Below, one piece after another: positions 1 through 61,066 of a stretch of DNA of 61,066 bases. The notes beneath the pieces were generated by a model that saw only the letters and a program-made list of their open reading frames with translations, did no database searches and was not told the DNA's origin. The translations under genes were made by a program, and so were the position numbers. Every line of letters starts with the position of its first letter. The first letter of the stretch is position 1. The stretch spans positions 1,901 through 62,966 of the forward strand of contig JAMWCC010000059.1 of the NCBI GenBank assembly GCA_023818375.1, written 5' to 3'. The stretch is from Candidatus Omnitrophota bacterium. GTDB taxonomy: Bacteria > Ratteibacteria > UBA8468 > B48-G9 > DTJG01.

Positions 1-2531
1 ATATCCCCGGGTCTTAGGTTTGTGTCTGGGTCTGTAACCTCTGAAATCACCCCATTCAATGTTGAAGTAGTTTGTCTCCACTGACTCCAGTTATACCCTG
101 CCCATCTTGCTGCTGCAGAGACAAGACCTGAGCAATCAGTACCATATCCATCATACCCATTATCAACATATGTAACATCCCCATTCTCATCTGCCCTGCC
201 ACCATACCAGTGGCCTCCCCATTCATATGGAACTTCAAGAAAAGATGTTAACCACTGTAAGTATCTTTTCATAATAGGTGTCTCTGGCCAGGTTGCTTCA
301 TCTAATTTTCTTACACTGATGCAAACTGCATACTCAGTCGGTCCAATGGTATCAGGCGGTTCATCACAGTTCTGGCTCCATGTTTTTGTGAAGTCAGGAT
401 GAATATGATCTGTACTTTTTTGTTCCCAGTTTCCTGGCGTTGGCTGTAAACTTCCTATAAAATGCATGGTATTTAAATCATCAGCCCTCTTTGCCCTTAC
501 AATTATCCTGTGTGTACCTTCCTGGAATGTTGTTGAAAATCCCCATCCAGTGTATGGCATTGTGGTGTAACCGGGATAGTAGAAAAAGCGCCTTATATTA
601 CCGTTGTATGTATCTTTATGAACCGATGACAATACTGTTTCTTTATCTACTGCTGAGTTTATTTCATACCAGGTAAAATCTAATGGCAATCCCTTCCACT
701 GCTTGATTACCGCCTGTGAAGGAAGTCTGGGCCAGTTATATGAATTCCAGTTTCCTGAAGGTATTTCACTACCTTGGGTTCCAGTACTGTACCAGTATCC
801 ATCATTAGCAAAGTACTGCCCACTGCTTAAAGGATCATACCCCACACCACACCAGTATCCTGTAAGATCTTCTGATTGTGTCATAAGTATCGCTCTTATT
901 GATATATTATCACCAGTAAACGGGTAGGCAAAGTCTATAACCTCACTTTCTCCATCGCAGGAGTCATTATGATAATAAACCATCAGATTATATTTTGCCA
1001 CTGTCCCAACTACAGTATCTACTGCTGTTGTCTCATCAGGCGCAGCATAGAATATCTGTAATTCGCATCCTTTGAAGGTGCTCTTCGCGTACCCTTCTAC
1101 CCATACATAAGTTTCACTCTTTAACTCATCGGTGATTTTATAGGTTTTCGTGATTATCTGATTGTTTTTCGTCGTGGTATCCCATATCTTTGTCTTGTCG
1201 GCCCCATTTGAAACGCTCAAAAGGAGAAAGCCCGGCAAATCAGATGGCTCTGGCACTCTGATAATCAGTTTCATAAGGTCATTCTCGTTATTGACAGGAT
1301 AGTCCTCTAAACTGTTATCTGGAATTGTGTTCGCATTGTCATCATCATCATTAAGTGGAATATACAGCCCTGTCTCTTTCTCTGTGGTTTCATCAAGCCC
1401 ATAGGCATCATCCCAATCAATGTCTATTTCAAATACTGTGATTGTTATTGTATCTACTGCTATTGATTCATCCTGGTTGAGTTTATATCCCTTAAGTGTC
1501 AGGACAATGTCTCTTGTTGTTGATGATGGTTGCTCTCCCTTCAAATACAATTGCTTTGACTCAAATGGCTGTTGCTGGCTGGGACTGCAACTATAACTGT
1601 AAGGAAAATTTCTCTGTGTGTATGTGTTTGTCCCTTCATCATATTCCCATAGTGAGATTTTGTCTCCACCTGCTATTGCCTCCAACCTGAGATTTATTTC
1701 TCCAGGTCCTTGCATCCCTACAAATTCAGGACTTCCTATCTCTAACATACTTGACCCTATCTTCATCGGTACCATCTGCCCTCTTTTGATGTATATCCCT
1801 GTACTTTCTTCCTGCGTTTCTTCTTTGTGGTTTATTTGAACATTGCTTGAGTAAATACCAAATTGTATCCCATCAACACCTGGCTCCTGGCCACCATCAT
1901 ACCTTAATACATGTACCTCAACCATCCCCCAATCAGGTAAAATCCCTGTCACATAACAATATTCCCTATCAGGCTCAAATATTATCCATTCACTCCACGG
2001 GTATATCCAATTCCATATATCAGGTTCAAAATCATCTGGCTTTACCTTTGCCTTGTATATCTTTGTCTCCCCAACAAAAAACTCTGTCTCTACAGGTGTC
2101 TCTGACAAACAACTGTCTCCATTAACTATCTCTACATCAAATACCGTCAACATCGCATAATCATAAACAGGATCCCCTGGTGGGTCTGTGGGTATAAATT
2201 CAACTACTACAGTTATATCTCCTGATGTATCACTTATCTCTCTTGGTTCTATCCATACAAAAGGACCCCATTGACCTGTTATCTCTGCCTTGTTTCCACC
2301 TTCTATTATATCCCAGTTGTATATCCCTTCTACATTATCCGGTATTACCATCGCTTCAAGTCCTATCCCTGTCCCCTTCATACTCATACTACCTGGTCCC
2401 ATAATCCATACAAATATATCTCCATCAAGCACATTGAGATTATCCTCATATTCCTGGATTGAATGTACTGCATTGGTGAAAAAAAGAAAGGTTATAGTTA
2501 TTGCAGGCAAAACTCTTCGGAAAAAGTTCAT
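1..2531 (-). CDS. Secreted multidomain protein with C-terminal NlpC/P60 (C40) cysteine-peptidase domain; 3' end runs off the window
   Basis: Absent from the ORF track because it has no stop in the window. The minus-strand frame opens at ATG 2531-2529, with an in-frame TAA just upstream at 2546-2544. I read 843 codons to position 1 without a stop. The N-terminus MNFFRRVLPAITITFLFFTNAVHS looks like a signal peptide. The last ~60 codons read VPYEWGGHWYGG...GYGTDCSGLVSAAARWAG, the PYxWGG / DCSGLV catalytic-Cys signature of NlpC/P60. Confidence 0.7.
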   Translation of the reverse strand, partial: MNFFRRVLPAITITFLFFTNAVHSIQEYEDNLNVLDGDIFVWIMGPGSMSMKGTGIGLEAMVIPDNVEGIYNWDIIEGGNKAEITGQWGPFVWIEPREISDTSGDITVVVEFIPTDPPGDPVYDYAMLTVFDVEIVNGDSCLSETPVETEFFVGETKIYKAKVKPDDFEPDIWNWIYPWSEWIIFEPDREYCYVTGILPDWGMVEVHVLRYDGGQEPGVDGIQFGIYSSNVQINHKEETQEESTGIYIKRGQMVPMKIGSSMLEIGSPEFVGMQGPGEINLRLEAIAGGDKISLWEYDEGTNTYTQRNFPYSYSCSPSQQQPFESKQLYLKGEQPSSTTRDIVLTLKGYKLNQDESIAVDTITITVFEIDIDWDDAYGLDETTEKETGLYIPLNDDDDNANTIPDNSLEDYPVNNENDLMKLIIRVPEPSDLPGFLLLSVSNGADKTKIWDTTTKNNQIITKTYKITDELKSETYVWVEGYAKSTFKGCELQIFYAAPDETTAVDTVVGTVAKYNLMVYYHNDSCDGESEVIDFAYPFTGDNISIRAILMTQSEDLTGYWCGVGYDPLSSGQYFANDGYWYSTGTQGSEIPSGNWNSYNWPRLPSQAVIKQWKGLPLDFTWYEINSAVDKETVLSSVHKDTYNGNIRRFFYYPGYTTMPYTGWGFSTTFQEGTHRIIVRAKRADDLNTMHFIGSLQPTPGNWEQKSTDHIHPDFTKTWSQNCDEPPDTIGPTEYAVCISVRKLDEATWPETPIMKRYLQWLTSFLEVPYEWGGHWYGGRADENGDVTYVDNGYDGYGTDCSGLVSAAARWAGYNWSQWRQTTSTLNGVISEVTDPDTNLRPGD

Positions 2532-2566
2532 CTCTCTTCCATGTTAAATTTTTTCTTTTCACCTCC

Positions 2567-2597
2567 ATTATACCCCCCCCCGAGTGAATTCTGTCAA
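2567..2597 (-). promoter_or_regulatory. Sigma70-type promoter (TTGACA-N19-TATAAT) for the NlpC/P60 gene
   Basis: The minus strand reads TTGACA (2597-2592), then gaattcactc + G9 (2591-2573), then TATAAT (2572-2567). Both hexamers are perfect consensus and the spacer is 19 nt. The element lies about 35 nt upstream of ATG 2531. Confidence 0.5.
2573..2581. repeat. C9/G9 homopolymer inside the promoter spacer
   Basis: Direct count: tacccccccc (2571-2580) followed by c at 2581 gives nine C. This is the longest G/C run I noticed in the window. Confidence 0.9.
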
Positions 2598-2778
2598 GAG
2601 TTGCACGAGTGTTTTTTTTGTTTTCTGCTCTTTGAATAATCTTCTTTTCACAAAAGGATAAATTTTGTCCACAAATAACCATGCCTATCTCTTTTTCAAA
2701 AGCTGTACATTTTGAAATACCATATAGTGGTACTAAAATAATCCCTGAGACCATTCCTAATATTCAGAAGGAGCAAAA

Positions 2779-4242
2779 ATGGTAAAGATAGATTATTTTA
2801 GAGATAAACCTATTGAGATTGGGAAAACAGCCCAGCTACTTTTTGATGATTTAATTATCGAAGATGTATGGAAGGTGAAAAGGGTTTTACATCAACCACT
2901 CAAATGGTTCAAAAATCCTATCATTTACAAAACAGAGCCATGGGAAGCTGAATTGGTCGGTCATCCAACAGTTTTTTATGACAGTAATTATGGCTGTTAT
3001 AGAATGTGGTACATGTCTTATTCCCGCGCAAACTACTATAGCCGCGGAGAAACAGGCGTAATACACTCAATGTGCTATGCTGAGAGTAAGGATGGTTTGA
3101 ACTGGACAAAACCACTTCTTGATGTGTGCAATTTTCCTGGTTTTGAAAAGACAAATGTTGTCTATTGTGGAGCAAATAAATTGACAGCCCGCGGACAGGT
3201 TTTCAAAGACATGTCTGAAAAAGACCCTGAAAAAAGATATAAAATGATATGTCTTGAAACTTTTCCATATGAAAAGGGTGCTGAAGGCAAATGCAGTGGA
3301 CTACGGCTTCTTTATTCACCTGATGGACTCAAATGGAACAGCGAAAATGCGTATTTTGTTCTGGATTACCACAGCGATACCAACAATCACATTGTATTTG
3401 ATGAAAAAAACCACAGGTGGCTTTTGTATTGCAGGCCAACAATGTATTCATCTGGCAGGTCAAGTCATCTCAGGCATCACAGAAGAAGGGTATCAGTGAT
3501 GGTGAGCGAAGATCTTATTAACTGGTCTTATCCTCGTACAGTGTTATTTCCTGATGAAATGGACCCACCTGATTATGACCATGTTTATGTGGTTCACCAT
3601 CAAAATTATTTTTTGATGTTTTATACTGTTATGGAAGGTGATACGCACGGAAGAAAGGAAACCCGATTTGCCTGGAGTAGAGATGGTTTTCACTGGGAAA
3701 GGTTTTATACGCGTGAAGCATTTTTACCACGTGGAAGCAAGGATTCCTGGGATGCAGGTTCTGTTATAACCTACGCAATGGTTCCGCAGGATGATAACCT
3801 GTTTTTTTATTACACAGGTAACCATAAAGGACAGCATGAACAGGAAGAATCAAGAAATGGAATAGGTGCAGCTTTTTTGAAAAAGGATAGATTCATTGAG
3901 CTGAAGGCAGATGGAGAACCAGGGTATATTTTGACAAGAGAGTTTATATGCCCGGGAAAGTACCTAAAACTTAATACTGGTTATGCTGGACTTCCAAACA
4001 AACAGCAATCTATCAGGGTTGAAATTGTGCGCAGACCAGAAATCGGAAATCATGCTTTTTTTAATTATGCATACGAAGGGTATGGTTTAGAAGATTGTAT
4101 TCCAATAGCAACTGACAGAATAGACGCGCCCGTTAAGTGGAAGACGAAAAATGATGTCTCCCAGCTTGTTGGAAAACCAATCTATCTCAGGTTTGAACTG
4201 CAAAATATGGGACTTTTCAGTTTCTATTTCACTGATGAATAA
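2779..4242 (+). CDS. Beta-propeller glycosidase-like protein (GH43/32/130-type fold), no signal peptide
   Basis: 487-aa ORF with an AAGGAG RBS upstream. It carries repeated blade-like S/T-x-DG-x-x-W motifs (ESKDGLNW, YSPDGLKW, WSRDGFHW). Family is assigned from motifs only. Confidence 0.45.
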   Translation: MVKIDYFRDKPIEIGKTAQLLFDDLIIEDVWKVKRVLHQPLKWFKNPIIYKTEPWEAELVGHPTVFYDSNYGCYRMWYMSYSRANYYSRGETGVIHSMCYAESKDGLNWTKPLLDVCNFPGFEKTNVVYCGANKLTARGQVFKDMSEKDPEKRYKMICLETFPYEKGAEGKCSGLRLLYSPDGLKWNSENAYFVLDYHSDTNNHIVFDEKNHRWLLYCRPTMYSSGRSSHLRHHRRRVSVMVSEDLINWSYPRTVLFPDEMDPPDYDHVYVVHHQNYFLMFYTVMEGDTHGRKETRFAWSRDGFHWERFYTREAFLPRGSKDSWDAGSVITYAMVPQDDNLFFYYTGNHKGQHEQEESRNGIGAAFLKKDRFIELKADGEPGYILTREFICPGKYLKLNTGYAGLPNKQQSIRVEIVRRPEIGNHAFFNYAYEGYGLEDCIPIATDRIDAPVKWKTKNDVSQLVGKPIYLRFELQNMGLFSFYFTDE

Positions 4243-4245
4243 AAT

Positions 4246-4605
4246 CTATTTTTTTGATGCAAGTAGCTTTGCCACCTTTAATAAGACCTTTTTATATTCC
4301 TCATCTTTGTCCTTCACGAGCATCTCTATTTTTTTTGAAAAGGAAAAATTCTTATTTTTACCTAAGGGCTGATGAAATTCTGTAAAAATTTTCTGCAGCG
4401 GAACATCTAGCGCGTTTGCAATCTTATAAATTGTTTCTATGCTGGCTTTTTTTGTGCCTCTCTCAATATGACTGAGGAAACTCGGCGCAATCCCTGTTTT
4501 CCTGGATAATTCTTCCTGTGTCAAACCAAGAGACTTACGGATTTTCCGAATCGATTGTCCGAGCGTTTTATAGATATCCTTTTCCATGGTTTTATTTTGC
4601 CTCAT
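4246..4605 (-). CDS. XRE (Cro/C1) family HTH transcriptional regulator
   Basis: 119 aa. LGLTQEELSRKTGIAPSFLSHIERGTKKASIETIYKIANAL is the HTH_3 signature. The stop lies 3 nt from the convergent gene. Confidence 0.85.
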   Translation of the reverse strand: MRQNKTMEKDIYKTLGQSIRKIRKSLGLTQEELSRKTGIAPSFLSHIERGTKKASIETIYKIANALDVPLQKIFTEFHQPLGKNKNFSFSKKIEMLVKDKDEEYKKVLLKVAKLLASKK

Positions 4606-4681
4606 AACTGCCGATTAGTTAATAACCTAAAGGTAATATGAAAAACTTGACCAATAGAAAATTAAGTGTTAAGCTAATTTC

Positions 4682-5092
4682 ATGGAGAAGAAAAAAATTC
4701 TTATCGTTGACAATGATCTTGCGGTTTGTATACTTGTAAATGCCATTGTGAAAAAGATTGGCTATGAATCAGTTATTGCAACAGATGTGCATAAAGCCAT
4801 AGAAATACTTAAAAAGGATGAGAAGATCTTTCTTGTAATTACTGATGTTCATATGCCATTTATAAATGGTATTACACTTGTGGAAGAAATCTGGCAACAT
4901 TTTTCATACCTGAAGGTTATCGTAATGACTTCTGATATTAGTGATGAAATTTTATCAATGAAAAACCGTTTGCATGCAGTAGTAGAAAAACTTGACCTTT
5001 TTCATTCACTCACATGCATTCTTAAAAGACTGGATTCAGAGAAAAACGGCTTTGTGAGAGATCTCAGGAAATCTTTTGATTCTACCACCTGA
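4682..5092 (+). CDS. Single-domain response regulator (CheY-like receiver)
   Basis: 136 aa. It has KILIVDND (acidic pocket), LVITDVHMP (phospho-acceptor Asp) and VIVMTSD. There is no output domain. Confidence 0.8.
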   Translation: MEKKKILIVDNDLAVCILVNAIVKKIGYESVIATDVHKAIEILKKDEKIFLVITDVHMPFINGITLVEEIWQHFSYLKVIVMTSDISDEILSMKNRLHAVVEKLDLFHSLTCILKRLDSEKNGFVRDLRKSFDSTT

Positions 5093-8000
5093 ATACACAG
5101 ATGTCACCATCATTTTCGTTGATTTCGCGATTGAAAATTATTTCACTACCTTTTTGAACAAATTGTATATTATTACCCCTGGCATCAAACGCTGAAGTGA
5201 TACTGCCGGAAACCTGCAATTTCACCTGGATATTTTGTCTTTTGCCCGTTGAGTTTATTAAAAACAATACTGTCTGCCTTTCTCCATCCCTGACAAAGGC
5301 ATTTACCCCCGAAATGTTTATTTCACAGTGTCTTCTTATTCCGGATATTTCAGAAGGATAAGAAACGACTTTTCTTATCCTGTCAAATTCTGGATTGTTA
5401 ATACACTGGTTGCTGTATGGGCTGAAGGTTAAAGCAGAACACCCGACTAAAATTGCCTGTCCATTACCAAATTTGTTGGAAACTATGGCAGGAGAACCAT
5501 CTTCAAAAACCGCAAGTGATTTGCCGGTTGACAATTGCCAATCTGGTTTGAACAAAGAGCCAATAAATTTAACAGACTCAAGCCCATCTGAGTTCGGGAC
5601 TGTTATTGTTCTTGCTACTGGTTCAGGAGAATTTTTTACTCCGGGTAATAAACCGCGGGATGTAAGTCCAAAAACCTCATTCATAATACTGGTATCCTGG
5701 TCATACTCATTCCTTGCGATAGCAATATAATCTGCCCAGAGTGTTCCACCTTTCTGTACCCATTCCCTTATTTTTCTCTGGACATCTTCTTTCACATGGG
5801 TATCAACAACATACAAAACCCTGTATCTATCAAGACCTTTTTCCAGGATTTCTTCTTCAGACACAATCTCCACAGGAATACCTGCATCAAGCAAGGCAGT
5901 GTAAATACCTGCCCTTCTGAACATTGGTCTTGAACCAAATGCCCTGCCTGAAAGTTCTGTTTCAAAGTTCGTCGCACTGTAAAAGGCACTGCCTATCTCA
6001 GAAGAATTAGCTATCAAAAGAGCAACATCAGATTTTCTCATTTTAGTCCCGACAATGTCATCTTCGCATCTTGCTGTCCATCTCAACATCTCGCACCAGT
6101 CCTTTGTGTATTCAGGACTTGCCGCCCAGGCAGGTCCTTTTGTAATCGTGGGTCCATAGGAATAATCAATGAATAGCTTTACGCCCTGCGCAAGGCCCGC
6201 AAGATACCTGCGCCGGAAGTTTCTATCAACCACAATAAGGTAACCTAACTCTTGATTGTTTTTCCTTGCCGCAGCATTAAGCAAAGAAAATCCGAATGCC
6301 ACACGATAGGGATCATTAATCCAGTCCTCACACAACAAGAAGTTGGTTGTGTTGTTTTCTGCCCATTCAAAAAGATTGAGTGCTCCATCCCACATCCTTG
6401 TTTCCATCATTGGTGCTGCCTGAAAATTTGGGCTTATTTTGATGTCTTTTTTGAAAAATCCTTTATCTGCTAATTCTTTTACTACATTTGCTCCTGTCCC
6501 ATAAATCTGCATTGTAAAATAGCTTCTGAATCTTTGTATCCAGTAATAAAGTCGCTTTTCTTCCAGCGTGGCGTTTTTAAGGTCTGCTCGAACCTGTACT
6601 TTGACACGTCTCAGTCCTTCTATTTTTTCTTGCTTTTTTTCTCCAGTTGAACCCTGCTCAATCTGGGTTGCACGAGAGACTTCTTCATCTTCCTGTTTTG
6701 CACCAGTATTTTGAACCCATTCAATTTCAACACCAAAGTTTCTTAGAATGTTTTCAATCGTTGGATTTGCCCTCGTCGCAATGCCAATCGCTTCGACTTC
6801 TTCCCAGTTTTTCCTTCCAAAAAATTGGGGGGTCAATCCATTTGATTTCAGAAACTGGTGAAAACATGCTTTCAAAACAGGAACAAAGTTTATCATCAAA
6901 AAGTGAGGCTGTGGATTTGGCTCATCTGCAAGTATCGCTAAATCAAGCATCTGCCTTCTTGTTTCACTTCTTGATCCCCAGAGTTTTTCAACCCTCTGCT
7001 TTATCAGTTCATAAAAATATTGATTTAAGGTTTCCTGAATGCTTTTCTCACCAGTAATTTTCTTTTCTACTTCCTTATAATCAGGATTGACAAGCATCAA
7101 ATGATGAGCCACTGTCCACCCAAAACCTGCATCCTTTATTTTATTCCACAAATCGGTTTCGGTAATGATATCCTGGGCAAGGTCAAAACCATTAAATCCA
7201 GCCAGTTTACAGCTTTCAATAATCGCTTCAATATCCTTATAAACAGTTGCTCTTGCGTCAGTAAATACCTGAATTTTCTTCGGTCCTTCACCAGGTTTTG
7301 CACCTGTTTGTTTCACCAGGTTCAACCTTTCTTCTGCCCACTGTGAAAATGACTTTGTCCATTTTTTCATTCCCGCAAGACCTGGCTCGTGTGGCATAAG
7401 AATGTACATGCCCCTCACAGGACCAGTAAACTCTGTTGCCTGATGAATGATAAAATCCTCATCAGGCCTTGTTGCTGCCTGAAATGTAATCTCAAGATTA
7501 TTAAGCCCTGTCCTTCTTGCGTCTGGAAAAAGTTTCATGTTTGATGGCATGACCATTGTATGCATTGAGCAATATGCCCTTTTGGGATTGACTGTCTTAA
7601 CCCATGGAGACCATTGATTTGTTGTTAGAAAATTTGAGCCATCTTTTTGTAATTCATTACTTTCTTCACTGGTTGTTGCTACCTTATCCTTAAAAAGCCA
7701 GGCAAGATTCACTGGTCCTTTGACTTCATATGGATTAAAATAGAGCCGGCAAAAAATATAAAACCTGTCAGCTGGTGCTTTTGAAATCTTGAACCTGAAC
7801 CACAGAGGTCCCTCATAGTCAGATGGCATGGGTTTATAATCTGGGGTTTTTGTTAAAACGATACAATCAGGCCCAGAAAGATTTTCCATTACAAACATTA
7901 CAGGGATTTTGCCAGCACTCAGATTTGTCTCAAATGTATCCCATCTGAACTCTTCACCAGGCGATTGGTCAGCTCCGCATGAAAATTCGTTCTTTCCGAT

Positions 8001-8414
8001 GATGACTTTAAAGGGTGCAAAATATCTGAAATGGCCTGGTGGCTTTTGAGATGAAAGTAATTTCCTTATATTTTCAGGTGTGACAAGATATCTCACATGA
8101 ATATACCATTTACCTGAAACAGGGATATCAACTTCTGTCTTTGCAATTGCTGGCTTAGAAAGATTTTGATATACCCTGAATGGTGATGGATATGAACTGA
8201 TAAAACCATTGCCACTGGCAGATGGATTACTGACAAAAAAAACTGTATTGCTTGTTGTTCCTTTTGGACCTGTTATAGGTGTGCCGAAATCATCAACACA
8301 GTTTTCTGCCTCAATCACGATAAGGTTATCAAGTGTACCTGAATGGACTGAAAGACAGGAAAACAACAAAATACTGAGACAAAAAAAACCCATCATACCC
8401 CTTATGGCTAACAT
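5082..8414 (-). CDS. Large secreted protein, putative carbohydrate-binding / glycoside-hydrolase-like
   Basis: 1110 aa, with an AAGGAG RBS 7 nt upstream and signal peptide MLAIRGMMGFFCLSILLFSCLSVHSG. The N-terminal IVIEAENC segment resembles CBM6/35-type modules. The C-terminal part (RYRVLYVVDTHV...WVQKGGTLWADY) resembles the GH42-type trimerisation domain. Resemblance is weak. Confidence 0.35.
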   Translation of the reverse strand: MLAIRGMMGFFCLSILLFSCLSVHSGTLDNLIVIEAENCVDDFGTPITGPKGTTSNTVFFVSNPSASGNGFISSYPSPFRVYQNLSKPAIAKTEVDIPVSGKWYIHVRYLVTPENIRKLLSSQKPPGHFRYFAPFKVIIGKNEFSCGADQSPGEEFRWDTFETNLSAGKIPVMFVMENLSGPDCIVLTKTPDYKPMPSDYEGPLWFRFKISKAPADRFYIFCRLYFNPYEVKGPVNLAWLFKDKVATTSEESNELQKDGSNFLTTNQWSPWVKTVNPKRAYCSMHTMVMPSNMKLFPDARRTGLNNLEITFQAATRPDEDFIIHQATEFTGPVRGMYILMPHEPGLAGMKKWTKSFSQWAEERLNLVKQTGAKPGEGPKKIQVFTDARATVYKDIEAIIESCKLAGFNGFDLAQDIITETDLWNKIKDAGFGWTVAHHLMLVNPDYKEVEKKITGEKSIQETLNQYFYELIKQRVEKLWGSRSETRRQMLDLAILADEPNPQPHFLMINFVPVLKACFHQFLKSNGLTPQFFGRKNWEEVEAIGIATRANPTIENILRNFGVEIEWVQNTGAKQEDEEVSRATQIEQGSTGEKKQEKIEGLRRVKVQVRADLKNATLEEKRLYYWIQRFRSYFTMQIYGTGANVVKELADKGFFKKDIKISPNFQAAPMMETRMWDGALNLFEWAENNTTNFLLCEDWINDPYRVAFGFSLLNAAARKNNQELGYLIVVDRNFRRRYLAGLAQGVKLFIDYSYGPTITKGPAWAASPEYTKDWCEMLRWTARCEDDIVGTKMRKSDVALLIANSSEIGSAFYSATNFETELSGRAFGSRPMFRRAGIYTALLDAGIPVEIVSEEEILEKGLDRYRVLYVVDTHVKEDVQRKIREWVQKGGTLWADYIAIARNEYDQDTSIMNEVFGLTSRGLLPGVKNSPEPVARTITVPNSDGLESVKFIGSLFKPDWQLSTGKSLAVFEDGSPAIVSNKFGNGQAILVGCSALTFSPYSNQCINNPEFDRIRKVVSYPSEISGIRRHCEINISGVNAFVRDGERQTVLFLINSTGKRQNIQVKLQVSGSITSAFDARGNNIQFVQKGSEIIFNREINENDGDICVFRW

Positions 8415-8436
8415 TGAAAAACTCCTTTTTCAGGTT

Positions 8437-9165
8437 CTATCTTGCGCACCAGAACTTGTAAAGTGGATAAGATTGCCGTAAACCGCTCTTGGCAGTATGA
8501 AATTCCACATGGCCATCCATATAAAGCTGGTTAAGGCCATCAGAATGATTATTTTTCCAGTTAGGCTGTCCTGAGCCAGTGTCCCAGTATCCACCTGGCT
8601 GATAACAATCCACCATACATACCTGCATGGATGGTTTCCTGACATAATGACCTATCCCTGTACTCGGATACACAACAACCTTGCCACAGAATTTTGAATT
8701 CGGGCATGGAAGAACAGCATTACTTGCCTCTGTGGTACTTGATGTTCCTGACATTCTATAACCGAACCACTCATTGGTCGTAGATGACCAGCTTCCTGTG
8801 CCAAAAGCAAGAATATATGACATATGGAGCCTGCCACCTGTATACCTTCCTGCTGCTGTATGTCTCCTGTCTGTTGAAGGACACTTGAATATCTGTAAAT
8901 TTGGAAAGTAACTTTTCATAATCGGTGTAGTCATGTTGTAATTGACCTGATATGGTTCTTCATTGTCTATCATTGGTAAACCCCACCCTTCATGGTCTTC
9001 AGAATACACCCACAGAGCAATATAACACTGCTTTAGATTGCTCATACATGCAGCTTTTCTTGCCTGTTCTCTCGCCTTTGAAAGTGCTGGCATAAGTATT
9101 GCCACAAGAATTGCGATGATAGCGATCACTACAAGCAGTTCCACAAGTGTGAACCCCTTTCTCAT
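8437..9165 (-). CDS. Prepilin-type N-terminal cleavage/methylation protein with H-X9-DG motif (DUF1559 family)
   Basis: ATG 9165 is preceded by AAGGAGG with an 8-nt spacer; the track's GTG 9174 lies inside that [31 protein letters not shown] is a prepilin leader plus hydrophobic helix. The C-terminal [12 protein letters not shown] is exactly H-X9-DG. Confidence 0.85.
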
Positions 9166-9225
9166 TTCTCTCACCTCCTTTCGTTTGTTAAGATAAAATA
9201 TAGCCGTTCTGAAAATTTTGTCAAG

Positions 9226-11223
9226 ATGAAAAATGATATAATGGAAGGAATGAAAGTTTTGATAGAAATTTTTCTTGTGATTCTGGTATTTTGTACATCT
9301 GTATTTTCACAGGAGCGCGTTATGAAATTTTATGTTTCAAAAAATGGAAATGACAGCTGGTCAGGAAGGCTTTCAAAACCTGATAAAAATTTTACAGATG
9401 GACCATTTTTGACTCTTCAAAGGGCAATAGATGAAATTAAAAAACAAAAACAATTTCCTGTAACCATTGAGATAATGCAGGGAACCTATCAGATATTCAA
9501 TAAAATCCCGGTTGATTCCTGCAGAAACGTACTTATTAAAGGGAAAAATGTGATTTTTACTGGTGGTCAGCAAATCAGGAAATGGGAAAAGGTCAAAGAC
9601 CCATCTATTTTAGCCAGGTTAAATGAAAATGTCAGAAACCACGTTTTCAAGGCAAATCTAAAAGAAATCGGCATCAGTGATTTCGGCTCTTTCCATCAGC
9701 CATCATGGGCAGTCAGTACTGGTTCTCAAATGCAACTTTATTTCAATGGAAAACCAATGCAGATTGCAAGATGGCCTGAGGAGGGTTTTGCGTTTGTTGG
9801 AGAGATAGCAGGAAAAGGAAAATTCTTTTGCGATGCCGGAAGAGAAAAAATTGAAAAATGGAGTAAAGAAAAATCACTCAAGGCATACGGATACTGGTTT
9901 TATGAATGGGCAGCACAACATATGGAGATTGAATCGGTTGACCCAGAATCTTGTATCATCTCCATAAAAAACCCTGATTCCCACAGTTATGGCTATAAAA
10001 AAGGGGCAATGTATTTTATCTATAATGCATTAAGTGAAATAACACGGTCTGGTGAATGGTATCTGGATAAAGAAACCGGAGATATTTACTTTTATCCACC
10101 TACTGAAATTGAAAAGGGTGAGGCGACAATTTCAGTCAATAGCCAACCTATCATAGAGATAAAAAACAGTGAGAAAATTAAGATAGAAAACATTGTCTTT
10201 GAAAACTCAAGAAAAGAAGGAATTATTGTTTATGACAGTCAGGATGTAACAATTGAAAATTGTACTTTTAGGAACCTTGGGTGCTGGGCAATAAGGGCAG
10301 AAAATGTAAAAAACTCAAAGATACAGGATTGTGAAATCTATAATATCGGCGAAGGCGGAATACATCTTGAAGGCGGAGATAGAAAAACTCTTGAATCAGG
10401 AAACAATCTTATTGCAAACAACCATATCCATGATTTTTCACTCTGGATAAAGATTTACAGACCTGCAGTCCAGATTGATGGTGTAGGAAACAAAGTTACT
10501 AATAATCTTATTCACGATGCGCCACACATGGCAATTGGCTGGTCAGGAAATGAAAACATCATTGAATTTAACGAAATTTATAATGTTGTTCTTGAAACCA
10601 ATGACGCTGGTGCGATATACAGTGGAAGAGATCCTTCAATGCAAGGAAACATTATAAGATATAACTACTTCCATGATATTGGAAAAATTCAAGGTCATGG
10701 TGTTGCCAGTGTTTATCTTGATGATGGACACTGTGGAAATATTGTTTATGGCAATATTTTTTACAGAGGTAGCAAGCCGGGAAAGTCAAATTTTGGCGCT
10801 GTCTATATTCATGGTGGAAGATATAATCTGATTGAAAACAATATTTTTCTTGAATGTGAGCAGGCATATAATGAATCACCGTGGAACCAGGAACTATGGC
10901 ATCAGTTCTGGACAAAACCACCATACAACCAGAACTTATTTGGGGAAATTGATGTCAGAAAAGAACCATACCTTTCAAAGTATCCCTGGCTGAAAAATAT
11001 TCTTGAAGACACAAGACCCAATATCCTTGCGAGAAACATTGTTTATAAGTGCAGAAGGTTTGTGGATAGAGGGCAGCCAGAGCTGATTGATAATCTGGTT
11101 GAAATTGACCCTGTTTTCGAAAGTTGTGAACCACCCATGCTCAAACTGAAAAAAAATTCGCCTGCCTTCAGAATTGGATTCAATCAGATTCCAGTTGAAA
11201 GCATTGGATTGAAAAGAAAGTAG
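9226..11223 (+). CDS. Secreted right-handed parallel beta-helix repeat protein (pectate-lyase fold)
   Basis: Signal peptide [22 protein letters not shown] suggests ATG 9250 may be the true start. It has successive PbH1-like repeats: [54 protein letters not shown]. Confidence 0.7.
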
Positions 11224-11356
11224 TGAGTTTTAGAGGTTGTGTTCCAGCACTCTCCGTATATCCTTGGCAACAACTGAAAATCGGACAATAACAAATGTTG
11301 TTTTATTTTCTAAAAGTGGTAAAATAACACCAAAATTTTCCTTTTTAGCGGGGGCC

Positions 11357-13450
11357 ATGATGTTTGAACAATTTTTCTCGCCAAAATCTGTTGCAGTTAT
11401 TGGTGCTTCAAGAGAACCAGGTAAGCTTGGTTCACAGATTCTCAGCAATATCATATCGGGTCAGTATCAGGGTAAGATTTATCCGGTGAATCCTAAAGCT
11501 CCTGAAATTTCTGGACTGAAATGTTACCCCGATATTTCAAGTATCCCTGATGTACCCGAACTTGCCGTAATTGTTGTACCGGCAAAAATAGTTTGTTCTG
11601 TTATAGAAGAGTGTGGTAAAAAGGGTACAAAAGCAGCAGTCGTTATAAGCGCGGGATTTAAAGAAAGTGGACCCGAGGGCAAAAAAAGAGAGGAAGAACT
11701 TGTTGAAGTGGCAAAAAAATATGGATGCCGTATCATCGGCCCAAATTGCCTTGGAATCATTGACACATATTCTGATTTGAATGTATCCTTTGCTCCTGTG
11801 ATGCCAACAAAGGGAAGTATCGCTTTTATTTCTCAGTCAGGAGCACTCATCAGCGCAGTTCTTGACTGGTCAAGAAAACAAAAGATAGGTTTTTCAAGAA
11901 TTATCAGTATGGGAAATATGGCTGATGTTTCTGAAAGTGAACTGATTGAATCGTGTGCTGCCGATGAAAAAACAAAGGTTATTCTGTTTTATGTTGAAGG
12001 TGTAAAAGATGGAAGGGATTTTATTAACAGGGTTTCTAAAGTTACATCAAAAAAACCAGTCATTGCAATAAAAGCAGGACTTACTGGCTCAGGATCAAAA
12101 GCTGCTTCTTCTCATACTGGAAGTTTAGCCGGAATGGCAGAAGCGTATGGAGCAGCTTTCAAAAAGACAGGGGTACTACAGGTTTCAAATATGGAAGAGC
12201 TATTCGACCTTTCACTGGCATTTGCTTATCAACCATTGATAAAAGGTGACAAAATTGCAGTCGTAACAAACGCAGGGGGTCCTGCAGTACTTGCCACAGA
12301 CGCTGTAGAAAAACAGGGTCTTAAAATGGCAACCCTTTCGGAACAAACAGAAAGTACTCTTAAAAAGAATCTTCCACCAGCAGCAAATATACATAACCCG
12401 GTTGATGTACTGGGGGATGCAACAGAACAAGGCTATAAGGTTGCTCTTGAAAATGTGATGAAAGAGGATAATGTGGATGGTGTGCTTGTTATAGTTACTC
12501 CGCAGACAATTACACGACCACTTGAAACAGCACACGTAGTTGTCGAAAATGCTAACAGATACAAAAAAACAGTTGTCACAAGTTTTATGGGTGGGGTTTC
12601 GGTTGAAGTTGCCATTGACTTTTTGAGACAGAGCAAAATTCCAAATTATGATTTTCCTGAAAGGGCGATAAGAGCGTTAAAAGCAATGGTTGATTATGTA
12701 AAAGTCCTAGAAAGGAAGAATGGACCGACAGTGGAAATAGCCGCGGATAAAGATATGGTTTCAAAAATTCTTCAGCAGGTAAAAAAATCAGAAAGCAGAA
12801 ATCTGACTGACTATCAGGCAAGAGAAATCTTTGGTGCTTATGGAATAAGGGGTCCTGAAAGGTATCTTGCGAAAAATGTGGATGAAGCAATAAGCAATGC
12901 AAAAAAAATTGGTTATCCTGTAGTGGCTAAAATAGTCAGTCCTGATATCCTTCACAAAACCGAGTCAGGTGGAGTAAGAATCAATATTTTGAATGATGAA
13001 GAAATGAAAAAGTCCTTCAACGAGATTATGAAATCCGTTAAGCAATATTTACCATCAGCACGAATTGAAGGAATTGAAATTCAGGAAATGGTTAAGGGAG
13101 TTCAGGAAGTAATTATAGGGGTTAAGAAGGATATTCAGTTTGGGCATCTTATCATGTTTGGACTTGGTGGAATTTTTGTTGAAGTGCTGAAAGATGTTAC
13201 CTTCGGTATTGTGCCTGTGGATCGGCAGGAAGCACTTGAAATGATAAAAGAAATAAAGGGTTATAAACTTTTGAGCGGTTTCAGAAATCTTCCGGAAGCT
13301 GATATAGATGGACTTGTTGAAACCATTGTAAAAGTATCACAGATGTGTCAGGATTTTCCGGAAATTAAAGAGCTGGACATAAACCCGCTTGTTGTCAAGG
13401 AAAAAGGTAAAGGAACCGTGATGATAGACGCAAGAATTATATTTGAATAA
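11357..13450 (+). CDS. Acetate--CoA ligase (ADP-forming), fused alpha/beta (NDP-forming acyl-CoA synthetase)
   Basis: MFEQFFSPKSVAVIGASREPGKLG is a CoA-binding fold and SSHTGSLAG is the phospho-His loop. The C-terminal half is an ATP-grasp (GYPVVAKIVSPDILHKTESGGV). The first 40 codons of the track ORF (from 11237) look non-coding, so ATG 11357 was chosen. Confidence 0.85.
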   Translation: MMFEQFFSPKSVAVIGASREPGKLGSQILSNIISGQYQGKIYPVNPKAPEISGLKCYPDISSIPDVPELAVIVVPAKIVCSVIEECGKKGTKAAVVISAGFKESGPEGKKREEELVEVAKKYGCRIIGPNCLGIIDTYSDLNVSFAPVMPTKGSIAFISQSGALISAVLDWSRKQKIGFSRIISMGNMADVSESELIESCAADEKTKVILFYVEGVKDGRDFINRVSKVTSKKPVIAIKAGLTGSGSKAASSHTGSLAGMAEAYGAAFKKTGVLQVSNMEELFDLSLAFAYQPLIKGDKIAVVTNAGGPAVLATDAVEKQGLKMATLSEQTESTLKKNLPPAANIHNPVDVLGDATEQGYKVALENVMKEDNVDGVLVIVTPQTITRPLETAHVVVENANRYKKTVVTSFMGGVSVEVAIDFLRQSKIPNYDFPERAIRALKAMVDYVKVLERKNGPTVEIAADKDMVSKILQQVKKSESRNLTDYQAREIFGAYGIRGPERYLAKNVDEAISNAKKIGYPVVAKIVSPDILHKTESGGVRINILNDEEMKKSFNEIMKSVKQYLPSARIEGIEIQEMVKGVQEVIIGVKKDIQFGHLIMFGLGGIFVEVLKDVTFGIVPVDRQEALEMIKEIKGYKLLSGFRNLPEADIDGLVETIVKVSQMCQDFPEIKELDINPLVVKEKGKGTVMIDARIIFE

Positions 13451-13461
13451 AAGGGGGAAAG

Positions 13462-14511
13462 ATGAAAAATGGAAAGTATCTTGTTGGAGTAATTGGTGCT
13501 GGTGGAATCGGAAGATATCACATTGATGGATGGAAAAAACTTCCTGATGTGGTTGTTTACGGAATAGCAGACACAAATGCAACTACTCTTGAGACAGTTA
13601 GCAAACAATATGAAATACCTGTTGCGGTGAAAGATTATAAAAATTTGATAAAGATTGAAGAAATAGATATCATTGATGTTTGCACACCAAATTCTTTTCA
13701 TTATCCTGTAACAATTGCTGCCTTAAAAAACGGCAAGCATGTTTTGTGTGAAAAGCCCCTTGCTACAAAAAGTGAGCATGTTAAAAAGATGATACAGGCA
13801 GCAAAAGAAAACAAAAGAAAGCTGATGGCAGCTCAGAATCAAAGATTTTCGTACGCAGGAAAAATGACAAAAAAAATTATAGATGATGGGGAACTTGGAG
13901 AAATCTATTTTGCACAATGCTATGCGGTAAGAAGAAGAGAACTACCATCAAGCGACACCTTTATAAAAAAAGAATTATCAGGCGGTGGTCCGATGTTTGA
14001 TATCGGGGTACATATCCTTGACATTGTTTACTGGTTTATGGGATGCCCAAAAGTACATTCTGTCAAGGGGGTAATGTTTACGAAACTTGCAAGAAACAAA
14101 GGCATTACAGGTACCTGGGGACAATGGGATCCTGAAAAATACGAGGTTGAAGATTTCGCTGCTGGATTTGTTCTTTTCAAGGATGGCAGGGCTCTTCAGC
14201 TTACCTGTAGTTTCCTATCAAACCTTCCATCTAATTGGTCAGCAAGTCTATATGGGACAAAGGCAGGTATGATATGGCCAGAAATGAAATTATTCTCTGA
14301 ACTTTCTGGAATGCACAGAGATTCAACATTGACACCAATTGTACCAGAAAAAGAACCCTCCCATCACATAGAAATAAAGGAATTTCTTGATTGCGTCAAA
14401 ACAGGAAAGGATGTATTGGTAAAACCAGAAGAATCTCTGGAAGTAATCGGAATTCTCGAGTCAATGTATATCTCTCACGAAAAAAAGAAAGAAGTAATAT
14501 TTCAGGGTTGA
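13462..14511 (+). CDS. Gfo/Idh/MocA family oxidoreductase
   Basis: VGVIGAGGIGRYH Rossmann motif, CEKPLA (EKP motif), and a C-terminal alpha/beta domain. GGGGGAAAG RBS upstream. Confidence 0.85.
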   Translation: MKNGKYLVGVIGAGGIGRYHIDGWKKLPDVVVYGIADTNATTLETVSKQYEIPVAVKDYKNLIKIEEIDIIDVCTPNSFHYPVTIAALKNGKHVLCEKPLATKSEHVKKMIQAAKENKRKLMAAQNQRFSYAGKMTKKIIDDGELGEIYFAQCYAVRRRELPSSDTFIKKELSGGGPMFDIGVHILDIVYWFMGCPKVHSVKGVMFTKLARNKGITGTWGQWDPEKYEVEDFAAGFVLFKDGRALQLTCSFLSNLPSNWSASLYGTKAGMIWPEMKLFSELSGMHRDSTLTPIVPEKEPSHHIEIKEFLDCVKTGKDVLVKPEESLEVIGILESMYISHEKKKEVIFQG

Positions 14512-14549
14512 CCAAAAATATATTTTCAGTAATAATATCCGAGGTGGCT

Positions 14550-15464
14550 ATGAGATATATTATATCAACACTTATCCTATTTTCATTTACTGGTTCACTT
14601 TTTGGATACTGGGAATGGACCCCGCAAACAGGCAGATGGATAAATCCCAAGTATGCAGTAAAAGATACAGACAAAGAACAATGGGAATATGCAGAATCTT
14701 TTAAGGTTGCTCAAAACAATGAAGCTGCTTTAAGAGAGTATTCAAAACTTGTTAAACACTACCCACTATCACCTTATGCGCCGAAAGCCCTTTTTGAATC
14801 AGCCAAAATCTATTCAAAAATAGGCGATAAAGAGAATGCATTTAAAAAACTTGATGAAATAATCAAAAGGTATCCTGCCTATCCTGAAATTGAGCAGGTT
14901 CTTAAGATGCAGAGAGAAATATCCCTAGAATTACTTGGGAAAAAACAATTAAGATTAATTGACAAGTTAAAAGATCCTTCAAAAAAATATGAAGCCATCG
15001 AAAGAGCTATTGAATCAGACCCTTTCAGTCCCGAAACCCCACCTATTGTATTGCAACTTGCATCAAAATATGCAAAAAGCGGTGAGATGGAAAAAGCAAT
15101 AAAGCTTTATGAACAGGTAATCAAGGATTTTCCTTCCACAAAGTGGGAAGAAAAGGCACGCTACGAGATGTTGATGTATGAGATAAAAAATATTCCTGCA
15201 GGAAGTACTGATGTTTCAAAATTTTCTGCGGTTGAAAGAAGTATAGATAATTTTATTTCTGATTTTCCAGAAAGTTCTTATAATGAACTGTTGAAAAAGA
15301 AAAAAGCAGAACTTAGAAATGAAATAGCAGGAAGACTATTCAATGTGGCTCAAATATATCAAAAAAATGGACATCATAAAAGTGCAGAGATTTATTACAG
15401 AAAGGTAAGAACTCTTTATCCAGAAACAGAATATGCAAAAAAGGTTCCTTCTGGTAGCAGCTAA
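14550..15464 (+). CDS. TPR protein, BamD (YfiO)-like outer-membrane assembly factor
   Basis: ATG 14550 follows a GAGGTGG RBS; the track's longer ORF overlaps the previous gene. It has an N-terminal hydrophobic leader MRYIISTLILFSFTGSLFG without a lipobox Cys. TPR-like repeats are present (YSKLVKHYPLSPYAPKALFESAKIY...). Its position next to lptE supports the call. Confidence 0.5.
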   Translation: MRYIISTLILFSFTGSLFGYWEWTPQTGRWINPKYAVKDTDKEQWEYAESFKVAQNNEAALREYSKLVKHYPLSPYAPKALFESAKIYSKIGDKENAFKKLDEIIKRYPAYPEIEQVLKMQREISLELLGKKQLRLIDKLKDPSKKYEAIERAIESDPFSPETPPIVLQLASKYAKSGEMEKAIKLYEQVIKDFPSTKWEEKARYEMLMYEIKNIPAGSTDVSKFSAVERSIDNFISDFPESSYNELLKKKKAELRNEIAGRLFNVAQIYQKNGHHKSAEIYYRKVRTLYPETEYAKKVPSGSS

Positions 15465-15915
15465 TATATTTATACTTCTTTTGGCAGGTTGTGGATACAA
15501 GCTTATAAATCCTTCACAAAAAACCGTGTATGTTGAGCCTTTTTCTAATTTCACCATCCAACCCGAAATCGATTTGTATCTGGTGAAAAATTTAAAAAAA
15601 ACACTGGCACAGTCTGTTGGATTTATGGTTGTATCTAACAAAAAGGATGCCGATATAATTATAAGAGGCATGATACACAAATTCATAAGAAACCCAGAGT
15701 TTATAGCCGGATCAGACAACTTAATCATGGCTTCCTATAGAATAAAGGTTATTGTTGAGATTGAAAAGGAAAATCAAACTCGACAAAAAGAAATTGAACA
15801 GACTTACTTCCTTGAATTATCAGAAAAACTTAATACACAGCAGCTACTTGAGATTATTTCAAATAGAATATCACAGGACATTTATTTGAAGCTTATTGAG
15901 GAAAATGAAAAATAG
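15433..15915 (+). CDS. lptE: LPS-assembly lipoprotein LptE-like
   Basis: Lipobox LLLAGC followed by GYKL, as in LptE (CGF/Y-x-L). About 160 aa. Located immediately upstream of a holA-like gene, the conserved lptE-holA synteny. Confidence 0.55.
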   Translation: MQKRFLLVAANIFILLLAGCGYKLINPSQKTVYVEPFSNFTIQPEIDLYLVKNLKKTLAQSVGFMVVSNKKDADIIIRGMIHKFIRNPEFIAGSDNLIMASYRIKVIVEIEKENQTRQKEIEQTYFLELSEKLNTQQLLEIISNRISQDIYLKLIEENEK

Positions 15916-16546
15916 GATTAGTTTTTTTATTGGACCACCACAGCTTACATCAGAAAGGATTACACAACTCATTGATGAAATTTCCGGCAGGTACTCAAGC
16001 ATCGAAGTGAAAAAATATTATGGAGTTGAATTTAATCCCGAGATGTTTGTGAATGACCTTCTTGAAAACTCTCTCTTTGTATCCGCAAAAATTTTAATTG
16101 TGTATCAGACTGAAGAAATAGAAAAAAGTGTGTGGGAACAAGTAATACTACCTGTACTTGAAAAAACCACAGAAAACACTTTTGTAATCTTTGAAGGAAC
16201 TTCAATTAAGACAAAAGTGCAGGATTATGAAGTTGAATATTTCGAAGATGTTGAAAATCTTTTTAGAAAAATTTATAAAAAAACGTGGCAGAAGCAATTA
16301 ACTGCAAGAGATATTTTTGAAATTTCCCAATTTCTTAAGAAAAATCCCTATGAATTCACTGGAATTATTGGAATGATTGGTAGACATCTGGAAAATCTCC
16401 TTGTTCAGAAACTTATCACCGAAGAAGAATTTTTAGAAAAACTTCAAAGACTCACAGATATTGACTTTGGATTAAAATCGGGTAAACTGCCCAATGAACC
16501 TGGTTGGGAAACCTTATTATTAAACTTGCTTGATATCCGTAGTTAG
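15896..16546 (+). CDS. holA: DNA polymerase III delta subunit-like (short)
   Basis: N-terminal pattern FFIGPP...SLFVSAKILIVY and C-terminal LTDIDFGLKSGKLP...LETLLLNLL resemble HolA. Only 216 aa (or 213 aa from ATG 15905). Synteny with lptE supports the call. Confidence 0.45.
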   Translation: MRKMKNRISFFIGPPQLTSERITQLIDEISGRYSSIEVKKYYGVEFNPEMFVNDLLENSLFVSAKILIVYQTEEIEKSVWEQVILPVLEKTTENTFVIFEGTSIKTKVQDYEVEYFEDVENLFRKIYKKTWQKQLTARDIFEISQFLKKNPYEFTGIIGMIGRHLENLLVQKLITEEEFLEKLQRLTDIDFGLKSGKLPNEPGWETLLLNLLDIRS

Positions 16547-16804
16547 CTTGTTCACTGTTTTCATCAATACACTTTTCTTTCTTGCAGCAGTATTTTTGTG
16601 TAAGACGCCCTTTGACGCAGCCTTATCTATTTCCTTTATGGCAGTATTCAACGAAGGTCTATAGTCCTGTCCCTCAAGTATCTGCTTCTTTACTTTTTTT
16701 ATCAGTCCCTTTATTTTTGTAAGTATCTGCCTATTTTTCATCCTTCTCTTTTGCTCTTGTCTTTGTCTTTTAAGAACCGAGGGCTTTTTCTTCTTACCTG
16801 GCAT
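16520..16804 (-). CDS. rpsT: 30S ribosomal protein S20
   Basis: ATG 16804 is preceded by AAGGAGG. MPGKKKKPSVLKRQRQEQKRRMKNRQ...KGVLHKNTAARKKS is typical S20. The track start (16864) adds 20 unlikely residues. The gene overlaps the holA 3' end by 27 nt. Confidence 0.9.
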   Translation of the reverse strand: MPGKKKKPSVLKRQRQEQKRRMKNRQILTKIKGLIKKVKKQILEGQDYRPSLNTAIKEIDKAASKGVLHKNTAARKKSVLMKTVNKLTTDIKQV

Positions 16805-16897
16805 GACAATTCCTCCTTTTCGTTGTAGTATATCATATAAATGAAATTTGGTAAAGCTTTGCAAACTAAAACAAAACGAAAAAAATTCGTCTAAATC

Positions 16898-17428
16898 ATG
16901 GAAAGAAAAGATTTTGAAGAACTTTATAAAATGTATGCACCAGTGCTATACAGAACTGCGTTCAGGATGGTAAAGAATGATGCAGACGCACTTGATATTG
17001 TACAGGAAGCTTTTATAAGAATTTATAACAATTTTGATAAATTCAAGAGGCGGTCAAGTATTCAAACATGGATGTACAGAATAGTTATGAATCTGTGCTA
17101 TGACTATTTTAGACGAAAAAAGAAGGTTACGTTTGTTTCCGAAGATGAGATATTTAAAGATGGTGAAGAACAAGGACAGTTTACAAAAAACAACCTAAAT
17201 GATTTTGAAAACCTGGAAGACAAAAGGAAGCAAAATCTTCAGAAGGCACTTGAACATTTAACTTTAAGGCAGAGAACAGTTTTTAATTTCAGAATATATG
17301 AAGAACTTTCTTATGAAGAAATTGCATCTATTATGAAGATAAAAGTTGGTACAGCAAAGGCAACATTTTTCCAGGCAGTTGAAAAGATAAAACAGATTAT
17401 GAAGGAGATGGAGAAAAATGAAATGTGA
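16898..17428 (+). CDS. ECF (sigma-70 family) RNA polymerase sigma factor
   Basis: Region 2 (DIVQEAFIRIYNNF, WMYRIVMNLCYDYFRRK) and region 4 HTH (LSYEEIASIMKIKVGTAKATFFQAVEKI). Confidence 0.85.
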   Translation: MERKDFEELYKMYAPVLYRTAFRMVKNDADALDIVQEAFIRIYNNFDKFKRRSSIQTWMYRIVMNLCYDYFRRKKKVTFVSEDEIFKDGEEQGQFTKNNLNDFENLEDKRKQNLQKALEHLTLRQRTVFNFRIYEELSYEEIASIMKIKVGTAKATFFQAVEKIKQIMKEMEKNEM

Positions 17429-17906
17429 AGAAATTAGAAAAAAAATTTTAGATCTTATTGATGGAACATTACCTGAAAATTTTCAACAGATAATTCATAA
17501 GCATCTTGAAGAATGTAATGTTTGTAGAAATGAATTTGAGTCATTAAGGAAAATTCTAATTTCAGCAAAAAAGATTAAAGTACCAGAATATGATCGATCT
17601 TTTTGGAACTCAAGGTACGAAATGCTTTTATCGAAAGCTCAGCAAAGATATAAAAAACATATTTTCATCAAGAGACTAAAGATTGTCTTTGGTTTTCTTG
17701 GTATATTTTTGATCTTTATTGTCTCAAAATCATATTTAAAAGAAACCGAGCCCATAATACCACCGGTTGGTGAAATCACATATCATATACCTGATGATGT
17801 CCTTTCTGAAAAAACCCTTTTACTACCAGTCGATGAGATGAAGAAAATTTTCGAATTTCTTGAACCTGAAGACCAAATGACCATCCTTGCAGAATACTTG
17901 AATTAA
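17418..17906 (+). CDS. Anti-sigma factor (zf-HC2 type), single-pass membrane protein
   Basis: Overlaps the sigma gene by 11 nt. It has an H-x3-C-x2-C motif (HLEECNVCRNEF) and a central TM helix (IVFGFLGIFLIFIV). Confidence 0.7.
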   Translation: MKCEEIRKKILDLIDGTLPENFQQIIHKHLEECNVCRNEFESLRKILISAKKIKVPEYDRSFWNSRYEMLLSKAQQRYKKHIFIKRLKIVFGFLGIFLIFIVSKSYLKETEPIIPPVGEITYHIPDDVLSEKTLLLPVDEMKKIFEFLEPEDQMTILAEYLN

Positions 17907-17933
17907 AATAAGTTTTGGTTGTAAAATTTTTTT

Positions 17934-18524
17934 ATGAAAAGATTTATAAAACTTCCACAACCAAAAACAAAGAGCAATATTTCTCTGGAGGAAGCAATAA
18001 ATAAAAGACATTCAACCAGGGCGTTTAGTAATAGTCCTCTGGAAATTGAAGAGATATCCCAGATTCTATGGGCTGCCTATGGGAAAAATGCACATGGAAA
18101 GAAAACTGTACCATCTGCTGGTGCTACGTATCCATTTGATATATACCTTGTTGTCGGCAGCGTTAACAACCTTGAAAATGGAGTTTATCTTTACGATGGC
18201 GCAAATCATACGCTTTCACTTATTAAACCAGGAGACATCAGAAAACAACTTGCTCAGGCATCTTTTGGACAATCTTTTGTTGCACAAGCACCTGCAACAG
18301 TTGTTCTTGTCGCCCAGTTTAAAAGGACAACCTCATTTTATGGAAAAAGGGGCGAAAGGTATGTATATCTTGATGCAGGACATATAGGACAAAATGTCTC
18401 CTTACAGGTTGAAACTTTAGGCCTTGCCACATGTATGGTAGGTGCTTTTGATGATATAGGTGTTGCAAAAATTTTAGATGTACAAGGTGATGTTGTTTAT
18501 ATTATACCTGTTGGCAGACCATGA
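17934..18524 (+). CDS. Nitroreductase-fold protein (SagB-type dehydrogenase domain)
   Basis: LEEAINKRHSTRAF, ISQILWAAYG, PSAGATYPFDIYLVV and YLDAGHIGQNVSLQ are typical of the SagB/ThcOx nitroreductase subgroup. Confidence 0.65.
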   Translation: MKRFIKLPQPKTKSNISLEEAINKRHSTRAFSNSPLEIEEISQILWAAYGKNAHGKKTVPSAGATYPFDIYLVVGSVNNLENGVYLYDGANHTLSLIKPGDIRKQLAQASFGQSFVAQAPATVVLVAQFKRTTSFYGKRGERYVYLDAGHIGQNVSLQVETLGLATCMVGAFDDIGVAKILDVQGDVVYIIPVGRP

Positions 18525-20236
18525 AAAATTCCGAAATTGCGCAGCTTTTTGATGAAATTGCAGATATTCTTGAATTTAACGGAGAAAATGTTTTTAAGGT
18601 AAGTGCATACAGAAAAGCAGCCAGAACCATCCGTGAAATGCCCGATGACATAGAGCAAATATACAAGAATAACAAACTTTCAGAAATTCCAGGGATTGGC
18701 AAAAACATTGCTCAGCATATCGAAGAATACCTGAAAACTGGCTCAATATCAAAATACAAGGATCTTTTGAGTGAAATACCTGCAAGCTTTGTCGAGATGA
18801 TGAAAATTCCAAACCTTGGACCGAAAACATTGAAACTTTTGTATGACAATTTTAAGATAAACACACTTGATGAGTTAAAAAACGCTCTTGAAACACAGCA
18901 AGTACTTAAACTCCATGGAATGGGAAAGAAGAAGATTGAAAATATTAAAAGGGGTATAGAACTCTATCTTTCAAAAAAGGCTGCTGGAAGAATTTCATTA
19001 GGAATCGCATTGCCTGTTGTTTTTTCGATTGTTGATTATATGAAAGATGTTTGTACCGATATCTCTCCATGTGGTTCACTTAGAAGAATGAAAGAAACCA
19101 TAGGAGATATTGATATATTATGCACTGCAACAAATACAAAACAGGTTATAGAAAGATTTGTGAACTATCCAGGCAAGCACTCTGTCATTTCAGAAGGTGA
19201 AACAAAAGGTTCAATAATTGTGAAAGAAAACCTTCTCCAGGTGGATATAAGAGTTGTTTCACCGGATTGTTATGGTGCTGCGCTTCAATATTTTACAGGT
19301 TCAAAGGAACACAACATAAAACTGCGAACCATTGCCAAAGAAAAAGGGCTGAAGATAAATGAGTATGGAGTTTTCAAAGGCGACAAAAAAATTGCAGGAA
19401 AAACAGAAGAAGAGGTTTATAAAGTCTTTGGTATGCCGTTTATTCCGCCAGAAATAAGGGAAGACAGGGGAGAAATAGAGGCAGCACTGGATGGAAATCT
19501 TCCAGTTCTTGTTGAAGAAAAGGATATTCTTGGAGATATGCACATTCATACAAACTGGTCAGATGGTTCAAATACAGTTGAAGAAATTGTAAAAAGAGCA
19601 ATTGAAAAGGGTTATAAATTCATTGGTCTTGCTGACCACTCAAAAACAAGTAAGTTTGCAGGTGGTTTAACTATTGAAGAATTGAGAAAAAGAAATAAAG
19701 AAATTGATGAAATCTCAAAAAAATATCCAGAAATTACAATTTTGAAAGGAATGGAGGTTGACATACTTGGCGATGGAAGTCTGGACTATCCAAATGAAGT
19801 CCTCGCTGAGCTTGATTTTGTTATTGGTTCAATACATCAGGGGTTTAAAAAGAATGTTACAGAAAGAATGTTGAAGGCAATGGAAAATCCCTATCTTGAT
19901 ATTATCGGTCATCCAACTGGAAGATTGATTTCAAGCAGGGAAGGATACGATGTTGATATTGATATGGTGATTGAGTATGCTGGAAAAACAGGTACCTGCC
20001 TTGAAATAAATGCTTATTATGATAGGCTGGATCTTAACGATACTAATATATTGAAAGCGAAAGAGAAAAAGGTGATAATTTGTATAGGGACAGATGCTCA
20101 TAGTGTGTACATGATGGAATATATGAAACTGGGAATAGGAACTGCCAGAAGGGGTTGGCTGGGAAAAAATGAAATTTTAAACTGTTATCCAGTAAGAGAA
20201 ATACCTTTTAAAAGAAAAAAAATGGTACAATTTTGA
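18521..20236 (+). CDS. polX: DNA polymerase X family with C-terminal PHP phosphoesterase
   Basis: HhH motifs (NVFKVSAYRKAARTI, IPGIGKNIAQHI, IPNLGPKT). Nucleotidyltransferase GSLRRMKETIGDIDIL. PHP motifs GDMHIHTNWSDG and GTDAH. ATGA start/stop overlap with the upstream gene. Confidence 0.9.
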   Translation: MKNSEIAQLFDEIADILEFNGENVFKVSAYRKAARTIREMPDDIEQIYKNNKLSEIPGIGKNIAQHIEEYLKTGSISKYKDLLSEIPASFVEMMKIPNLGPKTLKLLYDNFKINTLDELKNALETQQVLKLHGMGKKKIENIKRGIELYLSKKAAGRISLGIALPVVFSIVDYMKDVCTDISPCGSLRRMKETIGDIDILCTATNTKQVIERFVNYPGKHSVISEGETKGSIIVKENLLQVDIRVVSPDCYGAALQYFTGSKEHNIKLRTIAKEKGLKINEYGVFKGDKKIAGKTEEEVYKVFGMPFIPPEIREDRGEIEAALDGNLPVLVEEKDILGDMHIHTNWSDGSNTVEEIVKRAIEKGYKFIGLADHSKTSKFAGGLTIEELRKRNKEIDEISKKYPEITILKGMEVDILGDGSLDYPNEVLAELDFVIGSIHQGFKKNVTERMLKAMENPYLDIIGHPTGRLISSREGYDVDIDMVIEYAGKTGTCLEINAYYDRLDLNDTNILKAKEKKVIICIGTDAHSVYMMEYMKLGIGTARRGWLGKNEILNCYPVREIPFKRKKMVQF

Positions 20237-20250
20237 AAAAAGGGGGGATT

Positions 20251-20742
20251 ATGATAAGAAAAAGAGCAGTTATAGGAATAGTGGTGTTGCTGGGGTTTCT
20301 TGTATCCTGCGCTGTATCACAATCTGTCAAAAAGGCGCCGGATTTTAGTTTAGTTGACGTGAATGGAAAAAAGATTTCGCTTTCTTCTTTCAAAGGTAAA
20401 ATCATCGTACTGAATTTCTGGGCTTCCTGGTGTCCACCATGCAAGGCAGAAATTCCTGACTTTGTAAAAACTTATGAAAAATACAAGGATAAAGGCCTTG
20501 TTATTATTGGAATTGCTGTAAACAGTAAGGAAAATGATGTTAAAGCCCTCATTAAACAGTACAACATCTCATATCCAGTAGCACTGGACGATGGAAGCGC
20601 CGAAAATGCCTATGGTCCTATTACAGGCGTCCCAACGACTTTTATTATCGACAAAGAAGGAAACCTTGTCCCGGGCGGGAAAAAGATTGGTATGTTCAGG
20701 GAAGGAGAACTTGAAAAATTTATCACACCACTACTGAAATAA
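20251..20742 (+). CDS. TlpA/ResA-like thiol:disulfide oxidoreductase (thioredoxin fold), membrane-anchored or secreted
   Basis: WASWCPPCKAEIP CxxC motif and an N-terminal hydrophobic segment. ATG 20251 follows a G-rich RBS; the track starts at TTG 20233. Confidence 0.8.
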   Translation: MIRKRAVIGIVVLLGFLVSCAVSQSVKKAPDFSLVDVNGKKISLSSFKGKIIVLNFWASWCPPCKAEIPDFVKTYEKYKDKGLVIIGIAVNSKENDVKALIKQYNISYPVALDDGSAENAYGPITGVPTTFIIDKEGNLVPGGKKIGMFREGELEKFITPLLK

Positions 20743-22422
20743 ATGGAAAGCCATCCAGCTTTAGAAAAACTCATTCAGACACAAGGAATCTCACAGGAAC
20801 AGCTCGACCTTGTCATAAGAGAAAAACAGAGGACCGGTTCTCCCTTCGGCTATCTGCTCATAAGATTTGGACTGATGAATTCTGATTCATGGTATGAGTT
20901 TGTTGTGAAAAATTTTCACGTTCCACCCATCAACATTGAGGAAATACAGATTGAAATGGATGTCCTGCGTTCCCTTCCTGAGTTTACCTGCAGAAAATAC
21001 CAGACAATTCCAATTTTCAAGTCAAGAAATAAAATGGTTTGTGGCATGGTCGATCCTCTTGACCCTGAAGCAGTTGAACAGATTAAAAAGATATCGGGAC
21101 TTGAAATAGAAAGCCGTCTTGTTAAGGAATCTCATTTAAGGAAATGTTTTGATAAGTATTTTTCTCAGGCAGGGCTTGAAGTTATCAGTCCCATCAATCA
21201 ATCTGGAGAAAGATTCTATGAACCTGTAAGGCTGAGGGAACTGGATAAAGAGGCAAACGCAGAAAGTACTGTCGTTTCAATGATTGAACAAGCAGTTGAG
21301 CTGAAAGCAACTGATATACATCTTGAAATTGAAGAAGATGGAGTACGCCTCAGGTACAGAATAAATGGGTTATTGTATGAATTTCCTCCACCACCTCTTG
21401 AACTTTATCCAGCCATTGTTTCTCATATTAAAGTACTGTCAAACCTTGATATTTCAGAAAAAAGAATTCCACAGGATGGGTATTTCAAGGCGAGAATCAG
21501 TGGTAGAAGTGTTGACCTCAGGGTTTCCACATTTCCAACAATCTTTGCCGAGCTGGTTGCTCTCAGAGTGCTTGATAAGTCAAACATTATCACAGGTCTT
21601 GAACAATTAGGATTTCTTCCTGAAACCCTGCACAGATGGAGGATGCTTCTTGATGAACCGTATGGAATGCTTCTTGTTACAGGCCCAACAGGTAGTGGAA
21701 AAACCACAACCTTATACTCTTCCCTCAATGAAATAGATAATCTTCACAAAAAGATAATAACAGTAGAAGACCCTGTAGAGTACCATCTTAAAAATATTGA
21801 CCAGATACAAATTAATCCAAAGGCAGGTCTGACATTTGCTGTCGCACTTCGTTCAATACTCAGACAGGATCCAAATGTTGTTATGATTGGAGAAATAAGA
21901 GACCTTGATAGTGCTTCAATTGCATTCAGAGCGGCACAGACAGGACAACTGGTTTTAGCCACACTTCACACCAACACTGCACCTGGTGCAGTAATAAGAT
22001 TGCTTGATATGGGTGTTGAATCATACCTATTGGCTTCTTCCTTGATAGGGGTTTTAAGTCAGCGGCTTGTAAGAACCATATGTCCTAATTGCAAGGAAGT
22101 TTATAAACCGCTTGATGAAGAAATAAGAGAACTGAGTCCAGAACTTGTAGGTAGAGACTTGAGATTTTTCAGAGGCAAGGGATGCCATCTTTGTAAAGGG
22201 ACTGGTTATGGTGGAAGAACAGGGCTCCACGAACTGATGGTGATGAATGAAGAACTGCGTAGAATGACGATGAAAGACCCTTCAACATCGACTCTAACAG
22301 AGATTGCAAGAAAATTTGGTATGAAGACCTTAAGAGAAGATGGCATTCAGAAGGTTCTTGCTGGAATAACTACAATTTCTGAAGTTTTGTATGCAACAAA
22401 AAAAGATACAGATGAAAGATAA
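20743..22422 (+). CDS. Type II secretion / type IV pilus assembly ATPase (GspE/PilB family)
   Basis: N-terminal T2SSE_N-like domain, Walker A GPTGSGKTT, Walker B VVMIGEIRD, and a tetracysteine motif CPNC...CHLC. Confidence 0.85.
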   Translation: MESHPALEKLIQTQGISQEQLDLVIREKQRTGSPFGYLLIRFGLMNSDSWYEFVVKNFHVPPINIEEIQIEMDVLRSLPEFTCRKYQTIPIFKSRNKMVCGMVDPLDPEAVEQIKKISGLEIESRLVKESHLRKCFDKYFSQAGLEVISPINQSGERFYEPVRLRELDKEANAESTVVSMIEQAVELKATDIHLEIEEDGVRLRYRINGLLYEFPPPPLELYPAIVSHIKVLSNLDISEKRIPQDGYFKARISGRSVDLRVSTFPTIFAELVALRVLDKSNIITGLEQLGFLPETLHRWRMLLDEPYGMLLVTGPTGSGKTTTLYSSLNEIDNLHKKIITVEDPVEYHLKNIDQIQINPKAGLTFAVALRSILRQDPNVVMIGEIRDLDSASIAFRAAQTGQLVLATLHTNTAPGAVIRLLDMGVESYLLASSLIGVLSQRLVRTICPNCKEVYKPLDEEIRELSPELVGRDLRFFRGKGCHLCKGTGYGGRTGLHELMVMNEELRRMTMKDPSTSTLTEIARKFGMKTLREDGIQKVLAGITTISEVLYATKKDTDER

Positions 22423-22825
22423 AATTGTAAGATTTGGTGTTTCTCTGGAAAAAGACCTGCTTGATATATTCGATGAACAAATTAAAAAGCAGGGATACCC
22501 CACAAGATCCAAGGCAATTGCAGATCTTATGAGAAAAGAGATTGTTCATCACAAATGGCGCACAGGAAAACAAATTGCTGGAGCAATTGTGTTCATTTAT
22601 AACCATCACAAAAGAAATATTGTTGATAGGATCATTGATATACAGCACGACTTTTCTGATTTAGTTGTTTCGACCCAGCATGTTCATTTATCACATGATG
22701 AATGCCTTGAGATAGTTGTGGTCAAAGGAAAACCAGAAAATGTAGAAAATCTTGCCAACAATATCCGTTCCATAAAAGGTGTTGAACACTGCACAGTTGC
22801 TTTTACCTCAACAAGTAGAGAGTAA
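22412..22825 (+). CDS. nikR: Nickel-responsive regulator NikR
   Basis: Ribbon-helix-helix N-terminus (RFGVSLEKDLLDIFDE...TRSKAIADLMR). C-terminal metal-binding domain with HVHLSHDEC (H-x-H-x5-C). ATG 22412 overlaps the gspE-like stop. Confidence 0.8.
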   Translation: MKDKIVRFGVSLEKDLLDIFDEQIKKQGYPTRSKAIADLMRKEIVHHKWRTGKQIAGAIVFIYNHHKRNIVDRIIDIQHDFSDLVVSTQHVHLSHDECLEIVVVKGKPENVENLANNIRSIKGVEHCTVAFTSTSRE

Positions 22826-22827
22826 TT

Positions 22828-24111
22828 TCACTCGTATCTTAGGGCCTGAATAGGGTCAAGTTCTGCGGCTTTTCTTGCTGGATATAGTCCAAAACCTATA
22901 CCAACAGCAACAGAGATAGAAAATGAAAGTAATATCGACCAAGGGGTTATAATAGTCATCATCCCTGCAAATTTTGTAACTGCTTTTGGTATGAGAATAC
23001 CAAGCATAATCCCTATAAATCCACCTGAAGCAGAAAGGATCACAGATTCAGTTAAAAACTGGTTGATAATATCCCTTTTCCTTGCACCTACTGCCCTTCT
23101 TATGCCGATTTCCTTTGTTCTTTCTGTAACAATTGCAAGCATAATGTTCATAATTCCAATCCCGCCTACAATCAGACTTATGGCTGCAATTGACCCAAGG
23201 ACAATGTTGAATATCCTTTTGGTTCTCTCTGCCTGCCTCAATAGTTCCAGTGGAACAATAATCTGATAATCCTGTTTTTTATGTGTCTGGCTTAATATAT
23301 CGCTTACTAAGGATGCTGTCGCAAGAATCTTGTCTGTGTCTGAAACCTGTACAACAAACCTGTGATACTGAACCCAGTTTCTTTCCCAGGATCTTATTCC
23401 ACCTGTAGTTCTTTTTACTTCGTATTCCCCAAAAAAATCTTTTGTGGTTGAAATCGGGACATAAACAGCAATATTCATATCTTCAGCAACAAAACTTTCA
23501 GAAGCTCCTGCAAAAACCTTTTCTCCAGCAATCCCAATGATTGTAAAATAAGAACTCCTTATTTTTATTGACTTTCCAATAGGATCTTCTGCAGGAAAAA
23601 GAGAAGTTCTTACTGTTGAACCTATTATTGCAACAGGCAAACTCTTCTGAATGTCTGTATAATCAAAAAACCTTCCTGTTTTTATAGATAGATTGAGTGC
23701 GTGCTGATATTCTGGAAGTGTTCCAATAACTCTTGCAGAAATGTTTTTCCCATAGTACCACACATCTTCTTCCATTTCCCAGGCAGGAATGATCCTAACC
23801 ACAGAGGGTATTGTTTCAAGTTTCCTCATGTCCCTATCAGTCAAACCATATACTCCGAGTAAACTTGCCTGCTGTGTTTTTGCATCTGCAGGAAGCTTAA
23901 CACTTCTGATAATGATATTATTGCTTCCCAGGGACTCAATCATTTTTCTTGCTTCAAAGCTTGCTCCTTCCCCTATTGCCAGCATTGCAATAACAGAGGC
24001 TACACCAAAAACGATTCCAAGAACAGTCAGAAGTGAACGAAGTCTATGAAGCCAAATGTTCTTCCATCCGTGTCTGACAATTCTTATTAAGTGTAAAAAA
24101 TTAATTTTCAT
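22828..24111 (-). CDS. ABC transporter permease, MacB/FtsX family
   Basis: 427 aa with an N-terminal TM, a large periplasmic domain, and a C-terminal FtsX-type 3-TM bundle. Overlaps the ATPase gene by 11 nt. Confidence 0.8.
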
Positions 24112-24796
24112 CTACTATTTTTCCATCAAGCATCCTAATAATTCTTCTCGCATATTTTGCCACACCAGCATCGTGCGTTACCACTATCAACGTTGTGCCC
24201 TTTTCATTTAGTTCACACAACAATTTCATTATCTCCCTTCCTGATACGCTATCAAGATTCCCTGTTGGCTCATCCGCAAGAATTAACAAAGGATTATTCA
24301 TAAGAGCCCTGGCTATTGCAACCCGCTGCTGCTGCCCTCCGGACAATTCAGACGGTTTGTGTTTTATTCTATCACCAAGTCCGACCATTTTTGCTAGTTC
24401 CATCGCTTTCTCTCTGGTTTTCCTTTCATCCAGATGCTGGTAAAAAAGTGGCATTTCTATATTTTCCAAAACTGTAAGCTGCGGAATAAGGTTGTATGAC
24501 TGAAAAATAAATCCGATCTTTTTTTGTCTGACCTCGCTGAGAGCGTCATCATCAAAACTTGAGATATCCTTTCCTTCAAATAGGTATCTACCGGAAGTTA
24601 CCCTGTCAAGACAACCAATGATGTTAAGCATTGTAGTTTTTCCGCTTCCAGAAGGTCCCATTATTGCAACATGTTCTCCTTTTTTTATTTCACAGCTGAT
24701 ACCCCTTAAAACAGGGATGTCAATTCCACCAAGGTGGTAAACCTTTGTAACATTATCAAAAGTTATAATGCTATCATTCTGCTGCATCTTGGACAC
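24101..24796 (-). CDS. ABC transporter ATP-binding protein (MacB/LolD-like)
   Basis: Walker [10 protein letters not shown], signature [15 protein letters not shown], Walker [13 protein letters not shown]. Confidence 0.9.
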
Positions 24797-26558
24797 TTTT
24801 TGGTCGTCGTCTCATAGTTCTTGTTGGTTCAGATGTCTGCTCAGTTTCCCGTGACCCTTCTATTCTTGTTGGTCTCTCTTGCTCTATTGGTTTTGGTTGT
24901 TCAATTTTTGGCTGAACTGTTTGTGAAGTCTGGGGTGAAATTTCAGATGAAGTTTTTTCAGGCTCTTGTTTTTTAGTTTCAGATTCTTTCTTTTTTTCCT
25001 CTGTTTTTGCAAGTGCTGAAATAACTATAATCTCTCCTTCCTTTAAACCGTTTTTCACCTCTACCTCATTTTCATTACTTTCACCTATTTCAATCTTTCT
25101 TGCTTCAATCTTTTTTCCCTTCAGTACATTTACATACGCCTTACCCTCTTTGAAATTGACAGCAACAAGGGGTATGACAAGAACATTTTTAAGCACATTT
25201 ACTGTTATCTCAACCTGGGCACTCATTCCTGGCCTGAGATAATCATAACTTTTGTCAAAAGAAATCTGGCAAACATAAACATTCAGATCCGGATTAAGCC
25301 ACTTAAGGGTCGGATCAGGCATAAGCGCAACATTTTGAACCTTTCCTGTAAATGTCTGGTTCGGAAAGGCATCGACCTTTATTTTTGCTGGAAGCCCAGG
25401 TTTTACTTTCTCCACGCTCGATTCATGAATCTTTACTTCAACACCCATTGTGGAAAAATCAGGCAATTGAAGTAATTCCTGGTATTGTCTCACGTTTGTT
25501 CCTGGTTGTATCGGAGATTCCACAAACCACCTTCCAGTTGTTGCATAAACAACAAAACCTGGCTGTGTTGCCCTGATGGTGCAATTTTCAAGATTCTTCA
25601 GCGTGTTTTCAAGCCGTGCCTTTGTCAGGTTATATGTGGCTCTTTTGCTTTTTACGTTTGCTTCAGCCTGAATAAGCCTTGACTGGCATTTGGATTTTAC
25701 TCTGTCAAATTCCGCAAGTGCTTCACGATAATTTGAAAGAAGCTGTTCTATCTGTCTTGGAAAATCATAAGCCTGAAAAAGCTGATAATCAAGCTTTGCC
25801 TGCTCAAGAGAAACATTCTTCTGCTGAAAGGCAAGTTTATCTGCCTCAAGTTCACTCTTTGTTACATATCCTTTTTCAGCAAGTTTTGTACTCCAATCAA
25901 CTGTGTCTTGAGATCTTGCAAGTTCCTCTTTTGCTAAATCTATTTTGTTTTCATACTGCCGTTTTTTATTCAAAGCTTCTCCGCCGAGTGCAGGGTCTTT
26001 CAAAATCTTGTCATAATCAATAGTTCCACTTCTTGATGCAAGAACCTTTTCAGCAATTTCAGCACCCAGATATTTCTCAAGATCCATCTTTGCAAATTTT
26101 ACCTTAAGCTGCGCCTGGTTGATATCGCTCTCATTCTGCTTTTTTTGTATTTCAAGGTTTGCTTCTGCCTCTTTAAGGGATGCATAACTTGTCTCAAGAG
26201 AAACCTTTTGCTGGTCAAGATCGTTTTCAATATCCTTAGAATCAAGTTTTATCAGAATTTTTCCATTTTTTACATCTTCCTCTGTAATTTTTGTTCCTTC
26301 GGGCCACACATCAAGAATACTTCTTGAACCAGGGACTTCATTGATGATTTTTTGAGATTTTAGTGCTTTTAAATTACCACCCTCTATTACTGAAATTACA
26401 AGGTCTTTACTCTTCACTTCTGTAGTAATAAACTGTTTCAACTTCTTTTTCTCCTGCTGATAAGAATTCACCATTGCTGCAGCAACTACAAAAATCACAA
26501 GTAAAATAAACACCTTATTTTTAAATAACCTAAGAACTCTCACCAATAATCTTTTCAT
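24774..26558 (-). CDS. Efflux periplasmic adaptor (HlyD/MacA family) with low-complexity C-terminal tail
   Basis: ATG 26558 is preceded by AAGGAGA. It has a TM anchor (VFILLVIFVVAAAMV), a long coiled-coil hairpin, and beta-barrel/lipoyl-like segments. The last ~80 aa are E/K/T/Q/P-rich. Confidence 0.75.
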   Translation of the reverse strand: MKRLLVRVLRLFKNKVFILLVIFVVAAAMVNSYQQEKKKLKQFITTEVKSKDLVISVIEGGNLKALKSQKIINEVPGSRSILDVWPEGTKITEEDVKNGKILIKLDSKDIENDLDQQKVSLETSYASLKEAEANLEIQKKQNESDINQAQLKVKFAKMDLEKYLGAEIAEKVLASRSGTIDYDKILKDPALGGEALNKKRQYENKIDLAKEELARSQDTVDWSTKLAEKGYVTKSELEADKLAFQQKNVSLEQAKLDYQLFQAYDFPRQIEQLLSNYREALAEFDRVKSKCQSRLIQAEANVKSKRATYNLTKARLENTLKNLENCTIRATQPGFVVYATTGRWFVESPIQPGTNVRQYQELLQLPDFSTMGVEVKIHESSVEKVKPGLPAKIKVDAFPNQTFTGKVQNVALMPDPTLKWLNPDLNVYVCQISFDKSYDYLRPGMSAQVEITVNVLKNVLVIPLVAVNFKEGKAYVNVLKGKKIEARKIEIGESNENEVEVKNGLKEGEIIVISALAKTEEKKKESETKKQEPEKTSSEISPQTSQTVQPKIEQPKPIEQERPTRIEGSRETEQTSEPTRTMRRRPKSVQDAAE

Positions 26559-27993
26559 AGAGGTCTCCTTTCCAAACGCCACTGTCATCAATTTGAAGCT
26601 GCTCAGTGTTTTTCAAAAAATTTAAATATGAGATAAGATAGTTTACTATTGTAGAAGACAAAGCATTTTGTGCCTGAAGATATGATTCCTGCGCTTCAAG
26701 AAGGTCCCTTGTTGTTGCTCTTCCTGCTTGAAGCATCAAATCAGTACTTTCCACCCTTCTTGTTGCTAGCTGTAGGCTGTTTTTCTGTACAATATAACTC
26801 TGGTAAGCTTCTTGAAGCGATCTGATGGAATCAAGTATTTCCAGCTTTATGTTGTCTTTTTTCAAGGAAAAATCCCTTTTTCTTCTTTCAAGATTTATCA
26901 ATGCCTGTTTGTATCTGTTTCTATCAGAAATCTTTCCTGTAGGAAGCGTAAAATCAATTTCTGCTGAATAGGAAGGCTGTTTAAACTCAAGGTCAAATTT
27001 TGATTTCTCTTCTGTGGAAGAAGAGACAGTCCCTCTAAAATCAATTTTTGATTTAAGCAGGCTTTTTGCAATCGCAAGACTTCTTTCTGCGTCATAAACA
27101 TAATCTGAATAGGTCATCAGGTCAAGCCTGTGAGAAAAAGCATAGTCTATCGCTTCTTGTTCATTAATTTCTAAAAAAGCCAGACCCTTCTTAAGAAAAG
27201 TTTTCAGCCCTTCTGTATCAAGTTCGATTATATTTTCCGGGGATAACCCGAGAAATATTTTGAACTCATCTTCCTGTTGTTTGTAGTTATTATTTGCCTG
27301 TATCCATTGCTGGTAGGCACGGTATTCATTCTGTCGTGCCTGGTCTGCCTGCAAGGGTGAAAGTCTTCCTGCTGCTGCAAGCATTTCTATTCGTTCTCTT
27401 GTATCGCGCAAAAACTGATAGTTTTTCCAATAGTTGTCAAGGTTGTTTTTTGCAAGGATAATCTTGAAATATTTTTCTGCAACAACAACAGAAAAACTTT
27501 TCTGATACCTCAAAAAAGAACGTATCTGGTAAACAACATTCCTTTCAGCCTGTACCAGGTTTTCCTGTGCAACAAGTCTTCCTGCACCCTGAAACAATGG
27601 CTGTAAGATATTCAAACTCAACGCATTTTGAAAAACATCCTGTTTATTACCATTAAGGAACTTTGTAAGATAACTACCAATGTCAAATGTTATCTTTGCA
27701 CCCTGAGCAAGCCACTTGATAAGTGATAGATTTAGATTACCTGAAATTTGCTCATTTCCATCAGAAGAAGTCCATTTAATAGAACCTGAGGCATCTCTTT
27801 GAATACCATAAAGATATCGTTGATAAGTCAAAGATAAAGCAGACAGATACACATCTTCTTTTGCACTTTTATACTCACGGTTATTTTTAGCGGCAAGCAC
27901 AAGGGCATCTTTCAGGGATAAAAATATGGTTTCTTTTCTCGTATCATCTTCCAGCGTTTGTCTTATCTTGCCCTTTTCAGCCGGCTCGCTCAT
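26530..27993 (-). CDS. TolC-like outer membrane efflux protein (OMF); ORF as called lacks a signal peptide
   Basis: 487 aa with two-fold repeated alpha-helical/beta OEP pattern. It is the first gene of the adaptor-ATPase-permease operon. See feature 27997-28107 for the detached signal peptide. Confidence 0.7.
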   Translation of the reverse strand: MSEPAEKGKIRQTLEDDTRKETIFLSLKDALVLAAKNNREYKSAKEDVYLSALSLTYQRYLYGIQRDASGSIKWTSSDGNEQISGNLNLSLIKWLAQGAKITFDIGSYLTKFLNGNKQDVFQNALSLNILQPLFQGAGRLVAQENLVQAERNVVYQIRSFLRYQKSFSVVVAEKYFKIILAKNNLDNYWKNYQFLRDTRERIEMLAAAGRLSPLQADQARQNEYRAYQQWIQANNNYKQQEDEFKIFLGLSPENIIELDTEGLKTFLKKGLAFLEINEQEAIDYAFSHRLDLMTYSDYVYDAERSLAIAKSLLKSKIDFRGTVSSSTEEKSKFDLEFKQPSYSAEIDFTLPTGKISDRNRYKQALINLERRKRDFSLKKDNIKLEILDSIRSLQEAYQSYIVQKNSLQLATRRVESTDLMLQAGRATTRDLLEAQESYLQAQNALSSTIVNYLISYLNFLKNTEQLQIDDSGVWKGDLYEKIIGESS

Positions 27994-27996
27994 TAC

Positions 27997-28107
27997 CTAA
28001 AAAATAGAAAAAAATTCCGTAGCAGCGCTCCCTTCGAAATACGAGACACAACACCCAGAGAAAAATAAAAGACAGCCCAACAACAAAACAAAATTTTTTT
28101 TGCACAT
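27997..28107 (-). other. Lipoprotein signal-peptide segment, in frame with the TolC-like ORF but cut off by TAG
   Basis: The minus strand from ATG 28107 reads MCKKNFVLLLGCLLFFSGCCVSYFEGSAATEFFSIF, then TAG (27999-27997), GTA, and ATG 27993. The frame is the same as the OMF body. FFSGC is a lipobox. Confidence 0.6.
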
Positions 28108-28157
28108 ATTAATATATGACGAACCACATTCAGATATGGTTTAAGGCTTCGTCTCCT

Positions 28158-28310
28158 TTATGGTATCGACCACAATACTACATTTTCAAATGTCAGTTTT
28201 TCACCTGAATAATACTCAATCGCAGCGTCATTTGTCAGAATATCAAACATGGGGTATCTATCAAATTCAAGGTGATTCAAGACTGCCAGACTTCTTTCTC
28301 TGCTATTCAT
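28158..28310 (-). pseudogene. 50-codon N-terminal fragment of a URO-D-like paralog
   Basis: ATG 28310 lies 1 nt after the stop of the upstream URO-D-like gene. MNSRERSLAVLNHLEFDRYPMFD... parallels MTDRERFCLVMEFKQVDRVPNYE at the N-terminus of ORF 45509. The fragment stops after 50 codons. Confidence 0.5.
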
Positions 28311-28311
28311 T

Positions 28312-29319
28312 TTATTGATTCTGGAGAACTTCTATCATTGCTGCAATGTTTTCAACCTTTGCACCAAAAGGTATTGAATGGGAAGGTGCAGCAATATAAC
28401 CACCATTTTTCCCTATTTCATCAAGCAACCTTCTTACCTGATCTCTTGTTTCCTGAACAGTCCCATATGGAAGCAATTTCTGGGTGCTTATACCACCATA
28501 GAAAGACAGTTGACTTCCAAATCTTTTTTTCATTTCAAAAACATCCATCACCTCTGGCTGGAAAGGATTGAATACATCCAGGCCAGCTTCAATTAGAGAT
28601 GGAAACAATTCATCAACCTTACCACAGGAATGAATAAAAACATATTTCCCCTTTGATTTAGCAAAACCATACATCTGTTTAATCCTGGGCTCAATAAACT
28701 CACGCCACAGATGCGGTCCCATTATAAGGCCTGTCTGCTGTCCCCAATCATCGCCAAACATAACTCCATCAACATCAAAATTACAAAATTTTTCAAGAAT
28801 TTTCAAATTGTACTCCATGATTCTATCAAAAAGTTTGTGAATAAACTTTTTATCCACAACCATTGCCATAAGAAGATTTTCCATTCCAGCCATTGTCCAG
28901 GCTCGCTCAAAAAGGCTGAAACCAATGCCCGCAATACAAAAACAACCTTCTGTGTTGTGAGATAATGAATCTTTCATAACTTTTTCATCAAAGACATAAT
29001 CCGGGTCAGGAAACTGATAAAAGTCAACATTTTCAGGGGATATAACCTGATTACATACTGTACCGATATCCTTGTCTATTGTCTTGTTCCATCTCACGCC
29101 GAAATGGTCTTCCCATATATCTGGCTCAATCTCTTTCCACAATCCTTCTCTTTGCCAACTAACAAAATAAAGAAAATTTCCCAATTTCTCTTCAAACTCA
29201 GGATCATTGTAATACTTTGCCATTTGCTGTCTCACCTTGTACGTAAATCCTATTTGATATGGAACTTTTGAACACTGGTGATGTTCTAATGACTTAATAA
29301 CAAGTTCCCTCTTTGTCAT
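28312..29319 (-). CDS. Uroporphyrinogen decarboxylase (URO-D/MT2)-like family protein, H-x-C-G subtype
   Basis: 335 aa. It shares a family-wide pattern with four other ORFs in the window. Motifs: FGDDWGQQTGLIMGP, FIHSCGKVDELF, GGYIAAPSHSIP. Confidence 0.6.
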   Translation of the reverse strand: MTKRELVIKSLEHHQCSKVPYQIGFTYKVRQQMAKYYNDPEFEEKLGNFLYFVSWQREGLWKEIEPDIWEDHFGVRWNKTIDKDIGTVCNQVISPENVDFYQFPDPDYVFDEKVMKDSLSHNTEGCFCIAGIGFSLFERAWTMAGMENLLMAMVVDKKFIHKLFDRIMEYNLKILEKFCNFDVDGVMFGDDWGQQTGLIMGPHLWREFIEPRIKQMYGFAKSKGKYVFIHSCGKVDELFPSLIEAGLDVFNPFQPEVMDVFEMKKRFGSQLSFYGGISTQKLLPYGTVQETRDQVRRLLDEIGKNGGYIAAPSHSIPFGAKVENIAAMIEVLQNQ

Positions 29320-29385
29320 GTTGCTCCTTTTGGATCATGTTCCATTATAATTTACGCCTTATTTATAAAATTGTAAAATATCAAC

Positions 29386-30126
29386 ATGGAAAAAAACAAG
29401 TTGAAAGAGATCCTCCAGAACTATAAGAACGGCAGATACAACCTTGAAAAAGTTCTTGAAGAATTGAGAATCCTTCCTTTCGCAGACCTGTCTCATTCAA
29501 AAATAGACCATCACAGGGCATTACGACTTGGTTTTCCTGAAGTCATCTATGGAGAAGGCAAAAGTATTGAGCATCTGAAGGAAATAATTCTGGAATTAAA
29601 TAAAAGGTATAAAAGATTCATCGCAACAAGAATATCAAATCAGCAGGCTGAATCTGTTATGAAGGAATTTTCTGATTTAATTTACTTCCCGCAGGCAAGG
29701 ATTCTTACAAAAAAATTGCTTAGAAAACCTGTCAAAAAAGAAGTCGCAGTTATCTGTGCAGGAACTTCTGATTATCCCGTTGCTGAGGAGGCAGCGATAA
29801 CATTGGAAATAATGGGAATAGGAATTGAAAGAATTTATGATGCCGGAATAAGTGGGATACACAGGATTGTTTCACAACTGAAAAAAATTAACAGATGTAA
29901 AATTCTTATCGTTGTGGCTGGAATGGAAGGAGCCCTTCCCGGGGTTGTTGCAGGTCTTACAGGAAAACCTGTTATAGGTGTACCCACATCCATTGGATAT
30001 GGAACAAACCTAAAAGGTTTTGCACCACTGCTTACAATGCTGAATAGCTGCAGTCCAATTGTGGTTGTAAATATTGATAATGGTTTTGGTGCAGCATTTT
30101 TTGCGTATCTTGTGCTGAAAAAATGA
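29386..30126 (+). CDS. larB: Nickel-pincer cofactor biosynthesis protein LarB (PurE-like carboxylase/hydrolase)
   Basis: 246 aa. VAVICAGTSDYPVAEEA, VVAGMEGALPGVVAGLTGKPVIGVPTSIGYG and NIDNGFGAA are the LarB/PurE-like signature. Confidence 0.8.
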   Translation: MEKNKLKEILQNYKNGRYNLEKVLEELRILPFADLSHSKIDHHRALRLGFPEVIYGEGKSIEHLKEIILELNKRYKRFIATRISNQQAESVMKEFSDLIYFPQARILTKKLLRKPVKKEVAVICAGTSDYPVAEEAAITLEIMGIGIERIYDAGISGIHRIVSQLKKINRCKILIVVAGMEGALPGVVAGLTGKPVIGVPTSIGYGTNLKGFAPLLTMLNSCSPIVVVNIDNGFGAAFFAYLVLKK

Positions 30127-30158
30127 AAATCTGGTAAAATATCTGAATACGAAAGGAA

Positions 30159-30494
30159 ATGAAAATGAGCAAGAAAAGTTTTCTTATTATCTTTTTTATG
30201 GTTGTTGCTTTTCTTTCCGGGTGTGCCGTACTACCCTCTTATAGAGCTGAAATGGAAGGAAGAAAAATGATATCGGATTATCCGCTCAATAAGGCAGCTG
30301 TTGCAAGGGCAATAAGTGAACATCGGGTTATTCATGGTATGACAATGGAAGAAGTGATAGAAAGCTGGGGTAATCCTGAAATTGAGCATGAACTTGTAAT
30401 AAACGGTAAGGTTTATTATTCATGGGCATATAAAAAGAACCATAGAACAAGAATCCTTTATTTCCGCCACGGTATCCTTGTTGATATAAAATAA
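30159..30494 (+). CDS. Small lipoprotein, BamE/SmpA-like
   Basis: Lipobox AFLSGC. HGMTMEEVIESWGNPE resembles the BamE (GMTxxQV...LGxP) motif. Confidence 0.35.
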   Translation: MKMSKKSFLIIFFMVVAFLSGCAVLPSYRAEMEGRKMISDYPLNKAAVARAISEHRVIHGMTMEEVIESWGNPEIEHELVINGKVYYSWAYKKNHRTRILYFRHGILVDIK

Positions 30495-30497
30495 GCC

Positions 30498-31037
30498 ATG
30501 GTATTTTCTGATAGATGGATAATAAGAAACGCAAAGAAAGGATTAATTGAACCCTTTTTTGTTTCCAATGTAAAAAAAGGTGTTATGAGCTATGGAGTTT
30601 CTTCCTATGGTTATGACTTCGTACTTGCTGAGGAATTCAAAATTTTTATAGGGAAAAACCAGCTAGATCCAAAAAATCCAGACCCTCTGTCTTTCAAAGA
30701 TTTTACAGGCAGGGTATGTGAAATTCCACCACACAGTTTTGTTCTTGGAAGAAGTGTTGAATATTTCAGAATTCCAAGAAATTGTATCGGAATATGTTTT
30801 GGAAAATCAAGCTATGCCCGTTCAGGAATAGTCGTTTATGTTACTCCACTTGAACCAGAATGGGAAGGTCATATTACAGTGATGATTGCAAACCTTGCAC
30901 CTGTTGGAAACAGGATTTATGCAGGTGAAGGAATATGTCAGGTAATTTTTCTAAAAGCAGCCAGTGTATGTGAAAAATCATATGCAGACAAAAAAGGAAA
31001 ATATCAAAAAGCACGTGGCATTATGTTCAGCAAATGA
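30498..31037 (+). CDS. dcd: dCTP deaminase
   Basis: MVFSDRWI...IEPF...SYGVSSYGYDFVL...IPRNCIGICFGKSSYARSGI is the typical Dcd/dUTPase-fold signature. Confidence 0.85.
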   Translation: MVFSDRWIIRNAKKGLIEPFFVSNVKKGVMSYGVSSYGYDFVLAEEFKIFIGKNQLDPKNPDPLSFKDFTGRVCEIPPHSFVLGRSVEYFRIPRNCIGICFGKSSYARSGIVVYVTPLEPEWEGHITVMIANLAPVGNRIYAGEGICQVIFLKAASVCEKSYADKKGKYQKARGIMFSK

Positions 31038-31044
31038 AACAACA

Positions 31045-31398
31045 GTGTTTGAAGCAGGCATTGACATTCTTGAAAGGTCAAGAATAGAAAAAGCCATCAA
31101 TAGATATGGCGGAAAATTTCTGAATAAAATTTTTACAACCCGTGAAATTGAAAATCTCCCAACAAATAAACTGGTTTATTATTCCATAGGATTTTCATTA
31201 AAGGAAGCCTTCTGGAAAACCCTTCCAACAAAAATTCAAAAAAAGACATTCTTCAATGATATTGAAATCATATGGAACAAAAAAAAACCAGAGATATTTC
31301 TTAATGGAAAAAAAATAGAAAATCTTGAAGTTTCATTTTTTTTTAACAAAAGGATTGTAATGTGCTGTGTTATAAGGCACAAAAAGGAGGGGCTTTGA
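31045..31398 (+). CDS. acpS: Holo-[acyl-carrier-protein] synthase
   Basis: VFEAGIDILERSRIEKAI..GGKFLNKIFTTREI matches the AcpS N-terminus (GxDxxE). GTG 31045 gives ~117 aa; alternatives are GTG 31015 and the track start 30964, which overlaps dcd. Confidence 0.7.
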   Translation: MFEAGIDILERSRIEKAINRYGGKFLNKIFTTREIENLPTNKLVYYSIGFSLKEAFWKTLPTKIQKKTFFNDIEIIWNKKKPEIFLNGKKIENLEVSFFFNKRIVMCCVIRHKKEGL

Positions 31399-32384
31399 AA
31401 AAATACCACATTATCACCGGTGGAATGGGTTTTATTGGAAGTGCGCTTTTATGGAAAATGAATGAGATAGGCATTGAGAATATCATTGTTGTTGATACTC
31501 CTGACAAACCGGATTCATGGAAAAATATTGCCAATTTGAAGTTTTGCGACATTGTCAGTACGTATGAATTTCTAAGAATACTTGAAAAAAATACACTGAA
31601 AAAATCAGTTTCAGGTATACTACATATGGGAGCATGTTCTGATACAACAGAAAAAAATGCTGCCTTCTTGCTTGAAAATAATTACGAGTATACAAAGAAA
31701 ATCGCTCTATGGGCTATTAGAAATAATTCAAGATTTGTATATGCTTCTTCTGCAGCAACATATGGCAGTGGGCCTGATTTTTCAGATGATGAAGCAAAGC
31801 TTTTCTCTTTGAAACCACTGAATATTTATGGCTACTCAAAGCATCTTTTTGACCTCTTTGCTTACAGAAACGGACTTTTAAAAAAGATTGCAGGTCTGAA
31901 ATTTTTTAATGTTTTTGGACCAAATGAATATCACAAGGGCGAAATGAGAAGTGTAATTATTAAGAAATTTTTTGAGATCCAACAAACCGGCTGTGCGAAA
32001 CTTTTTAAATCATATAGAAAAGATTACCCTGATGGCCAGCAGAAGAGAGACTTCATTTACATCAAAGATGCAGTTAATATGGCTCTTTTTGTGTATTTGA
32101 AACCTTCTGTCAATGGAATATTTAATATAGGCACAGGAATTGCAAGAAGTTTTAATGATGTTGTCAGATCTATTTTCAAAAAACTTGGGAAAAAGGAAAA
32201 AATAGAATATATTGAGATGCCTGATTCTATAAAGAACTCATACCAATATTTTACTCAAGCTGATATTTCAAAAATACGAAAGTCAGGATATAAAGATAGT
32301 CTCTTTTCACTTGAATCTGCAATTGATGACTATATCGAAAATTATCTCTTGACAGAAGATCCATATCTGAAGATTCAATCTTGA
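31395..32384 (+). CDS. hldD: ADP-L-glycero-D-manno-heptose 6-epimerase
   Basis: TTG 31395 follows AAGGAGG and overlaps the acpS stop (TTGA). Motifs: IITGGMGFIGSAL, YGYSKHLFD, NVFGPNEYHKGEMRSV, QKRDFIYIKD. Confidence 0.85.
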   Translation: MKKYHIITGGMGFIGSALLWKMNEIGIENIIVVDTPDKPDSWKNIANLKFCDIVSTYEFLRILEKNTLKKSVSGILHMGACSDTTEKNAAFLLENNYEYTKKIALWAIRNNSRFVYASSAATYGSGPDFSDDEAKLFSLKPLNIYGYSKHLFDLFAYRNGLLKKIAGLKFFNVFGPNEYHKGEMRSVIIKKFFEIQQTGCAKLFKSYRKDYPDGQQKRDFIYIKDAVNMALFVYLKPSVNGIFNIGTGIARSFNDVVRSIFKKLGKKEKIEYIEMPDSIKNSYQYFTQADISKIRKSGYKDSLFSLESAIDDYIENYLLTEDPYLKIQS

Positions 32385-33265
32385 TGCGTTTTTTCATTTA
32401 TTCTTATTGCAATTTTACCAAGTAGAAAAGAAGCACAGGCAGAATAAGCTGAATGAGTGTATGCTGTCGGTCCGTGAGTTTGTCCCCTGAGAACAAATAA
32501 TTCTGGTTTGACAGTTTTTGATGAAGCACATAACCTTGCAAAGAACTCAAAACATGTCTTTGCATCAACTCGTGGATCTTCTTGGCCCATCGAAATGAAA
32601 AGAAATCTACTGGCAAGAAAAGGAATCAAGTTCATTCCACTTGAAGAAATAACCAGATCATTTTCCTTCACATCTCTGAATTCTCTAAGTTCAGCCAGAT
32701 CAATTACAGGTGCATGAATTGCTGCTGCGTAAACCCTTCTGTCATATGCCATAATATGTAAAACAGAAAATCCACCGCGTGAGACACCCATCATTACTAC
32801 TGTTTGGTTCCAGGCAAGTCTTTCTTCTAAACAGATATCAATAATTTTTGAGCCGATGTTCCTTATTTTTTCAGCAACATCTACACCTTTTAACATAGCT
32901 TTTGCCCAGCTTTCAATGCCTTCTCCACAATAATCAATAAGGCTACCATGACCTGGCAGGTCAAATGATGCAACATTATGTCCGGCAGAGAGAAAAATAT
33001 CAGGAACAGTTTTGTAGTCAGGGTTATTAAGTGCTGTATACCAATCTGTGGCTAATGATATCAACAATACAGCTCTGTCGCATCTTTTTTTTGGAATTCT
33101 AACTGCAAAGGCAGAATTTATACCATTGGCCCTAAAATCAAAGATTTTCTCAGTAAAATCGGGTGTGTTCACATCCCACCGCCAAAAAGATTTAGGAAGG
33201 GTATGATTTGCTTTACCCTTCCTTTTCGATCTTAGTTCTTTGGTTTCATTGGCTTTCCACAGCAC
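32375..33265 (-). CDS. Alpha/beta hydrolase (esterase/dienelactone-hydrolase-like)
   Basis: Nucleophile elbow GVSRGG and a downstream Asp/His pattern (GQEDPRVD, GQTHGP). Confidence 0.55.
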   Translation of the reverse strand: MLWKANETKELRSKRKGKANHTLPKSFWRWDVNTPDFTEKIFDFRANGINSAFAVRIPKKRCDRAVLLISLATDWYTALNNPDYKTVPDIFLSAGHNVASFDLPGHGSLIDYCGEGIESWAKAMLKGVDVAEKIRNIGSKIIDICLEERLAWNQTVVMMGVSRGGFSVLHIMAYDRRVYAAAIHAPVIDLAELREFRDVKENDLVISSSGMNLIPFLASRFLFISMGQEDPRVDAKTCFEFFARLCASSKTVKPELFVLRGQTHGPTAYTHSAYSACASFLLGKIAIRINEKTHQD

Positions 33266-33381
33266 ACTGGAACCGGCTGATCCTCATCAACTATCTTTGT
33301 TGGACATTTCTCAGGCTCAACCGCACACACATATTCCTTCTTCTTTTTCTCTTTTGACCTGCTACAACAGCATCTACACAT
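33232..33381 (-). CDS. Unlisted 49-aa cysteine-rich, desulforedoxin-like small protein
   Basis: ATG 33381 is preceded by AAAAGGGGGTGA. Sequence: MCRCCCSRSKEKKKKEYVCAVEPEKCPTKIVDEDQPVPVCCGKPMKPKN, followed by TAA (33234-33232). VCCGKPM matches the desulforedoxin / Dfx N-domain CCGxxM hallmark. Below the track's 60-aa cut-off. Confidence 0.55.
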   Translation of the reverse strand: MCRCCCSRSKEKKKKEYVCAVEPEKCPTKIVDEDQPVPVCCGKPMKPKN

Positions 33382-33402
33382 AATTTCACCCCCTTTTCTT
33401 GG

Positions 33403-33906
33403 TTAAAATGTTTTAAAATACTCTTTCGCTGCATTGCAAAGTGGACATCGTTCAGGTGCATCCCCTTCAAGTGTCCAGCCACACACTGTGCATATTGAGA
33501 TTTTTCCAATTTCTATATCCATACCTGCTTCAGCTGCCTGTTTCGCTTTTGTGTATAGACCAGCATGTACCTTTTCGGCAGAAAGTGCATAGTTAATACT
33601 TTTCTGTGCAGTTTTTTCTTCCTGCAATTTTGCCACAGCATCATACGCTGGATACATTTCTTCCACTTCAAAGGTTTCCCCGGATATCGCTGTTTGAAGA
33701 TTTTCAGTTGTTGAACCGCATTCACCCAGTGCCTTCAGGTGATTGGTGGCATGTACCTGCTCTGCAAGTGCAATAGCTTCAAAAAGCCTTGCAATATTGG
33801 GTTTACCTTCTTCTTTTGCTTTGTTTGCGAAAATTAGATACTTCATATGAGCCTGACTTTCGCCTGCAAAGGCAGCTTTTAGATTTGCCTCAGTCATTTT
33901 TTTCAT
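33403..33906 (-). CDS. rbr: Rubrerythrin
   Basis: ATG 33906 follows AAGGAG with an 8-nt spacer. Diiron four-helix motifs (FAGESQAHMKY, LAEQVHATNH, ETFEVEEMYP, SAEKVHAGLY) and a C-terminal rubredoxin-like CTVCG...CPLC. Confidence 0.9.
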   Translation of the reverse strand: MKKMTEANLKAAFAGESQAHMKYLIFANKAKEEGKPNIARLFEAIALAEQVHATNHLKALGECGSTTENLQTAISGETFEVEEMYPAYDAVAKLQEEKTAQKSINYALSAEKVHAGLYTKAKQAAEAGMDIEIGKISICTVCGWTLEGDAPERCPLCNAAKEYFKTF

Positions 33907-33930
33907 AATGAACACTCCTTGTTAGTTATT

Positions 33931-34548
33931 TTATTTAAGTTTTAACGCAATCTCTGCTACTCTCTTACCTAAAAATCTGCATAACTGTTTTTCTTCTTCC
34001 GACAATTCTTTGAAATTTTCATTTAGTCCAACCACATGGCTTGCCCCATATGGAGTACCACCAGTTGAAGTCTTCATCAGTTCCGGCGTACTTGAAGGAA
34101 TACCAACAATAATCATACCATGGTGCAACAAAGTCAACATCGTGGCAAGACATGTTGATTCCTGACCACCGTGAAGAGAAACAGAGGAAGTAAATATGCC
34201 AGCTGGTTTTCCCTTAAGGGCACCTTCAAGCCACAATGGTCCGGTTTTATCAAGAAAGTTTCTCATCTGGCTGCACATGTTTCCAAACCTTGTTGGAGTT
34301 CCTATAAGAAGTCCATCACAATTTCTCAAATCATCAAGTGTTGCTTCAGCAACATCCTTTTGCCATTCAATCGCTCTTTGAATATCCTTGTTCTTGCTTA
34401 TTACGGACTCTGGGAGCAAATCTGGTACTTTTCTCAGTATTGCCTGTGCATTCTCAACTTGTGAAATACCATTACAAACTTCAAGTGCCATTTTGAACAC
34501 ATTTCCGTACATACTGTAGTAAAGTACCAGTATCTTTGTTTTTTCCAT
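33931..34548 (-). CDS. wrbA: NAD(P)H:quinone oxidoreductase, WrbA-type flavodoxin-like
   Basis: KILVLYYSMYGNV, GTPTRFGNMCSQMRNFLD, FTSSVSLHGGQEST. Confidence 0.85.
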   Translation of the reverse strand: MEKTKILVLYYSMYGNVFKMALEVCNGISQVENAQAILRKVPDLLPESVISKNKDIQRAIEWQKDVAEATLDDLRNCDGLLIGTPTRFGNMCSQMRNFLDKTGPLWLEGALKGKPAGIFTSSVSLHGGQESTCLATMLTLLHHGMIIVGIPSSTPELMKTSTGGTPYGASHVVGLNENFKELSEEEKQLCRFLGKRVAEIALKLK

Positions 34549-34557
34549 AGAAATGTC

Positions 34558-34950
34558 TCACTCAACAATTTCTATTGGTTTTTCACCCTGCCACAGACCA
34601 TGAAGATTGCACATCTCCCATGCTTTCAAAATACCGTGGCTGTGAGAAAGCTTTACCCTGAATGTCACCTTAGGTGCAGAAGAACCACCATTGAAATAAG
34701 CCCTTGCTAAAAATGTATCTCCGCTATAAAGTTCTACCCACTCAATAAAATGACCTGGCTCATTGGGATGCGGGAAAAGTTTACCAACCTCAATGGTCAC
34801 ATCAAATTCTTCATCTTTTTTCACTTTATCAGGAGCAGTTATCACAGGAGTGTGTTTTTTCTCAAAGTCGGTCATATTCGATGGATCCTTAGGCCTATTT
34901 ACACCACACAGAATATCATTTTCACACTTATATACTTTCTTCTCTTCCAT
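34558..34950 (-). CDS. Superoxide reductase (desulfoferrodoxin family) with incomplete N-terminal Dx-like domain
   Basis: Centre II motifs EKKHTPV, HPNEPGHFIEW and CNLHGLW. The N-terminus VYKCENDILCG has only two Cys and no CCG motif. Confidence 0.8.
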   Translation of the reverse strand: MEEKKVYKCENDILCGVNRPKDPSNMTDFEKKHTPVITAPDKVKKDEEFDVTIEVGKLFPHPNEPGHFIEWVELYSGDTFLARAYFNGGSSAPKVTFRVKLSHSHGILKAWEMCNLHGLWQGEKPIEIVE

Positions 34951-34995
34951 ATTGCCTCCTTTTTGGTATTAGATGTATTTTTTTCATCTCTTGTT

Positions 34996-35409
34996 TCATT
35001 TTTCTTTAGCAAAAATCAGGTTCCCTTCTGCGAATAATTCAACCTCAACTTCCTTCAGAAGAGCACTCCTTGGAATTTTTGATATGCTATTAACCGCAAC
35101 AAAAATATAAGGAATACTATTAACAAAGCCACCTATTTTGATATTGGCTCCATTTTTCCCACTAACCATAATTCCAATCTTCCCCTCTTTATCTTTCACA
35201 AGACAGCCCACTGCAGGCGTTTTTGAAAAAACTGGTCTTGATGGATTCCAGCAGGTTGTAACCCTGCGCCTCTTAAGATTACCAAACTCATCAGGTAGAC
35301 ACACAGAACGAATTTCAACCTTTTTTCTACCCGCAGAAATATCTTTACTCAGAAATTTCCATACCATTGACTTTTTGATTTTATGATTTATTCTATCATA
35401 AATCAGCAC
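34996..35409 (-). CDS. Hypothetical protein
   Basis: 137-aa ORF with no motif I can assign. The start may be the internal Met at 35367, because the GH3 gene start is only 27 nt from 35409. Confidence 0.4.
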   Translation of the reverse strand: MLIYDRINHKIKKSMVWKFLSKDISAGRKKVEIRSVCLPDEFGNLKRRRVTTCWNPSRPVFSKTPAVGCLVKDKEGKIGIMVSGKNGANIKIGGFVNSIPYIFVAVNSISKIPRSALLKEVEVELFAEGNLIFAKEK

Positions 35410-35436
35410 CTTTTAGAATTAGGGAAGGAGGTCAAA

Positions 35437-37551
35437 ATGGATGAAAGAATAAAAAAATTTTTATCAAAAATGTCCATTGAAGAAAAGGTCGCCCAGATTT
35501 CCTGTATTGAAAGAAATGAATTGCTTGAAAACGAGTATTTTTCAGGTTCAAAAGCGGAAAGAGTATTAAGAAATGGTGCAGGCCATATCAGTCCTGTTTT
35601 AAGACCATTTGATCCTGAAACAGGCACACCAATTTCAAATGAAATTCAAAAGATTGCGATGAATAGTGGTCCAAAAATTCCTGTAATTATTCATGATGAA
35701 TGTCTTCACGGATGTATGGCTAAAGGTTCAACAAGTTTCCCTCAGTCAATCGCTCTTGCAAGCAGCTGGGAACCAGAAATGGTAGAAAAGGTTGCACAGA
35801 TTATAGGTAAGGAAACAAGGGCAAGGGGAATTCATCAGGCACTTTCACCTACAATAAATATAGCAAGGGACGCAAGACATGGAAGGGTTGAAGAAACCTA
35901 TGGAGAAGATCCGTATTTGACTTCCCTGATGGCTGTTGCGTTTATAAAAGGATTACAAAGCCAGAAGGTTATAGCCACTCCAAAGCACTTTGCCACTGAC
36001 TTTGCGAGTGATGGTGGAAGAGACAGCGGACCCACTTTTTTTTCTGAAAGAATCCTGAGAGAAATTTTCTTTCCTGCTTTTAAAGCAAGCATAATGGAGG
36101 CAAAGGCACAAAGTTTAATGGCTGCCTACAATTCAATAAATGGAATTCCTTCTTCATCAAACAGATGGCTTTTAACTGAGGTGCTGAGAAAAGAATGGGG
36201 TTTTGAAGGTTTTGTTGTTTCAGATTATGGTTCTGTCTGGGGACTTTACGCAAGCCATCGTGTGGCTGGGTCCCTCGCAGAAGCAGGAAAACTTGCACTT
36301 GAAGCAGGGCTTGATATTGAAATCCCAAATTCGCCGTGTTTTTCATATCTTGTTCAACTTGTTAAAGAAGGAAAGATTTCTCAATCAGTTATTGACACAG
36401 CGGTTGAAAGAATTTTGAAGGGAAAATTGTGGCTTGGACTATTTGACAATCCTTTTTCAGACCCTGAAAAAGCAGCAAAAATCTGTGATTGTGATGAGCA
36501 TAGAAAATTTGCCCTTGAAGCTGCAATGAAGTGTATTGTACTTCTTAAAAACAATGGAATTTTGCCACTGGCAAAAGATATTGGGTCTATCGCAGTAATT
36601 GGTCCAAATGCTGATGCAGTACGGCTTGGTGGGTACAGTGGATTTGGCATAAAGGTAGTGACTGCCCTTGAAGGAATAAACAATAAAATTTCAAAAAGAA
36701 CAAAACTTTATTTTGCTGAAGGCTGCAGGGTTAATGACACATCAAAGTCAGGTTTTGCAAAGGCAATTTCTGCTGCAAGTAAAGCAGATATTGCAATACT
36801 TGTTATGGGAAATTCTTCAGAAACAGAAGGAGAAAACAGAGACAGATGTAATCTTAATCTTCCTGGTGTTCAGGAAAATTTGATAAAAGCAGTTGCTGAT
36901 ACAGGAACTCCTGTAGTTGTGGTTTTGATTAATGGAAGTGCAATTACCATGACAAACTGGATTAACTATGTTGATGCAGTAATTGAAGCATGGTATCCTG
37001 GAGAAGAAGGTGGAAATGCAATAGCAAATGTAATCTTTGGAGATTACAATCCTTCTGGCAAACTTCCTATAACATTTCCGCGCTATACAGGACAGCTTCC
37101 ACTTTATTACAATCATCTTCCATGTTTGAGAAAATATGACTATGTTGAAGTAAGAGGATTTCAACCCATGTTTCCGTTTGGTTATGGCCTCAGTTATACT
37201 AATTTTGAATATAAGAATTTGAGGGTTTCACCAGAAACAATCTCAAAAAAAGATAGTGTAAAGGTTTCTGTAGAAATTGAAAACACAGGAAAATATGAAG
37301 GAGATGAGGTTGTACAACTTTATCTCAGGGATATGGTTTGCTCTGTGATAAGACCTGTTAAAGAGCTAAAGCAATTTAAGAAAATACATCTTAAGCCAGG
37401 AGAAAAAAAGGCGGTTGAATTTTCATTAACCCAGCAGGATCTTTCTTTCCTTGATGAAAATCTCCAACCAAAAATAGAACCAGGCACATTTGAAGTTATG
37501 GTGGGACCAGATAGCGCAAACATTTTAAAAACAACATTTGAGGTGAAATAA
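35437..37551 (+). CDS. Glycoside hydrolase family 3 (beta-glucosidase/BglX-like) with C-terminal Fn3-like domain
   Basis: ATG 35437 follows GGAAGGAGG. Motifs: MSIEEKVAQ, DARHGRVEETYGEDPYL, KHFA, GFVVSDYGS (nucleophile region), and a C-terminal GDEVVQLYLRD Fn3-like segment. Confidence 0.85.
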   Translation: MDERIKKFLSKMSIEEKVAQISCIERNELLENEYFSGSKAERVLRNGAGHISPVLRPFDPETGTPISNEIQKIAMNSGPKIPVIIHDECLHGCMAKGSTSFPQSIALASSWEPEMVEKVAQIIGKETRARGIHQALSPTINIARDARHGRVEETYGEDPYLTSLMAVAFIKGLQSQKVIATPKHFATDFASDGGRDSGPTFFSERILREIFFPAFKASIMEAKAQSLMAAYNSINGIPSSSNRWLLTEVLRKEWGFEGFVVSDYGSVWGLYASHRVAGSLAEAGKLALEAGLDIEIPNSPCFSYLVQLVKEGKISQSVIDTAVERILKGKLWLGLFDNPFSDPEKAAKICDCDEHRKFALEAAMKCIVLLKNNGILPLAKDIGSIAVIGPNADAVRLGGYSGFGIKVVTALEGINNKISKRTKLYFAEGCRVNDTSKSGFAKAISAASKADIAILVMGNSSETEGENRDRCNLNLPGVQENLIKAVADTGTPVVVVLINGSAITMTNWINYVDAVIEAWYPGEEGGNAIANVIFGDYNPSGKLPITFPRYTGQLPLYYNHLPCLRKYDYVEVRGFQPMFPFGYGLSYTNFEYKNLRVSPETISKKDSVKVSVEIENTGKYEGDEVVQLYLRDMVCSVIRPVKELKQFKKIHLKPGEKKAVEFSLTQQDLSFLDENLQPKIEPGTFEVMVGPDSANILKTTFEVK

Positions 37552-38603
37552 TGTCCATAGAAATATTTAAAAAAATCTTGAATCTTGAGTACACAGAAAG
37601 AATTGGAAGGACTGAATACTGTGACCATCCATCTTTGATTAAACATATCACTGGGCTTGATCCTAAAAATCCCGAGCAGGTGCAGAAGGCATATGAAAAA
37701 TTTTATGAATGGGTCCCTTATGATTTTTTGTGGTCAACAAACGATGGACCTGTACAATGGAGTGAACTTGGTAGGACAACTGACATGGGACACGCTATTT
37801 ACCAGGAAGATGGATCTGATTATAGAAAACCAAAACCATGCCCTTTTAAATCAGTAGAAGAGGTACTGAATTTTGATGCTGTGAAAGAATACGGAAATTT
37901 TGATATTGATGAGAGAGCAGAATATTTTAAAAAATCACTTGAGAATACTCAAAATAAATTTTCTGATACTCTGGTAGCAGCCGGCTATTATAAAACCATT
38001 GTTTCAGGCTGTATTGAAGCTTTTGGCTGGGAAATGTTTCTTGAAGCAGTCGGGTCAGATCCAGAAAGATTTGGTGATTATGTCCTTGAAGGATTCTTTA
38101 ACCTGACATTGGCAAATTTTCAGGCTTGGGCAAAAGCAAAACCAGTTTTCTTTATCTGTCACGATGACATGGTCTGGACAAACGGCGCTATATTTAACCC
38201 TACCTGGTACAGAAGATATATCTTCCCGAGATACAAAAAACTCTGGGCTGTTTTTAAACAACAGGGGATAAAAATTCTTTTCTGCTCTGATGGCAACTAT
38301 ACAGAATTTGTAGATGATATCGCACAGGCAGGCGCAGATGGCTTTATTTTTGAACCCCTCACTGATTTGGAAGCGATTGTAAAAAAATATGGAAAAACCC
38401 ATGTTATTGTTGGAAACGCAGATTGCAGGATACTGACCTATGGAACAAAACAGGATATTGAGAAAGAGGTCCTGAGATGCATCAACACTGCAAAAGATTG
38501 CCCTGGGTTTGTGATGGCTGTAGGAAATCATATTCCACCAAATGTACCAATAGACAATGCAATGTTTTATTTTGATATAGTGAAAAAATACGGAAAAAGA
38601 TAG
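37551..38603 (+). CDS. URO-D/MT2-like family protein, x-S-D-G-N subtype
   Basis: 350 aa. The ATG overlaps the GH3 stop (TAATG). Motifs: ILFCSDGNYTEFVDD, GNADCRIL, GFVMAVGNHIPPNVP. Confidence 0.55.
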   Translation: MSIEIFKKILNLEYTERIGRTEYCDHPSLIKHITGLDPKNPEQVQKAYEKFYEWVPYDFLWSTNDGPVQWSELGRTTDMGHAIYQEDGSDYRKPKPCPFKSVEEVLNFDAVKEYGNFDIDERAEYFKKSLENTQNKFSDTLVAAGYYKTIVSGCIEAFGWEMFLEAVGSDPERFGDYVLEGFFNLTLANFQAWAKAKPVFFICHDDMVWTNGAIFNPTWYRRYIFPRYKKLWAVFKQQGIKILFCSDGNYTEFVDDIAQAGADGFIFEPLTDLEAIVKKYGKTHVIVGNADCRILTYGTKQDIEKEVLRCINTAKDCPGFVMAVGNHIPPNVPIDNAMFYFDIVKKYGKR

Positions 38604-38611
38604 GAGGAACG

Positions 38612-40318
38612 ATGAAACCTGAAAATAAGCATCTTTTTAATGTTGACTGCAACGGTTTTTTCTATAAATACAACAGACAAAGCTTATGGTATTATCCAGA
38701 TAACAAGAAATTCAATGCAAAACATATTCATCACTGCATTGATGTGCTGGCTGACAGTGGAGTTGACACAGTGGTAATAAATAGTAATGCCCAAGTAGCA
38801 TGGTATCCAAGTAAGGTCGTTGAAACAAACCTTGATGGGTACAAAAGGGGCGATAAAACATTTTTCTTTGGCCATCTTCTAGGACAACCAATGACTGAGG
38901 AGCAAATTGATAGATATTTGAATGAAATGGTCATTCTAATGGATAGGTATCTTGATCTTGTAGAAGATGGTGTCGATTGGCTGGCTGAGGCAACAAAGGC
39001 TTGCAGAAGAAATAAGCTTTCACCCTGGGTATCAATAAGAATGAATGACATGCATGGAGCAAGTGTGAAACCAGAATTTGATTTTATGAACTGTAAACTT
39101 TTTAAAGATAAAAAAATGCGGTTGAAAGGAACCACAACAAACCCTGAAGAGCCGCCAAGTATTTCCTGGCAGGGGCTTAATTACGAAAAAAAGGAAGTCC
39201 GCGATTATATGAAAGCACTCATTCAGGACTGCATTGAAAATTATGACTTTGAAGGAATTGAACTTGACTGGACAAGATGGCCTCTGTGTTGTGAGGTTCC
39301 TGCATCTCAAAAAGCTATTGACATCATTACTGAATGGCATGCTGAAATAAGAAACCTCTGCAAGAAAAAAGAAGAAAAAACCGGGAAACCATTTTTTATG
39401 GGGATCAGATATGCAGGCACATTTGAACAATTGAGACAGATTGGCATTGATATACCTGAAATGGCAAGAAAGAAACTTTTAGATTTTGTTTGCCCAACAA
39501 ATACCTGGCAGACAACCTGGGACATACCGTGCGATAAAATCAAAGAGCAACTTGGCGAGCATATTGCTGTATATGGAGTAATTGAACTCGGTACAAACTG
39601 GTTAATGGTATATTTTCCTGGAGCAGAACCGAACACTCATATTGGTGCTTCAGATCCAAGAGGATATCGGCTTTCAGCTTTTAGTCCTGAAATACTTCGT
39701 GGAAATGCAGCAGGAAAACTGGTCCTTGGATGCGATGGTATTGAAACATTTAATTTCTTCTGTGCAGATACTCCAAGTCATTTTGGATGGGAAAAAGCTG
39801 GTTGTTTTGCAGATTATGCATCATTAAGGAATCTTCACAGTTTGGAATTTCTCAAAGGAAAGCCCAAATTTTATACTTTTTCTTCTGGTGTGGGTTTTTA
39901 TGTTCACAATTTTTTTGAATCAATCGGCCAGATTCCTTTTCATATTGAACCACAGTGCAGAAAAGAGCTATTACTACCAATGACAAAAGAACCTGCCAAC
40001 AAAAACATGACATTGACCATCCAGGTTGTCGTGGAAAAACAAGAAGAAATACCACCGATTGGAATTAGTTTCAATGGCTGCTGGCCAAATTTCAAAAGTC
40101 AACAGACAGATAAACTTCTGTGCAGGGTTGGTGGTTATACACATCATGTTCCAGAACACACAGCATTCAATTTTCAGTTTGATCCATCTCTTATAAAAAA
40201 TGGCTTTAATAGTATCGTGGTAATGAATGGAAGCCATAACTGGTATAAAGATCAAGACAGGAAACAAAAAACAATAAGGGTAGTCAGTATTGAAATCTTG
40301 TATGACAAAGGAGAATAA
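38612..40318 (+). CDS. Hypothetical protein, possible glycoside-hydrolase-like TIM barrel
   Basis: 568 aa with an AGGAGG RBS and no signal peptide. DFEGIELDWTRWP resembles GHL-type TIM-barrel families. Weak. Confidence 0.3.
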   Translation: MKPENKHLFNVDCNGFFYKYNRQSLWYYPDNKKFNAKHIHHCIDVLADSGVDTVVINSNAQVAWYPSKVVETNLDGYKRGDKTFFFGHLLGQPMTEEQIDRYLNEMVILMDRYLDLVEDGVDWLAEATKACRRNKLSPWVSIRMNDMHGASVKPEFDFMNCKLFKDKKMRLKGTTTNPEEPPSISWQGLNYEKKEVRDYMKALIQDCIENYDFEGIELDWTRWPLCCEVPASQKAIDIITEWHAEIRNLCKKKEEKTGKPFFMGIRYAGTFEQLRQIGIDIPEMARKKLLDFVCPTNTWQTTWDIPCDKIKEQLGEHIAVYGVIELGTNWLMVYFPGAEPNTHIGASDPRGYRLSAFSPEILRGNAAGKLVLGCDGIETFNFFCADTPSHFGWEKAGCFADYASLRNLHSLEFLKGKPKFYTFSSGVGFYVHNFFESIGQIPFHIEPQCRKELLLPMTKEPANKNMTLTIQVVVEKQEEIPPIGISFNGCWPNFKSQQTDKLLCRVGGYTHHVPEHTAFNFQFDPSLIKNGFNSIVVMNGSHNWYKDQDRKQKTIRVVSIEILYDKGE

Positions 40319-40320
40319 TC

Positions 40321-41721
40321 ATGTATGTGAAAAACATTAGAAGAATAACCAATGATGACTGTCACAATGCTTTTACTGGCGCATGTTTTTTCAAAGGTTC
40401 TCTTTATGTGGCATACCGGCAGGGTGCTGCGCATGCAGACCCAACAGGAAAAATAATAGTACTTCGAAGCGATGATGAAGGAAAACATTTTGAAATCGTC
40501 GCGACCTTCAGAAAATCAGCAGACGCACGGGACTCGCATCTATACTCAGATGACAATAAACTTTTCGTTGTCGGTTTTGAAGCAGGAGACCAAACTGCTT
40601 CTTTTACTGCATACACTGAAGATGGAAGAAACTGGAGCCAGTGGCAACCAATGCTGGGTACAGACAATTTTATCATGTGGAGACCACGATTTTATAACGG
40701 AAAATACTTTTGCGCAGGTTATGGCGAATTTGAATGGAGAAAAACTTCAACAGTTGCGTGGTTTGAAAGTAATGATGGAATTAAATGGGAAAAGATTTAT
40801 GAAATACATAAAGGTAAGGATATGCCAACAGAATGCTTCCTTGACTTCAAGAGTGATGGTACTGGTGTGATGTTGATGAGATGCGATGATAAAACCAAAA
40901 GACCGTATCTTTGCACTTCAAAACCACCATACAGAAAATGGAAAAAGGTTCGTCTTGATATTCCACTTCATGGTCCCTGTTTGTGGCTGGTGAAGGATGA
41001 AATATGGATTTCAGGACGGTGGTTTTTGCATCCCGATATTGCTCATGTTGGGGTTTTCAAAGTTGTAAAAAACAAACCCAAATTGCGTCTTGTGCTTCCA
41101 TCCGGACCAGGAACTGATCTTTCTTACATCGGAGTTGCAAAAGACCCTGAAAATCCAGTAAGATTCTGGTTTTCCTACTATTCAGGTCATACTGCGACAG
41201 ATGATCCTTATGTTGACCAGTTCAGTCATCCTGATATCTATCTTGTTGAAGCTGTTTTCAGTTCTGGAAAAGAAGATTTTATCCTTGACTGGATGGTTTC
41301 TGATCTGCAGGATATCACTCTTGAAGATGCAAGACTACCAGACCAGGATGATAAAGGTTTGAACTGGAAAAAATGGCACGGCTATTCAGAAAAAGACACG
41401 AAAAAAGGTGTACCTTTTTCTGCAGTTGGTTTTGTTGATGCAAGCAGGGTTATAAAGAAAAGAAAAGGAGTTATCTTTTTTTCAACAAAGGTTGAACCTG
41501 GACCAATTGATAAGGCAAGATTATATCTTGGATATGATGGACCTGTGGTTGTCTGGTTTAATGGGAAAAAGGTTTTCTCTGGACATGGTACAAATCCTGC
41601 AATCGCTGACCAGTCGTCAGTTGTGGTAAAACCAGTCCATGGAACAAATACAATAACAATTGCACTTGATACCAACAATGGAAGAGCAGAAGGAATCTTC
41701 TGCAGAATAAAACCAGAGTGA
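40321..41721 (+). CDS. BNR/Asp-box beta-propeller (sialidase-like) with C-terminal beta-sandwich domain
   Basis: Asp-box motifs RSDDEGKHF, YTEDGRNW and ESNDGIKW. The C-terminal ~120 aa (ARLYLGYDGPVVVWFNGKKV) resembles a sugar-binding jelly roll. Confidence 0.6.
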   Translation: MYVKNIRRITNDDCHNAFTGACFFKGSLYVAYRQGAAHADPTGKIIVLRSDDEGKHFEIVATFRKSADARDSHLYSDDNKLFVVGFEAGDQTASFTAYTEDGRNWSQWQPMLGTDNFIMWRPRFYNGKYFCAGYGEFEWRKTSTVAWFESNDGIKWEKIYEIHKGKDMPTECFLDFKSDGTGVMLMRCDDKTKRPYLCTSKPPYRKWKKVRLDIPLHGPCLWLVKDEIWISGRWFLHPDIAHVGVFKVVKNKPKLRLVLPSGPGTDLSYIGVAKDPENPVRFWFSYYSGHTATDDPYVDQFSHPDIYLVEAVFSSGKEDFILDWMVSDLQDITLEDARLPDQDDKGLNWKKWHGYSEKDTKKGVPFSAVGFVDASRVIKKRKGVIFFSTKVEPGPIDKARLYLGYDGPVVVWFNGKKVFSGHGTNPAIADQSSVVVKPVHGTNTITIALDTNNGRAEGIFCRIKPE

Positions 41722-42992
41722 AAAAAATTGTATTTTTTCTCCTGATAACATGTAGCTGGCTATATGCTGGTCTTCAACCAGCACTTGTTGACTATGAAGC
41801 AAGATTAACAAAAATTGCTTACCAGATTCCGCAAATCATTAAAGCAGCAGAATTTGCTGCAAATCATGTCCTGAAATATCCAGATACTCTTATCAATGTC
41901 CCATACGAAAGTCAGAAAACATTCAGCGAAGAACTGATAAACAGGGCAGGAGGACTTTCAATTATTTATCCAATAGATTGGAGAACAAATCAATTGACTG
42001 ACCATGATATTGTGCTGCTTTCAGTCAGAAGCTGGGAAACAGACAGTGAAACAATCATCAGCCAGATTAAAGAATACAGGCAGAAAAAATGGAAAATAAT
42101 TATCTTTGGTTCAAAAAAGGGAATGCCAAAAAAACTGGACTGTGATTATTTTGTTGACAATGCCGCGCCCGGTGGTTCTGCCATACACGGAAGGATCAAC
42201 ATCCTTGTAAATATTACACTTGGATGGATGTGGTGCTGTGAATATGTTTCAGCAATGTCAAGGAAAGGGAAAATTCCAGGTATTCTGATCAGTATTTCTC
42301 TGCCTGAAGCAGACCCACATAACAAAAAAATTCAGACACCTGAAGGCAGGTTGTGGATAGGTGAATGCCCTGAAAAAATACCTGCAGGAAAGCTTGCAAA
42401 AATTTATCTTGAAAGAGTAAGAAAACTTGTGTCAGACCTGAAAAGCGAAAAAATTCAAAATCAACTGGATTATGCGTCGACAATTATTGCAGAAAGGATG
42501 GTACAGGGTAAAACAGTCGGTATTTCAGGGGTAGGACATGTGATTATCGATGAAGTAAAAAAAGACCTGAAAGCGCCCTGGACACCTTTTCAGGCAGTTG
42601 GAAGGATGGGCGGGCGAAGAAATATCTTTGCAAGGTATCTCAAACCAGGGGATACCCTTGTCTGGATTGCATACATTGGACTTAACTCAAAATACCATGA
42701 CTATGGCAGCCGCATTAAACAAGCAGGAGTTGAACTGATTACAAGTTTTGCACCTGATTTAGATGACCCCTCAGTGAATGAAACAGGCATTGCCCATATT
42801 GAACAGTGCTGGAAAAAAGGAGACGCAGAAGTGCCTCTACCCTGTCATCCATGGAAGATGGCTCCAGTAAGTGGAATAAATTCAGGTCTGATTCTCAGAA
42901 TGCTTGATGACATTGTATGGGCGAAGATTGAAAAGATGAAATTACAACAAACTTCATCAGAAACAATACCTGTGCCAGAGCAAAGTCATTGA
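41718..42992 (+). CDS. Secreted hypothetical protein
   Basis: GTG 41718 overlaps the upstream stop (GTGA). Signal peptide MKKIVFFLLITCSWLYAG. No motif assignable. Confidence 0.5.
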   Translation: MKKIVFFLLITCSWLYAGLQPALVDYEARLTKIAYQIPQIIKAAEFAANHVLKYPDTLINVPYESQKTFSEELINRAGGLSIIYPIDWRTNQLTDHDIVLLSVRSWETDSETIISQIKEYRQKKWKIIIFGSKKGMPKKLDCDYFVDNAAPGGSAIHGRINILVNITLGWMWCCEYVSAMSRKGKIPGILISISLPEADPHNKKIQTPEGRLWIGECPEKIPAGKLAKIYLERVRKLVSDLKSEKIQNQLDYASTIIAERMVQGKTVGISGVGHVIIDEVKKDLKAPWTPFQAVGRMGGRRNIFARYLKPGDTLVWIAYIGLNSKYHDYGSRIKQAGVELITSFAPDLDDPSVNETGIAHIEQCWKKGDAEVPLPCHPWKMAPVSGINSGLILRMLDDIVWAKIEKMKLQQTSSETIPVPEQSH

Positions 42993-43249
42993 TTTTATGT
43001 CTGTTCATAAAGAATGTCTCCGATTATCCATACAGGACTGCTTGGAGACTTCAGTTTATTTAATGATAAAATTCTGTAATATTGTTGAAGTATCAATCCT
43101 GAAAGTTTGAAAGGTGGTCCTTCAACACCGCCCCTCCACGGTCCTGTTCTCTGTCCCTTTGTCTCAGGAAGTTCAAATGAAAAGTATTGCCAGCCATCAA
43201 AAGCATGTCTTGCGTCTTATTCTGATGTTTTCATATTGTGGATGAAACA

Positions 43250-43369
43250 TCAACTATTCAAGAGAGATTTTATTAAATGCGGGCAATCCCTTTGATTTCC
43301 TGCACAACCCATTGCCCAGTATCCCTGGTCGTCTGACAGGATAAGAATTACATTTGTCTTTCGTGTCAT
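43250..43369 (-). pseudogene. Sulfatase gene remnant (N-terminal ~39 codons readable; decayed sequence may continue towards ~43000)
   Basis: The minus strand from ATG 43369 reads MTRKTNVILILSDDQGYWAMGCAGNQ..., the sulfatase N-terminal metal-binding hallmark (ILILSDDQG). A stop follows at codon 40. Downstream sulfatase-like fragments (LPAFNKISLE, LMFHPQY) appear only in shifted frames with stops. Confidence 0.55.
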
Positions 43370-43384
43370 TTTGGTTTTAGTTTT

Positions 43385-43414
43385 TTGACAATTTATGTGC
43401 GAATACTTTATATT
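43385..43414 (+). promoter_or_regulatory. Candidate sigma70-type promoter for the ADP-ribosylglycohydrolase operon
   Basis: TTGACA (43385-43390), 18-nt spacer, TATATT (43409-43414). It lies about 45 nt upstream of GTG 43459, which has an AAAGGAG RBS. Confidence 0.35.
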
Positions 43415-43458
43415 GTAAGTATGGTATCATGGAATAGAAGAAAAAAAAAGGAGCAAAC

Positions 43459-45495
43459 GTGGGAAAAATACTTGAAGACAAAATCAAAGGATGCCTTGTC
43501 GGAGCATATATCGGGTCAGAAATTGGGTTTTTGAGACACATAAATCCTGATACATTGAAAATTGAGAGTCCAGAAGAAATCTTGAATAAAAAACTGGATC
43601 CTGTTTTCCAGTATCAGGAACAGGAAAAAAGGATAAATTACAGGAAGATGACCCCGTTTATTGACGCAGGAATAAGAGCATATCTGAAATATCGACATAG
43701 AATTACACCTGAGGAATTTGCTGAAATCATTAAAAATGATGACGAGCTTTCAGGACCTGTTTTCAATTGGGATGATATTCATTCTGTACAGGAACTGTTA
43801 AAAGAAGGAATGAATCCGAGAATTTCAGGTATTGGCATAGTACCAACAGTCAATATCTGCACTTCTATGCCTGCAGTAGGAATTTATCATGCGGGAGATC
43901 CAGAATATGCCTATCTTGATGGTGTTGAACTTGCATCAGTGGTTCAGTGCAGAAAAGGTGCTGACTGGGCAGGACTGTGCGCAGCAACAATTGCCTATGC
44001 TCTTAACCCTGAAATAACCGCGGATGAAGTTGTTGAAAAAGTTCTTAAAATTGCCCACACAAATGCAAAGGATGTTTTCTATCAGATGAATAGAAAAATC
44101 CTCTGGGGCATCTCTTTAAGTAAATCCAGTGAAAAAGAATTTTTAACATGGTGGTTTTACAACGGGGGACACAATCCAGAAAGATTGATTTTTAATCCAC
44201 TGGAGTTCATTCTACCATTATTACCGGTCTATGGAGAAAAACCGGAACAACTAATGGCTTTAATCAATATACCATATAATGCAGGTTGCCATATCATATC
44301 ACCGGTTGCAGGAGCAATTGTAGGGGCCTTGTACGGGCAGAAAGTATTTCCTGAACGATGGTTAAAATGGGCGATACCAGCTGCTGAAAAATGGCTTGAT
44401 ATCATTGATGTCCTTGAAAAAAGATTACGAAAAGAAAAAACAATCATCCATATTACAGAAAAACTTGCTCAGCAGTCAGATTCTGGCTCAACCCGATTAT
44501 TTGACAAAATCTATGGCTGTGTGCTTGCAGGAGCCATAGGAAATGCCATGGGTTCCCCTGTTGAGTGCTGGTTTGACTGGGAAATTGACAAAAAATACCC
44601 CGAGGGTATAAAAACAATCCTTGATCCCAAACGTCTTGAATCAGAAGATGATAATCAGATGGCAATGCTTTTGTTTGAAACATATATTGAAAGAAAGGGT
44701 ATGCCAGTAATGGCAAGGCATTTCGGAAAAACTTGGGAAAAGAAACTCAATCGTGACCATTTTTATGCTCTTTGTATGGGGAATGCGTATAACCTTATAA
44801 TGTCTGGCTGGGACCCGAGAATTACAGGGCACTGGAGTGTTGTTACTGGTTCAACTGTAATGTGCATGGAACCTGTTGGAATGTATCACATTGGAGACCC
44901 TGAATATGCAGGAATTGATGCAAAAGCCATTTCATATATGTACCAGAGAGGACTTGATGTGATAGCTGCTGAAATACTCGTTGCAGCGGTTGCAGAGGCA
45001 CTTACCCCTGATGCAACAATTGAAAGTGTCTGCCATCAGGCACTGAAAACAGCACCTTCTTCACCCTTGAAAACATTTGATAAAAGAGATGTAAAAAGTT
45101 GCAGGGAATATCTTGAAAAATGCCTTAACATTGCTTCTAAATATGAGGATGTTCTTGCTGCAAGGAAGGAACTGCGCGAAAAATGTCTTTTCTATCACCC
45201 AATAGACCCTCTGGAACTTCTTGGACTTGCTTTTGCCATGTTTTACATTGCAAAAGGAGACGTAAGACAGGCAGCCATCGGTGGTACAAACATCGGCAGG
45301 GATTCTGATACAATCGCAGGAAGGGCTGCGATGCTATCGGGTGCATTAACTGGGGTAAAATCTATTCCCAAAGAGTGGATCGAACTTTTTAAACCAGAGG
45401 TTCTTGATAGAATAAAGCAAAATTGCCAGACATTTGTGGATTGTGTCATCTCTGGTAGAATTAAAAGACTGAAAAAAAGAACAAAGCTCTTATAA
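43459..45495 (+). CDS. Tandem double ADP-ribosylglycohydrolase (ARH/DraG) family protein
   Basis: 678 aa with a GTG start. The two halves share DKIKGCLVGAYIGSEIG / DKIYGCVLAGAIGNAMGSPVE and GIYHAGDPEYAYLDG / GMYHIGDPEYAGIDA. The C-half has the canonical GRDSDTIAGRAAMLSGALTG. Confidence 0.7.
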   Translation: MGKILEDKIKGCLVGAYIGSEIGFLRHINPDTLKIESPEEILNKKLDPVFQYQEQEKRINYRKMTPFIDAGIRAYLKYRHRITPEEFAEIIKNDDELSGPVFNWDDIHSVQELLKEGMNPRISGIGIVPTVNICTSMPAVGIYHAGDPEYAYLDGVELASVVQCRKGADWAGLCAATIAYALNPEITADEVVEKVLKIAHTNAKDVFYQMNRKILWGISLSKSSEKEFLTWWFYNGGHNPERLIFNPLEFILPLLPVYGEKPEQLMALINIPYNAGCHIISPVAGAIVGALYGQKVFPERWLKWAIPAAEKWLDIIDVLEKRLRKEKTIIHITEKLAQQSDSGSTRLFDKIYGCVLAGAIGNAMGSPVECWFDWEIDKKYPEGIKTILDPKRLESEDDNQMAMLLFETYIERKGMPVMARHFGKTWEKKLNRDHFYALCMGNAYNLIMSGWDPRITGHWSVVTGSTVMCMEPVGMYHIGDPEYAGIDAKAISYMYQRGLDVIAAEILVAAVAEALTPDATIESVCHQALKTAPSSPLKTFDKRDVKSCREYLEKCLNIASKYEDVLAARKELREKCLFYHPIDPLELLGLAFAMFYIAKGDVRQAAIGGTNIGRDSDTIAGRAAMLSGALTGVKSIPKEWIELFKPEVLDRIKQNCQTFVDCVISGRIKRLKKRTKLL

Positions 45496-45508
45496 AAAAG
45501 GATATGCA

Positions 45509-46621
45509 ATGACAGACAGAGAAAGGTTTTGTCTTGTAATGGAATTCAAGCAGGTTGATAGGGTGCCAAATTATGAGCTCGGGTTATGGGGACAGACAAT
45601 CAAAAGGTGGCAGGAAGAAGGACTGCCAGTGGATTCTTTATATTTCAGCTGGTTTGAGGGAGAGCCATATTTCAAAATAGACAGACGCGCTTTTGCACCG
45701 ATAAATGTCGGAATGATACCCGGTTTTGAGTATCAGGTCATTGAGGAAGACGAAAGAACAATTACGGCAAGGCATGAAAATGGAATTGTAACAAAGGCAT
45801 TAAAACAAGGTACAGTGCGGGGTACAAGAATGTGTATGGATCAGTATATCTCCTTTCCTGTCACTGATAAAGATAGTTACCAACAGATTAAAAAAAGATA
45901 TGATCCATCTTCACCTATTAGATACCCCTTATGGTGGAACGAGATGGTCAAGATGTGGAAAACAAGGTCATACCCGCTGTGTCTTTTAAGAAATGCTTCT
46001 TTTGGGCTTTATTCACAACTTCGCAGGTGGGTGGGAACAGAAAACATTTCTTATATGTTCTACGATGACCCTGTGCTTGTTGAAGAGATGATAGATTTCA
46101 ACACGAATTTTTTACTCTCACTTGTTGAAAAGGCACTCAATGAGATTGACTTTGACTATTTCAATTTTTTTGAGGATTTTGCAGGAAAGGGTGGTCCATT
46201 AATATCACCCGAGATATTTAAAAAATTCTTCATGCCTTATTACAAAAAAATCATTGAGCGATTCAGAAAAGCAGGAATAAAATATTTCTGGCTTGACAGC
46301 GATGGAAACTGCGAGGTGTTAATACCACTGATGATTGAATGCGGAATTAATTGTTTATGGCCCCTTGAGCAGGCGTCAGATATGAACCCTGTAAGATTAC
46401 GGAAGAAATTCGGGAAAAACATTGCTTTTGCTGGAGGAATAGACAAAAGAGTTCTTGCTATGGGTAAGAAAGATATTGAAAAAGAACTGTACTCAAAAAT
46501 ACCAAATCTTGTTGAATCTGGTGGCTACATTCCAACTATAGACCATACTGTTCCACCCGAAGTCTCACTTGAAAATTTTGCCTATTACATAGAATTAAAA
46601 ATGAAACTTCTCTCAGGATAA
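45509..46621 (+). CDS. URO-D/MT2-like family protein, D-S-D-G-N subtype
   Basis: 370 aa. Motifs: MTDRERFCLV...VDRVPN, FFEDFAGKGGPLISP, FWLDSDGNCEVLIPLMIECGIN, GGYIPTIDHTVPPEV. Confidence 0.6.
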   Translation: MTDRERFCLVMEFKQVDRVPNYELGLWGQTIKRWQEEGLPVDSLYFSWFEGEPYFKIDRRAFAPINVGMIPGFEYQVIEEDERTITARHENGIVTKALKQGTVRGTRMCMDQYISFPVTDKDSYQQIKKRYDPSSPIRYPLWWNEMVKMWKTRSYPLCLLRNASFGLYSQLRRWVGTENISYMFYDDPVLVEEMIDFNTNFLLSLVEKALNEIDFDYFNFFEDFAGKGGPLISPEIFKKFFMPYYKKIIERFRKAGIKYFWLDSDGNCEVLIPLMIECGINCLWPLEQASDMNPVRLRKKFGKNIAFAGGIDKRVLAMGKKDIEKELYSKIPNLVESGGYIPTIDHTVPPEVSLENFAYYIELKMKLLSG

Positions 46622-46623
46622 AA

Positions 46624-47397
46624 TTACCTGTTCCTGCCACCAGGTCTGCGCCACGGAGAATCAGATGAGGGACTGGTTCCTGAATCATCAGTCCTTCGCC
46701 AGCGCGGTCCAGTATCTGTGGAAGATGGCGGGACTTGGAAAAACGAACCTGGCACAGATGGTTGACCTGTTGAAACGGTATCTGGTCTCTGAAAACTGGT
46801 TCTTAAACTCTCCATGATTGTCTGGCTTTCTGCAATCTGCGCCTGATATTCTTGGTTATCCTGAAGGATTTTTTGCAAGAGGGTCTGGCGTTGTTGATTA
46901 AGCTCTCTTATTTGCTGATCAATTTCCCTAATCCTGGGGTCCTGTGCTGCCTGTCTTTCAATCGCTGCCAGTCTCATGGTATCCTGTGCCTGAAAATCAC
47001 CTGAAGCTATTTTTTGTTTCAGCTGTTGATATTCAAAATTGTCTGCAAGTATTTCGTCAAGAAGGGCCTTTCTTTTTTGTTGGAGCTCATTAATTTTATC
47101 CATTATTGCCTTGATCTCAGGATTTTGTTGAGAAGTGTCATCCTCTATTTTCCTCATCGTGGTGCGAATTTCCTGCAACCTCCTGATTGATTGTTCCCTT
47201 TCTTCCCTTGAAAGTCCCTGTTGCTGGGGTTGCTTTGGTTGAGGTTGGGTCTTTATATTTGTTTCACCAACAACGCCTGATGAAAGATGAATAATCTCAA
47301 ATTCTTCAAGGTTCAATTGAGCCTGGAAAGAATCTGATTGCTGAGCATTTAAAACACAGCAAGAAAGAAATACCAAAAACAGTAAAATTTTATTCAT
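46624..47397 (-). CDS. Secreted Q/E-rich coiled-coil protein (two copies of a ~35-aa module)
   Basis: Signal peptide MNKILLFLVFLSCCVLNA. Modules: NPEIKAIMDKINELQQKRKALLDEILADNFEYQQLKQKI and DPRIREIDQQIRELNQQRQTLLQKILQDNQEYQAQIAES. Confidence 0.6.
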   Translation of the reverse strand: MNKILLFLVFLSCCVLNAQQSDSFQAQLNLEEFEIIHLSSGVVGETNIKTQPQPKQPQQQGLSREEREQSIRRLQEIRTTMRKIEDDTSQQNPEIKAIMDKINELQQKRKALLDEILADNFEYQQLKQKIASGDFQAQDTMRLAAIERQAAQDPRIREIDQQIRELNQQRQTLLQKILQDNQEYQAQIAESQTIMESLRTSFQRPDTVSTGQPSVPGSFFQVPPSSTDTGPRWRRTDDSGTSPSSDSPWRRPGGRNR

Positions 47398-47451
47398 TTT
47401 TTCCCTTTACACTTTAGACATTTTATTTCAAAGGTAGGTTTATTGCAAAAG

Positions 47452-47482
47452 AAAAAGGGCTGGTGAATCACCAGCCCTTTTT
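47452..47482 (-). terminator. Rho-independent terminator (symmetrical, potentially bidirectional)
   Basis: aaaaaGGGCTGGTG-aat-CACCAGCCCttttt forms a 9-bp GC-rich stem extended by A/T pairs with a 3-nt loop. A T-run follows on the minus strand, 18 nt downstream of the stop at 47500. Confidence 0.8.
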
Positions 47483-47499
47483 CTTATATCCTATCCAGC

Positions 47500-47847
47500 C
47501 TACTTTTTGGGCGCTTCCTTTGCAGGTGGTGGCGGCATCAATTCTGATAGCTGTTTTTTCAATGCCTGATATTCTTCATTCTTCTCAAGAAGAGTTTCAA
47601 GTCTTGCCCTGCGCTGTTTTTCAAGCTCCTGCATCTGTGCTGTAATTTTCTTGCATTCTTCATCCTGGGAAGCAACCTGTCTTTCAATGGCTCTCATTTT
47701 CCCTTGAATTTCTGCCGCTTGTTTCTTTTTAGCTGCAATCTCCTCCTGCGAAGGTGGAGGTTGACCCGGTTTTTCCTGCGCATTGAGAGCAACTGCATAA
47801 CCTAAAACCAAAGTACAAGCCATAATAAACAATATCAAATATTTCAT
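47500..47847 (-). CDS. Secreted coiled-coil protein (one copy of the same module)
   Basis: ATG 47847 follows AAGGAGGTGA. Signal peptide MKYLILFIMACTLVLGYAVALNA. Module: DEECKKITAQMQELEKQRRARLETLLEKNEEYQALKKQL. Confidence 0.65.
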   Translation of the reverse strand: MKYLILFIMACTLVLGYAVALNAQEKPGQPPPSQEEIAAKKKQAAEIQGKMRAIERQVASQDEECKKITAQMQELEKQRRARLETLLEKNEEYQALKKQLSELMPPPPAKEAPKK

Positions 47848-47897
47848 GTTTTCACCTCCTTTTCTGATATTCTTATTTTTTAGATTAGTGTTTTTAT

Positions 47898-49043
47898 TCA
47901 AGGTTTAGTATCCTGTGCTCTGATTTTATTCACAAGATTTACAAAAAACCTTATATTTCGTTCAACCTTCTCGCCTGATTTTGTAATTATAACCACAATA
48001 TCAACCCGCCTGTCTTTGCAAACATCTACAATTTCAGAAACAGCTTTGTATATATTTTCTTCTGTTTCGTTTTCAAAATCAAATTGCGGTGGATGAAGTG
48101 TTATCTGAAGATGTGTATGGGGTAAAGCCTCCTTCAATTTTTTCATCGCCCCTCTTACGTATCTTGTCTGCATAAAAACAATTTTTTCCCTGTTAGGATA
48201 TTTCGCCCATACATCATAAAGGTGAACCGAGAGACCACAGGAATGCAAATTGCAAAAGAGGTCACCATATTTTTGAACAAGCTTCAAGTCAAAACCCATT
48301 GCGTATTTTTCATAGAGAGCAGGAGAAAGCATACAGGAAAAATCTCCCCCAAAAGAACTTATCCCATTAAATTGTTTTATGCCATAAAAATTATGCAAAA
48401 ATTCAGTGTAACTTGTGCTCAGCTTAAAACAAAACTCAAGCATCGCATACCCTAATTCAGGATTTGAAGCAAGTGTAACAAAAAAATCTTCTGTTCCCCA
48501 AAGAAAATGGCCGATATCGATGAATGTGAAAAATACCGCAAAACATACCTTTTTTCCGTTGAATTCCCTATGCCAAACAACAAATTCTTCTGAATGAGGA
48601 TATTTGTTTCTTTTTGCCAGTTTCTCATTATACTCGATCATTTTTCTTATCAGAATCTGATCCTGCCATACGGGAACTTTAAGGCTTCGAACATATTCAA
48701 TGGAATCAGCCCATCTCAAAGGTGGATTTGTCCTGTCAAACCAGAACATGCTTTCTTCTTCGATCCACCTTGGTTGACCTGCGCCATAAGCCATGGCACA
48801 GACATGCCTTGGATCCGGCTGAAGATAGTAATAGATAGGTTTCGGTTGAGGATCACCAAGTCCAATATCTGAAAATCTTTCATAAAGTTTCTTACTAATT
48901 TTGATTGAAATTTCAACAATTTCATCAGGGTCTGTTTTCCATGGATTTGGATTTCTTATACCGAATTCTCTTTCATACCATTGCGAAGTAAAAGTAACGA
49001 CCGGCTTTATTTTGGACTTTTCTTCACCGTTCATTATTCGCAA
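47898..49043 (-). CDS. URO-D/MT2-like family protein (divergent), H-x-C-G subtype
   Basis: 381 aa; the start may be ATG 49034. FGGDFSCMLSPALYEKY and CNLHSCGLSVHLYD parallel FGDDWGQQTGLIMGP and FIHSCGKVDELF of ORF 28312. Confidence 0.45.
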   Translation of the reverse strand: MRIMNGEEKSKIKPVVTFTSQWYEREFGIRNPNPWKTDPDEIVEISIKISKKLYERFSDIGLGDPQPKPIYYYLQPDPRHVCAMAYGAGQPRWIEEESMFWFDRTNPPLRWADSIEYVRSLKVPVWQDQILIRKMIEYNEKLAKRNKYPHSEEFVVWHREFNGKKVCFAVFFTFIDIGHFLWGTEDFFVTLASNPELGYAMLEFCFKLSTSYTEFLHNFYGIKQFNGISSFGGDFSCMLSPALYEKYAMGFDLKLVQKYGDLFCNLHSCGLSVHLYDVWAKYPNREKIVFMQTRYVRGAMKKLKEALPHTHLQITLHPPQFDFENETEENIYKAVSEIVDVCKDRRVDIVVIITKSGEKVERNIRFFVNLVNKIRAQDTKP

Positions 49044-49061
49044 CCCTAATTAAATTTTAGT

Positions 49062-50054
49062 TCACCATGCGTAGGATTCTGGCGCCTGCCCTGGACCAGG
49101 AAAAATCTCGTCAAGCTCCTTCAATATTTCGTTGTCCAGTTTTATTTCAGTTGCGCGTATAACACTTTCAAGTTGTTGCACAGTCCTTGGTCCAATAATT
49201 GGAGCCGTAACCACGGGATTATGTAGAAGCCACGCAAGCGCTATAACTGCTGGTTCTTCGCCAATTTTCTTACAGAGTTTCTCAAATCTTTCAATCTGAT
49301 GCTTTTTTTCCTGATATGTTTTAAGAAGCCCCTGGTCTGAACGTCTCCCATCAGTTTTTTCCTTGATCCCGGCAAGAAGGCCACCGGCAAGGGGACTATA
49401 AGGAATAAAACCCAATCCATAATACTGGCAGGCTGGAAGAACTTCAAGTTCCACTGTTCTATTCATAAGGTTGTAGATGCTCTGCTCACTCACGAGTCCT
49501 GCCAAATTTCGTTTTTGTGCTTCCTGACATGCAGTTGCAATATCCCATCCAGCAAAATTACTTGAGCCCACATAAACAATTTTTCCCTGATTTATCAAAG
49601 AACCAAATGCCTGCCAAATTTCATCCCAGGGACATTGCCTGTCAATGTGATGCATCTGATATATATCAATCCATTCAGTTTGTAGCCGACGCAGACTGTT
49701 TTCACAATGTTTTTTTATCTTCATTGCAGAAAGACACCTAGTCTCTGAATTTGGTTCAGGCCTGTTTTCTTTTCTTTTAACAGGATTGTATACCTTTGTA
49801 GCAAGGACGACTGCCTGTCTTCTTCCATTTCCCTGCGCGAACCATCTGCCAATAATAAGTTCTGTATCGCCGTGCTGACCAGACCATCCATAAACATCAG
49901 CAGTATCAAAAAAATTTATTCCCAATTCAAGTGCTCGATCCATAATCTTGAAACTGTCCTTTTCAGATGTGTACCAGCCAAAATTCATTGTGCCAAGACA
50001 GATATTGCTCACAAGTACTCCGTGCTTACCGAGTCGTCTATATTCAATCGCCAT
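49062..50054 (-). CDS. Aldo/keto reductase
   Basis: YRRLGKHGVLVSNICLGTMNFG, GINFFDTADVYG, IYQMHHID and SNFAGW are the classic AKR signature. Confidence 0.9.
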   Translation of the reverse strand: MAIEYRRLGKHGVLVSNICLGTMNFGWYTSEKDSFKIMDRALELGINFFDTADVYGWSGQHGDTELIIGRWFAQGNGRRQAVVLATKVYNPVKRKENRPEPNSETRCLSAMKIKKHCENSLRRLQTEWIDIYQMHHIDRQCPWDEIWQAFGSLINQGKIVYVGSSNFAGWDIATACQEAQKRNLAGLVSEQSIYNLMNRTVELEVLPACQYYGLGFIPYSPLAGGLLAGIKEKTDGRRSDQGLLKTYQEKKHQIERFEKLCKKIGEEPAVIALAWLLHNPVVTAPIIGPRTVQQLESVIRATEIKLDNEILKELDEIFPGPGQAPESYAW

Positions 50055-50177
50055 ATCACTCCTTTTCTTAAAGATACTGCTATTGGGTTTATTTCAACAG
50101 TTTTTCAAAATTTGTCAAGAGTGATAAAATTTAAAGTAATTTTCATATCATAATAACCAAGGATCAAAACAAAGTCA

Positions 50178-51317
50178 ATGAAAACAAAATTATGGTCTTC
50201 CTGTGAAGTGGCAAAGCCATCAAAAAAACAGGATATCATCGTATATCGCGACGATGAATATTGCTCAAACTGGCCGATGAGCGGTGGTATGTGGCGTTTT
50301 GATGATGATGAAATTTTGGTAGGATTCACCAGATTAAAGGTCGACTACAAAAAAGTTGGTTCCACAAATCATCTACACCTTGACACCTGGGGCCAGTTGT
50401 GCCTTGTAAGGTCCAAAGATGATGGTGAAACATGGGAAAATGAAGTTGAGGTTGTGGTAAACAAGCGTGATGTGGCAATTGAATTTTTTCAGGAAGGAAA
50501 ACAAAACATGAACCAGAACCCTGTTGATTTCACATCTCCAGATACAATATTGCTATGTAATTATGTCGGAGAACATCTGTGGGCAAAAACTTATGGTGAG
50601 GTCAGGTTCTGGAGCATGATTATGGCTTCCCCTGATCGGGGTAAGTCCTGGCCACTCGGTCCCATAATTAAGAAACCTCGACACCTTTTTAGCGCCTGGG
50701 GACTGCCAAATTATGTCATTCGTCCCAATGGAAATGTTTTAATTTTCAATGACTGTGTTCCCTGTGAAAACGAGAAAGATGGTCAGATGTATATTTACTG
50801 TGATATTCTTGAAAATAATGGACTCTGCTGGAATTATTTTGGTATATTGCCTTTAGAAAGGCGTGATGCAAGATTAATCATACATGGCTCACCTGTGATG
50901 ATAGGTGAAACTTCCATTCTCCTTGCTGTACGAGCACAAACGCCGCCAAATATTGTGTATGTCATGCTATATCGCAGCGATGATTATGGAAGAAACTGGT
51001 ACACTATTGGCCGTGTAACAGATATTGGTGGTACGCCGCATCTTTTGAGGTTGCGCGATGGTAGAATTCTCTTAACTTATGAAAGACGTTTCCCCCCTTG
51101 TGGAATCCGGGCGCGCATATCCGAAGATGCTGAAGGCATTATATGGGGGCCAGAAATTGTACTGCGCGACGACGGCGGGAGTGACATCGGATATAGCCGC
51201 AGTGTACAGAGAAAGGACGGCTCAATACTTACAGTTTATTATTTTGTAAATGCCGCGGAACGCAAGAATAACCAGGAACCGACACGGTATATTGCTGGCA
51301 CAATATGGAAACCATAA
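50178..51317 (+). CDS. BNR/Asp-box beta-propeller (sialidase-like)
   Basis: Asp-boxes RSKDDGETW, SPDRGKSW, RSDDYGRNW, and VQRKDGSIL. No signal peptide. Confidence 0.6.
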   Translation: MKTKLWSSCEVAKPSKKQDIIVYRDDEYCSNWPMSGGMWRFDDDEILVGFTRLKVDYKKVGSTNHLHLDTWGQLCLVRSKDDGETWENEVEVVVNKRDVAIEFFQEGKQNMNQNPVDFTSPDTILLCNYVGEHLWAKTYGEVRFWSMIMASPDRGKSWPLGPIIKKPRHLFSAWGLPNYVIRPNGNVLIFNDCVPCENEKDGQMYIYCDILENNGLCWNYFGILPLERRDARLIIHGSPVMIGETSILLAVRAQTPPNIVYVMLYRSDDYGRNWYTIGRVTDIGGTPHLLRLRDGRILLTYERRFPPCGIRARISEDAEGIIWGPEIVLRDDGGSDIGYSRSVQRKDGSILTVYYFVNAAERKNNQEPTRYIAGTIWKP

Positions 51318-51326
51318 TTTGTTTTA

Positions 51327-51964
51327 ATGAGCAAAGACCAGACACACCAGATAATCATTGATTTTGACGGAGCAAAAAAGAAAGTATTCAAAGAATGCAA
51401 GGAAGAATCAATGAACCAGCGGCTTGAGTATCCAGTACAAGACCGGAAAACATGGAATGAGTATAAAAAAAGGTTGGACCCGGATTTTCCATTAAGATTT
51501 CCATGCTGGTGAGAAGATGAAAAGAAAAAATACAAAGATGTAACTTATCCTGGGGGAGTTTCTGCTGGAAATTTTTTTGGCTGGATGCGGACTTGGATCG
51601 GGATGGAACATTTAAGTTATCTCATCACTGATAACCCTGTGCTTATAGAGGAAATACAGGAGCATCTGGAATATCTTTTTCTTTCAGCTTTGAAAAAGGC
51701 TTTGAATGACACAAGAGTGGATTGCCCATTTCTGAAAGGATATGGCTTTATAAAAATGGTTCCCTTGTTTCTCCTAATTTCGTGAAAAAATTCATGGTGC
51801 CCCATTATAAAAAGGTTGTGGAACTTCTTCATTCAAAAGGAGTGGATATTATCACACTGGATTTAGACGGAAATATCTGGAAATTAATTCCTCTGCGGAT
51901 TGAATGTGGAATAAACGGGGTTATGCCGAATGAAGATGTGCCATTCAGTAATTATATATATTAG
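51327..51964 (+). pseudogene. Decayed URO-D-like paralog (nonsense mutation + frameshift + truncation at both ends)
   Basis: Three ORF pieces align colinearly with ORF 45509. RLDPDFPLRFPCW-TGA matches RYDPSSPIRYPLWW. MRTWIGMEHLSYLITDNPVLIEE matches LRRWVGTENISYMFYDDPVLVEE. After a frame change, NGSLVSPNFVKKFMVPHYKK...LDLDGNIWKLIPLRIECGIN matches GGPLISPEIFKKFFMPYYKK...LDSDGNCEVLIPLMIECGIN. Confidence 0.75.
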
Positions 51965-52015
51965 CTCGAAACCTTGAGAAAACTGGTATCATGATAAAAT
52001 ATTGAAAAAGGAGAT

Positions 52016-52978
52016 ATGATGAAAAAAGTACCACTTGCAAATCCAAAACCTGATATTGAAACACAAAAAAAATATTTTCTTAATAGCATTGAAGTTTACT
52101 ACAAAATGGGCTATGACTTTTATAGAATTACTGGTGCTGTTGGGCTTGCCTTTCCCGGAAAGACAAGACAGGGCAAAGACACCGCCATATTTTCAAGAGG
52201 AACAAGAAACTGGGCAGAAGAAAAACAGGGTCCAATTTCAAGCTGGGAGGATTTTGAATGTTATCCCTGGCCTGACCCAAGAAAATTTGACTACTGGTAC
52301 TATGATTTTATTTCAAAAAATCTTCCTGATGGAATGGGTATACTTGTATGCCCTTCAAGTGGTTTTCTTGAAATACCCCTTGACACGCTTTTTGGATACG
52401 AAAATTTATGTTATTTGATGTATGATGAGCCAGATCTTGTTTCTGCTGTTTTCAGAAAGGTTGGAGAAATTTTGTATGCCTATTATGAACACATAACAAG
52501 CCTTCCAAAACTTGTTGGTTTTTTCCAAGGAGATGATATGGGATTTAAAACTGGAACCCTTGTTCCACCTGAGTTTTTGAAGACCCACGTCCTACCGTGG
52601 CACAAAAAGCTTGCAGAACTTGCTCATAAAAACGGTTTGATATATCTTTTACATGCATGCGGAAACCTTGAAAAGATAATGCCTGATTTGATTAATGATG
52701 TAAAAATTGATGGAAAACATTCTTACGAAGATGAAGGAAATCCTGTTTGGGAAACAAAAAAGAAATATGGGGATAAGATTGCAGTTCTTGGTGGAATTGA
52801 TGTTGATAAACTTGCAAGATACGAAGAAAATCAGCTAAGAAATCATGTAAAGAAAATTCTTGATTTATGTATGCCAGGCGGAAGATACTGCCTGGGTTCA
52901 GGAAATACTGTAACAAACTATATACCATTGAGAAACTATTTCGCAATGGTTGAGGAAGGACTGAATTACTGTGGTTGA
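52016..52978 (+). CDS. URO-D/MT2-like family protein, H-x-C-G subtype
   Basis: 320 aa with an AAGGAG RBS. Motifs: FFQGDDMGFKTGTLVPP, YLLHACGNLEKIMPDL, VLGGIDVDKLA. Confidence 0.6.
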   Translation: MMKKVPLANPKPDIETQKKYFLNSIEVYYKMGYDFYRITGAVGLAFPGKTRQGKDTAIFSRGTRNWAEEKQGPISSWEDFECYPWPDPRKFDYWYYDFISKNLPDGMGILVCPSSGFLEIPLDTLFGYENLCYLMYDEPDLVSAVFRKVGEILYAYYEHITSLPKLVGFFQGDDMGFKTGTLVPPEFLKTHVLPWHKKLAELAHKNGLIYLLHACGNLEKIMPDLINDVKIDGKHSYEDEGNPVWETKKKYGDKIAVLGGIDVDKLARYEENQLRNHVKKILDLCMPGGRYCLGSGNTVTNYIPLRNYFAMVEEGLNYCG

Positions 52979-53844
52979 TTTTTCAGGGAAAACAAGATCC
53001 CGCTCACAATCAAAAGCCCACCAATAACTGTTGCTGAACTGACACGCTGATTCAGAAACGTTATTGCCAGTAATGCTGTTGTAAGCGGAGCAAGAAACTG
53101 AGTGATTCCGGGAATAATTGTTTTCAACCTGTCTATAGAATAAAACCACAATGTAAACCCAATTCCGGCAGGAACGATACCAAGATAGATACTGATAAGG
53201 ATATTTTTCACATCAAAAACTAAAAGGATATTTGAAAAATAAACAATAATACCCAGCATTATTGAACCAAAAACTGATGCCCACAAGGTACTCAGAATTG
53301 CACCATATTTTTCAATAACATTTGTCTTTTTACCCCAGACAGAATAAAAAGCCCAGCAAAAAGATGCACATGCTGCAAGAGTGTTTCCCTTCAGGTTTGA
53401 ATGAGAAATTTTACTCAAATCTCCTTGGGTAAAAATAAGCCAGCATCCTGCAATTCCAACTAAAAGACCTGCCAATTCCGAAATTCCAATTTTTTCCCGC
53501 AACAAAAAAAACCCGAGGATTGCTATTATGAAACCATTGGCGTTCATTAATAAGCTTGTAATTGTTGAATCTGTAAACCTTAATGAATAAAAGATAAAGA
53601 TATTCATTCCAGCAATGCCTGTAGCTCCAAGCAGAAGAAAATTAAGCACATCTTTTTTTTCAAGAAAAAATTTACCTTTAGCTATAAAATGGTAAAAAAA
53701 CAAAAATATGCTGGCAGACAGAAATCTAAAAAAAGCAACACCAAGTGGGTGAAAACCAGTTTGAACAGCAATCTGGCCAAAAAAGAAAACAGTTCCCCAG
53801 GACGCAGAAGCCAGAACTCCTGCAATTATTGCTTTCTTATTCAT
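52966..53844 (-). CDS. DMT superfamily (EamA) transporter
   Basis: 292 aa with ~10 predicted TM segments in two EamA-like halves. Confidence 0.8.
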   Translation of the reverse strand: MNKKAIIAGVLASASWGTVFFFGQIAVQTGFHPLGVAFFRFLSASIFLFFYHFIAKGKFFLEKKDVLNFLLLGATGIAGMNIFIFYSLRFTDSTITSLLMNANGFIIAILGFFLLREKIGISELAGLLVGIAGCWLIFTQGDLSKISHSNLKGNTLAACASFCWAFYSVWGKKTNVIEKYGAILSTLWASVFGSIMLGIIVYFSNILLVFDVKNILISIYLGIVPAGIGFTLWFYSIDRLKTIIPGITQFLAPLTTALLAITFLNQRVSSATVIGGLLIVSGILFSLKNQPQ

Positions 53845-53849
53845 CTTGA

Positions 53850-55154
53850 TTAATCAAGCAGGCTAGCAATTTTTATTGGGATACCCTTTTTTGCTGACAT
53901 CCAAACTGCCTCTCCTATTGCAACAGAATATGCTCCATCGATACTGTTAGCGCATAAACCAAGTTCCTTTGATTCCTGGGTTGGAGAAACAAAAATGTCG
54001 TGTTTTATGATATGGTCGGATCCGCCATGACCTCCAACAACAACTGGTACATCGTGAATCTGCCTTGTACCAAAAAGTGGAATATAGGTAATTGTCTGTC
54101 TTTCTGGCTTTGGAAACGGACATCTGTCAGAGGGTGTATTTACATACATAGTCTCGATTCTTCCACCAGTGCCATTGATTGCAAGGATATAACCCTCCCA
54201 GGGAGTTGATGCGTTAAAGGAATATGTCATGCTGGCTCCATTTTTGTATTTTACAACTGCTGAATAGGTATCTTCAATATCTATATCCTCATCATAGTAA
54301 TAAAGTTCTTTTGGATACTGAACCTTATATGGCAGATAAAATGTATCCTTGTAAATCTGCATATGTTTTGATTCAGGTAAAGGAACTACTTCTCCAACCC
54401 ATTTCTGGTAATATGGACATCTCTTTTTAATCTCTTCCAGACTCAATTTTCTTTTTGATTTTTTTTGCGGGTTAAAGGGACTATTTGACCCGAAATAATT
54501 AAGTGCACCAAACGCAAAAACTGTTTCAGGAATGTCATTGACAAACCAGTTGATGAGGTCAAAGTGGTGGCAGGATTTGTGCACACTAAGACCACCTGAA
54601 AATTTGCGATTTCTGTTCCATCTTAAAAAATAACTTGCTCCATGCCAGGTATCCAAATTATAAACAAATTCAATGTTTGTGATTTTTCCTAAAGCTCCAT
54701 CAAGTATAAGTTTTTTTATGTATTTATGCGCAGGGGTGTATCTGTAATTAAAAGTTACAATCACCTTACCCTTGCTTTTCTTTTCTGCTTCAAGAACCTG
54801 TTTTGCCTGCTTGCTTGTAATGGTCATCGGTTTTTCAACAATTACATCAAGGTTATGCTTTAATCCTGCTATTATATATTCAGCATGGGTATAATCAGCA
54901 CCAGCAACAATCAAAGCATCGGGTTTTGTTTCTTTTATCATCTTTTCAAACTCATCGGGTCTGTATGCTGGAATGATTGTTTTTTGTCTCTGGTTAAAAA
55001 TCTTTATTCTTTCTGTATCAATATCAAGAGCTGCCACCACCTTTCCGTATTTACTAAAATCTCCATATTCTGGAAGATCAGGAATGCCAATAAGTGGAAC
55101 AACATATTGTGCGATTGCTCTTATGCTAAAACCGCAAACAGAGTATCTTTTCAT
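53850..55154 (-). CDS. Gfo/Idh/MocA family oxidoreductase (atypical N-terminal dinucleotide motif)
   Basis: VIVEKPMT (EKP motif) with an N-terminal Rossmann-like layout and a long C-terminal domain. The glycine-rich loop is degenerate (YSVCGFSIRAI). Confidence 0.7.
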   Translation of the reverse strand: MKRYSVCGFSIRAIAQYVVPLIGIPDLPEYGDFSKYGKVVAALDIDTERIKIFNQRQKTIIPAYRPDEFEKMIKETKPDALIVAGADYTHAEYIIAGLKHNLDVIVEKPMTITSKQAKQVLEAEKKSKGKVIVTFNYRYTPAHKYIKKLILDGALGKITNIEFVYNLDTWHGASYFLRWNRNRKFSGGLSVHKSCHHFDLINWFVNDIPETVFAFGALNYFGSNSPFNPQKKSKRKLSLEEIKKRCPYYQKWVGEVVPLPESKHMQIYKDTFYLPYKVQYPKELYYYDEDIDIEDTYSAVVKYKNGASMTYSFNASTPWEGYILAINGTGGRIETMYVNTPSDRCPFPKPERQTITYIPLFGTRQIHDVPVVVGGHGGSDHIIKHDIFVSPTQESKELGLCANSIDGAYSVAIGEAVWMSAKKGIPIKIASLLD

Positions 55155-55255
55155 TTTTTCTCCTGGTTGAACTAGAACTTTTATAGTTTATTTTTTTTCC
55201 TTGCCCTGTCAACAGTTGTCAAGTTATATAATATAATGGAACCAGGAGCAATTAT

Positions 55256-57985
55256 ATGAAAAACCTTTATCACCTTATTGAAAATCTCTTTGATAAAAAT
55301 AGATGGAAGGAAATCGCCTCAAAGATTTATGCGATTGAGAAAAGGTTTTGTTATTCTGATTTTGAATTTTCGGCTAAACTTTGCAGGGATGAGCTTGAAC
55401 GCTCTGGAGCAAAAGATGTTGAATTGATTAAACTTAAAGCAGATGGAAAGACAATTTACGGCGATTTTATTATGCCACAAGCATGGGACTATGAATATGC
55501 AAAACTTGAAATTGTTGAACCTGAAAAATTTAAGGGTAAAATTCTTGCCGACACATCAATTCATCCTTTTCATATAGCAAACCGCTCATGTGCAATTGAT
55601 AAAAATGTCTTTGAAGTTATTGACATAAAGAAAATTTCAGAAAACAAAAATCTGGCAGGTTGCTTTGTTTTTTGCGGAAATATCCATCCAAGAGAGTGCA
55701 GACATGAGATTGAAAAAACAGGTGCAACAGGGATTATTTCTTCCTTTTCAAAATCCCCTGAAATAAAGGATGGAATTTTCTGGGTAAACGGTTGGGTTAA
55801 AAATTCAGGTTGGTATCATACCAAGGAAGATAGAAAAATGGCTTGTTTCTCAATTACACCTGCAGATGGAGAACTACTTCAAAACCTTCTTGACTCATAT
55901 AGGGTAAAGGTAAAAGCCGTTGTTAAAAGCAAGATTTATGACGGCCATATCCACTCGATCACAGGATTAATTCCAGGAAAAACAAAAAAGGAAATCTGTT
56001 TCCTTGCTCATCTTTACGAGCCAATGATTACCGATAATGCAACAGGTGTCGCAGGACTTATAGAACTGTGCAGAGTTTTCAATCAGATGATAAATGAAAA
56101 GAAAATTATCCCTGAAATTGGCATAAGATTTCTGTTTTCTATGGAAAGATATGGAATGATGGAATTTTTTGAAAAGAGACATAATGTCATTTATGTGTTC
56201 AATGTTGATAGCATCACTGATGACATCGTAAAGACAGGCTCTCTGCACTACACCTTCTATGGAAGTCCGTCAAATCTTCCATTTTTTGGTGATTGGTTAT
56301 TTGAGTATATACTTTCTCGGTTTTTCAGGTATCCATGGAAAAAGCAAATGTCTTCATATGAAGACGATAGTTTTGTTTCTGATTCTTCAATCGGTATCCC
56401 TTCAGGATATTTTCTATCTCATCCTGGCAAACTTCATCACAATTCATACCTTGAAAAAACAGTAAACTGGCAACAGGGCGAGAATGTTTTCTGTGTTCTT
56501 GGAACATATGCACTGGTACTTAACGGCTTAAAAAATAATCTCGAGACAATAATTGAAACATCTGCTAAACAGGAACTTTTTTCGTATCTTACCACATTGG
56601 TTATGAATGCAACTGATTCAAAAGATGGTTTTAATATCCAGGGTATAAAAGAAAGGGTTGATTATTTTACTGGATATCTTAAGAAAAAGTACTTTTCCGC
56701 CCTGGCTTTCAACATCAAATGCAGGAAAAACTTTGCAAAAGATATTGACGCTATCACCAAAAGTTTTCTTAATAACATTTCTTCTAAATTTCCCAAAATA
56801 CAAGATGACATCCCTTTTTTATCAAATGAAGACAAAAAATCCCAAAATCTTATAATTACGAAAAGAAAGTCAGTTTTCATATTCTCACTTGCTGGAATTC
56901 CCCACAGCGAAAGAATCCATCCACCAGAACACTTTCATACCATAATAAACAGGATTGATGGAAAAAAGGATCTTTACCAGATATTCAGAGAAGTCGGTTT
57001 TGAAAGAGAAATTTTTGGACTTCCTGCTTTTGGAGAAAATGAAAAGAAAACATTGAGAAAATACATTGAGTACCTGGCAAAATATAGATATGTTGAATTC
57101 AAATATAGAACAATTGTTTCAAAAGATGACATAAAAAAGGCACTTATAAAACTCGGGATTAAAAAAGGAGATAGGATTATTGTCCATTCATCTCTTTCAT
57201 CAATGGGACTTGTTATAGGCGGAGCTGAAGCAGTATGTCAGGCATTGATGGAACTAATCGGAGAAAACGGACTTTTAATGATGCCATCTTTCAACCATGC
57301 ATTAATTTTCAAAAATAATCCAGACGCATATTTTTCACCCATTGAAACACCAACAATCAATGGGAAAATTCCTGAAACCTTCTGGAGAATGAAAAATGTC
57401 TACCGCTCATTAAACCCAACCCATTCATTTGCAGCCTGGGGGAAAAACGCAAAAGAATTCGTTAGGCAACACCATAAAGTCCCAGCAATGGGAAAAGGAA
57501 GTCCGCTTGAACTTCTTGAAAGATGTGATGGAAAGATTGTTTTGATAGGCACCATTGACTCAAATACATTCCACCACGTAGTAGAAATGACAAATAATGT
57601 ACCATGTCTCGGAAATAGAACTGAAGAATATCCAGTAAAACTGCCCTCGGGTCAGATTGTGAAGGTTAGGACCTGGTCATGGCGCAACGGTGTATGTGAA
57701 ATAACTGATAGGATTGCCTATATGAAGTATATGATAAAGCACAACCTTTTAAAAAGGGGAAGGATTGGAAATGCAGATGTTTTTGTAATTGATATGAAAA
57801 TATGCAGAAAGATAGTAGAGAAATTTTTGAAAGGAAAAATAAAAGGATACAAAGGTTGTAAGTTATGTAATATAAGACCGGTTGTGAATGAATGGACTGT
57901 TGAAAGTGACTGGGATGAGGAAAAACAAAAGGTAAAAGAAAATACACCTGCTTTTGTGGACGATTACGACCCTGTTTGTTTTTAA
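55256..57985 (+). CDS. Fusion protein: aminopeptidase-like (M28/DUF4910-type) N-terminal region + AAC(3)-family N-acetyltransferase C-terminal domain
   Basis: 909 aa. N-terminal motifs: LKADGKTIYGDFIMPQAWD and CFLAHLYEPMITDNATGVAGLIEL. The C-terminal ~280 aa carry GDRIIVHSSLSSMGLVIGGAEAVCQALMELIGENGLLMMPSF, NPTHSFAAWG, GSPLELL and IVLIGTIDSNTFHHVVE, the AAC(3) (Antibiotic_NAT) signature. Confidence 0.6.
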   Translation: MKNLYHLIENLFDKNRWKEIASKIYAIEKRFCYSDFEFSAKLCRDELERSGAKDVELIKLKADGKTIYGDFIMPQAWDYEYAKLEIVEPEKFKGKILADTSIHPFHIANRSCAIDKNVFEVIDIKKISENKNLAGCFVFCGNIHPRECRHEIEKTGATGIISSFSKSPEIKDGIFWVNGWVKNSGWYHTKEDRKMACFSITPADGELLQNLLDSYRVKVKAVVKSKIYDGHIHSITGLIPGKTKKEICFLAHLYEPMITDNATGVAGLIELCRVFNQMINEKKIIPEIGIRFLFSMERYGMMEFFEKRHNVIYVFNVDSITDDIVKTGSLHYTFYGSPSNLPFFGDWLFEYILSRFFRYPWKKQMSSYEDDSFVSDSSIGIPSGYFLSHPGKLHHNSYLEKTVNWQQGENVFCVLGTYALVLNGLKNNLETIIETSAKQELFSYLTTLVMNATDSKDGFNIQGIKERVDYFTGYLKKKYFSALAFNIKCRKNFAKDIDAITKSFLNNISSKFPKIQDDIPFLSNEDKKSQNLIITKRKSVFIFSLAGIPHSERIHPPEHFHTIINRIDGKKDLYQIFREVGFEREIFGLPAFGENEKKTLRKYIEYLAKYRYVEFKYRTIVSKDDIKKALIKLGIKKGDRIIVHSSLSSMGLVIGGAEAVCQALMELIGENGLLMMPSFNHALIFKNNPDAYFSPIETPTINGKIPETFWRMKNVYRSLNPTHSFAAWGKNAKEFVRQHHKVPAMGKGSPLELLERCDGKIVLIGTIDSNTFHHVVEMTNNVPCLGNRTEEYPVKLPSGQIVKVRTWSWRNGVCEITDRIAYMKYMIKHNLLKRGRIGNADVFVIDMKICRKIVEKFLKGKIKGYKGCKLCNIRPVVNEWTVESDWDEEKQKVKENTPAFVDDYDPVCF

Positions 57986-60900
57986 TCACTACTTTCAAAT
58001 AACTCTTCAACAGTTTTTATTATGTCTGATTGAATTTTTTCCTTTAAACCATCCCAATCCAGAGCACATCTATAAAGTGCAATCTGAGCGATCTTTTTTG
58101 TAATTATTGCGTCTCTGTACGATTTTAGATATTCTTTATTTAAAGTCTCTAATATTGTTGCTATTCCAAGAATCTTTACAAGTGCATCAGGAACATAAGA
58201 TTCAATGATCTTTTCAACAAGGGATGCTCTTTTTAGGATAGCAGGCAATTTGTTATAAAGAAATGTTTGTAATTCAATCAACATCTCGCTTGTTTCAATA
58301 CTCAACTGATGCAGGGGCTTTCCGGTTTTTTCCCAAAGCGCCAGGAGCATCTGTGTCTCTAAAACAGAATTTTTTTCAATGATTGAAAATACAGATTTTA
58401 TCAGTGCAACTTTTGTCCTTTGATCTTCCACAAGAATCTTTTCATATTCGTCACCCAGAAGAAATGAGGGAAGTACTTCAGCAATAGAACTACTTGTAAC
58501 TCCACCTTTGTTTGCTGATGAATCTCTTATTTGCAATATACCCCTACCTGCAATAACATCCCGCGCCGTATCATCAAAAAATACATTTGCACCTTCAACG
58601 ATAATCTTTAATTCTCTAAACAATTCCAGAAATGAACTAACATTGCCAGCATTAATTGTATCCTTAAATCCACCACATGGAACAAATACATTTATTTCTG
58701 CCTTTTCAATAAACCTTCTCATGCTCAAATCTGACAGAAAATTCCTGTGAAAAAATGTACCATCTTCAACTATTGATCCATCCGGAAGTTTGAAATGTCG
58801 TTTAACCCTTGGAATTCTGAACCCATCTTGCCCAATTTTATTTTCAGGATATGCAAGAGAATTTAATCTTGGTTTAGTATGTCTTGCAAAAGCAATCTTC
58901 ATTAATTCTTTCTTATCAAGGCCATCAGGGTCAAATAGTACACTTCCACTATCAATAATCAGTTTGATTTTACCCTTAAACGACTGTATCTGGTTTGCTC
59001 CGAGATCTCCATCAGGGCCCCCAGTCATCATCAGATTTACCTGTTCTTCCTTTAATCCGGTATATTTCAAAAGTGTTCTGAGACAAGCCATAACAGAAGT
59101 TGTTGTCATTCCACTTGTGTAAATATTTTCTCCAATAACATTATAAATTTCATCTGTATTATCTGTTTTCAGGACTTCCTTTCCTTCAATAACAAGTCGG
59201 GTGCAATCAGGTTCTCCAAATAGACCAAAAACCTTTTTATCTAAAGTTAATCCATATGTATCATGTGGAATTCCTGTTGATTTACCTGTCGTTATCGTTC
59301 TCCAGTATCTATAGTTTCTCTTTTTCGCCAAATTTGCGATTGTATCCATTAGATCGCCTGTTCCCTCATCAGGGCCAAAAAATACAATATCGGTTTTACC
59401 ATGGTAATCAAGTATCTCATCTGAAGGCAAAATCAAATCAAGAATGCCATTGGCGAAATCAATCGTTGCTTCAAGTGCATCAAAGGCGTAGTCGGGATAA
59501 GGTACAATAACACCCTTTGCACCACTTTCAGCAATATCCTTGTGTTTGAGTCGCTGTGCTACAGGACCCAGTGCATAATTAAGCAGTGGCATATTGTCAA
59601 GTTCTGTTTCGTAATTGTTTTTTGTTACCCTTATCAGTCTTATACCACCGCGGCTTATTTCTTCTGCTCTCATATAGGTTGAGATAGAATAAAATCCCAC
59701 CACAAAAAATACACTTTCAACCTTTTTTTGAAAAACCACATGATCCAGAATATTGTTCGTAAATTTGAATGCAAAGGAACGTTTCTTTACCTGGTAGAAG
59801 TTCGTTTTTACCAGTTCAGTGACAAGTTTACTCATAAACAAAAATATATCAGCACCTGTTGTATCATCGACCAACGAAATTCTGACGTTTCTTTCATAGG
59901 CATTTAATTCAGACAAAATCTTTTCTGTTTCCTTTTTCTCCTTTAGTGGATTGAATTTTGCATCAAAAATAGAAAATATCTGTTTTATAAAGTGAGGGTT
60001 TTGCTTTATCGTTGACATTATAATATTTCGTGTGTACTCTGCCCTGTTAGACTCAAAAATTCTCTTTGCAAAACCATCTCGCAACTGCTTTTCATCAAGA
60101 TTTGCCATAATATGATTGTCAATCACTTCATCTTTATAAATAAATGTGTGAACAAAAACAGCAGCCACATTAGCAAAGATATATTCAAAAAAAGATAGGT
60201 ACCCTTGTGTATAAAGTTCATCAAGGTCAATCGGCTGAATGGAAAGTAGAAAATGCAGCCTTTCAATAGCAACTTTTAGCTTTTCTTCAGGCACTTTGCC
60301 TTCAAGATAAACTGAACAGATTGATTCAATTCTCCCTGTTTTTCCTCTGTATGTTTCCCAGTATGCCCTTGTCAGTGTAATGTTTAGTTCCTCAAACATT
60401 TTTCTTATTACAGGGAGGATTGATTTTGAAAAATCCTCTTTGAACATAATCCTTGTTTCACCGGTTTCTTTTGCTTCAGAGATTGAAATAATGGGTATGA
60501 AACTTTTTCGTGTTTTCTCCAGAAACTCTTCATATCTTTTCTTTGTGGTTTCCGGTATCGGTGTTCCTGAAACAATGTTATTAAATGCAAAAGGTGATTC
60601 TCCTTTTTTTAATTCACTTAATTCTTTGCATTTTTCAGGTCTTATAATGTATGTGTAATAACGGTGCTTTTTGCCAAAATAATACTCAATTCTATTTCCT
60701 GACATCACAGGGTTTAGGATTTTCTCCATCCTGTCTCTGTTTTCGTCTGTTGCAATCCTTACCTGAACTCCGCCTTCCACCTTAAGTGGTACCTCTGAAA
60801 CCTCACTTCTTAAAACATATTGTCCATTTTCAATCCTTATATTGCTGGCGATTGTTTGAAGAATTATTTTTAATGAATCTTTTGAAAGTCCTCTAAAAAA

Positions 60901-61066
60901 ATAAGCAGGTAGCCCAAGGTCAGTAAGGAGTATTCCCACAGCAGCATTAATACAGGTAGCAGTCAGAAGTCCTTCACTTGTTAGTTCAATCACACATTCA
61001 TATAGCAAACTCGGATCAAGCCCACAACTTTTTGCCCTCTGAACGATGGAGCTTATCTCTGATCTT
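57982..61066 (-). CDS. Large NAD-specific glutamate dehydrogenase (about 115-kDa, GDH2-like class); 5' end probably outside the window
   Basis: Motifs: HKDIAESGAKGVIV, FFGPDEGTGDLMD, GIPHDTYGLT and MMTGGPDGDLGANQI (compare the fungal GDH2 TGGPDGDLGSNE). The frame stays open for 19 more codons upstream of the track's TTG 61008 to the window edge. Confidence 0.65.
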   Translation of the reverse strand, partial: RSEISSIVQRAKSCGLDPSLLYECVIELTSEGLLTATCINAAVGILLTDLGLPAYFFRGLSKDSLKIILQTIASNIRIENGQYVLRSEVSEVPLKVEGGVQVRIATDENRDRMEKILNPVMSGNRIEYYFGKKHRYYTYIIRPEKCKELSELKKGESPFAFNNIVSGTPIPETTKKRYEEFLEKTRKSFIPIISISEAKETGETRIMFKEDFSKSILPVIRKMFEELNITLTRAYWETYRGKTGRIESICSVYLEGKVPEEKLKVAIERLHFLLSIQPIDLDELYTQGYLSFFEYIFANVAAVFVHTFIYKDEVIDNHIMANLDEKQLRDGFAKRIFESNRAEYTRNIIMSTIKQNPHFIKQIFSIFDAKFNPLKEKKETEKILSELNAYERNVRISLVDDTTGADIFLFMSKLVTELVKTNFYQVKKRSFAFKFTNNILDHVVFQKKVESVFFVVGFYSISTYMRAEEISRGGIRLIRVTKNNYETELDNMPLLNYALGPVAQRLKHKDIAESGAKGVIVPYPDYAFDALEATIDFANGILDLILPSDEILDYHGKTDIVFFGPDEGTGDLMDTIANLAKKRNYRYWRTITTGKSTGIPHDTYGLTLDKKVFGLFGEPDCTRLVIEGKEVLKTDNTDEIYNVIGENIYTSGMTTTSVMACLRTLLKYTGLKEEQVNLMMTGGPDGDLGANQIQSFKGKIKLIIDSGSVLFDPDGLDKKELMKIAFARHTKPRLNSLAYPENKIGQDGFRIPRVKRHFKLPDGSIVEDGTFFHRNFLSDLSMRRFIEKAEINVFVPCGGFKDTINAGNVSSFLELFRELKIIVEGANVFFDDTARDVIAGRGILQIRDSSANKGGVTSSSIAEVLPSFLLGDEYEKILVEDQRTKVALIKSVFSIIEKNSVLETQMLLALWEKTGKPLHQLSIETSEMLIELQTFLYNKLPAILKRASLVEKIIESYVPDALVKILGIATILETLNKEYLKSYRDAIITKKIAQIALYRCALDWDGLKEKIQSDIIKTVEELFESSD

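Follow-up and report, generated by a model that had tools for sequence, protein, structure and literature searches.

In the stretch of DNA analyzed here (61,066 nucleotides from Candidatus Omnitrophota bacterium, in the following called the window), five members of the UroD/MtaA/MetE TIM-barrel superfamily, separated by ancient divergence, form an array with a clear pseudogene and a possible fragment. Every intact copy stands here for a conserved orthologous group of its own, and these groups are uncharacterised. Judged by their sequences, the copies are neither uroporphyrinogen decarboxylases nor classical corrinoid-dependent methyltransferase systems. We see an about even chance that they are stand-alone metalloenzymes acting on sugars which are released by the adjoining glycosidases. 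The first-pass annotation had described an expanded URO-D/MT2-like family interleaved with glycosidase-like genes and had suggested a sugar-derived substrate, with demethylation or decarboxylation of modified sugars as candidate reactions; its observation is partly confirmed and mostly holds, and its interpretation is partly supported. Five copies beside sugar-cleaving enzymes are a good lead to a new sugar-processing reaction, not yet a solved one.

Members of the URO-D array

The members of the array (U1 to U5) and their remnants are:
28158–28310, minus strand: possible URO-D N-terminal fragment, 50 aa, directly after the stop codon of U1
28312–29319, minus strand: U1, URO-D family, 335 aa, H-x-C type; PF01208 93 bits
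37551–38603, plus strand: U2, URO-D family, 350 aa, C-S-D-G-N type; PF01208 86 bits
45509–46621, plus strand: U3, URO-D family, 370 aa, D-S-D-G-N type; PF01208 59.5 bits
47898–49043, minus strand: U4, divergent UroD/MtaA/MetE superfamily member of a rare family, H-S-C-G type
51327–51964, plus strand: U3-type pseudogene (DLDGN), from a three-frame translation
52016–52978, plus strand: U5, URO-D family, 320 aa, L-H-A-C-G type; PF01208 55 bits

The Pfam URO-D model (PF01208) exceeds its gathering score for U1, U2, U3 and U5, four of the five reading frames that had been grouped into one family. U4 has no Pfam or NCBIfam match in the profile scans, and its placement in the superfamily comes from predicted fold and profile comparison: hhalign aligns the U4 family to the U1 family with 81% probability (HSCG on HSCG), and the AF2 model (pLDDT 91.7) has UROD and MtaA as best matches (TM 0.5–0.62). 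Database matches to U4 number only 19, itself included, six of which carry a precomputed PF01208 assignment; the motifs N.HSCG.S.HLY, QTR and PQ.D are invariant in this group. The AF2 model of U2 (pLDDT 91.6) is structurally closest to UROD with a TM of about 0.7 (0.67–0.74). Pfam, predicted folds and hhalign thus agree on membership of the copies in the UroD/MT2 superfamily.

With pairwise identities of 23–31% the five copies are ancient paralogues and not the product of a recent expansion. Each falls into an orthologous group of its own, in which its motif (H-x-C, C-x-D or D-x-D) is invariant. U1 has more than 7800 homologues with about 60% identity across phyla and with a set of invariant residues, 1654 homologues were found for U2 (50–81% identity across Omnitrophota, Armatimonadota, Anaerolineae and Planctomycetota), and U5 matches 4770 representative clusters at E<=1e-3.

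The earlier count of five intact and two decayed copies stands in part. The reading at 51327–51964 is a real pseudogene with one in-frame stop, one frameshift and both ends truncated (some 80 codons are missing on either side); against U3, BLASTP aligns 107 aa at 36% identity and 63 aa at 49%. The fragment at 28158–28310 is a weakly supported remnant with an N-terminal match of 8.3 bits to positions 1–39 of the U1-family profile and a likewise weak one of 6.6 bits to positions 7–47 of the U3-family profile. U5 was counted as intact, yet this open reading frame lacks about 45 N-terminal residues which are present in 19 out of 19 aligned homologues and include near-invariant Pro and Asp columns; its best matches have 355–380 aa and are aligned from their own residue ~58 onward. 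The missing segment probably corresponds to strand β1, and U5 may be decaying. As U5 is truncated, one or two remnants lie in the window, and U4 is split in one close relative (L090) and missing in another (L091), there is turnover of the URO-D family in this lineage.

The truncation of U5, the pseudogene, the possible fragment and the broken U4 genes, together with a split U3 in L092, would also fit an array that is largely genomic debris, with several copies inactive or being lost after duplication or transfer and with no working system in the cluster. We regard this as very unlikely: U1 to U4 have their full length and possess every invariant residue of their own group, and their orthologues in related metagenomic contigs are 75–86% identical with synteny kept, which indicates purifying selection.

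Active-site motifs and a putative metal site

In one alignment column the copies split into two subtypes, as was noted before: IHSCG, LHSCG and LHACG on the one side and CSDGN, DSDGN and, in the pseudogene, DLDGN on the other. Taking the two motif positions together with the β8 position, the pattern is H-C...C in MtaA, H-C...H in U1, C-D...N(H) in U2, D-D...H in U3 and H-C...N in U5; in U4 the H-C pair alone is mappable. The full zinc motif H-x-C-xn-C, to which the H-x-C copies had been linked, is not found in them, the third Cys being His in U1 (H230, C232 and His314 in the alignment to MtaA, PDB 4AY7) and Asn in U5. At the β8 position UROD has a His too, as have U1 and U3. In U2, U3 and U5 the next strand is followed by a Glu, which is invariant in U2 and U3; U1 has Gln254 at the corresponding place with Glu256 nearby. 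Invariant residues are HDD204–206, CSD245–247, E268 and NH326–327 in U2, and E222, D223, D263, D265, E287, K313 and H346 in U3 (19 homologues). The D-G-N type had been described as lacking the zinc motif, and a plain loss of the metal site does not fit the invariance of C-x-D or D-x-D, the following Glu and the β8 His/Asn within the groups.

MetE is a double barrel with the zinc ligands His-Cys-Glu-Cys. Judged by alignment, each of our groups keeps invariant polar, carboxylate/His-rich residues at the zinc-binding positions of MtaA and MetE, and from this residue set we infer that the copies are cytoplasmic stand-alone metalloenzymes which would bind a metal there. Carboxylates replacing Cys were described for O-demethylases of the UroD superfamily and are said to favor O-ligands (PMC10418091); in other UroD-fold O-demethylases zinc is wholly absent (PMC10418091; PMC13222342).

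Comparison with known systems and search for a corrinoid partner

An identity as HemE was rejected with at most 30 bits to TIGR01464 compared to a cut-off of 303. HemE/UROD shares the Pfam family with the copies, but their N-terminal ~100 residues are unmatched to the Pfam model and a haem-pathway context is missing. Classical MT2 identity was rejected as well, with NCBIfam scores of at most 63 bits compared to cut-offs of 235–600 and with the third zinc Cys replaced. MtaA/MtbA (MT2; PDB 4AY7) and CmuA-type enzymes have the TIM-barrel fold and the Pfam family in common with the copies and are their best NCBIfam and PDB sequence matches (MtaA/CmuA for U1, 63 bits compared to a cut-off of 235). 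Their H-x-C motif lies at the equal position in U1, U4 and U5, whereas U2 and U3 differ with C-x-D and D-x-D. The copies score 4–10 times below the family cut-offs, have His or Asn for the third Cys, and occur without a nearby corrinoid protein in a context of glycosidases instead of methylotrophy. MetE is corrinoid-independent, belongs to the same superfamily and is a second-tier structural match for U4, but the copies have no Meth_synt Pfam match and the context differs.

Also related are the UroD-fold MTI enzymes of bacterial O-demethylase and dehalogenase systems (OdmB, VdmB, MtvB, CdmB; PDB 9RUI), which share the superfamily and, like the copies here, occur as multiple paralogues per genome. 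Their zinc ligands are variable or absent, with carboxylates standing in for Cys where oxygen is the substrate atom (PMC10418091; PMC13222342). In the known systems the genes for a corrinoid protein, an MTII and an activase accompany that of the MTI, and no such partners were found here; their substrates are aromatic methyl ethers or methyl halides and their cavities are hydrophobic (PMC13222342), whereas the conserved residues of the copies are polar.

An alternative is that the copies are the substrate-specific MTI parts of corrinoid-dependent O-demethylases for O-methylated sugars, e.g. 2-O-methyl-fucose or 8-O-methyl-sialic acid, with the corrinoid protein, MTII and activase located elsewhere and shared by the paralogues. 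The top-scoring NCBIfam models are MtaA/CmuA-type methyltransferases, the alignment of U1 to MtaA spans the H-x-C region, and CdmB (9RUI) is the second PDB match for U1. Carboxylate-for-Cys or zinc-free O-demethylases (PMC10418091; PMC13222342) would fit C-x-D and D-x-D, and MTI families of demethylases typically have several paralogues per locus. The host seems anaerobe-like, with rubrerythrin and desulfoferrodoxin encoded. Since the carbohydrate demethylases in the literature searched are aerobic P450s only, anaerobic sugar demethylation is an open niche.

We nevertheless consider this alternative unlikely and weaker than the reading as stand-alone metalloenzymes. The 61 kb with five copies yielded no corrinoid protein, MTII or activase, and none is among the neighbor families reported for the 63 orthologous U2 loci analyzed. 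In agreement with the first inspection, window ORFs scanned against Pfam (all of at least 150 aa and several shorter ones) contain no haem, methanogenesis or corrinoid genes. For two sets of genes around U2 orthologues (together 240 neighbor ORFs), the 25 commonest Pfam families of each set do not include the B12-binding domain, and the regular expression DxHxxG...SxL...GG finds nothing in 742 locus ORFs. U2 orthologues also occur in Chthonomonadales, Capsulimonadaceae and Gemmatimonas, which are mostly aerobic, and a sugar alkoxide is a poor leaving group; both count against O-demethylation. Furthermore, characterised systems are clustered (PMC13222342; PMC10418091), and the CdmB cavity is hydrophobic/aromatic (PMC13222342) compared to the many charged conserved residues in our groups.

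Glycosidase neighborhood

The neighbors named before (GH3, BNR_2, a two-domain ADP-ribosylglycohydrolase, AKR, Gfo/Idh/MocA and EamA) are present according to Pfam, and the genes around the copies are:
35383–37551, plus strand: GH3 glycosidase with Fn3-like domain (Pfam Glyco_hydro_3, Glyco_hydro_3_C, Fn3-like)
38612–40318, plus strand: GH156-like exosialidase homologue, 568 aa; no Pfam match above threshold
40321–41721, plus strand: BNR/sialidase-like propeller, weak candidate, 466 aa; Pfam BNR_2 E 0.0034, below cut-off
41718–42992, plus strand: weak SIS-domain protein; NCBIfam PRK02947 E 5e-11, Pfam SIS_2 E 0.0037
43459–45495, plus strand: two-domain ADP-ribosylglycohydrolase-family protein (ARH), 678 aa; PF03747
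46624–47397 and 47500–47901, minus strand: two small secreted coiled-coil proteins downstream of U4, with signal-peptide-like N-termini
49062–50054, minus strand: aldo/keto reductase (AKR); PF00248 E 6.6e-69
50178–51317, plus strand: BNR_2 sialidase-like propeller; PF13088 E 2e-11, without signal peptide
52966–53844, minus strand: EamA/DMT transporter
53850–55154, minus strand: Gfo/Idh/MocA oxidoreductase

The GH3 gene, which has no signal peptide, opens the U2 operon; its stop codon overlaps the start of U2, with one base common to both. After a gap of 8 nt follows the GH156-like gene, whose product matches PDB 6RZD (“exosialidase from uncultured bacterium pG7”) in phmmer with E 5.7e-23 over residues 114–422 and GHL10 weakly. 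The order GH3-U2-GH156-like is kept in L005–L009, and the GH156-like gene also occurs in L048. In five close relatives, too, the propeller candidate follows the GH156-like gene, and the SIS-domain protein with its signal-peptide-like N-terminus closes the operon. The ARH, with PF03747 at E 2.5e-39 in the C-terminal half and 6.9e-5 in the N-terminal half, is preceded by a promoter-like site (43385–43414, 11/12 positions matched) and lies 13 nt before U3; this pair is kept in L089, L090, L092, L095 and L107, down to 57–63% identity. The AKR gene lies 19 nt upstream of U4 and is kept in L090 and L091, as are both coiled-coil proteins, for which no specific Pfam family was found; in L089 and L092 the 46624–47397 homologue alone is kept. 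The statement that each copy sits in a tight operon fails for U1, which is solitary, flanked by an OEP efflux gene on one side and a divergent AIRC/LarB-like gene on the other, and lies outside any glycosidase operon.

Beside U2 orthologues, GH-like genes account for 13 out of 98 at ±1 compared to 2 out of 142 at ±2/3 (Fisher p=2.4e-4). This count covers the 25 commonest Pfam families of each set and overlooks, in both, rarer domains and GH families with a single member. At other loci the glycosidase neighbors are GH29, GH151 and GH95-like fucosidases and DUF4838, and at 13 of the 83 U2 loci members of three different fucosidase families occur within about 6 kb; none of the searched glycosidase families is found within that distance at 63 of the 83. 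The proposed pairing holds for the U2 type, where it recurs in other phyla, and for ARH/U3, and not for these 63 loci, which makes the glycosidase link real but loose. U4- and U1-family members occur in sugar or sugar-acid operons with MR_MLE, AP_endonuc_2, 2-Hacid_dh and a fucose-isomerase-like protein, which also hold GH4, GH43, GH94 and GH52. As one U1 orthologue is located between alaS and ruvX, and given the 63 loci, the link to glycan use is statistical, not obligatory.

The copies could also be unrelated to the glycosidases and perform other chemistry (thiol alkylation, cofactor or tetrapyrrole-like decarboxylation), the adjacency reflecting a CAZyme-rich genome with loose operons. The heterogeneous contexts, the random-looking genes at ±2/3 of U2 orthologues, the loci without searched families and the isolated U1 fit this possibility, and the strong cross-phylum conservation suggests a general metabolite. 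It appears improbable to us, as the GH enrichment is specific to the ±1 position, the genes overlap or almost abut at the junctions GH3/U2, U2/GH156-like, ARH/U3 and AKR/U4, gene order is conserved for ARH-U3 and for GH3-U2-GH156-like, and three unrelated fucosidase families recur beside U2 orthologues.

Possible role of the copies

Inspection of the N-termini revealed no signal peptides on the URO-D copies or on most neighboring glycosidases. As stand-alone metalloenzymes the copies would be cytoplasmic, with a metal to which a small substrate derived from a sugar would bind through an oxygen ligand. Neighboring cytoplasmic exo-glycosidases, here GH3, the GH156-like sialidase and the BNR propellers, elsewhere GH29, GH151 and GH95-like fucosidases and DUF4838, would free a terminal sugar, and the URO-D enzymes might act just afterwards; beside U3-type relatives this part could fall to an adjoining apiosidase-like protein (Pfam PF13204). 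The released sugar could be tailored or converted, e.g. by removal of a substituent, decarboxylation or isomerisation, and the adjacent oxidoreductases (AKR, Gfo/Idh/MocA) may act after this step. That a sugar role is not established for the family, as stated before, is in agreement with the literature searched, where no paper gives the URO-D family a sugar-related function. As a counterpoint to the metalloenzyme reading, the H-x-C types are still closest to methyltransferases among the NCBIfam models.

Superfamily membership and fold of the five copies

The first-pass annotation had placed five intact open reading frames, named U1 to U5 here, in one family that resembled, by eye, uroporphyrinogen decarboxylase (URO-D) and MT2. 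Four of them pass the gathering cut-off of PF01208 (23.9 bits), while U4 has no match in Pfam or NCBIfam, even at E=1.

Table. URO-D-family copies of the window and their PF01208 scores
U1: 28312-29319, minus strand, 335 aa, 93 bits
U2: 37551-38603, plus strand, 350 aa, 86 bits
U3: 45509-46621, plus strand, 370 aa, 59.5 bits
U4: 47898-49043, minus strand, membership at superfamily level only
U5: 52016-52978, plus strand, 320 aa, 55 bits

The family of U4 is rare: the database has 19 sequences of it (U4 counted), of which 6 carry a precomputed PF01208 assignment, and the motifs N.HSCG.S.HLY..W, QTR and PQ.D are invariant in it. In hhalign the U1 family matches the U4 family with a probability of 81% (E 1.3e-5), HSCG being aligned on HSCG. 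The comparison of the U4 family with the U2 family is uninformative (5% probability), and a profile search of the PDB with the U4 family gave chance matches only. The AlphaFold2 model of U4 (pLDDT 91.7) has UROD and MtaA as its top matches (TM 0.5-0.62, E 4e-7), followed by MetE. The profile comparison with the U1 family, the UROD/MtaA-like model and the PF01208 assignment in six relatives together argue that U4 is a divergent member of the superfamily. For U2 the AlphaFold2 model (pLDDT 91.6) has UROD as its top match (TM 0.67-0.74, E 7e-12); its second-tier Foldseek matches, ketose 3-epimerases and a 3-keto-glucoside lyase with TM ~0.4, were set aside as generic TIM-barrel similarity and not used to infer a function.

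An alignment of the five copies reproduces the motif column from which two subtypes had been read, with IHSCG (U1), LHSCG (U4) and LHACG (U5) standing over CSDGN (U2) and DSDGN (U3). Pairwise BLASTP identity among U1, U2, U3 and U5 is 23-31% over the C-terminal 150-250 residues, and judged by their sequences the copies are ancient paralogues with no recent local expansion.

Five conserved orthologous groups

U2 has 1654 homologues at E<1e-5, each representing one 90%-identity cluster. They are 50-81% identical across Candidatus Omnitrophota/Ratteibacteria, Desantisbacteria, Armatimonadota, Anaerolineae and Planctomycetota, and the group is present at more than 558 genome loci, the cultured Fontivita pretiosa among them. 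The residues invariant in 23 sequences include E22, D58, D65, R75, H81, Y146-Y147-K148, H204-D205-D206, C245-S246-D247, E268, D291 and N326-H327. Most of these lie at or just past the predicted strand ends in the AlphaFold2 model of U2, which is where the active centre of a TIM barrel is usually located. The homologues of U1 exceed 7800 (again one per 90%-identity cluster) and are about 60% identical across Caldiserica, Kiritimatiellae, Poribacteria and Hydrogenedentes, with H230-S231-C232-G233-K234, Q254, E256 and H314 among the invariant residues. E222-D223, D263, D265, E287, K313 and H346 are invariant in U3. The U5 family comprises 4770 representative clusters (50% identity) at E<=1e-3; its aligned members all share H213 and C215, and nearly all have N297. 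Since the group of each copy has its own set of invariant residues, the two subtypes are better described, as far as conservation patterns tell, as five groups on each of which purifying selection acts separately.

Distinction from HemE and classical MT2 enzymes

Scored against the HemE equivalog TIGR01464 (cut-off 303 bits), U2 reaches at most 30 bits and U3 22 bits, and U1, U4 and U5 do not match. With the MT2 models TIGR01463 and NF004889 (cut-offs 235-244 bits) the best score is that of U1, 63 bits. The scores of all copies with the NCBIfam models for MtaA/CmuA, MtbA and HemE thus stay at or below 63 bits, compared with cut-offs of 235-600. To this the gene context can be added. The ORFs of the window scanned against Pfam (all of at least 150 aa and several shorter ones) contain neither haem or tetrapyrrole genes nor a B12-binding domain, as had been noted in the first-pass annotation, and haem or tetrapyrrole genes are also missing among the reported neighbour families of the orthologues. 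The NCBIfam scores and the context rule out an identity as HemE; for MT2 the same two arguments are joined by the zinc triad (see below).

The 240 neighbour ORFs of U2 orthologues, taken from 63 loci, were divided into 98 genes at positions ±1 and 142 at ±2/3. No B12-binding domain is found among the 25 most frequent Pfam families of either set, and the regular expression DxHxxG...SxL...GG has 0 matches in 742 locus ORFs. Characterised UroD-fold methyltransferases are encoded together with a corrinoid protein, an MTII and an activase (PMC13222342; PMC10418091). The O-demethylase MTI enzymes OdmB, VdmB and CdmB are clustered with these partners, whereas a cluster of MTI, corrinoid protein, MTII and activase was not found in the window ORFs and neighbour sets searched.

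Residues at the putative metal-site positions

S-methyltransferases of the superfamily have a His-Cys-Cys site; O-demethylases carry carboxylates or non-ligands in place of one or both Cys, which favours an oxygen ligand (PMC10418091). The equivalent positions of the copies are listed below; in U4 nothing beyond the H-S-C motif could be placed.

Table. Residues at the metal-site positions (motif position 1; motif position 3; strand beta-8)
MtaA: H; C; C
U1: H; C; H
U2: C; D; N (then H)
U3: D; D; H
U5: H; C; N

The proposed reading of H-x-C as the start of the MT2 zinc motif is borne out in U1, U4 and U5 as far as these residues go, but the third Cys is replaced by His in U1 and by Asn in U5. 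The third zinc Cys of MtaA (4AY7) lies in 'APGCGIA', which corresponds to 'APSHSIP' in U1; in the alignment it is opposed by Asn in U2 and U5, and by His in U3 according to motif position. The D-G-N type does lack H-x-C, as had been stated, and a conserved carboxylate-rich set stands in its place. The Glu after the next strand is invariant in U2 (E268) and U3 (E287), it is conserved less strictly in the U5 consensus 'SFED', and U1 has Gln254 at this position with Glu256 two residues on. The conservation of C-x-D or D-x-D, of this Glu and of the beta-8 residues is therefore an indication that the D-G-N types have not simply lost the site. What they conserve is a harder set of residues, rich in carboxylates, and we infer from the alignment that the residues at the zinc positions bind metal.

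This pattern touches upon a corrinoid-dependent O-demethylation of methylated sugars, which is chemically attractive, consistent with carboxylate ligands and would fit the lack of a known anaerobic sugar demethylase in the literature. C-x-D of U2 and D-x-D of U3 agree with the carboxylate replacement in O-demethylases, a pattern that is permissive and not diagnostic. The partner genes, however, are wholly absent from the window ORFs and U2 neighbour sets searched, and we regard this explanation as unlikely.

Gene context in the window

From the coordinates and a promoter-like site at 43385-43414 (11/12 positions matched) the following transcription units are suggested:

Plus strand: GH3, U2, 38612-40318, 40321-41721, 41718-42992 (junctions -1, 8, 2 and -4 nt)
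Plus strand: two-domain ADP-ribosylglycohydrolase (ARH), U3 (junction 13 nt)
Minus strand: AKR, U4, two secreted coiled-coil proteins
Plus strand: BNR_2, pseudogene, U5
Minus strand: Gfo/Idh/MocA, EamA

The earlier claim that each copy sits in a tight operon fails for U1, a solitary gene with an OEP efflux gene on one side and, on the other, a divergent AIRC/LarB-like gene. The product of the latter (29386-30126, plus strand, 246 aa) has an AIR-carboxylase domain in its C-terminal half and looks LarB-like to us; genes for LarA, LarC or LarE were not seen in the window. The two small coiled-coil proteins downstream of AKR and U4 (46624-47397 and 47500-47901, minus strand) belong to no specific family; both adjoin the AKR gene in the orthologous locus L091 despite the absence of U4, both occur in L090, and only the first in L089.

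The gene following U2 (38612-40318, plus strand, 568 aa) has no Pfam family. In phmmer, residues 114-422 of its product match residues 100-381 of the 6RZD chain (E 5.7e-23), titled 'exosialidase from uncultured bacterium pG7', which is the founding structure of GH156. The protein is probably a cytoplasmic member of this small, recently defined sialidase family, and the ORF after it has a weak BNR_2 match. A signal peptide is not visible in the URO-D copies, GH3, the GH156-like protein, both BNR proteins, ARH or AKR, and because of this the arrangement points to imported glycosides being processed in the cytoplasm. Genes for rubrerythrin, an FMN reductase/flavodoxin-like protein and desulfoferrodoxin form a cluster at 33403-34950 (minus strand) and suggest that the host is an anaerobe; such an oxidative-stress cluster is typical of strict anaerobes, and a desulfoferrodoxin gene is again found close to U2 in the three nearest relatives.

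Gene context in other genomes

Outside the closest relatives (L005-L009) the order GH3, U2, GH156-like and BNR-like is not kept. Across phyla the ±1 neighbours of U2 (98 genes, 63 loci) include nine URO-D paralogues, five Alpha_L_fucos, four GH3, four DUF4838/GH67N, three Gfo/Idh/MocA and three AraC regulators, and the ±2/3 neighbours look random; a single conserved partner gene was not found at ±1 to ±3. The pairing with glycosidases proposed earlier is recovered for U2: when the count is limited to families with two or more reported members, GH-like genes account for 13 out of 98 neighbours at ±1 and 2 out of 142 at ±2/3 (Fisher p=2.4e-4). On the same basis URO-D paralogues occur 9/98 and 2/142 times (p=0.009). 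Two loci from Chthonomonadales/Chthonomonadaceae MAGs (L055, L064) each hold four URO-D-family genes of different subtypes within 13 kb, three paralogues and a U2 orthologue, and multi-paralogue arrays therefore exist in other phyla as well.

A 664-aa neighbour of U2 in L001 matches the alpha-L-fucosidase 6TVK (E 5e-144), a GH151 enzyme; the neighbour in L004 is of GH29 type. In Fontivita pretiosa (NZ_CP191258), whose U2 orthologue occupies L072 6001-7026, it is a DUF5703/GH95-like protein, after which comes an MR_MLE enzyme. Of 83 U2 loci surveyed with tblastn, 13 have a gene of one of the three fucosidase families within ~6 kb, and 20 have one of any searched GH-like family. We keep as a rival that the function is unrelated to the neighbouring glycosidases, because three quarters of the U2 loci are without the searched GH families, but rate it as rather improbable.

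The ARH-U3 pair is kept down to 57-63% identity, and more distant U3 relatives are followed by an apiosidase-like gene (PF13204, GH140) and a GH20b-like gene. A U4-family operon elsewhere reads URO-D, AP_endonuc_2, 2-Hacid_dh, U4, MR_MLE, and the family is also found near a fucose-isomerase-like gene. Members of the U1 family are found in a GH4/GH43/GH94/GH52 cluster, beside BNR_2 and AP_endonuc_2, beside a sulfatase, and in one case with alaS and ruvX as the flanking genes.

Potential function and significance

We propose, with about even confidence, that the copies are cytoplasmic, corrinoid-independent UroD-fold metalloenzymes for small sugar-derived molecules. The adjacent exo-glycosidases would release these molecules, the metalloenzymes would then act on them in the cytoplasm without corrinoid, and the oxidoreductases would take over afterwards. 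More speculatively, and with clearly less confidence, U2 and U3, perhaps together with the H-x-C...H/N groups, could represent a new class of such enzymes with an undescribed reaction on terminal sugars freed by fucosidases or sialidases, for example the cleavage of O-methyl or other ether substituents or the decarboxylation of a sugar acid. If true, anaerobes and many uncultured phyla would gain a route for 'capped' sugars known so far only via aerobic P450 demethylases.

A sugar-related function is not known for the family from the literature searched: no paper on it was found, and the searches gave corrinoid methyltransferases and P450 sugar demethylases only. That many superfamily members are uncharacterised has been acknowledged (PMC10418091). 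Fold and superfamily are already known. What is new is that several large, apparently corrinoid-less groups with altered putative ligand sets are defined, and that these are linked statistically to genes of fucosidase and sialidase type. The usual labels for members of the superfamily are 'uroporphyrinogen decarboxylase' and 'methylcobamide methyltransferase', yet several very large groups fit neither. Genomes that carry groups found here include JAMWBU01 and OY970325.1. The very large groups are highly conserved across Omnitrophota, Armatimonadota, Planctomycetota, Anaerolineae, Kiritimatiellae and other phyla and tend to adjoin exo-glycosidases for fucose- and sialic-acid-type terminal sugars. 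Knowing their reaction would correct a widespread misannotation and could supply a step still missing from the picture of how uncultured bacteria break down decorated glycans. As a cultured carrier, Fontivita pretiosa makes the sugar-processing idea testable.

Remnants and decay

The ORF at 51327-51964 (plus strand) is a real pseudogene, as annotated, with one in-frame stop, one frameshift and the DLDGN motif; it is 36% (107 aa) and 49% (63 aa) identical to U3 and lacks ~80 codons at each end. The second remnant, 28158-28310 (minus strand), is a 50-codon ORF that starts right past the stop codon of U1. Its profile matches are weak (8.3 bits to positions 1-39 of the U1 family, 6.6 bits to positions 7-47 of the U3 family), so that an N-terminal fragment is plausible and not proven.

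U5 had been called intact, and its reading frame is indeed open and has a ribosome-binding site, yet it is without ~45 residues that every other sequence has (20-sequence alignment and pairwise global alignments). Its best homologues measure 355-380 aa and are aligned from their residue ~58 on. Among the missing residues are the Pro and Asp columns, both near-invariant, of the 'PDRVP..EL..D' consensus segment, which we read as strand beta-1. U5 may therefore be decaying, perhaps truncated by the same rearrangement that truncated the adjacent pseudogene. U4 is split in two in L090 (8203-9119) and absent from L091 (2373-3807), and U3 is split in L092 (551-1663). In this lineage URO-D paralogues seem to have decayed repeatedly, although the frameshifts may be errors of metagenome assembly. 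The partial decay is real and might suggest that the array is genomic debris, but this does not account for the full-length, conserved copies.

Further genes of the window

Two large proteins are encoded at the end of the window. One (55256-57985, plus strand, 909 aa) has an unusual architecture, with an aminoglycoside 3-N-acetyltransferase (Antibiotic_NAT) domain at residues 642-857 only and a large N-terminal part without Pfam match; the other (57982-61008, minus strand, 1008 aa) is a glutamate dehydrogenase of the large NAD-GDH type (Bac_GDH_CD and ELFV_dehydrog). Genes for glycan degradation are abundant outside the region of the copies too, where the following were found:

2779-4242: weak GH32N match
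5082-8414, minus strand: secreted 1110-aa protein with a GH42M domain
8437-9174, minus strand: N_methyl/DUF1559 pseudopilin-like protein
9226-11223, plus strand: beta-helix/GH141-like protein
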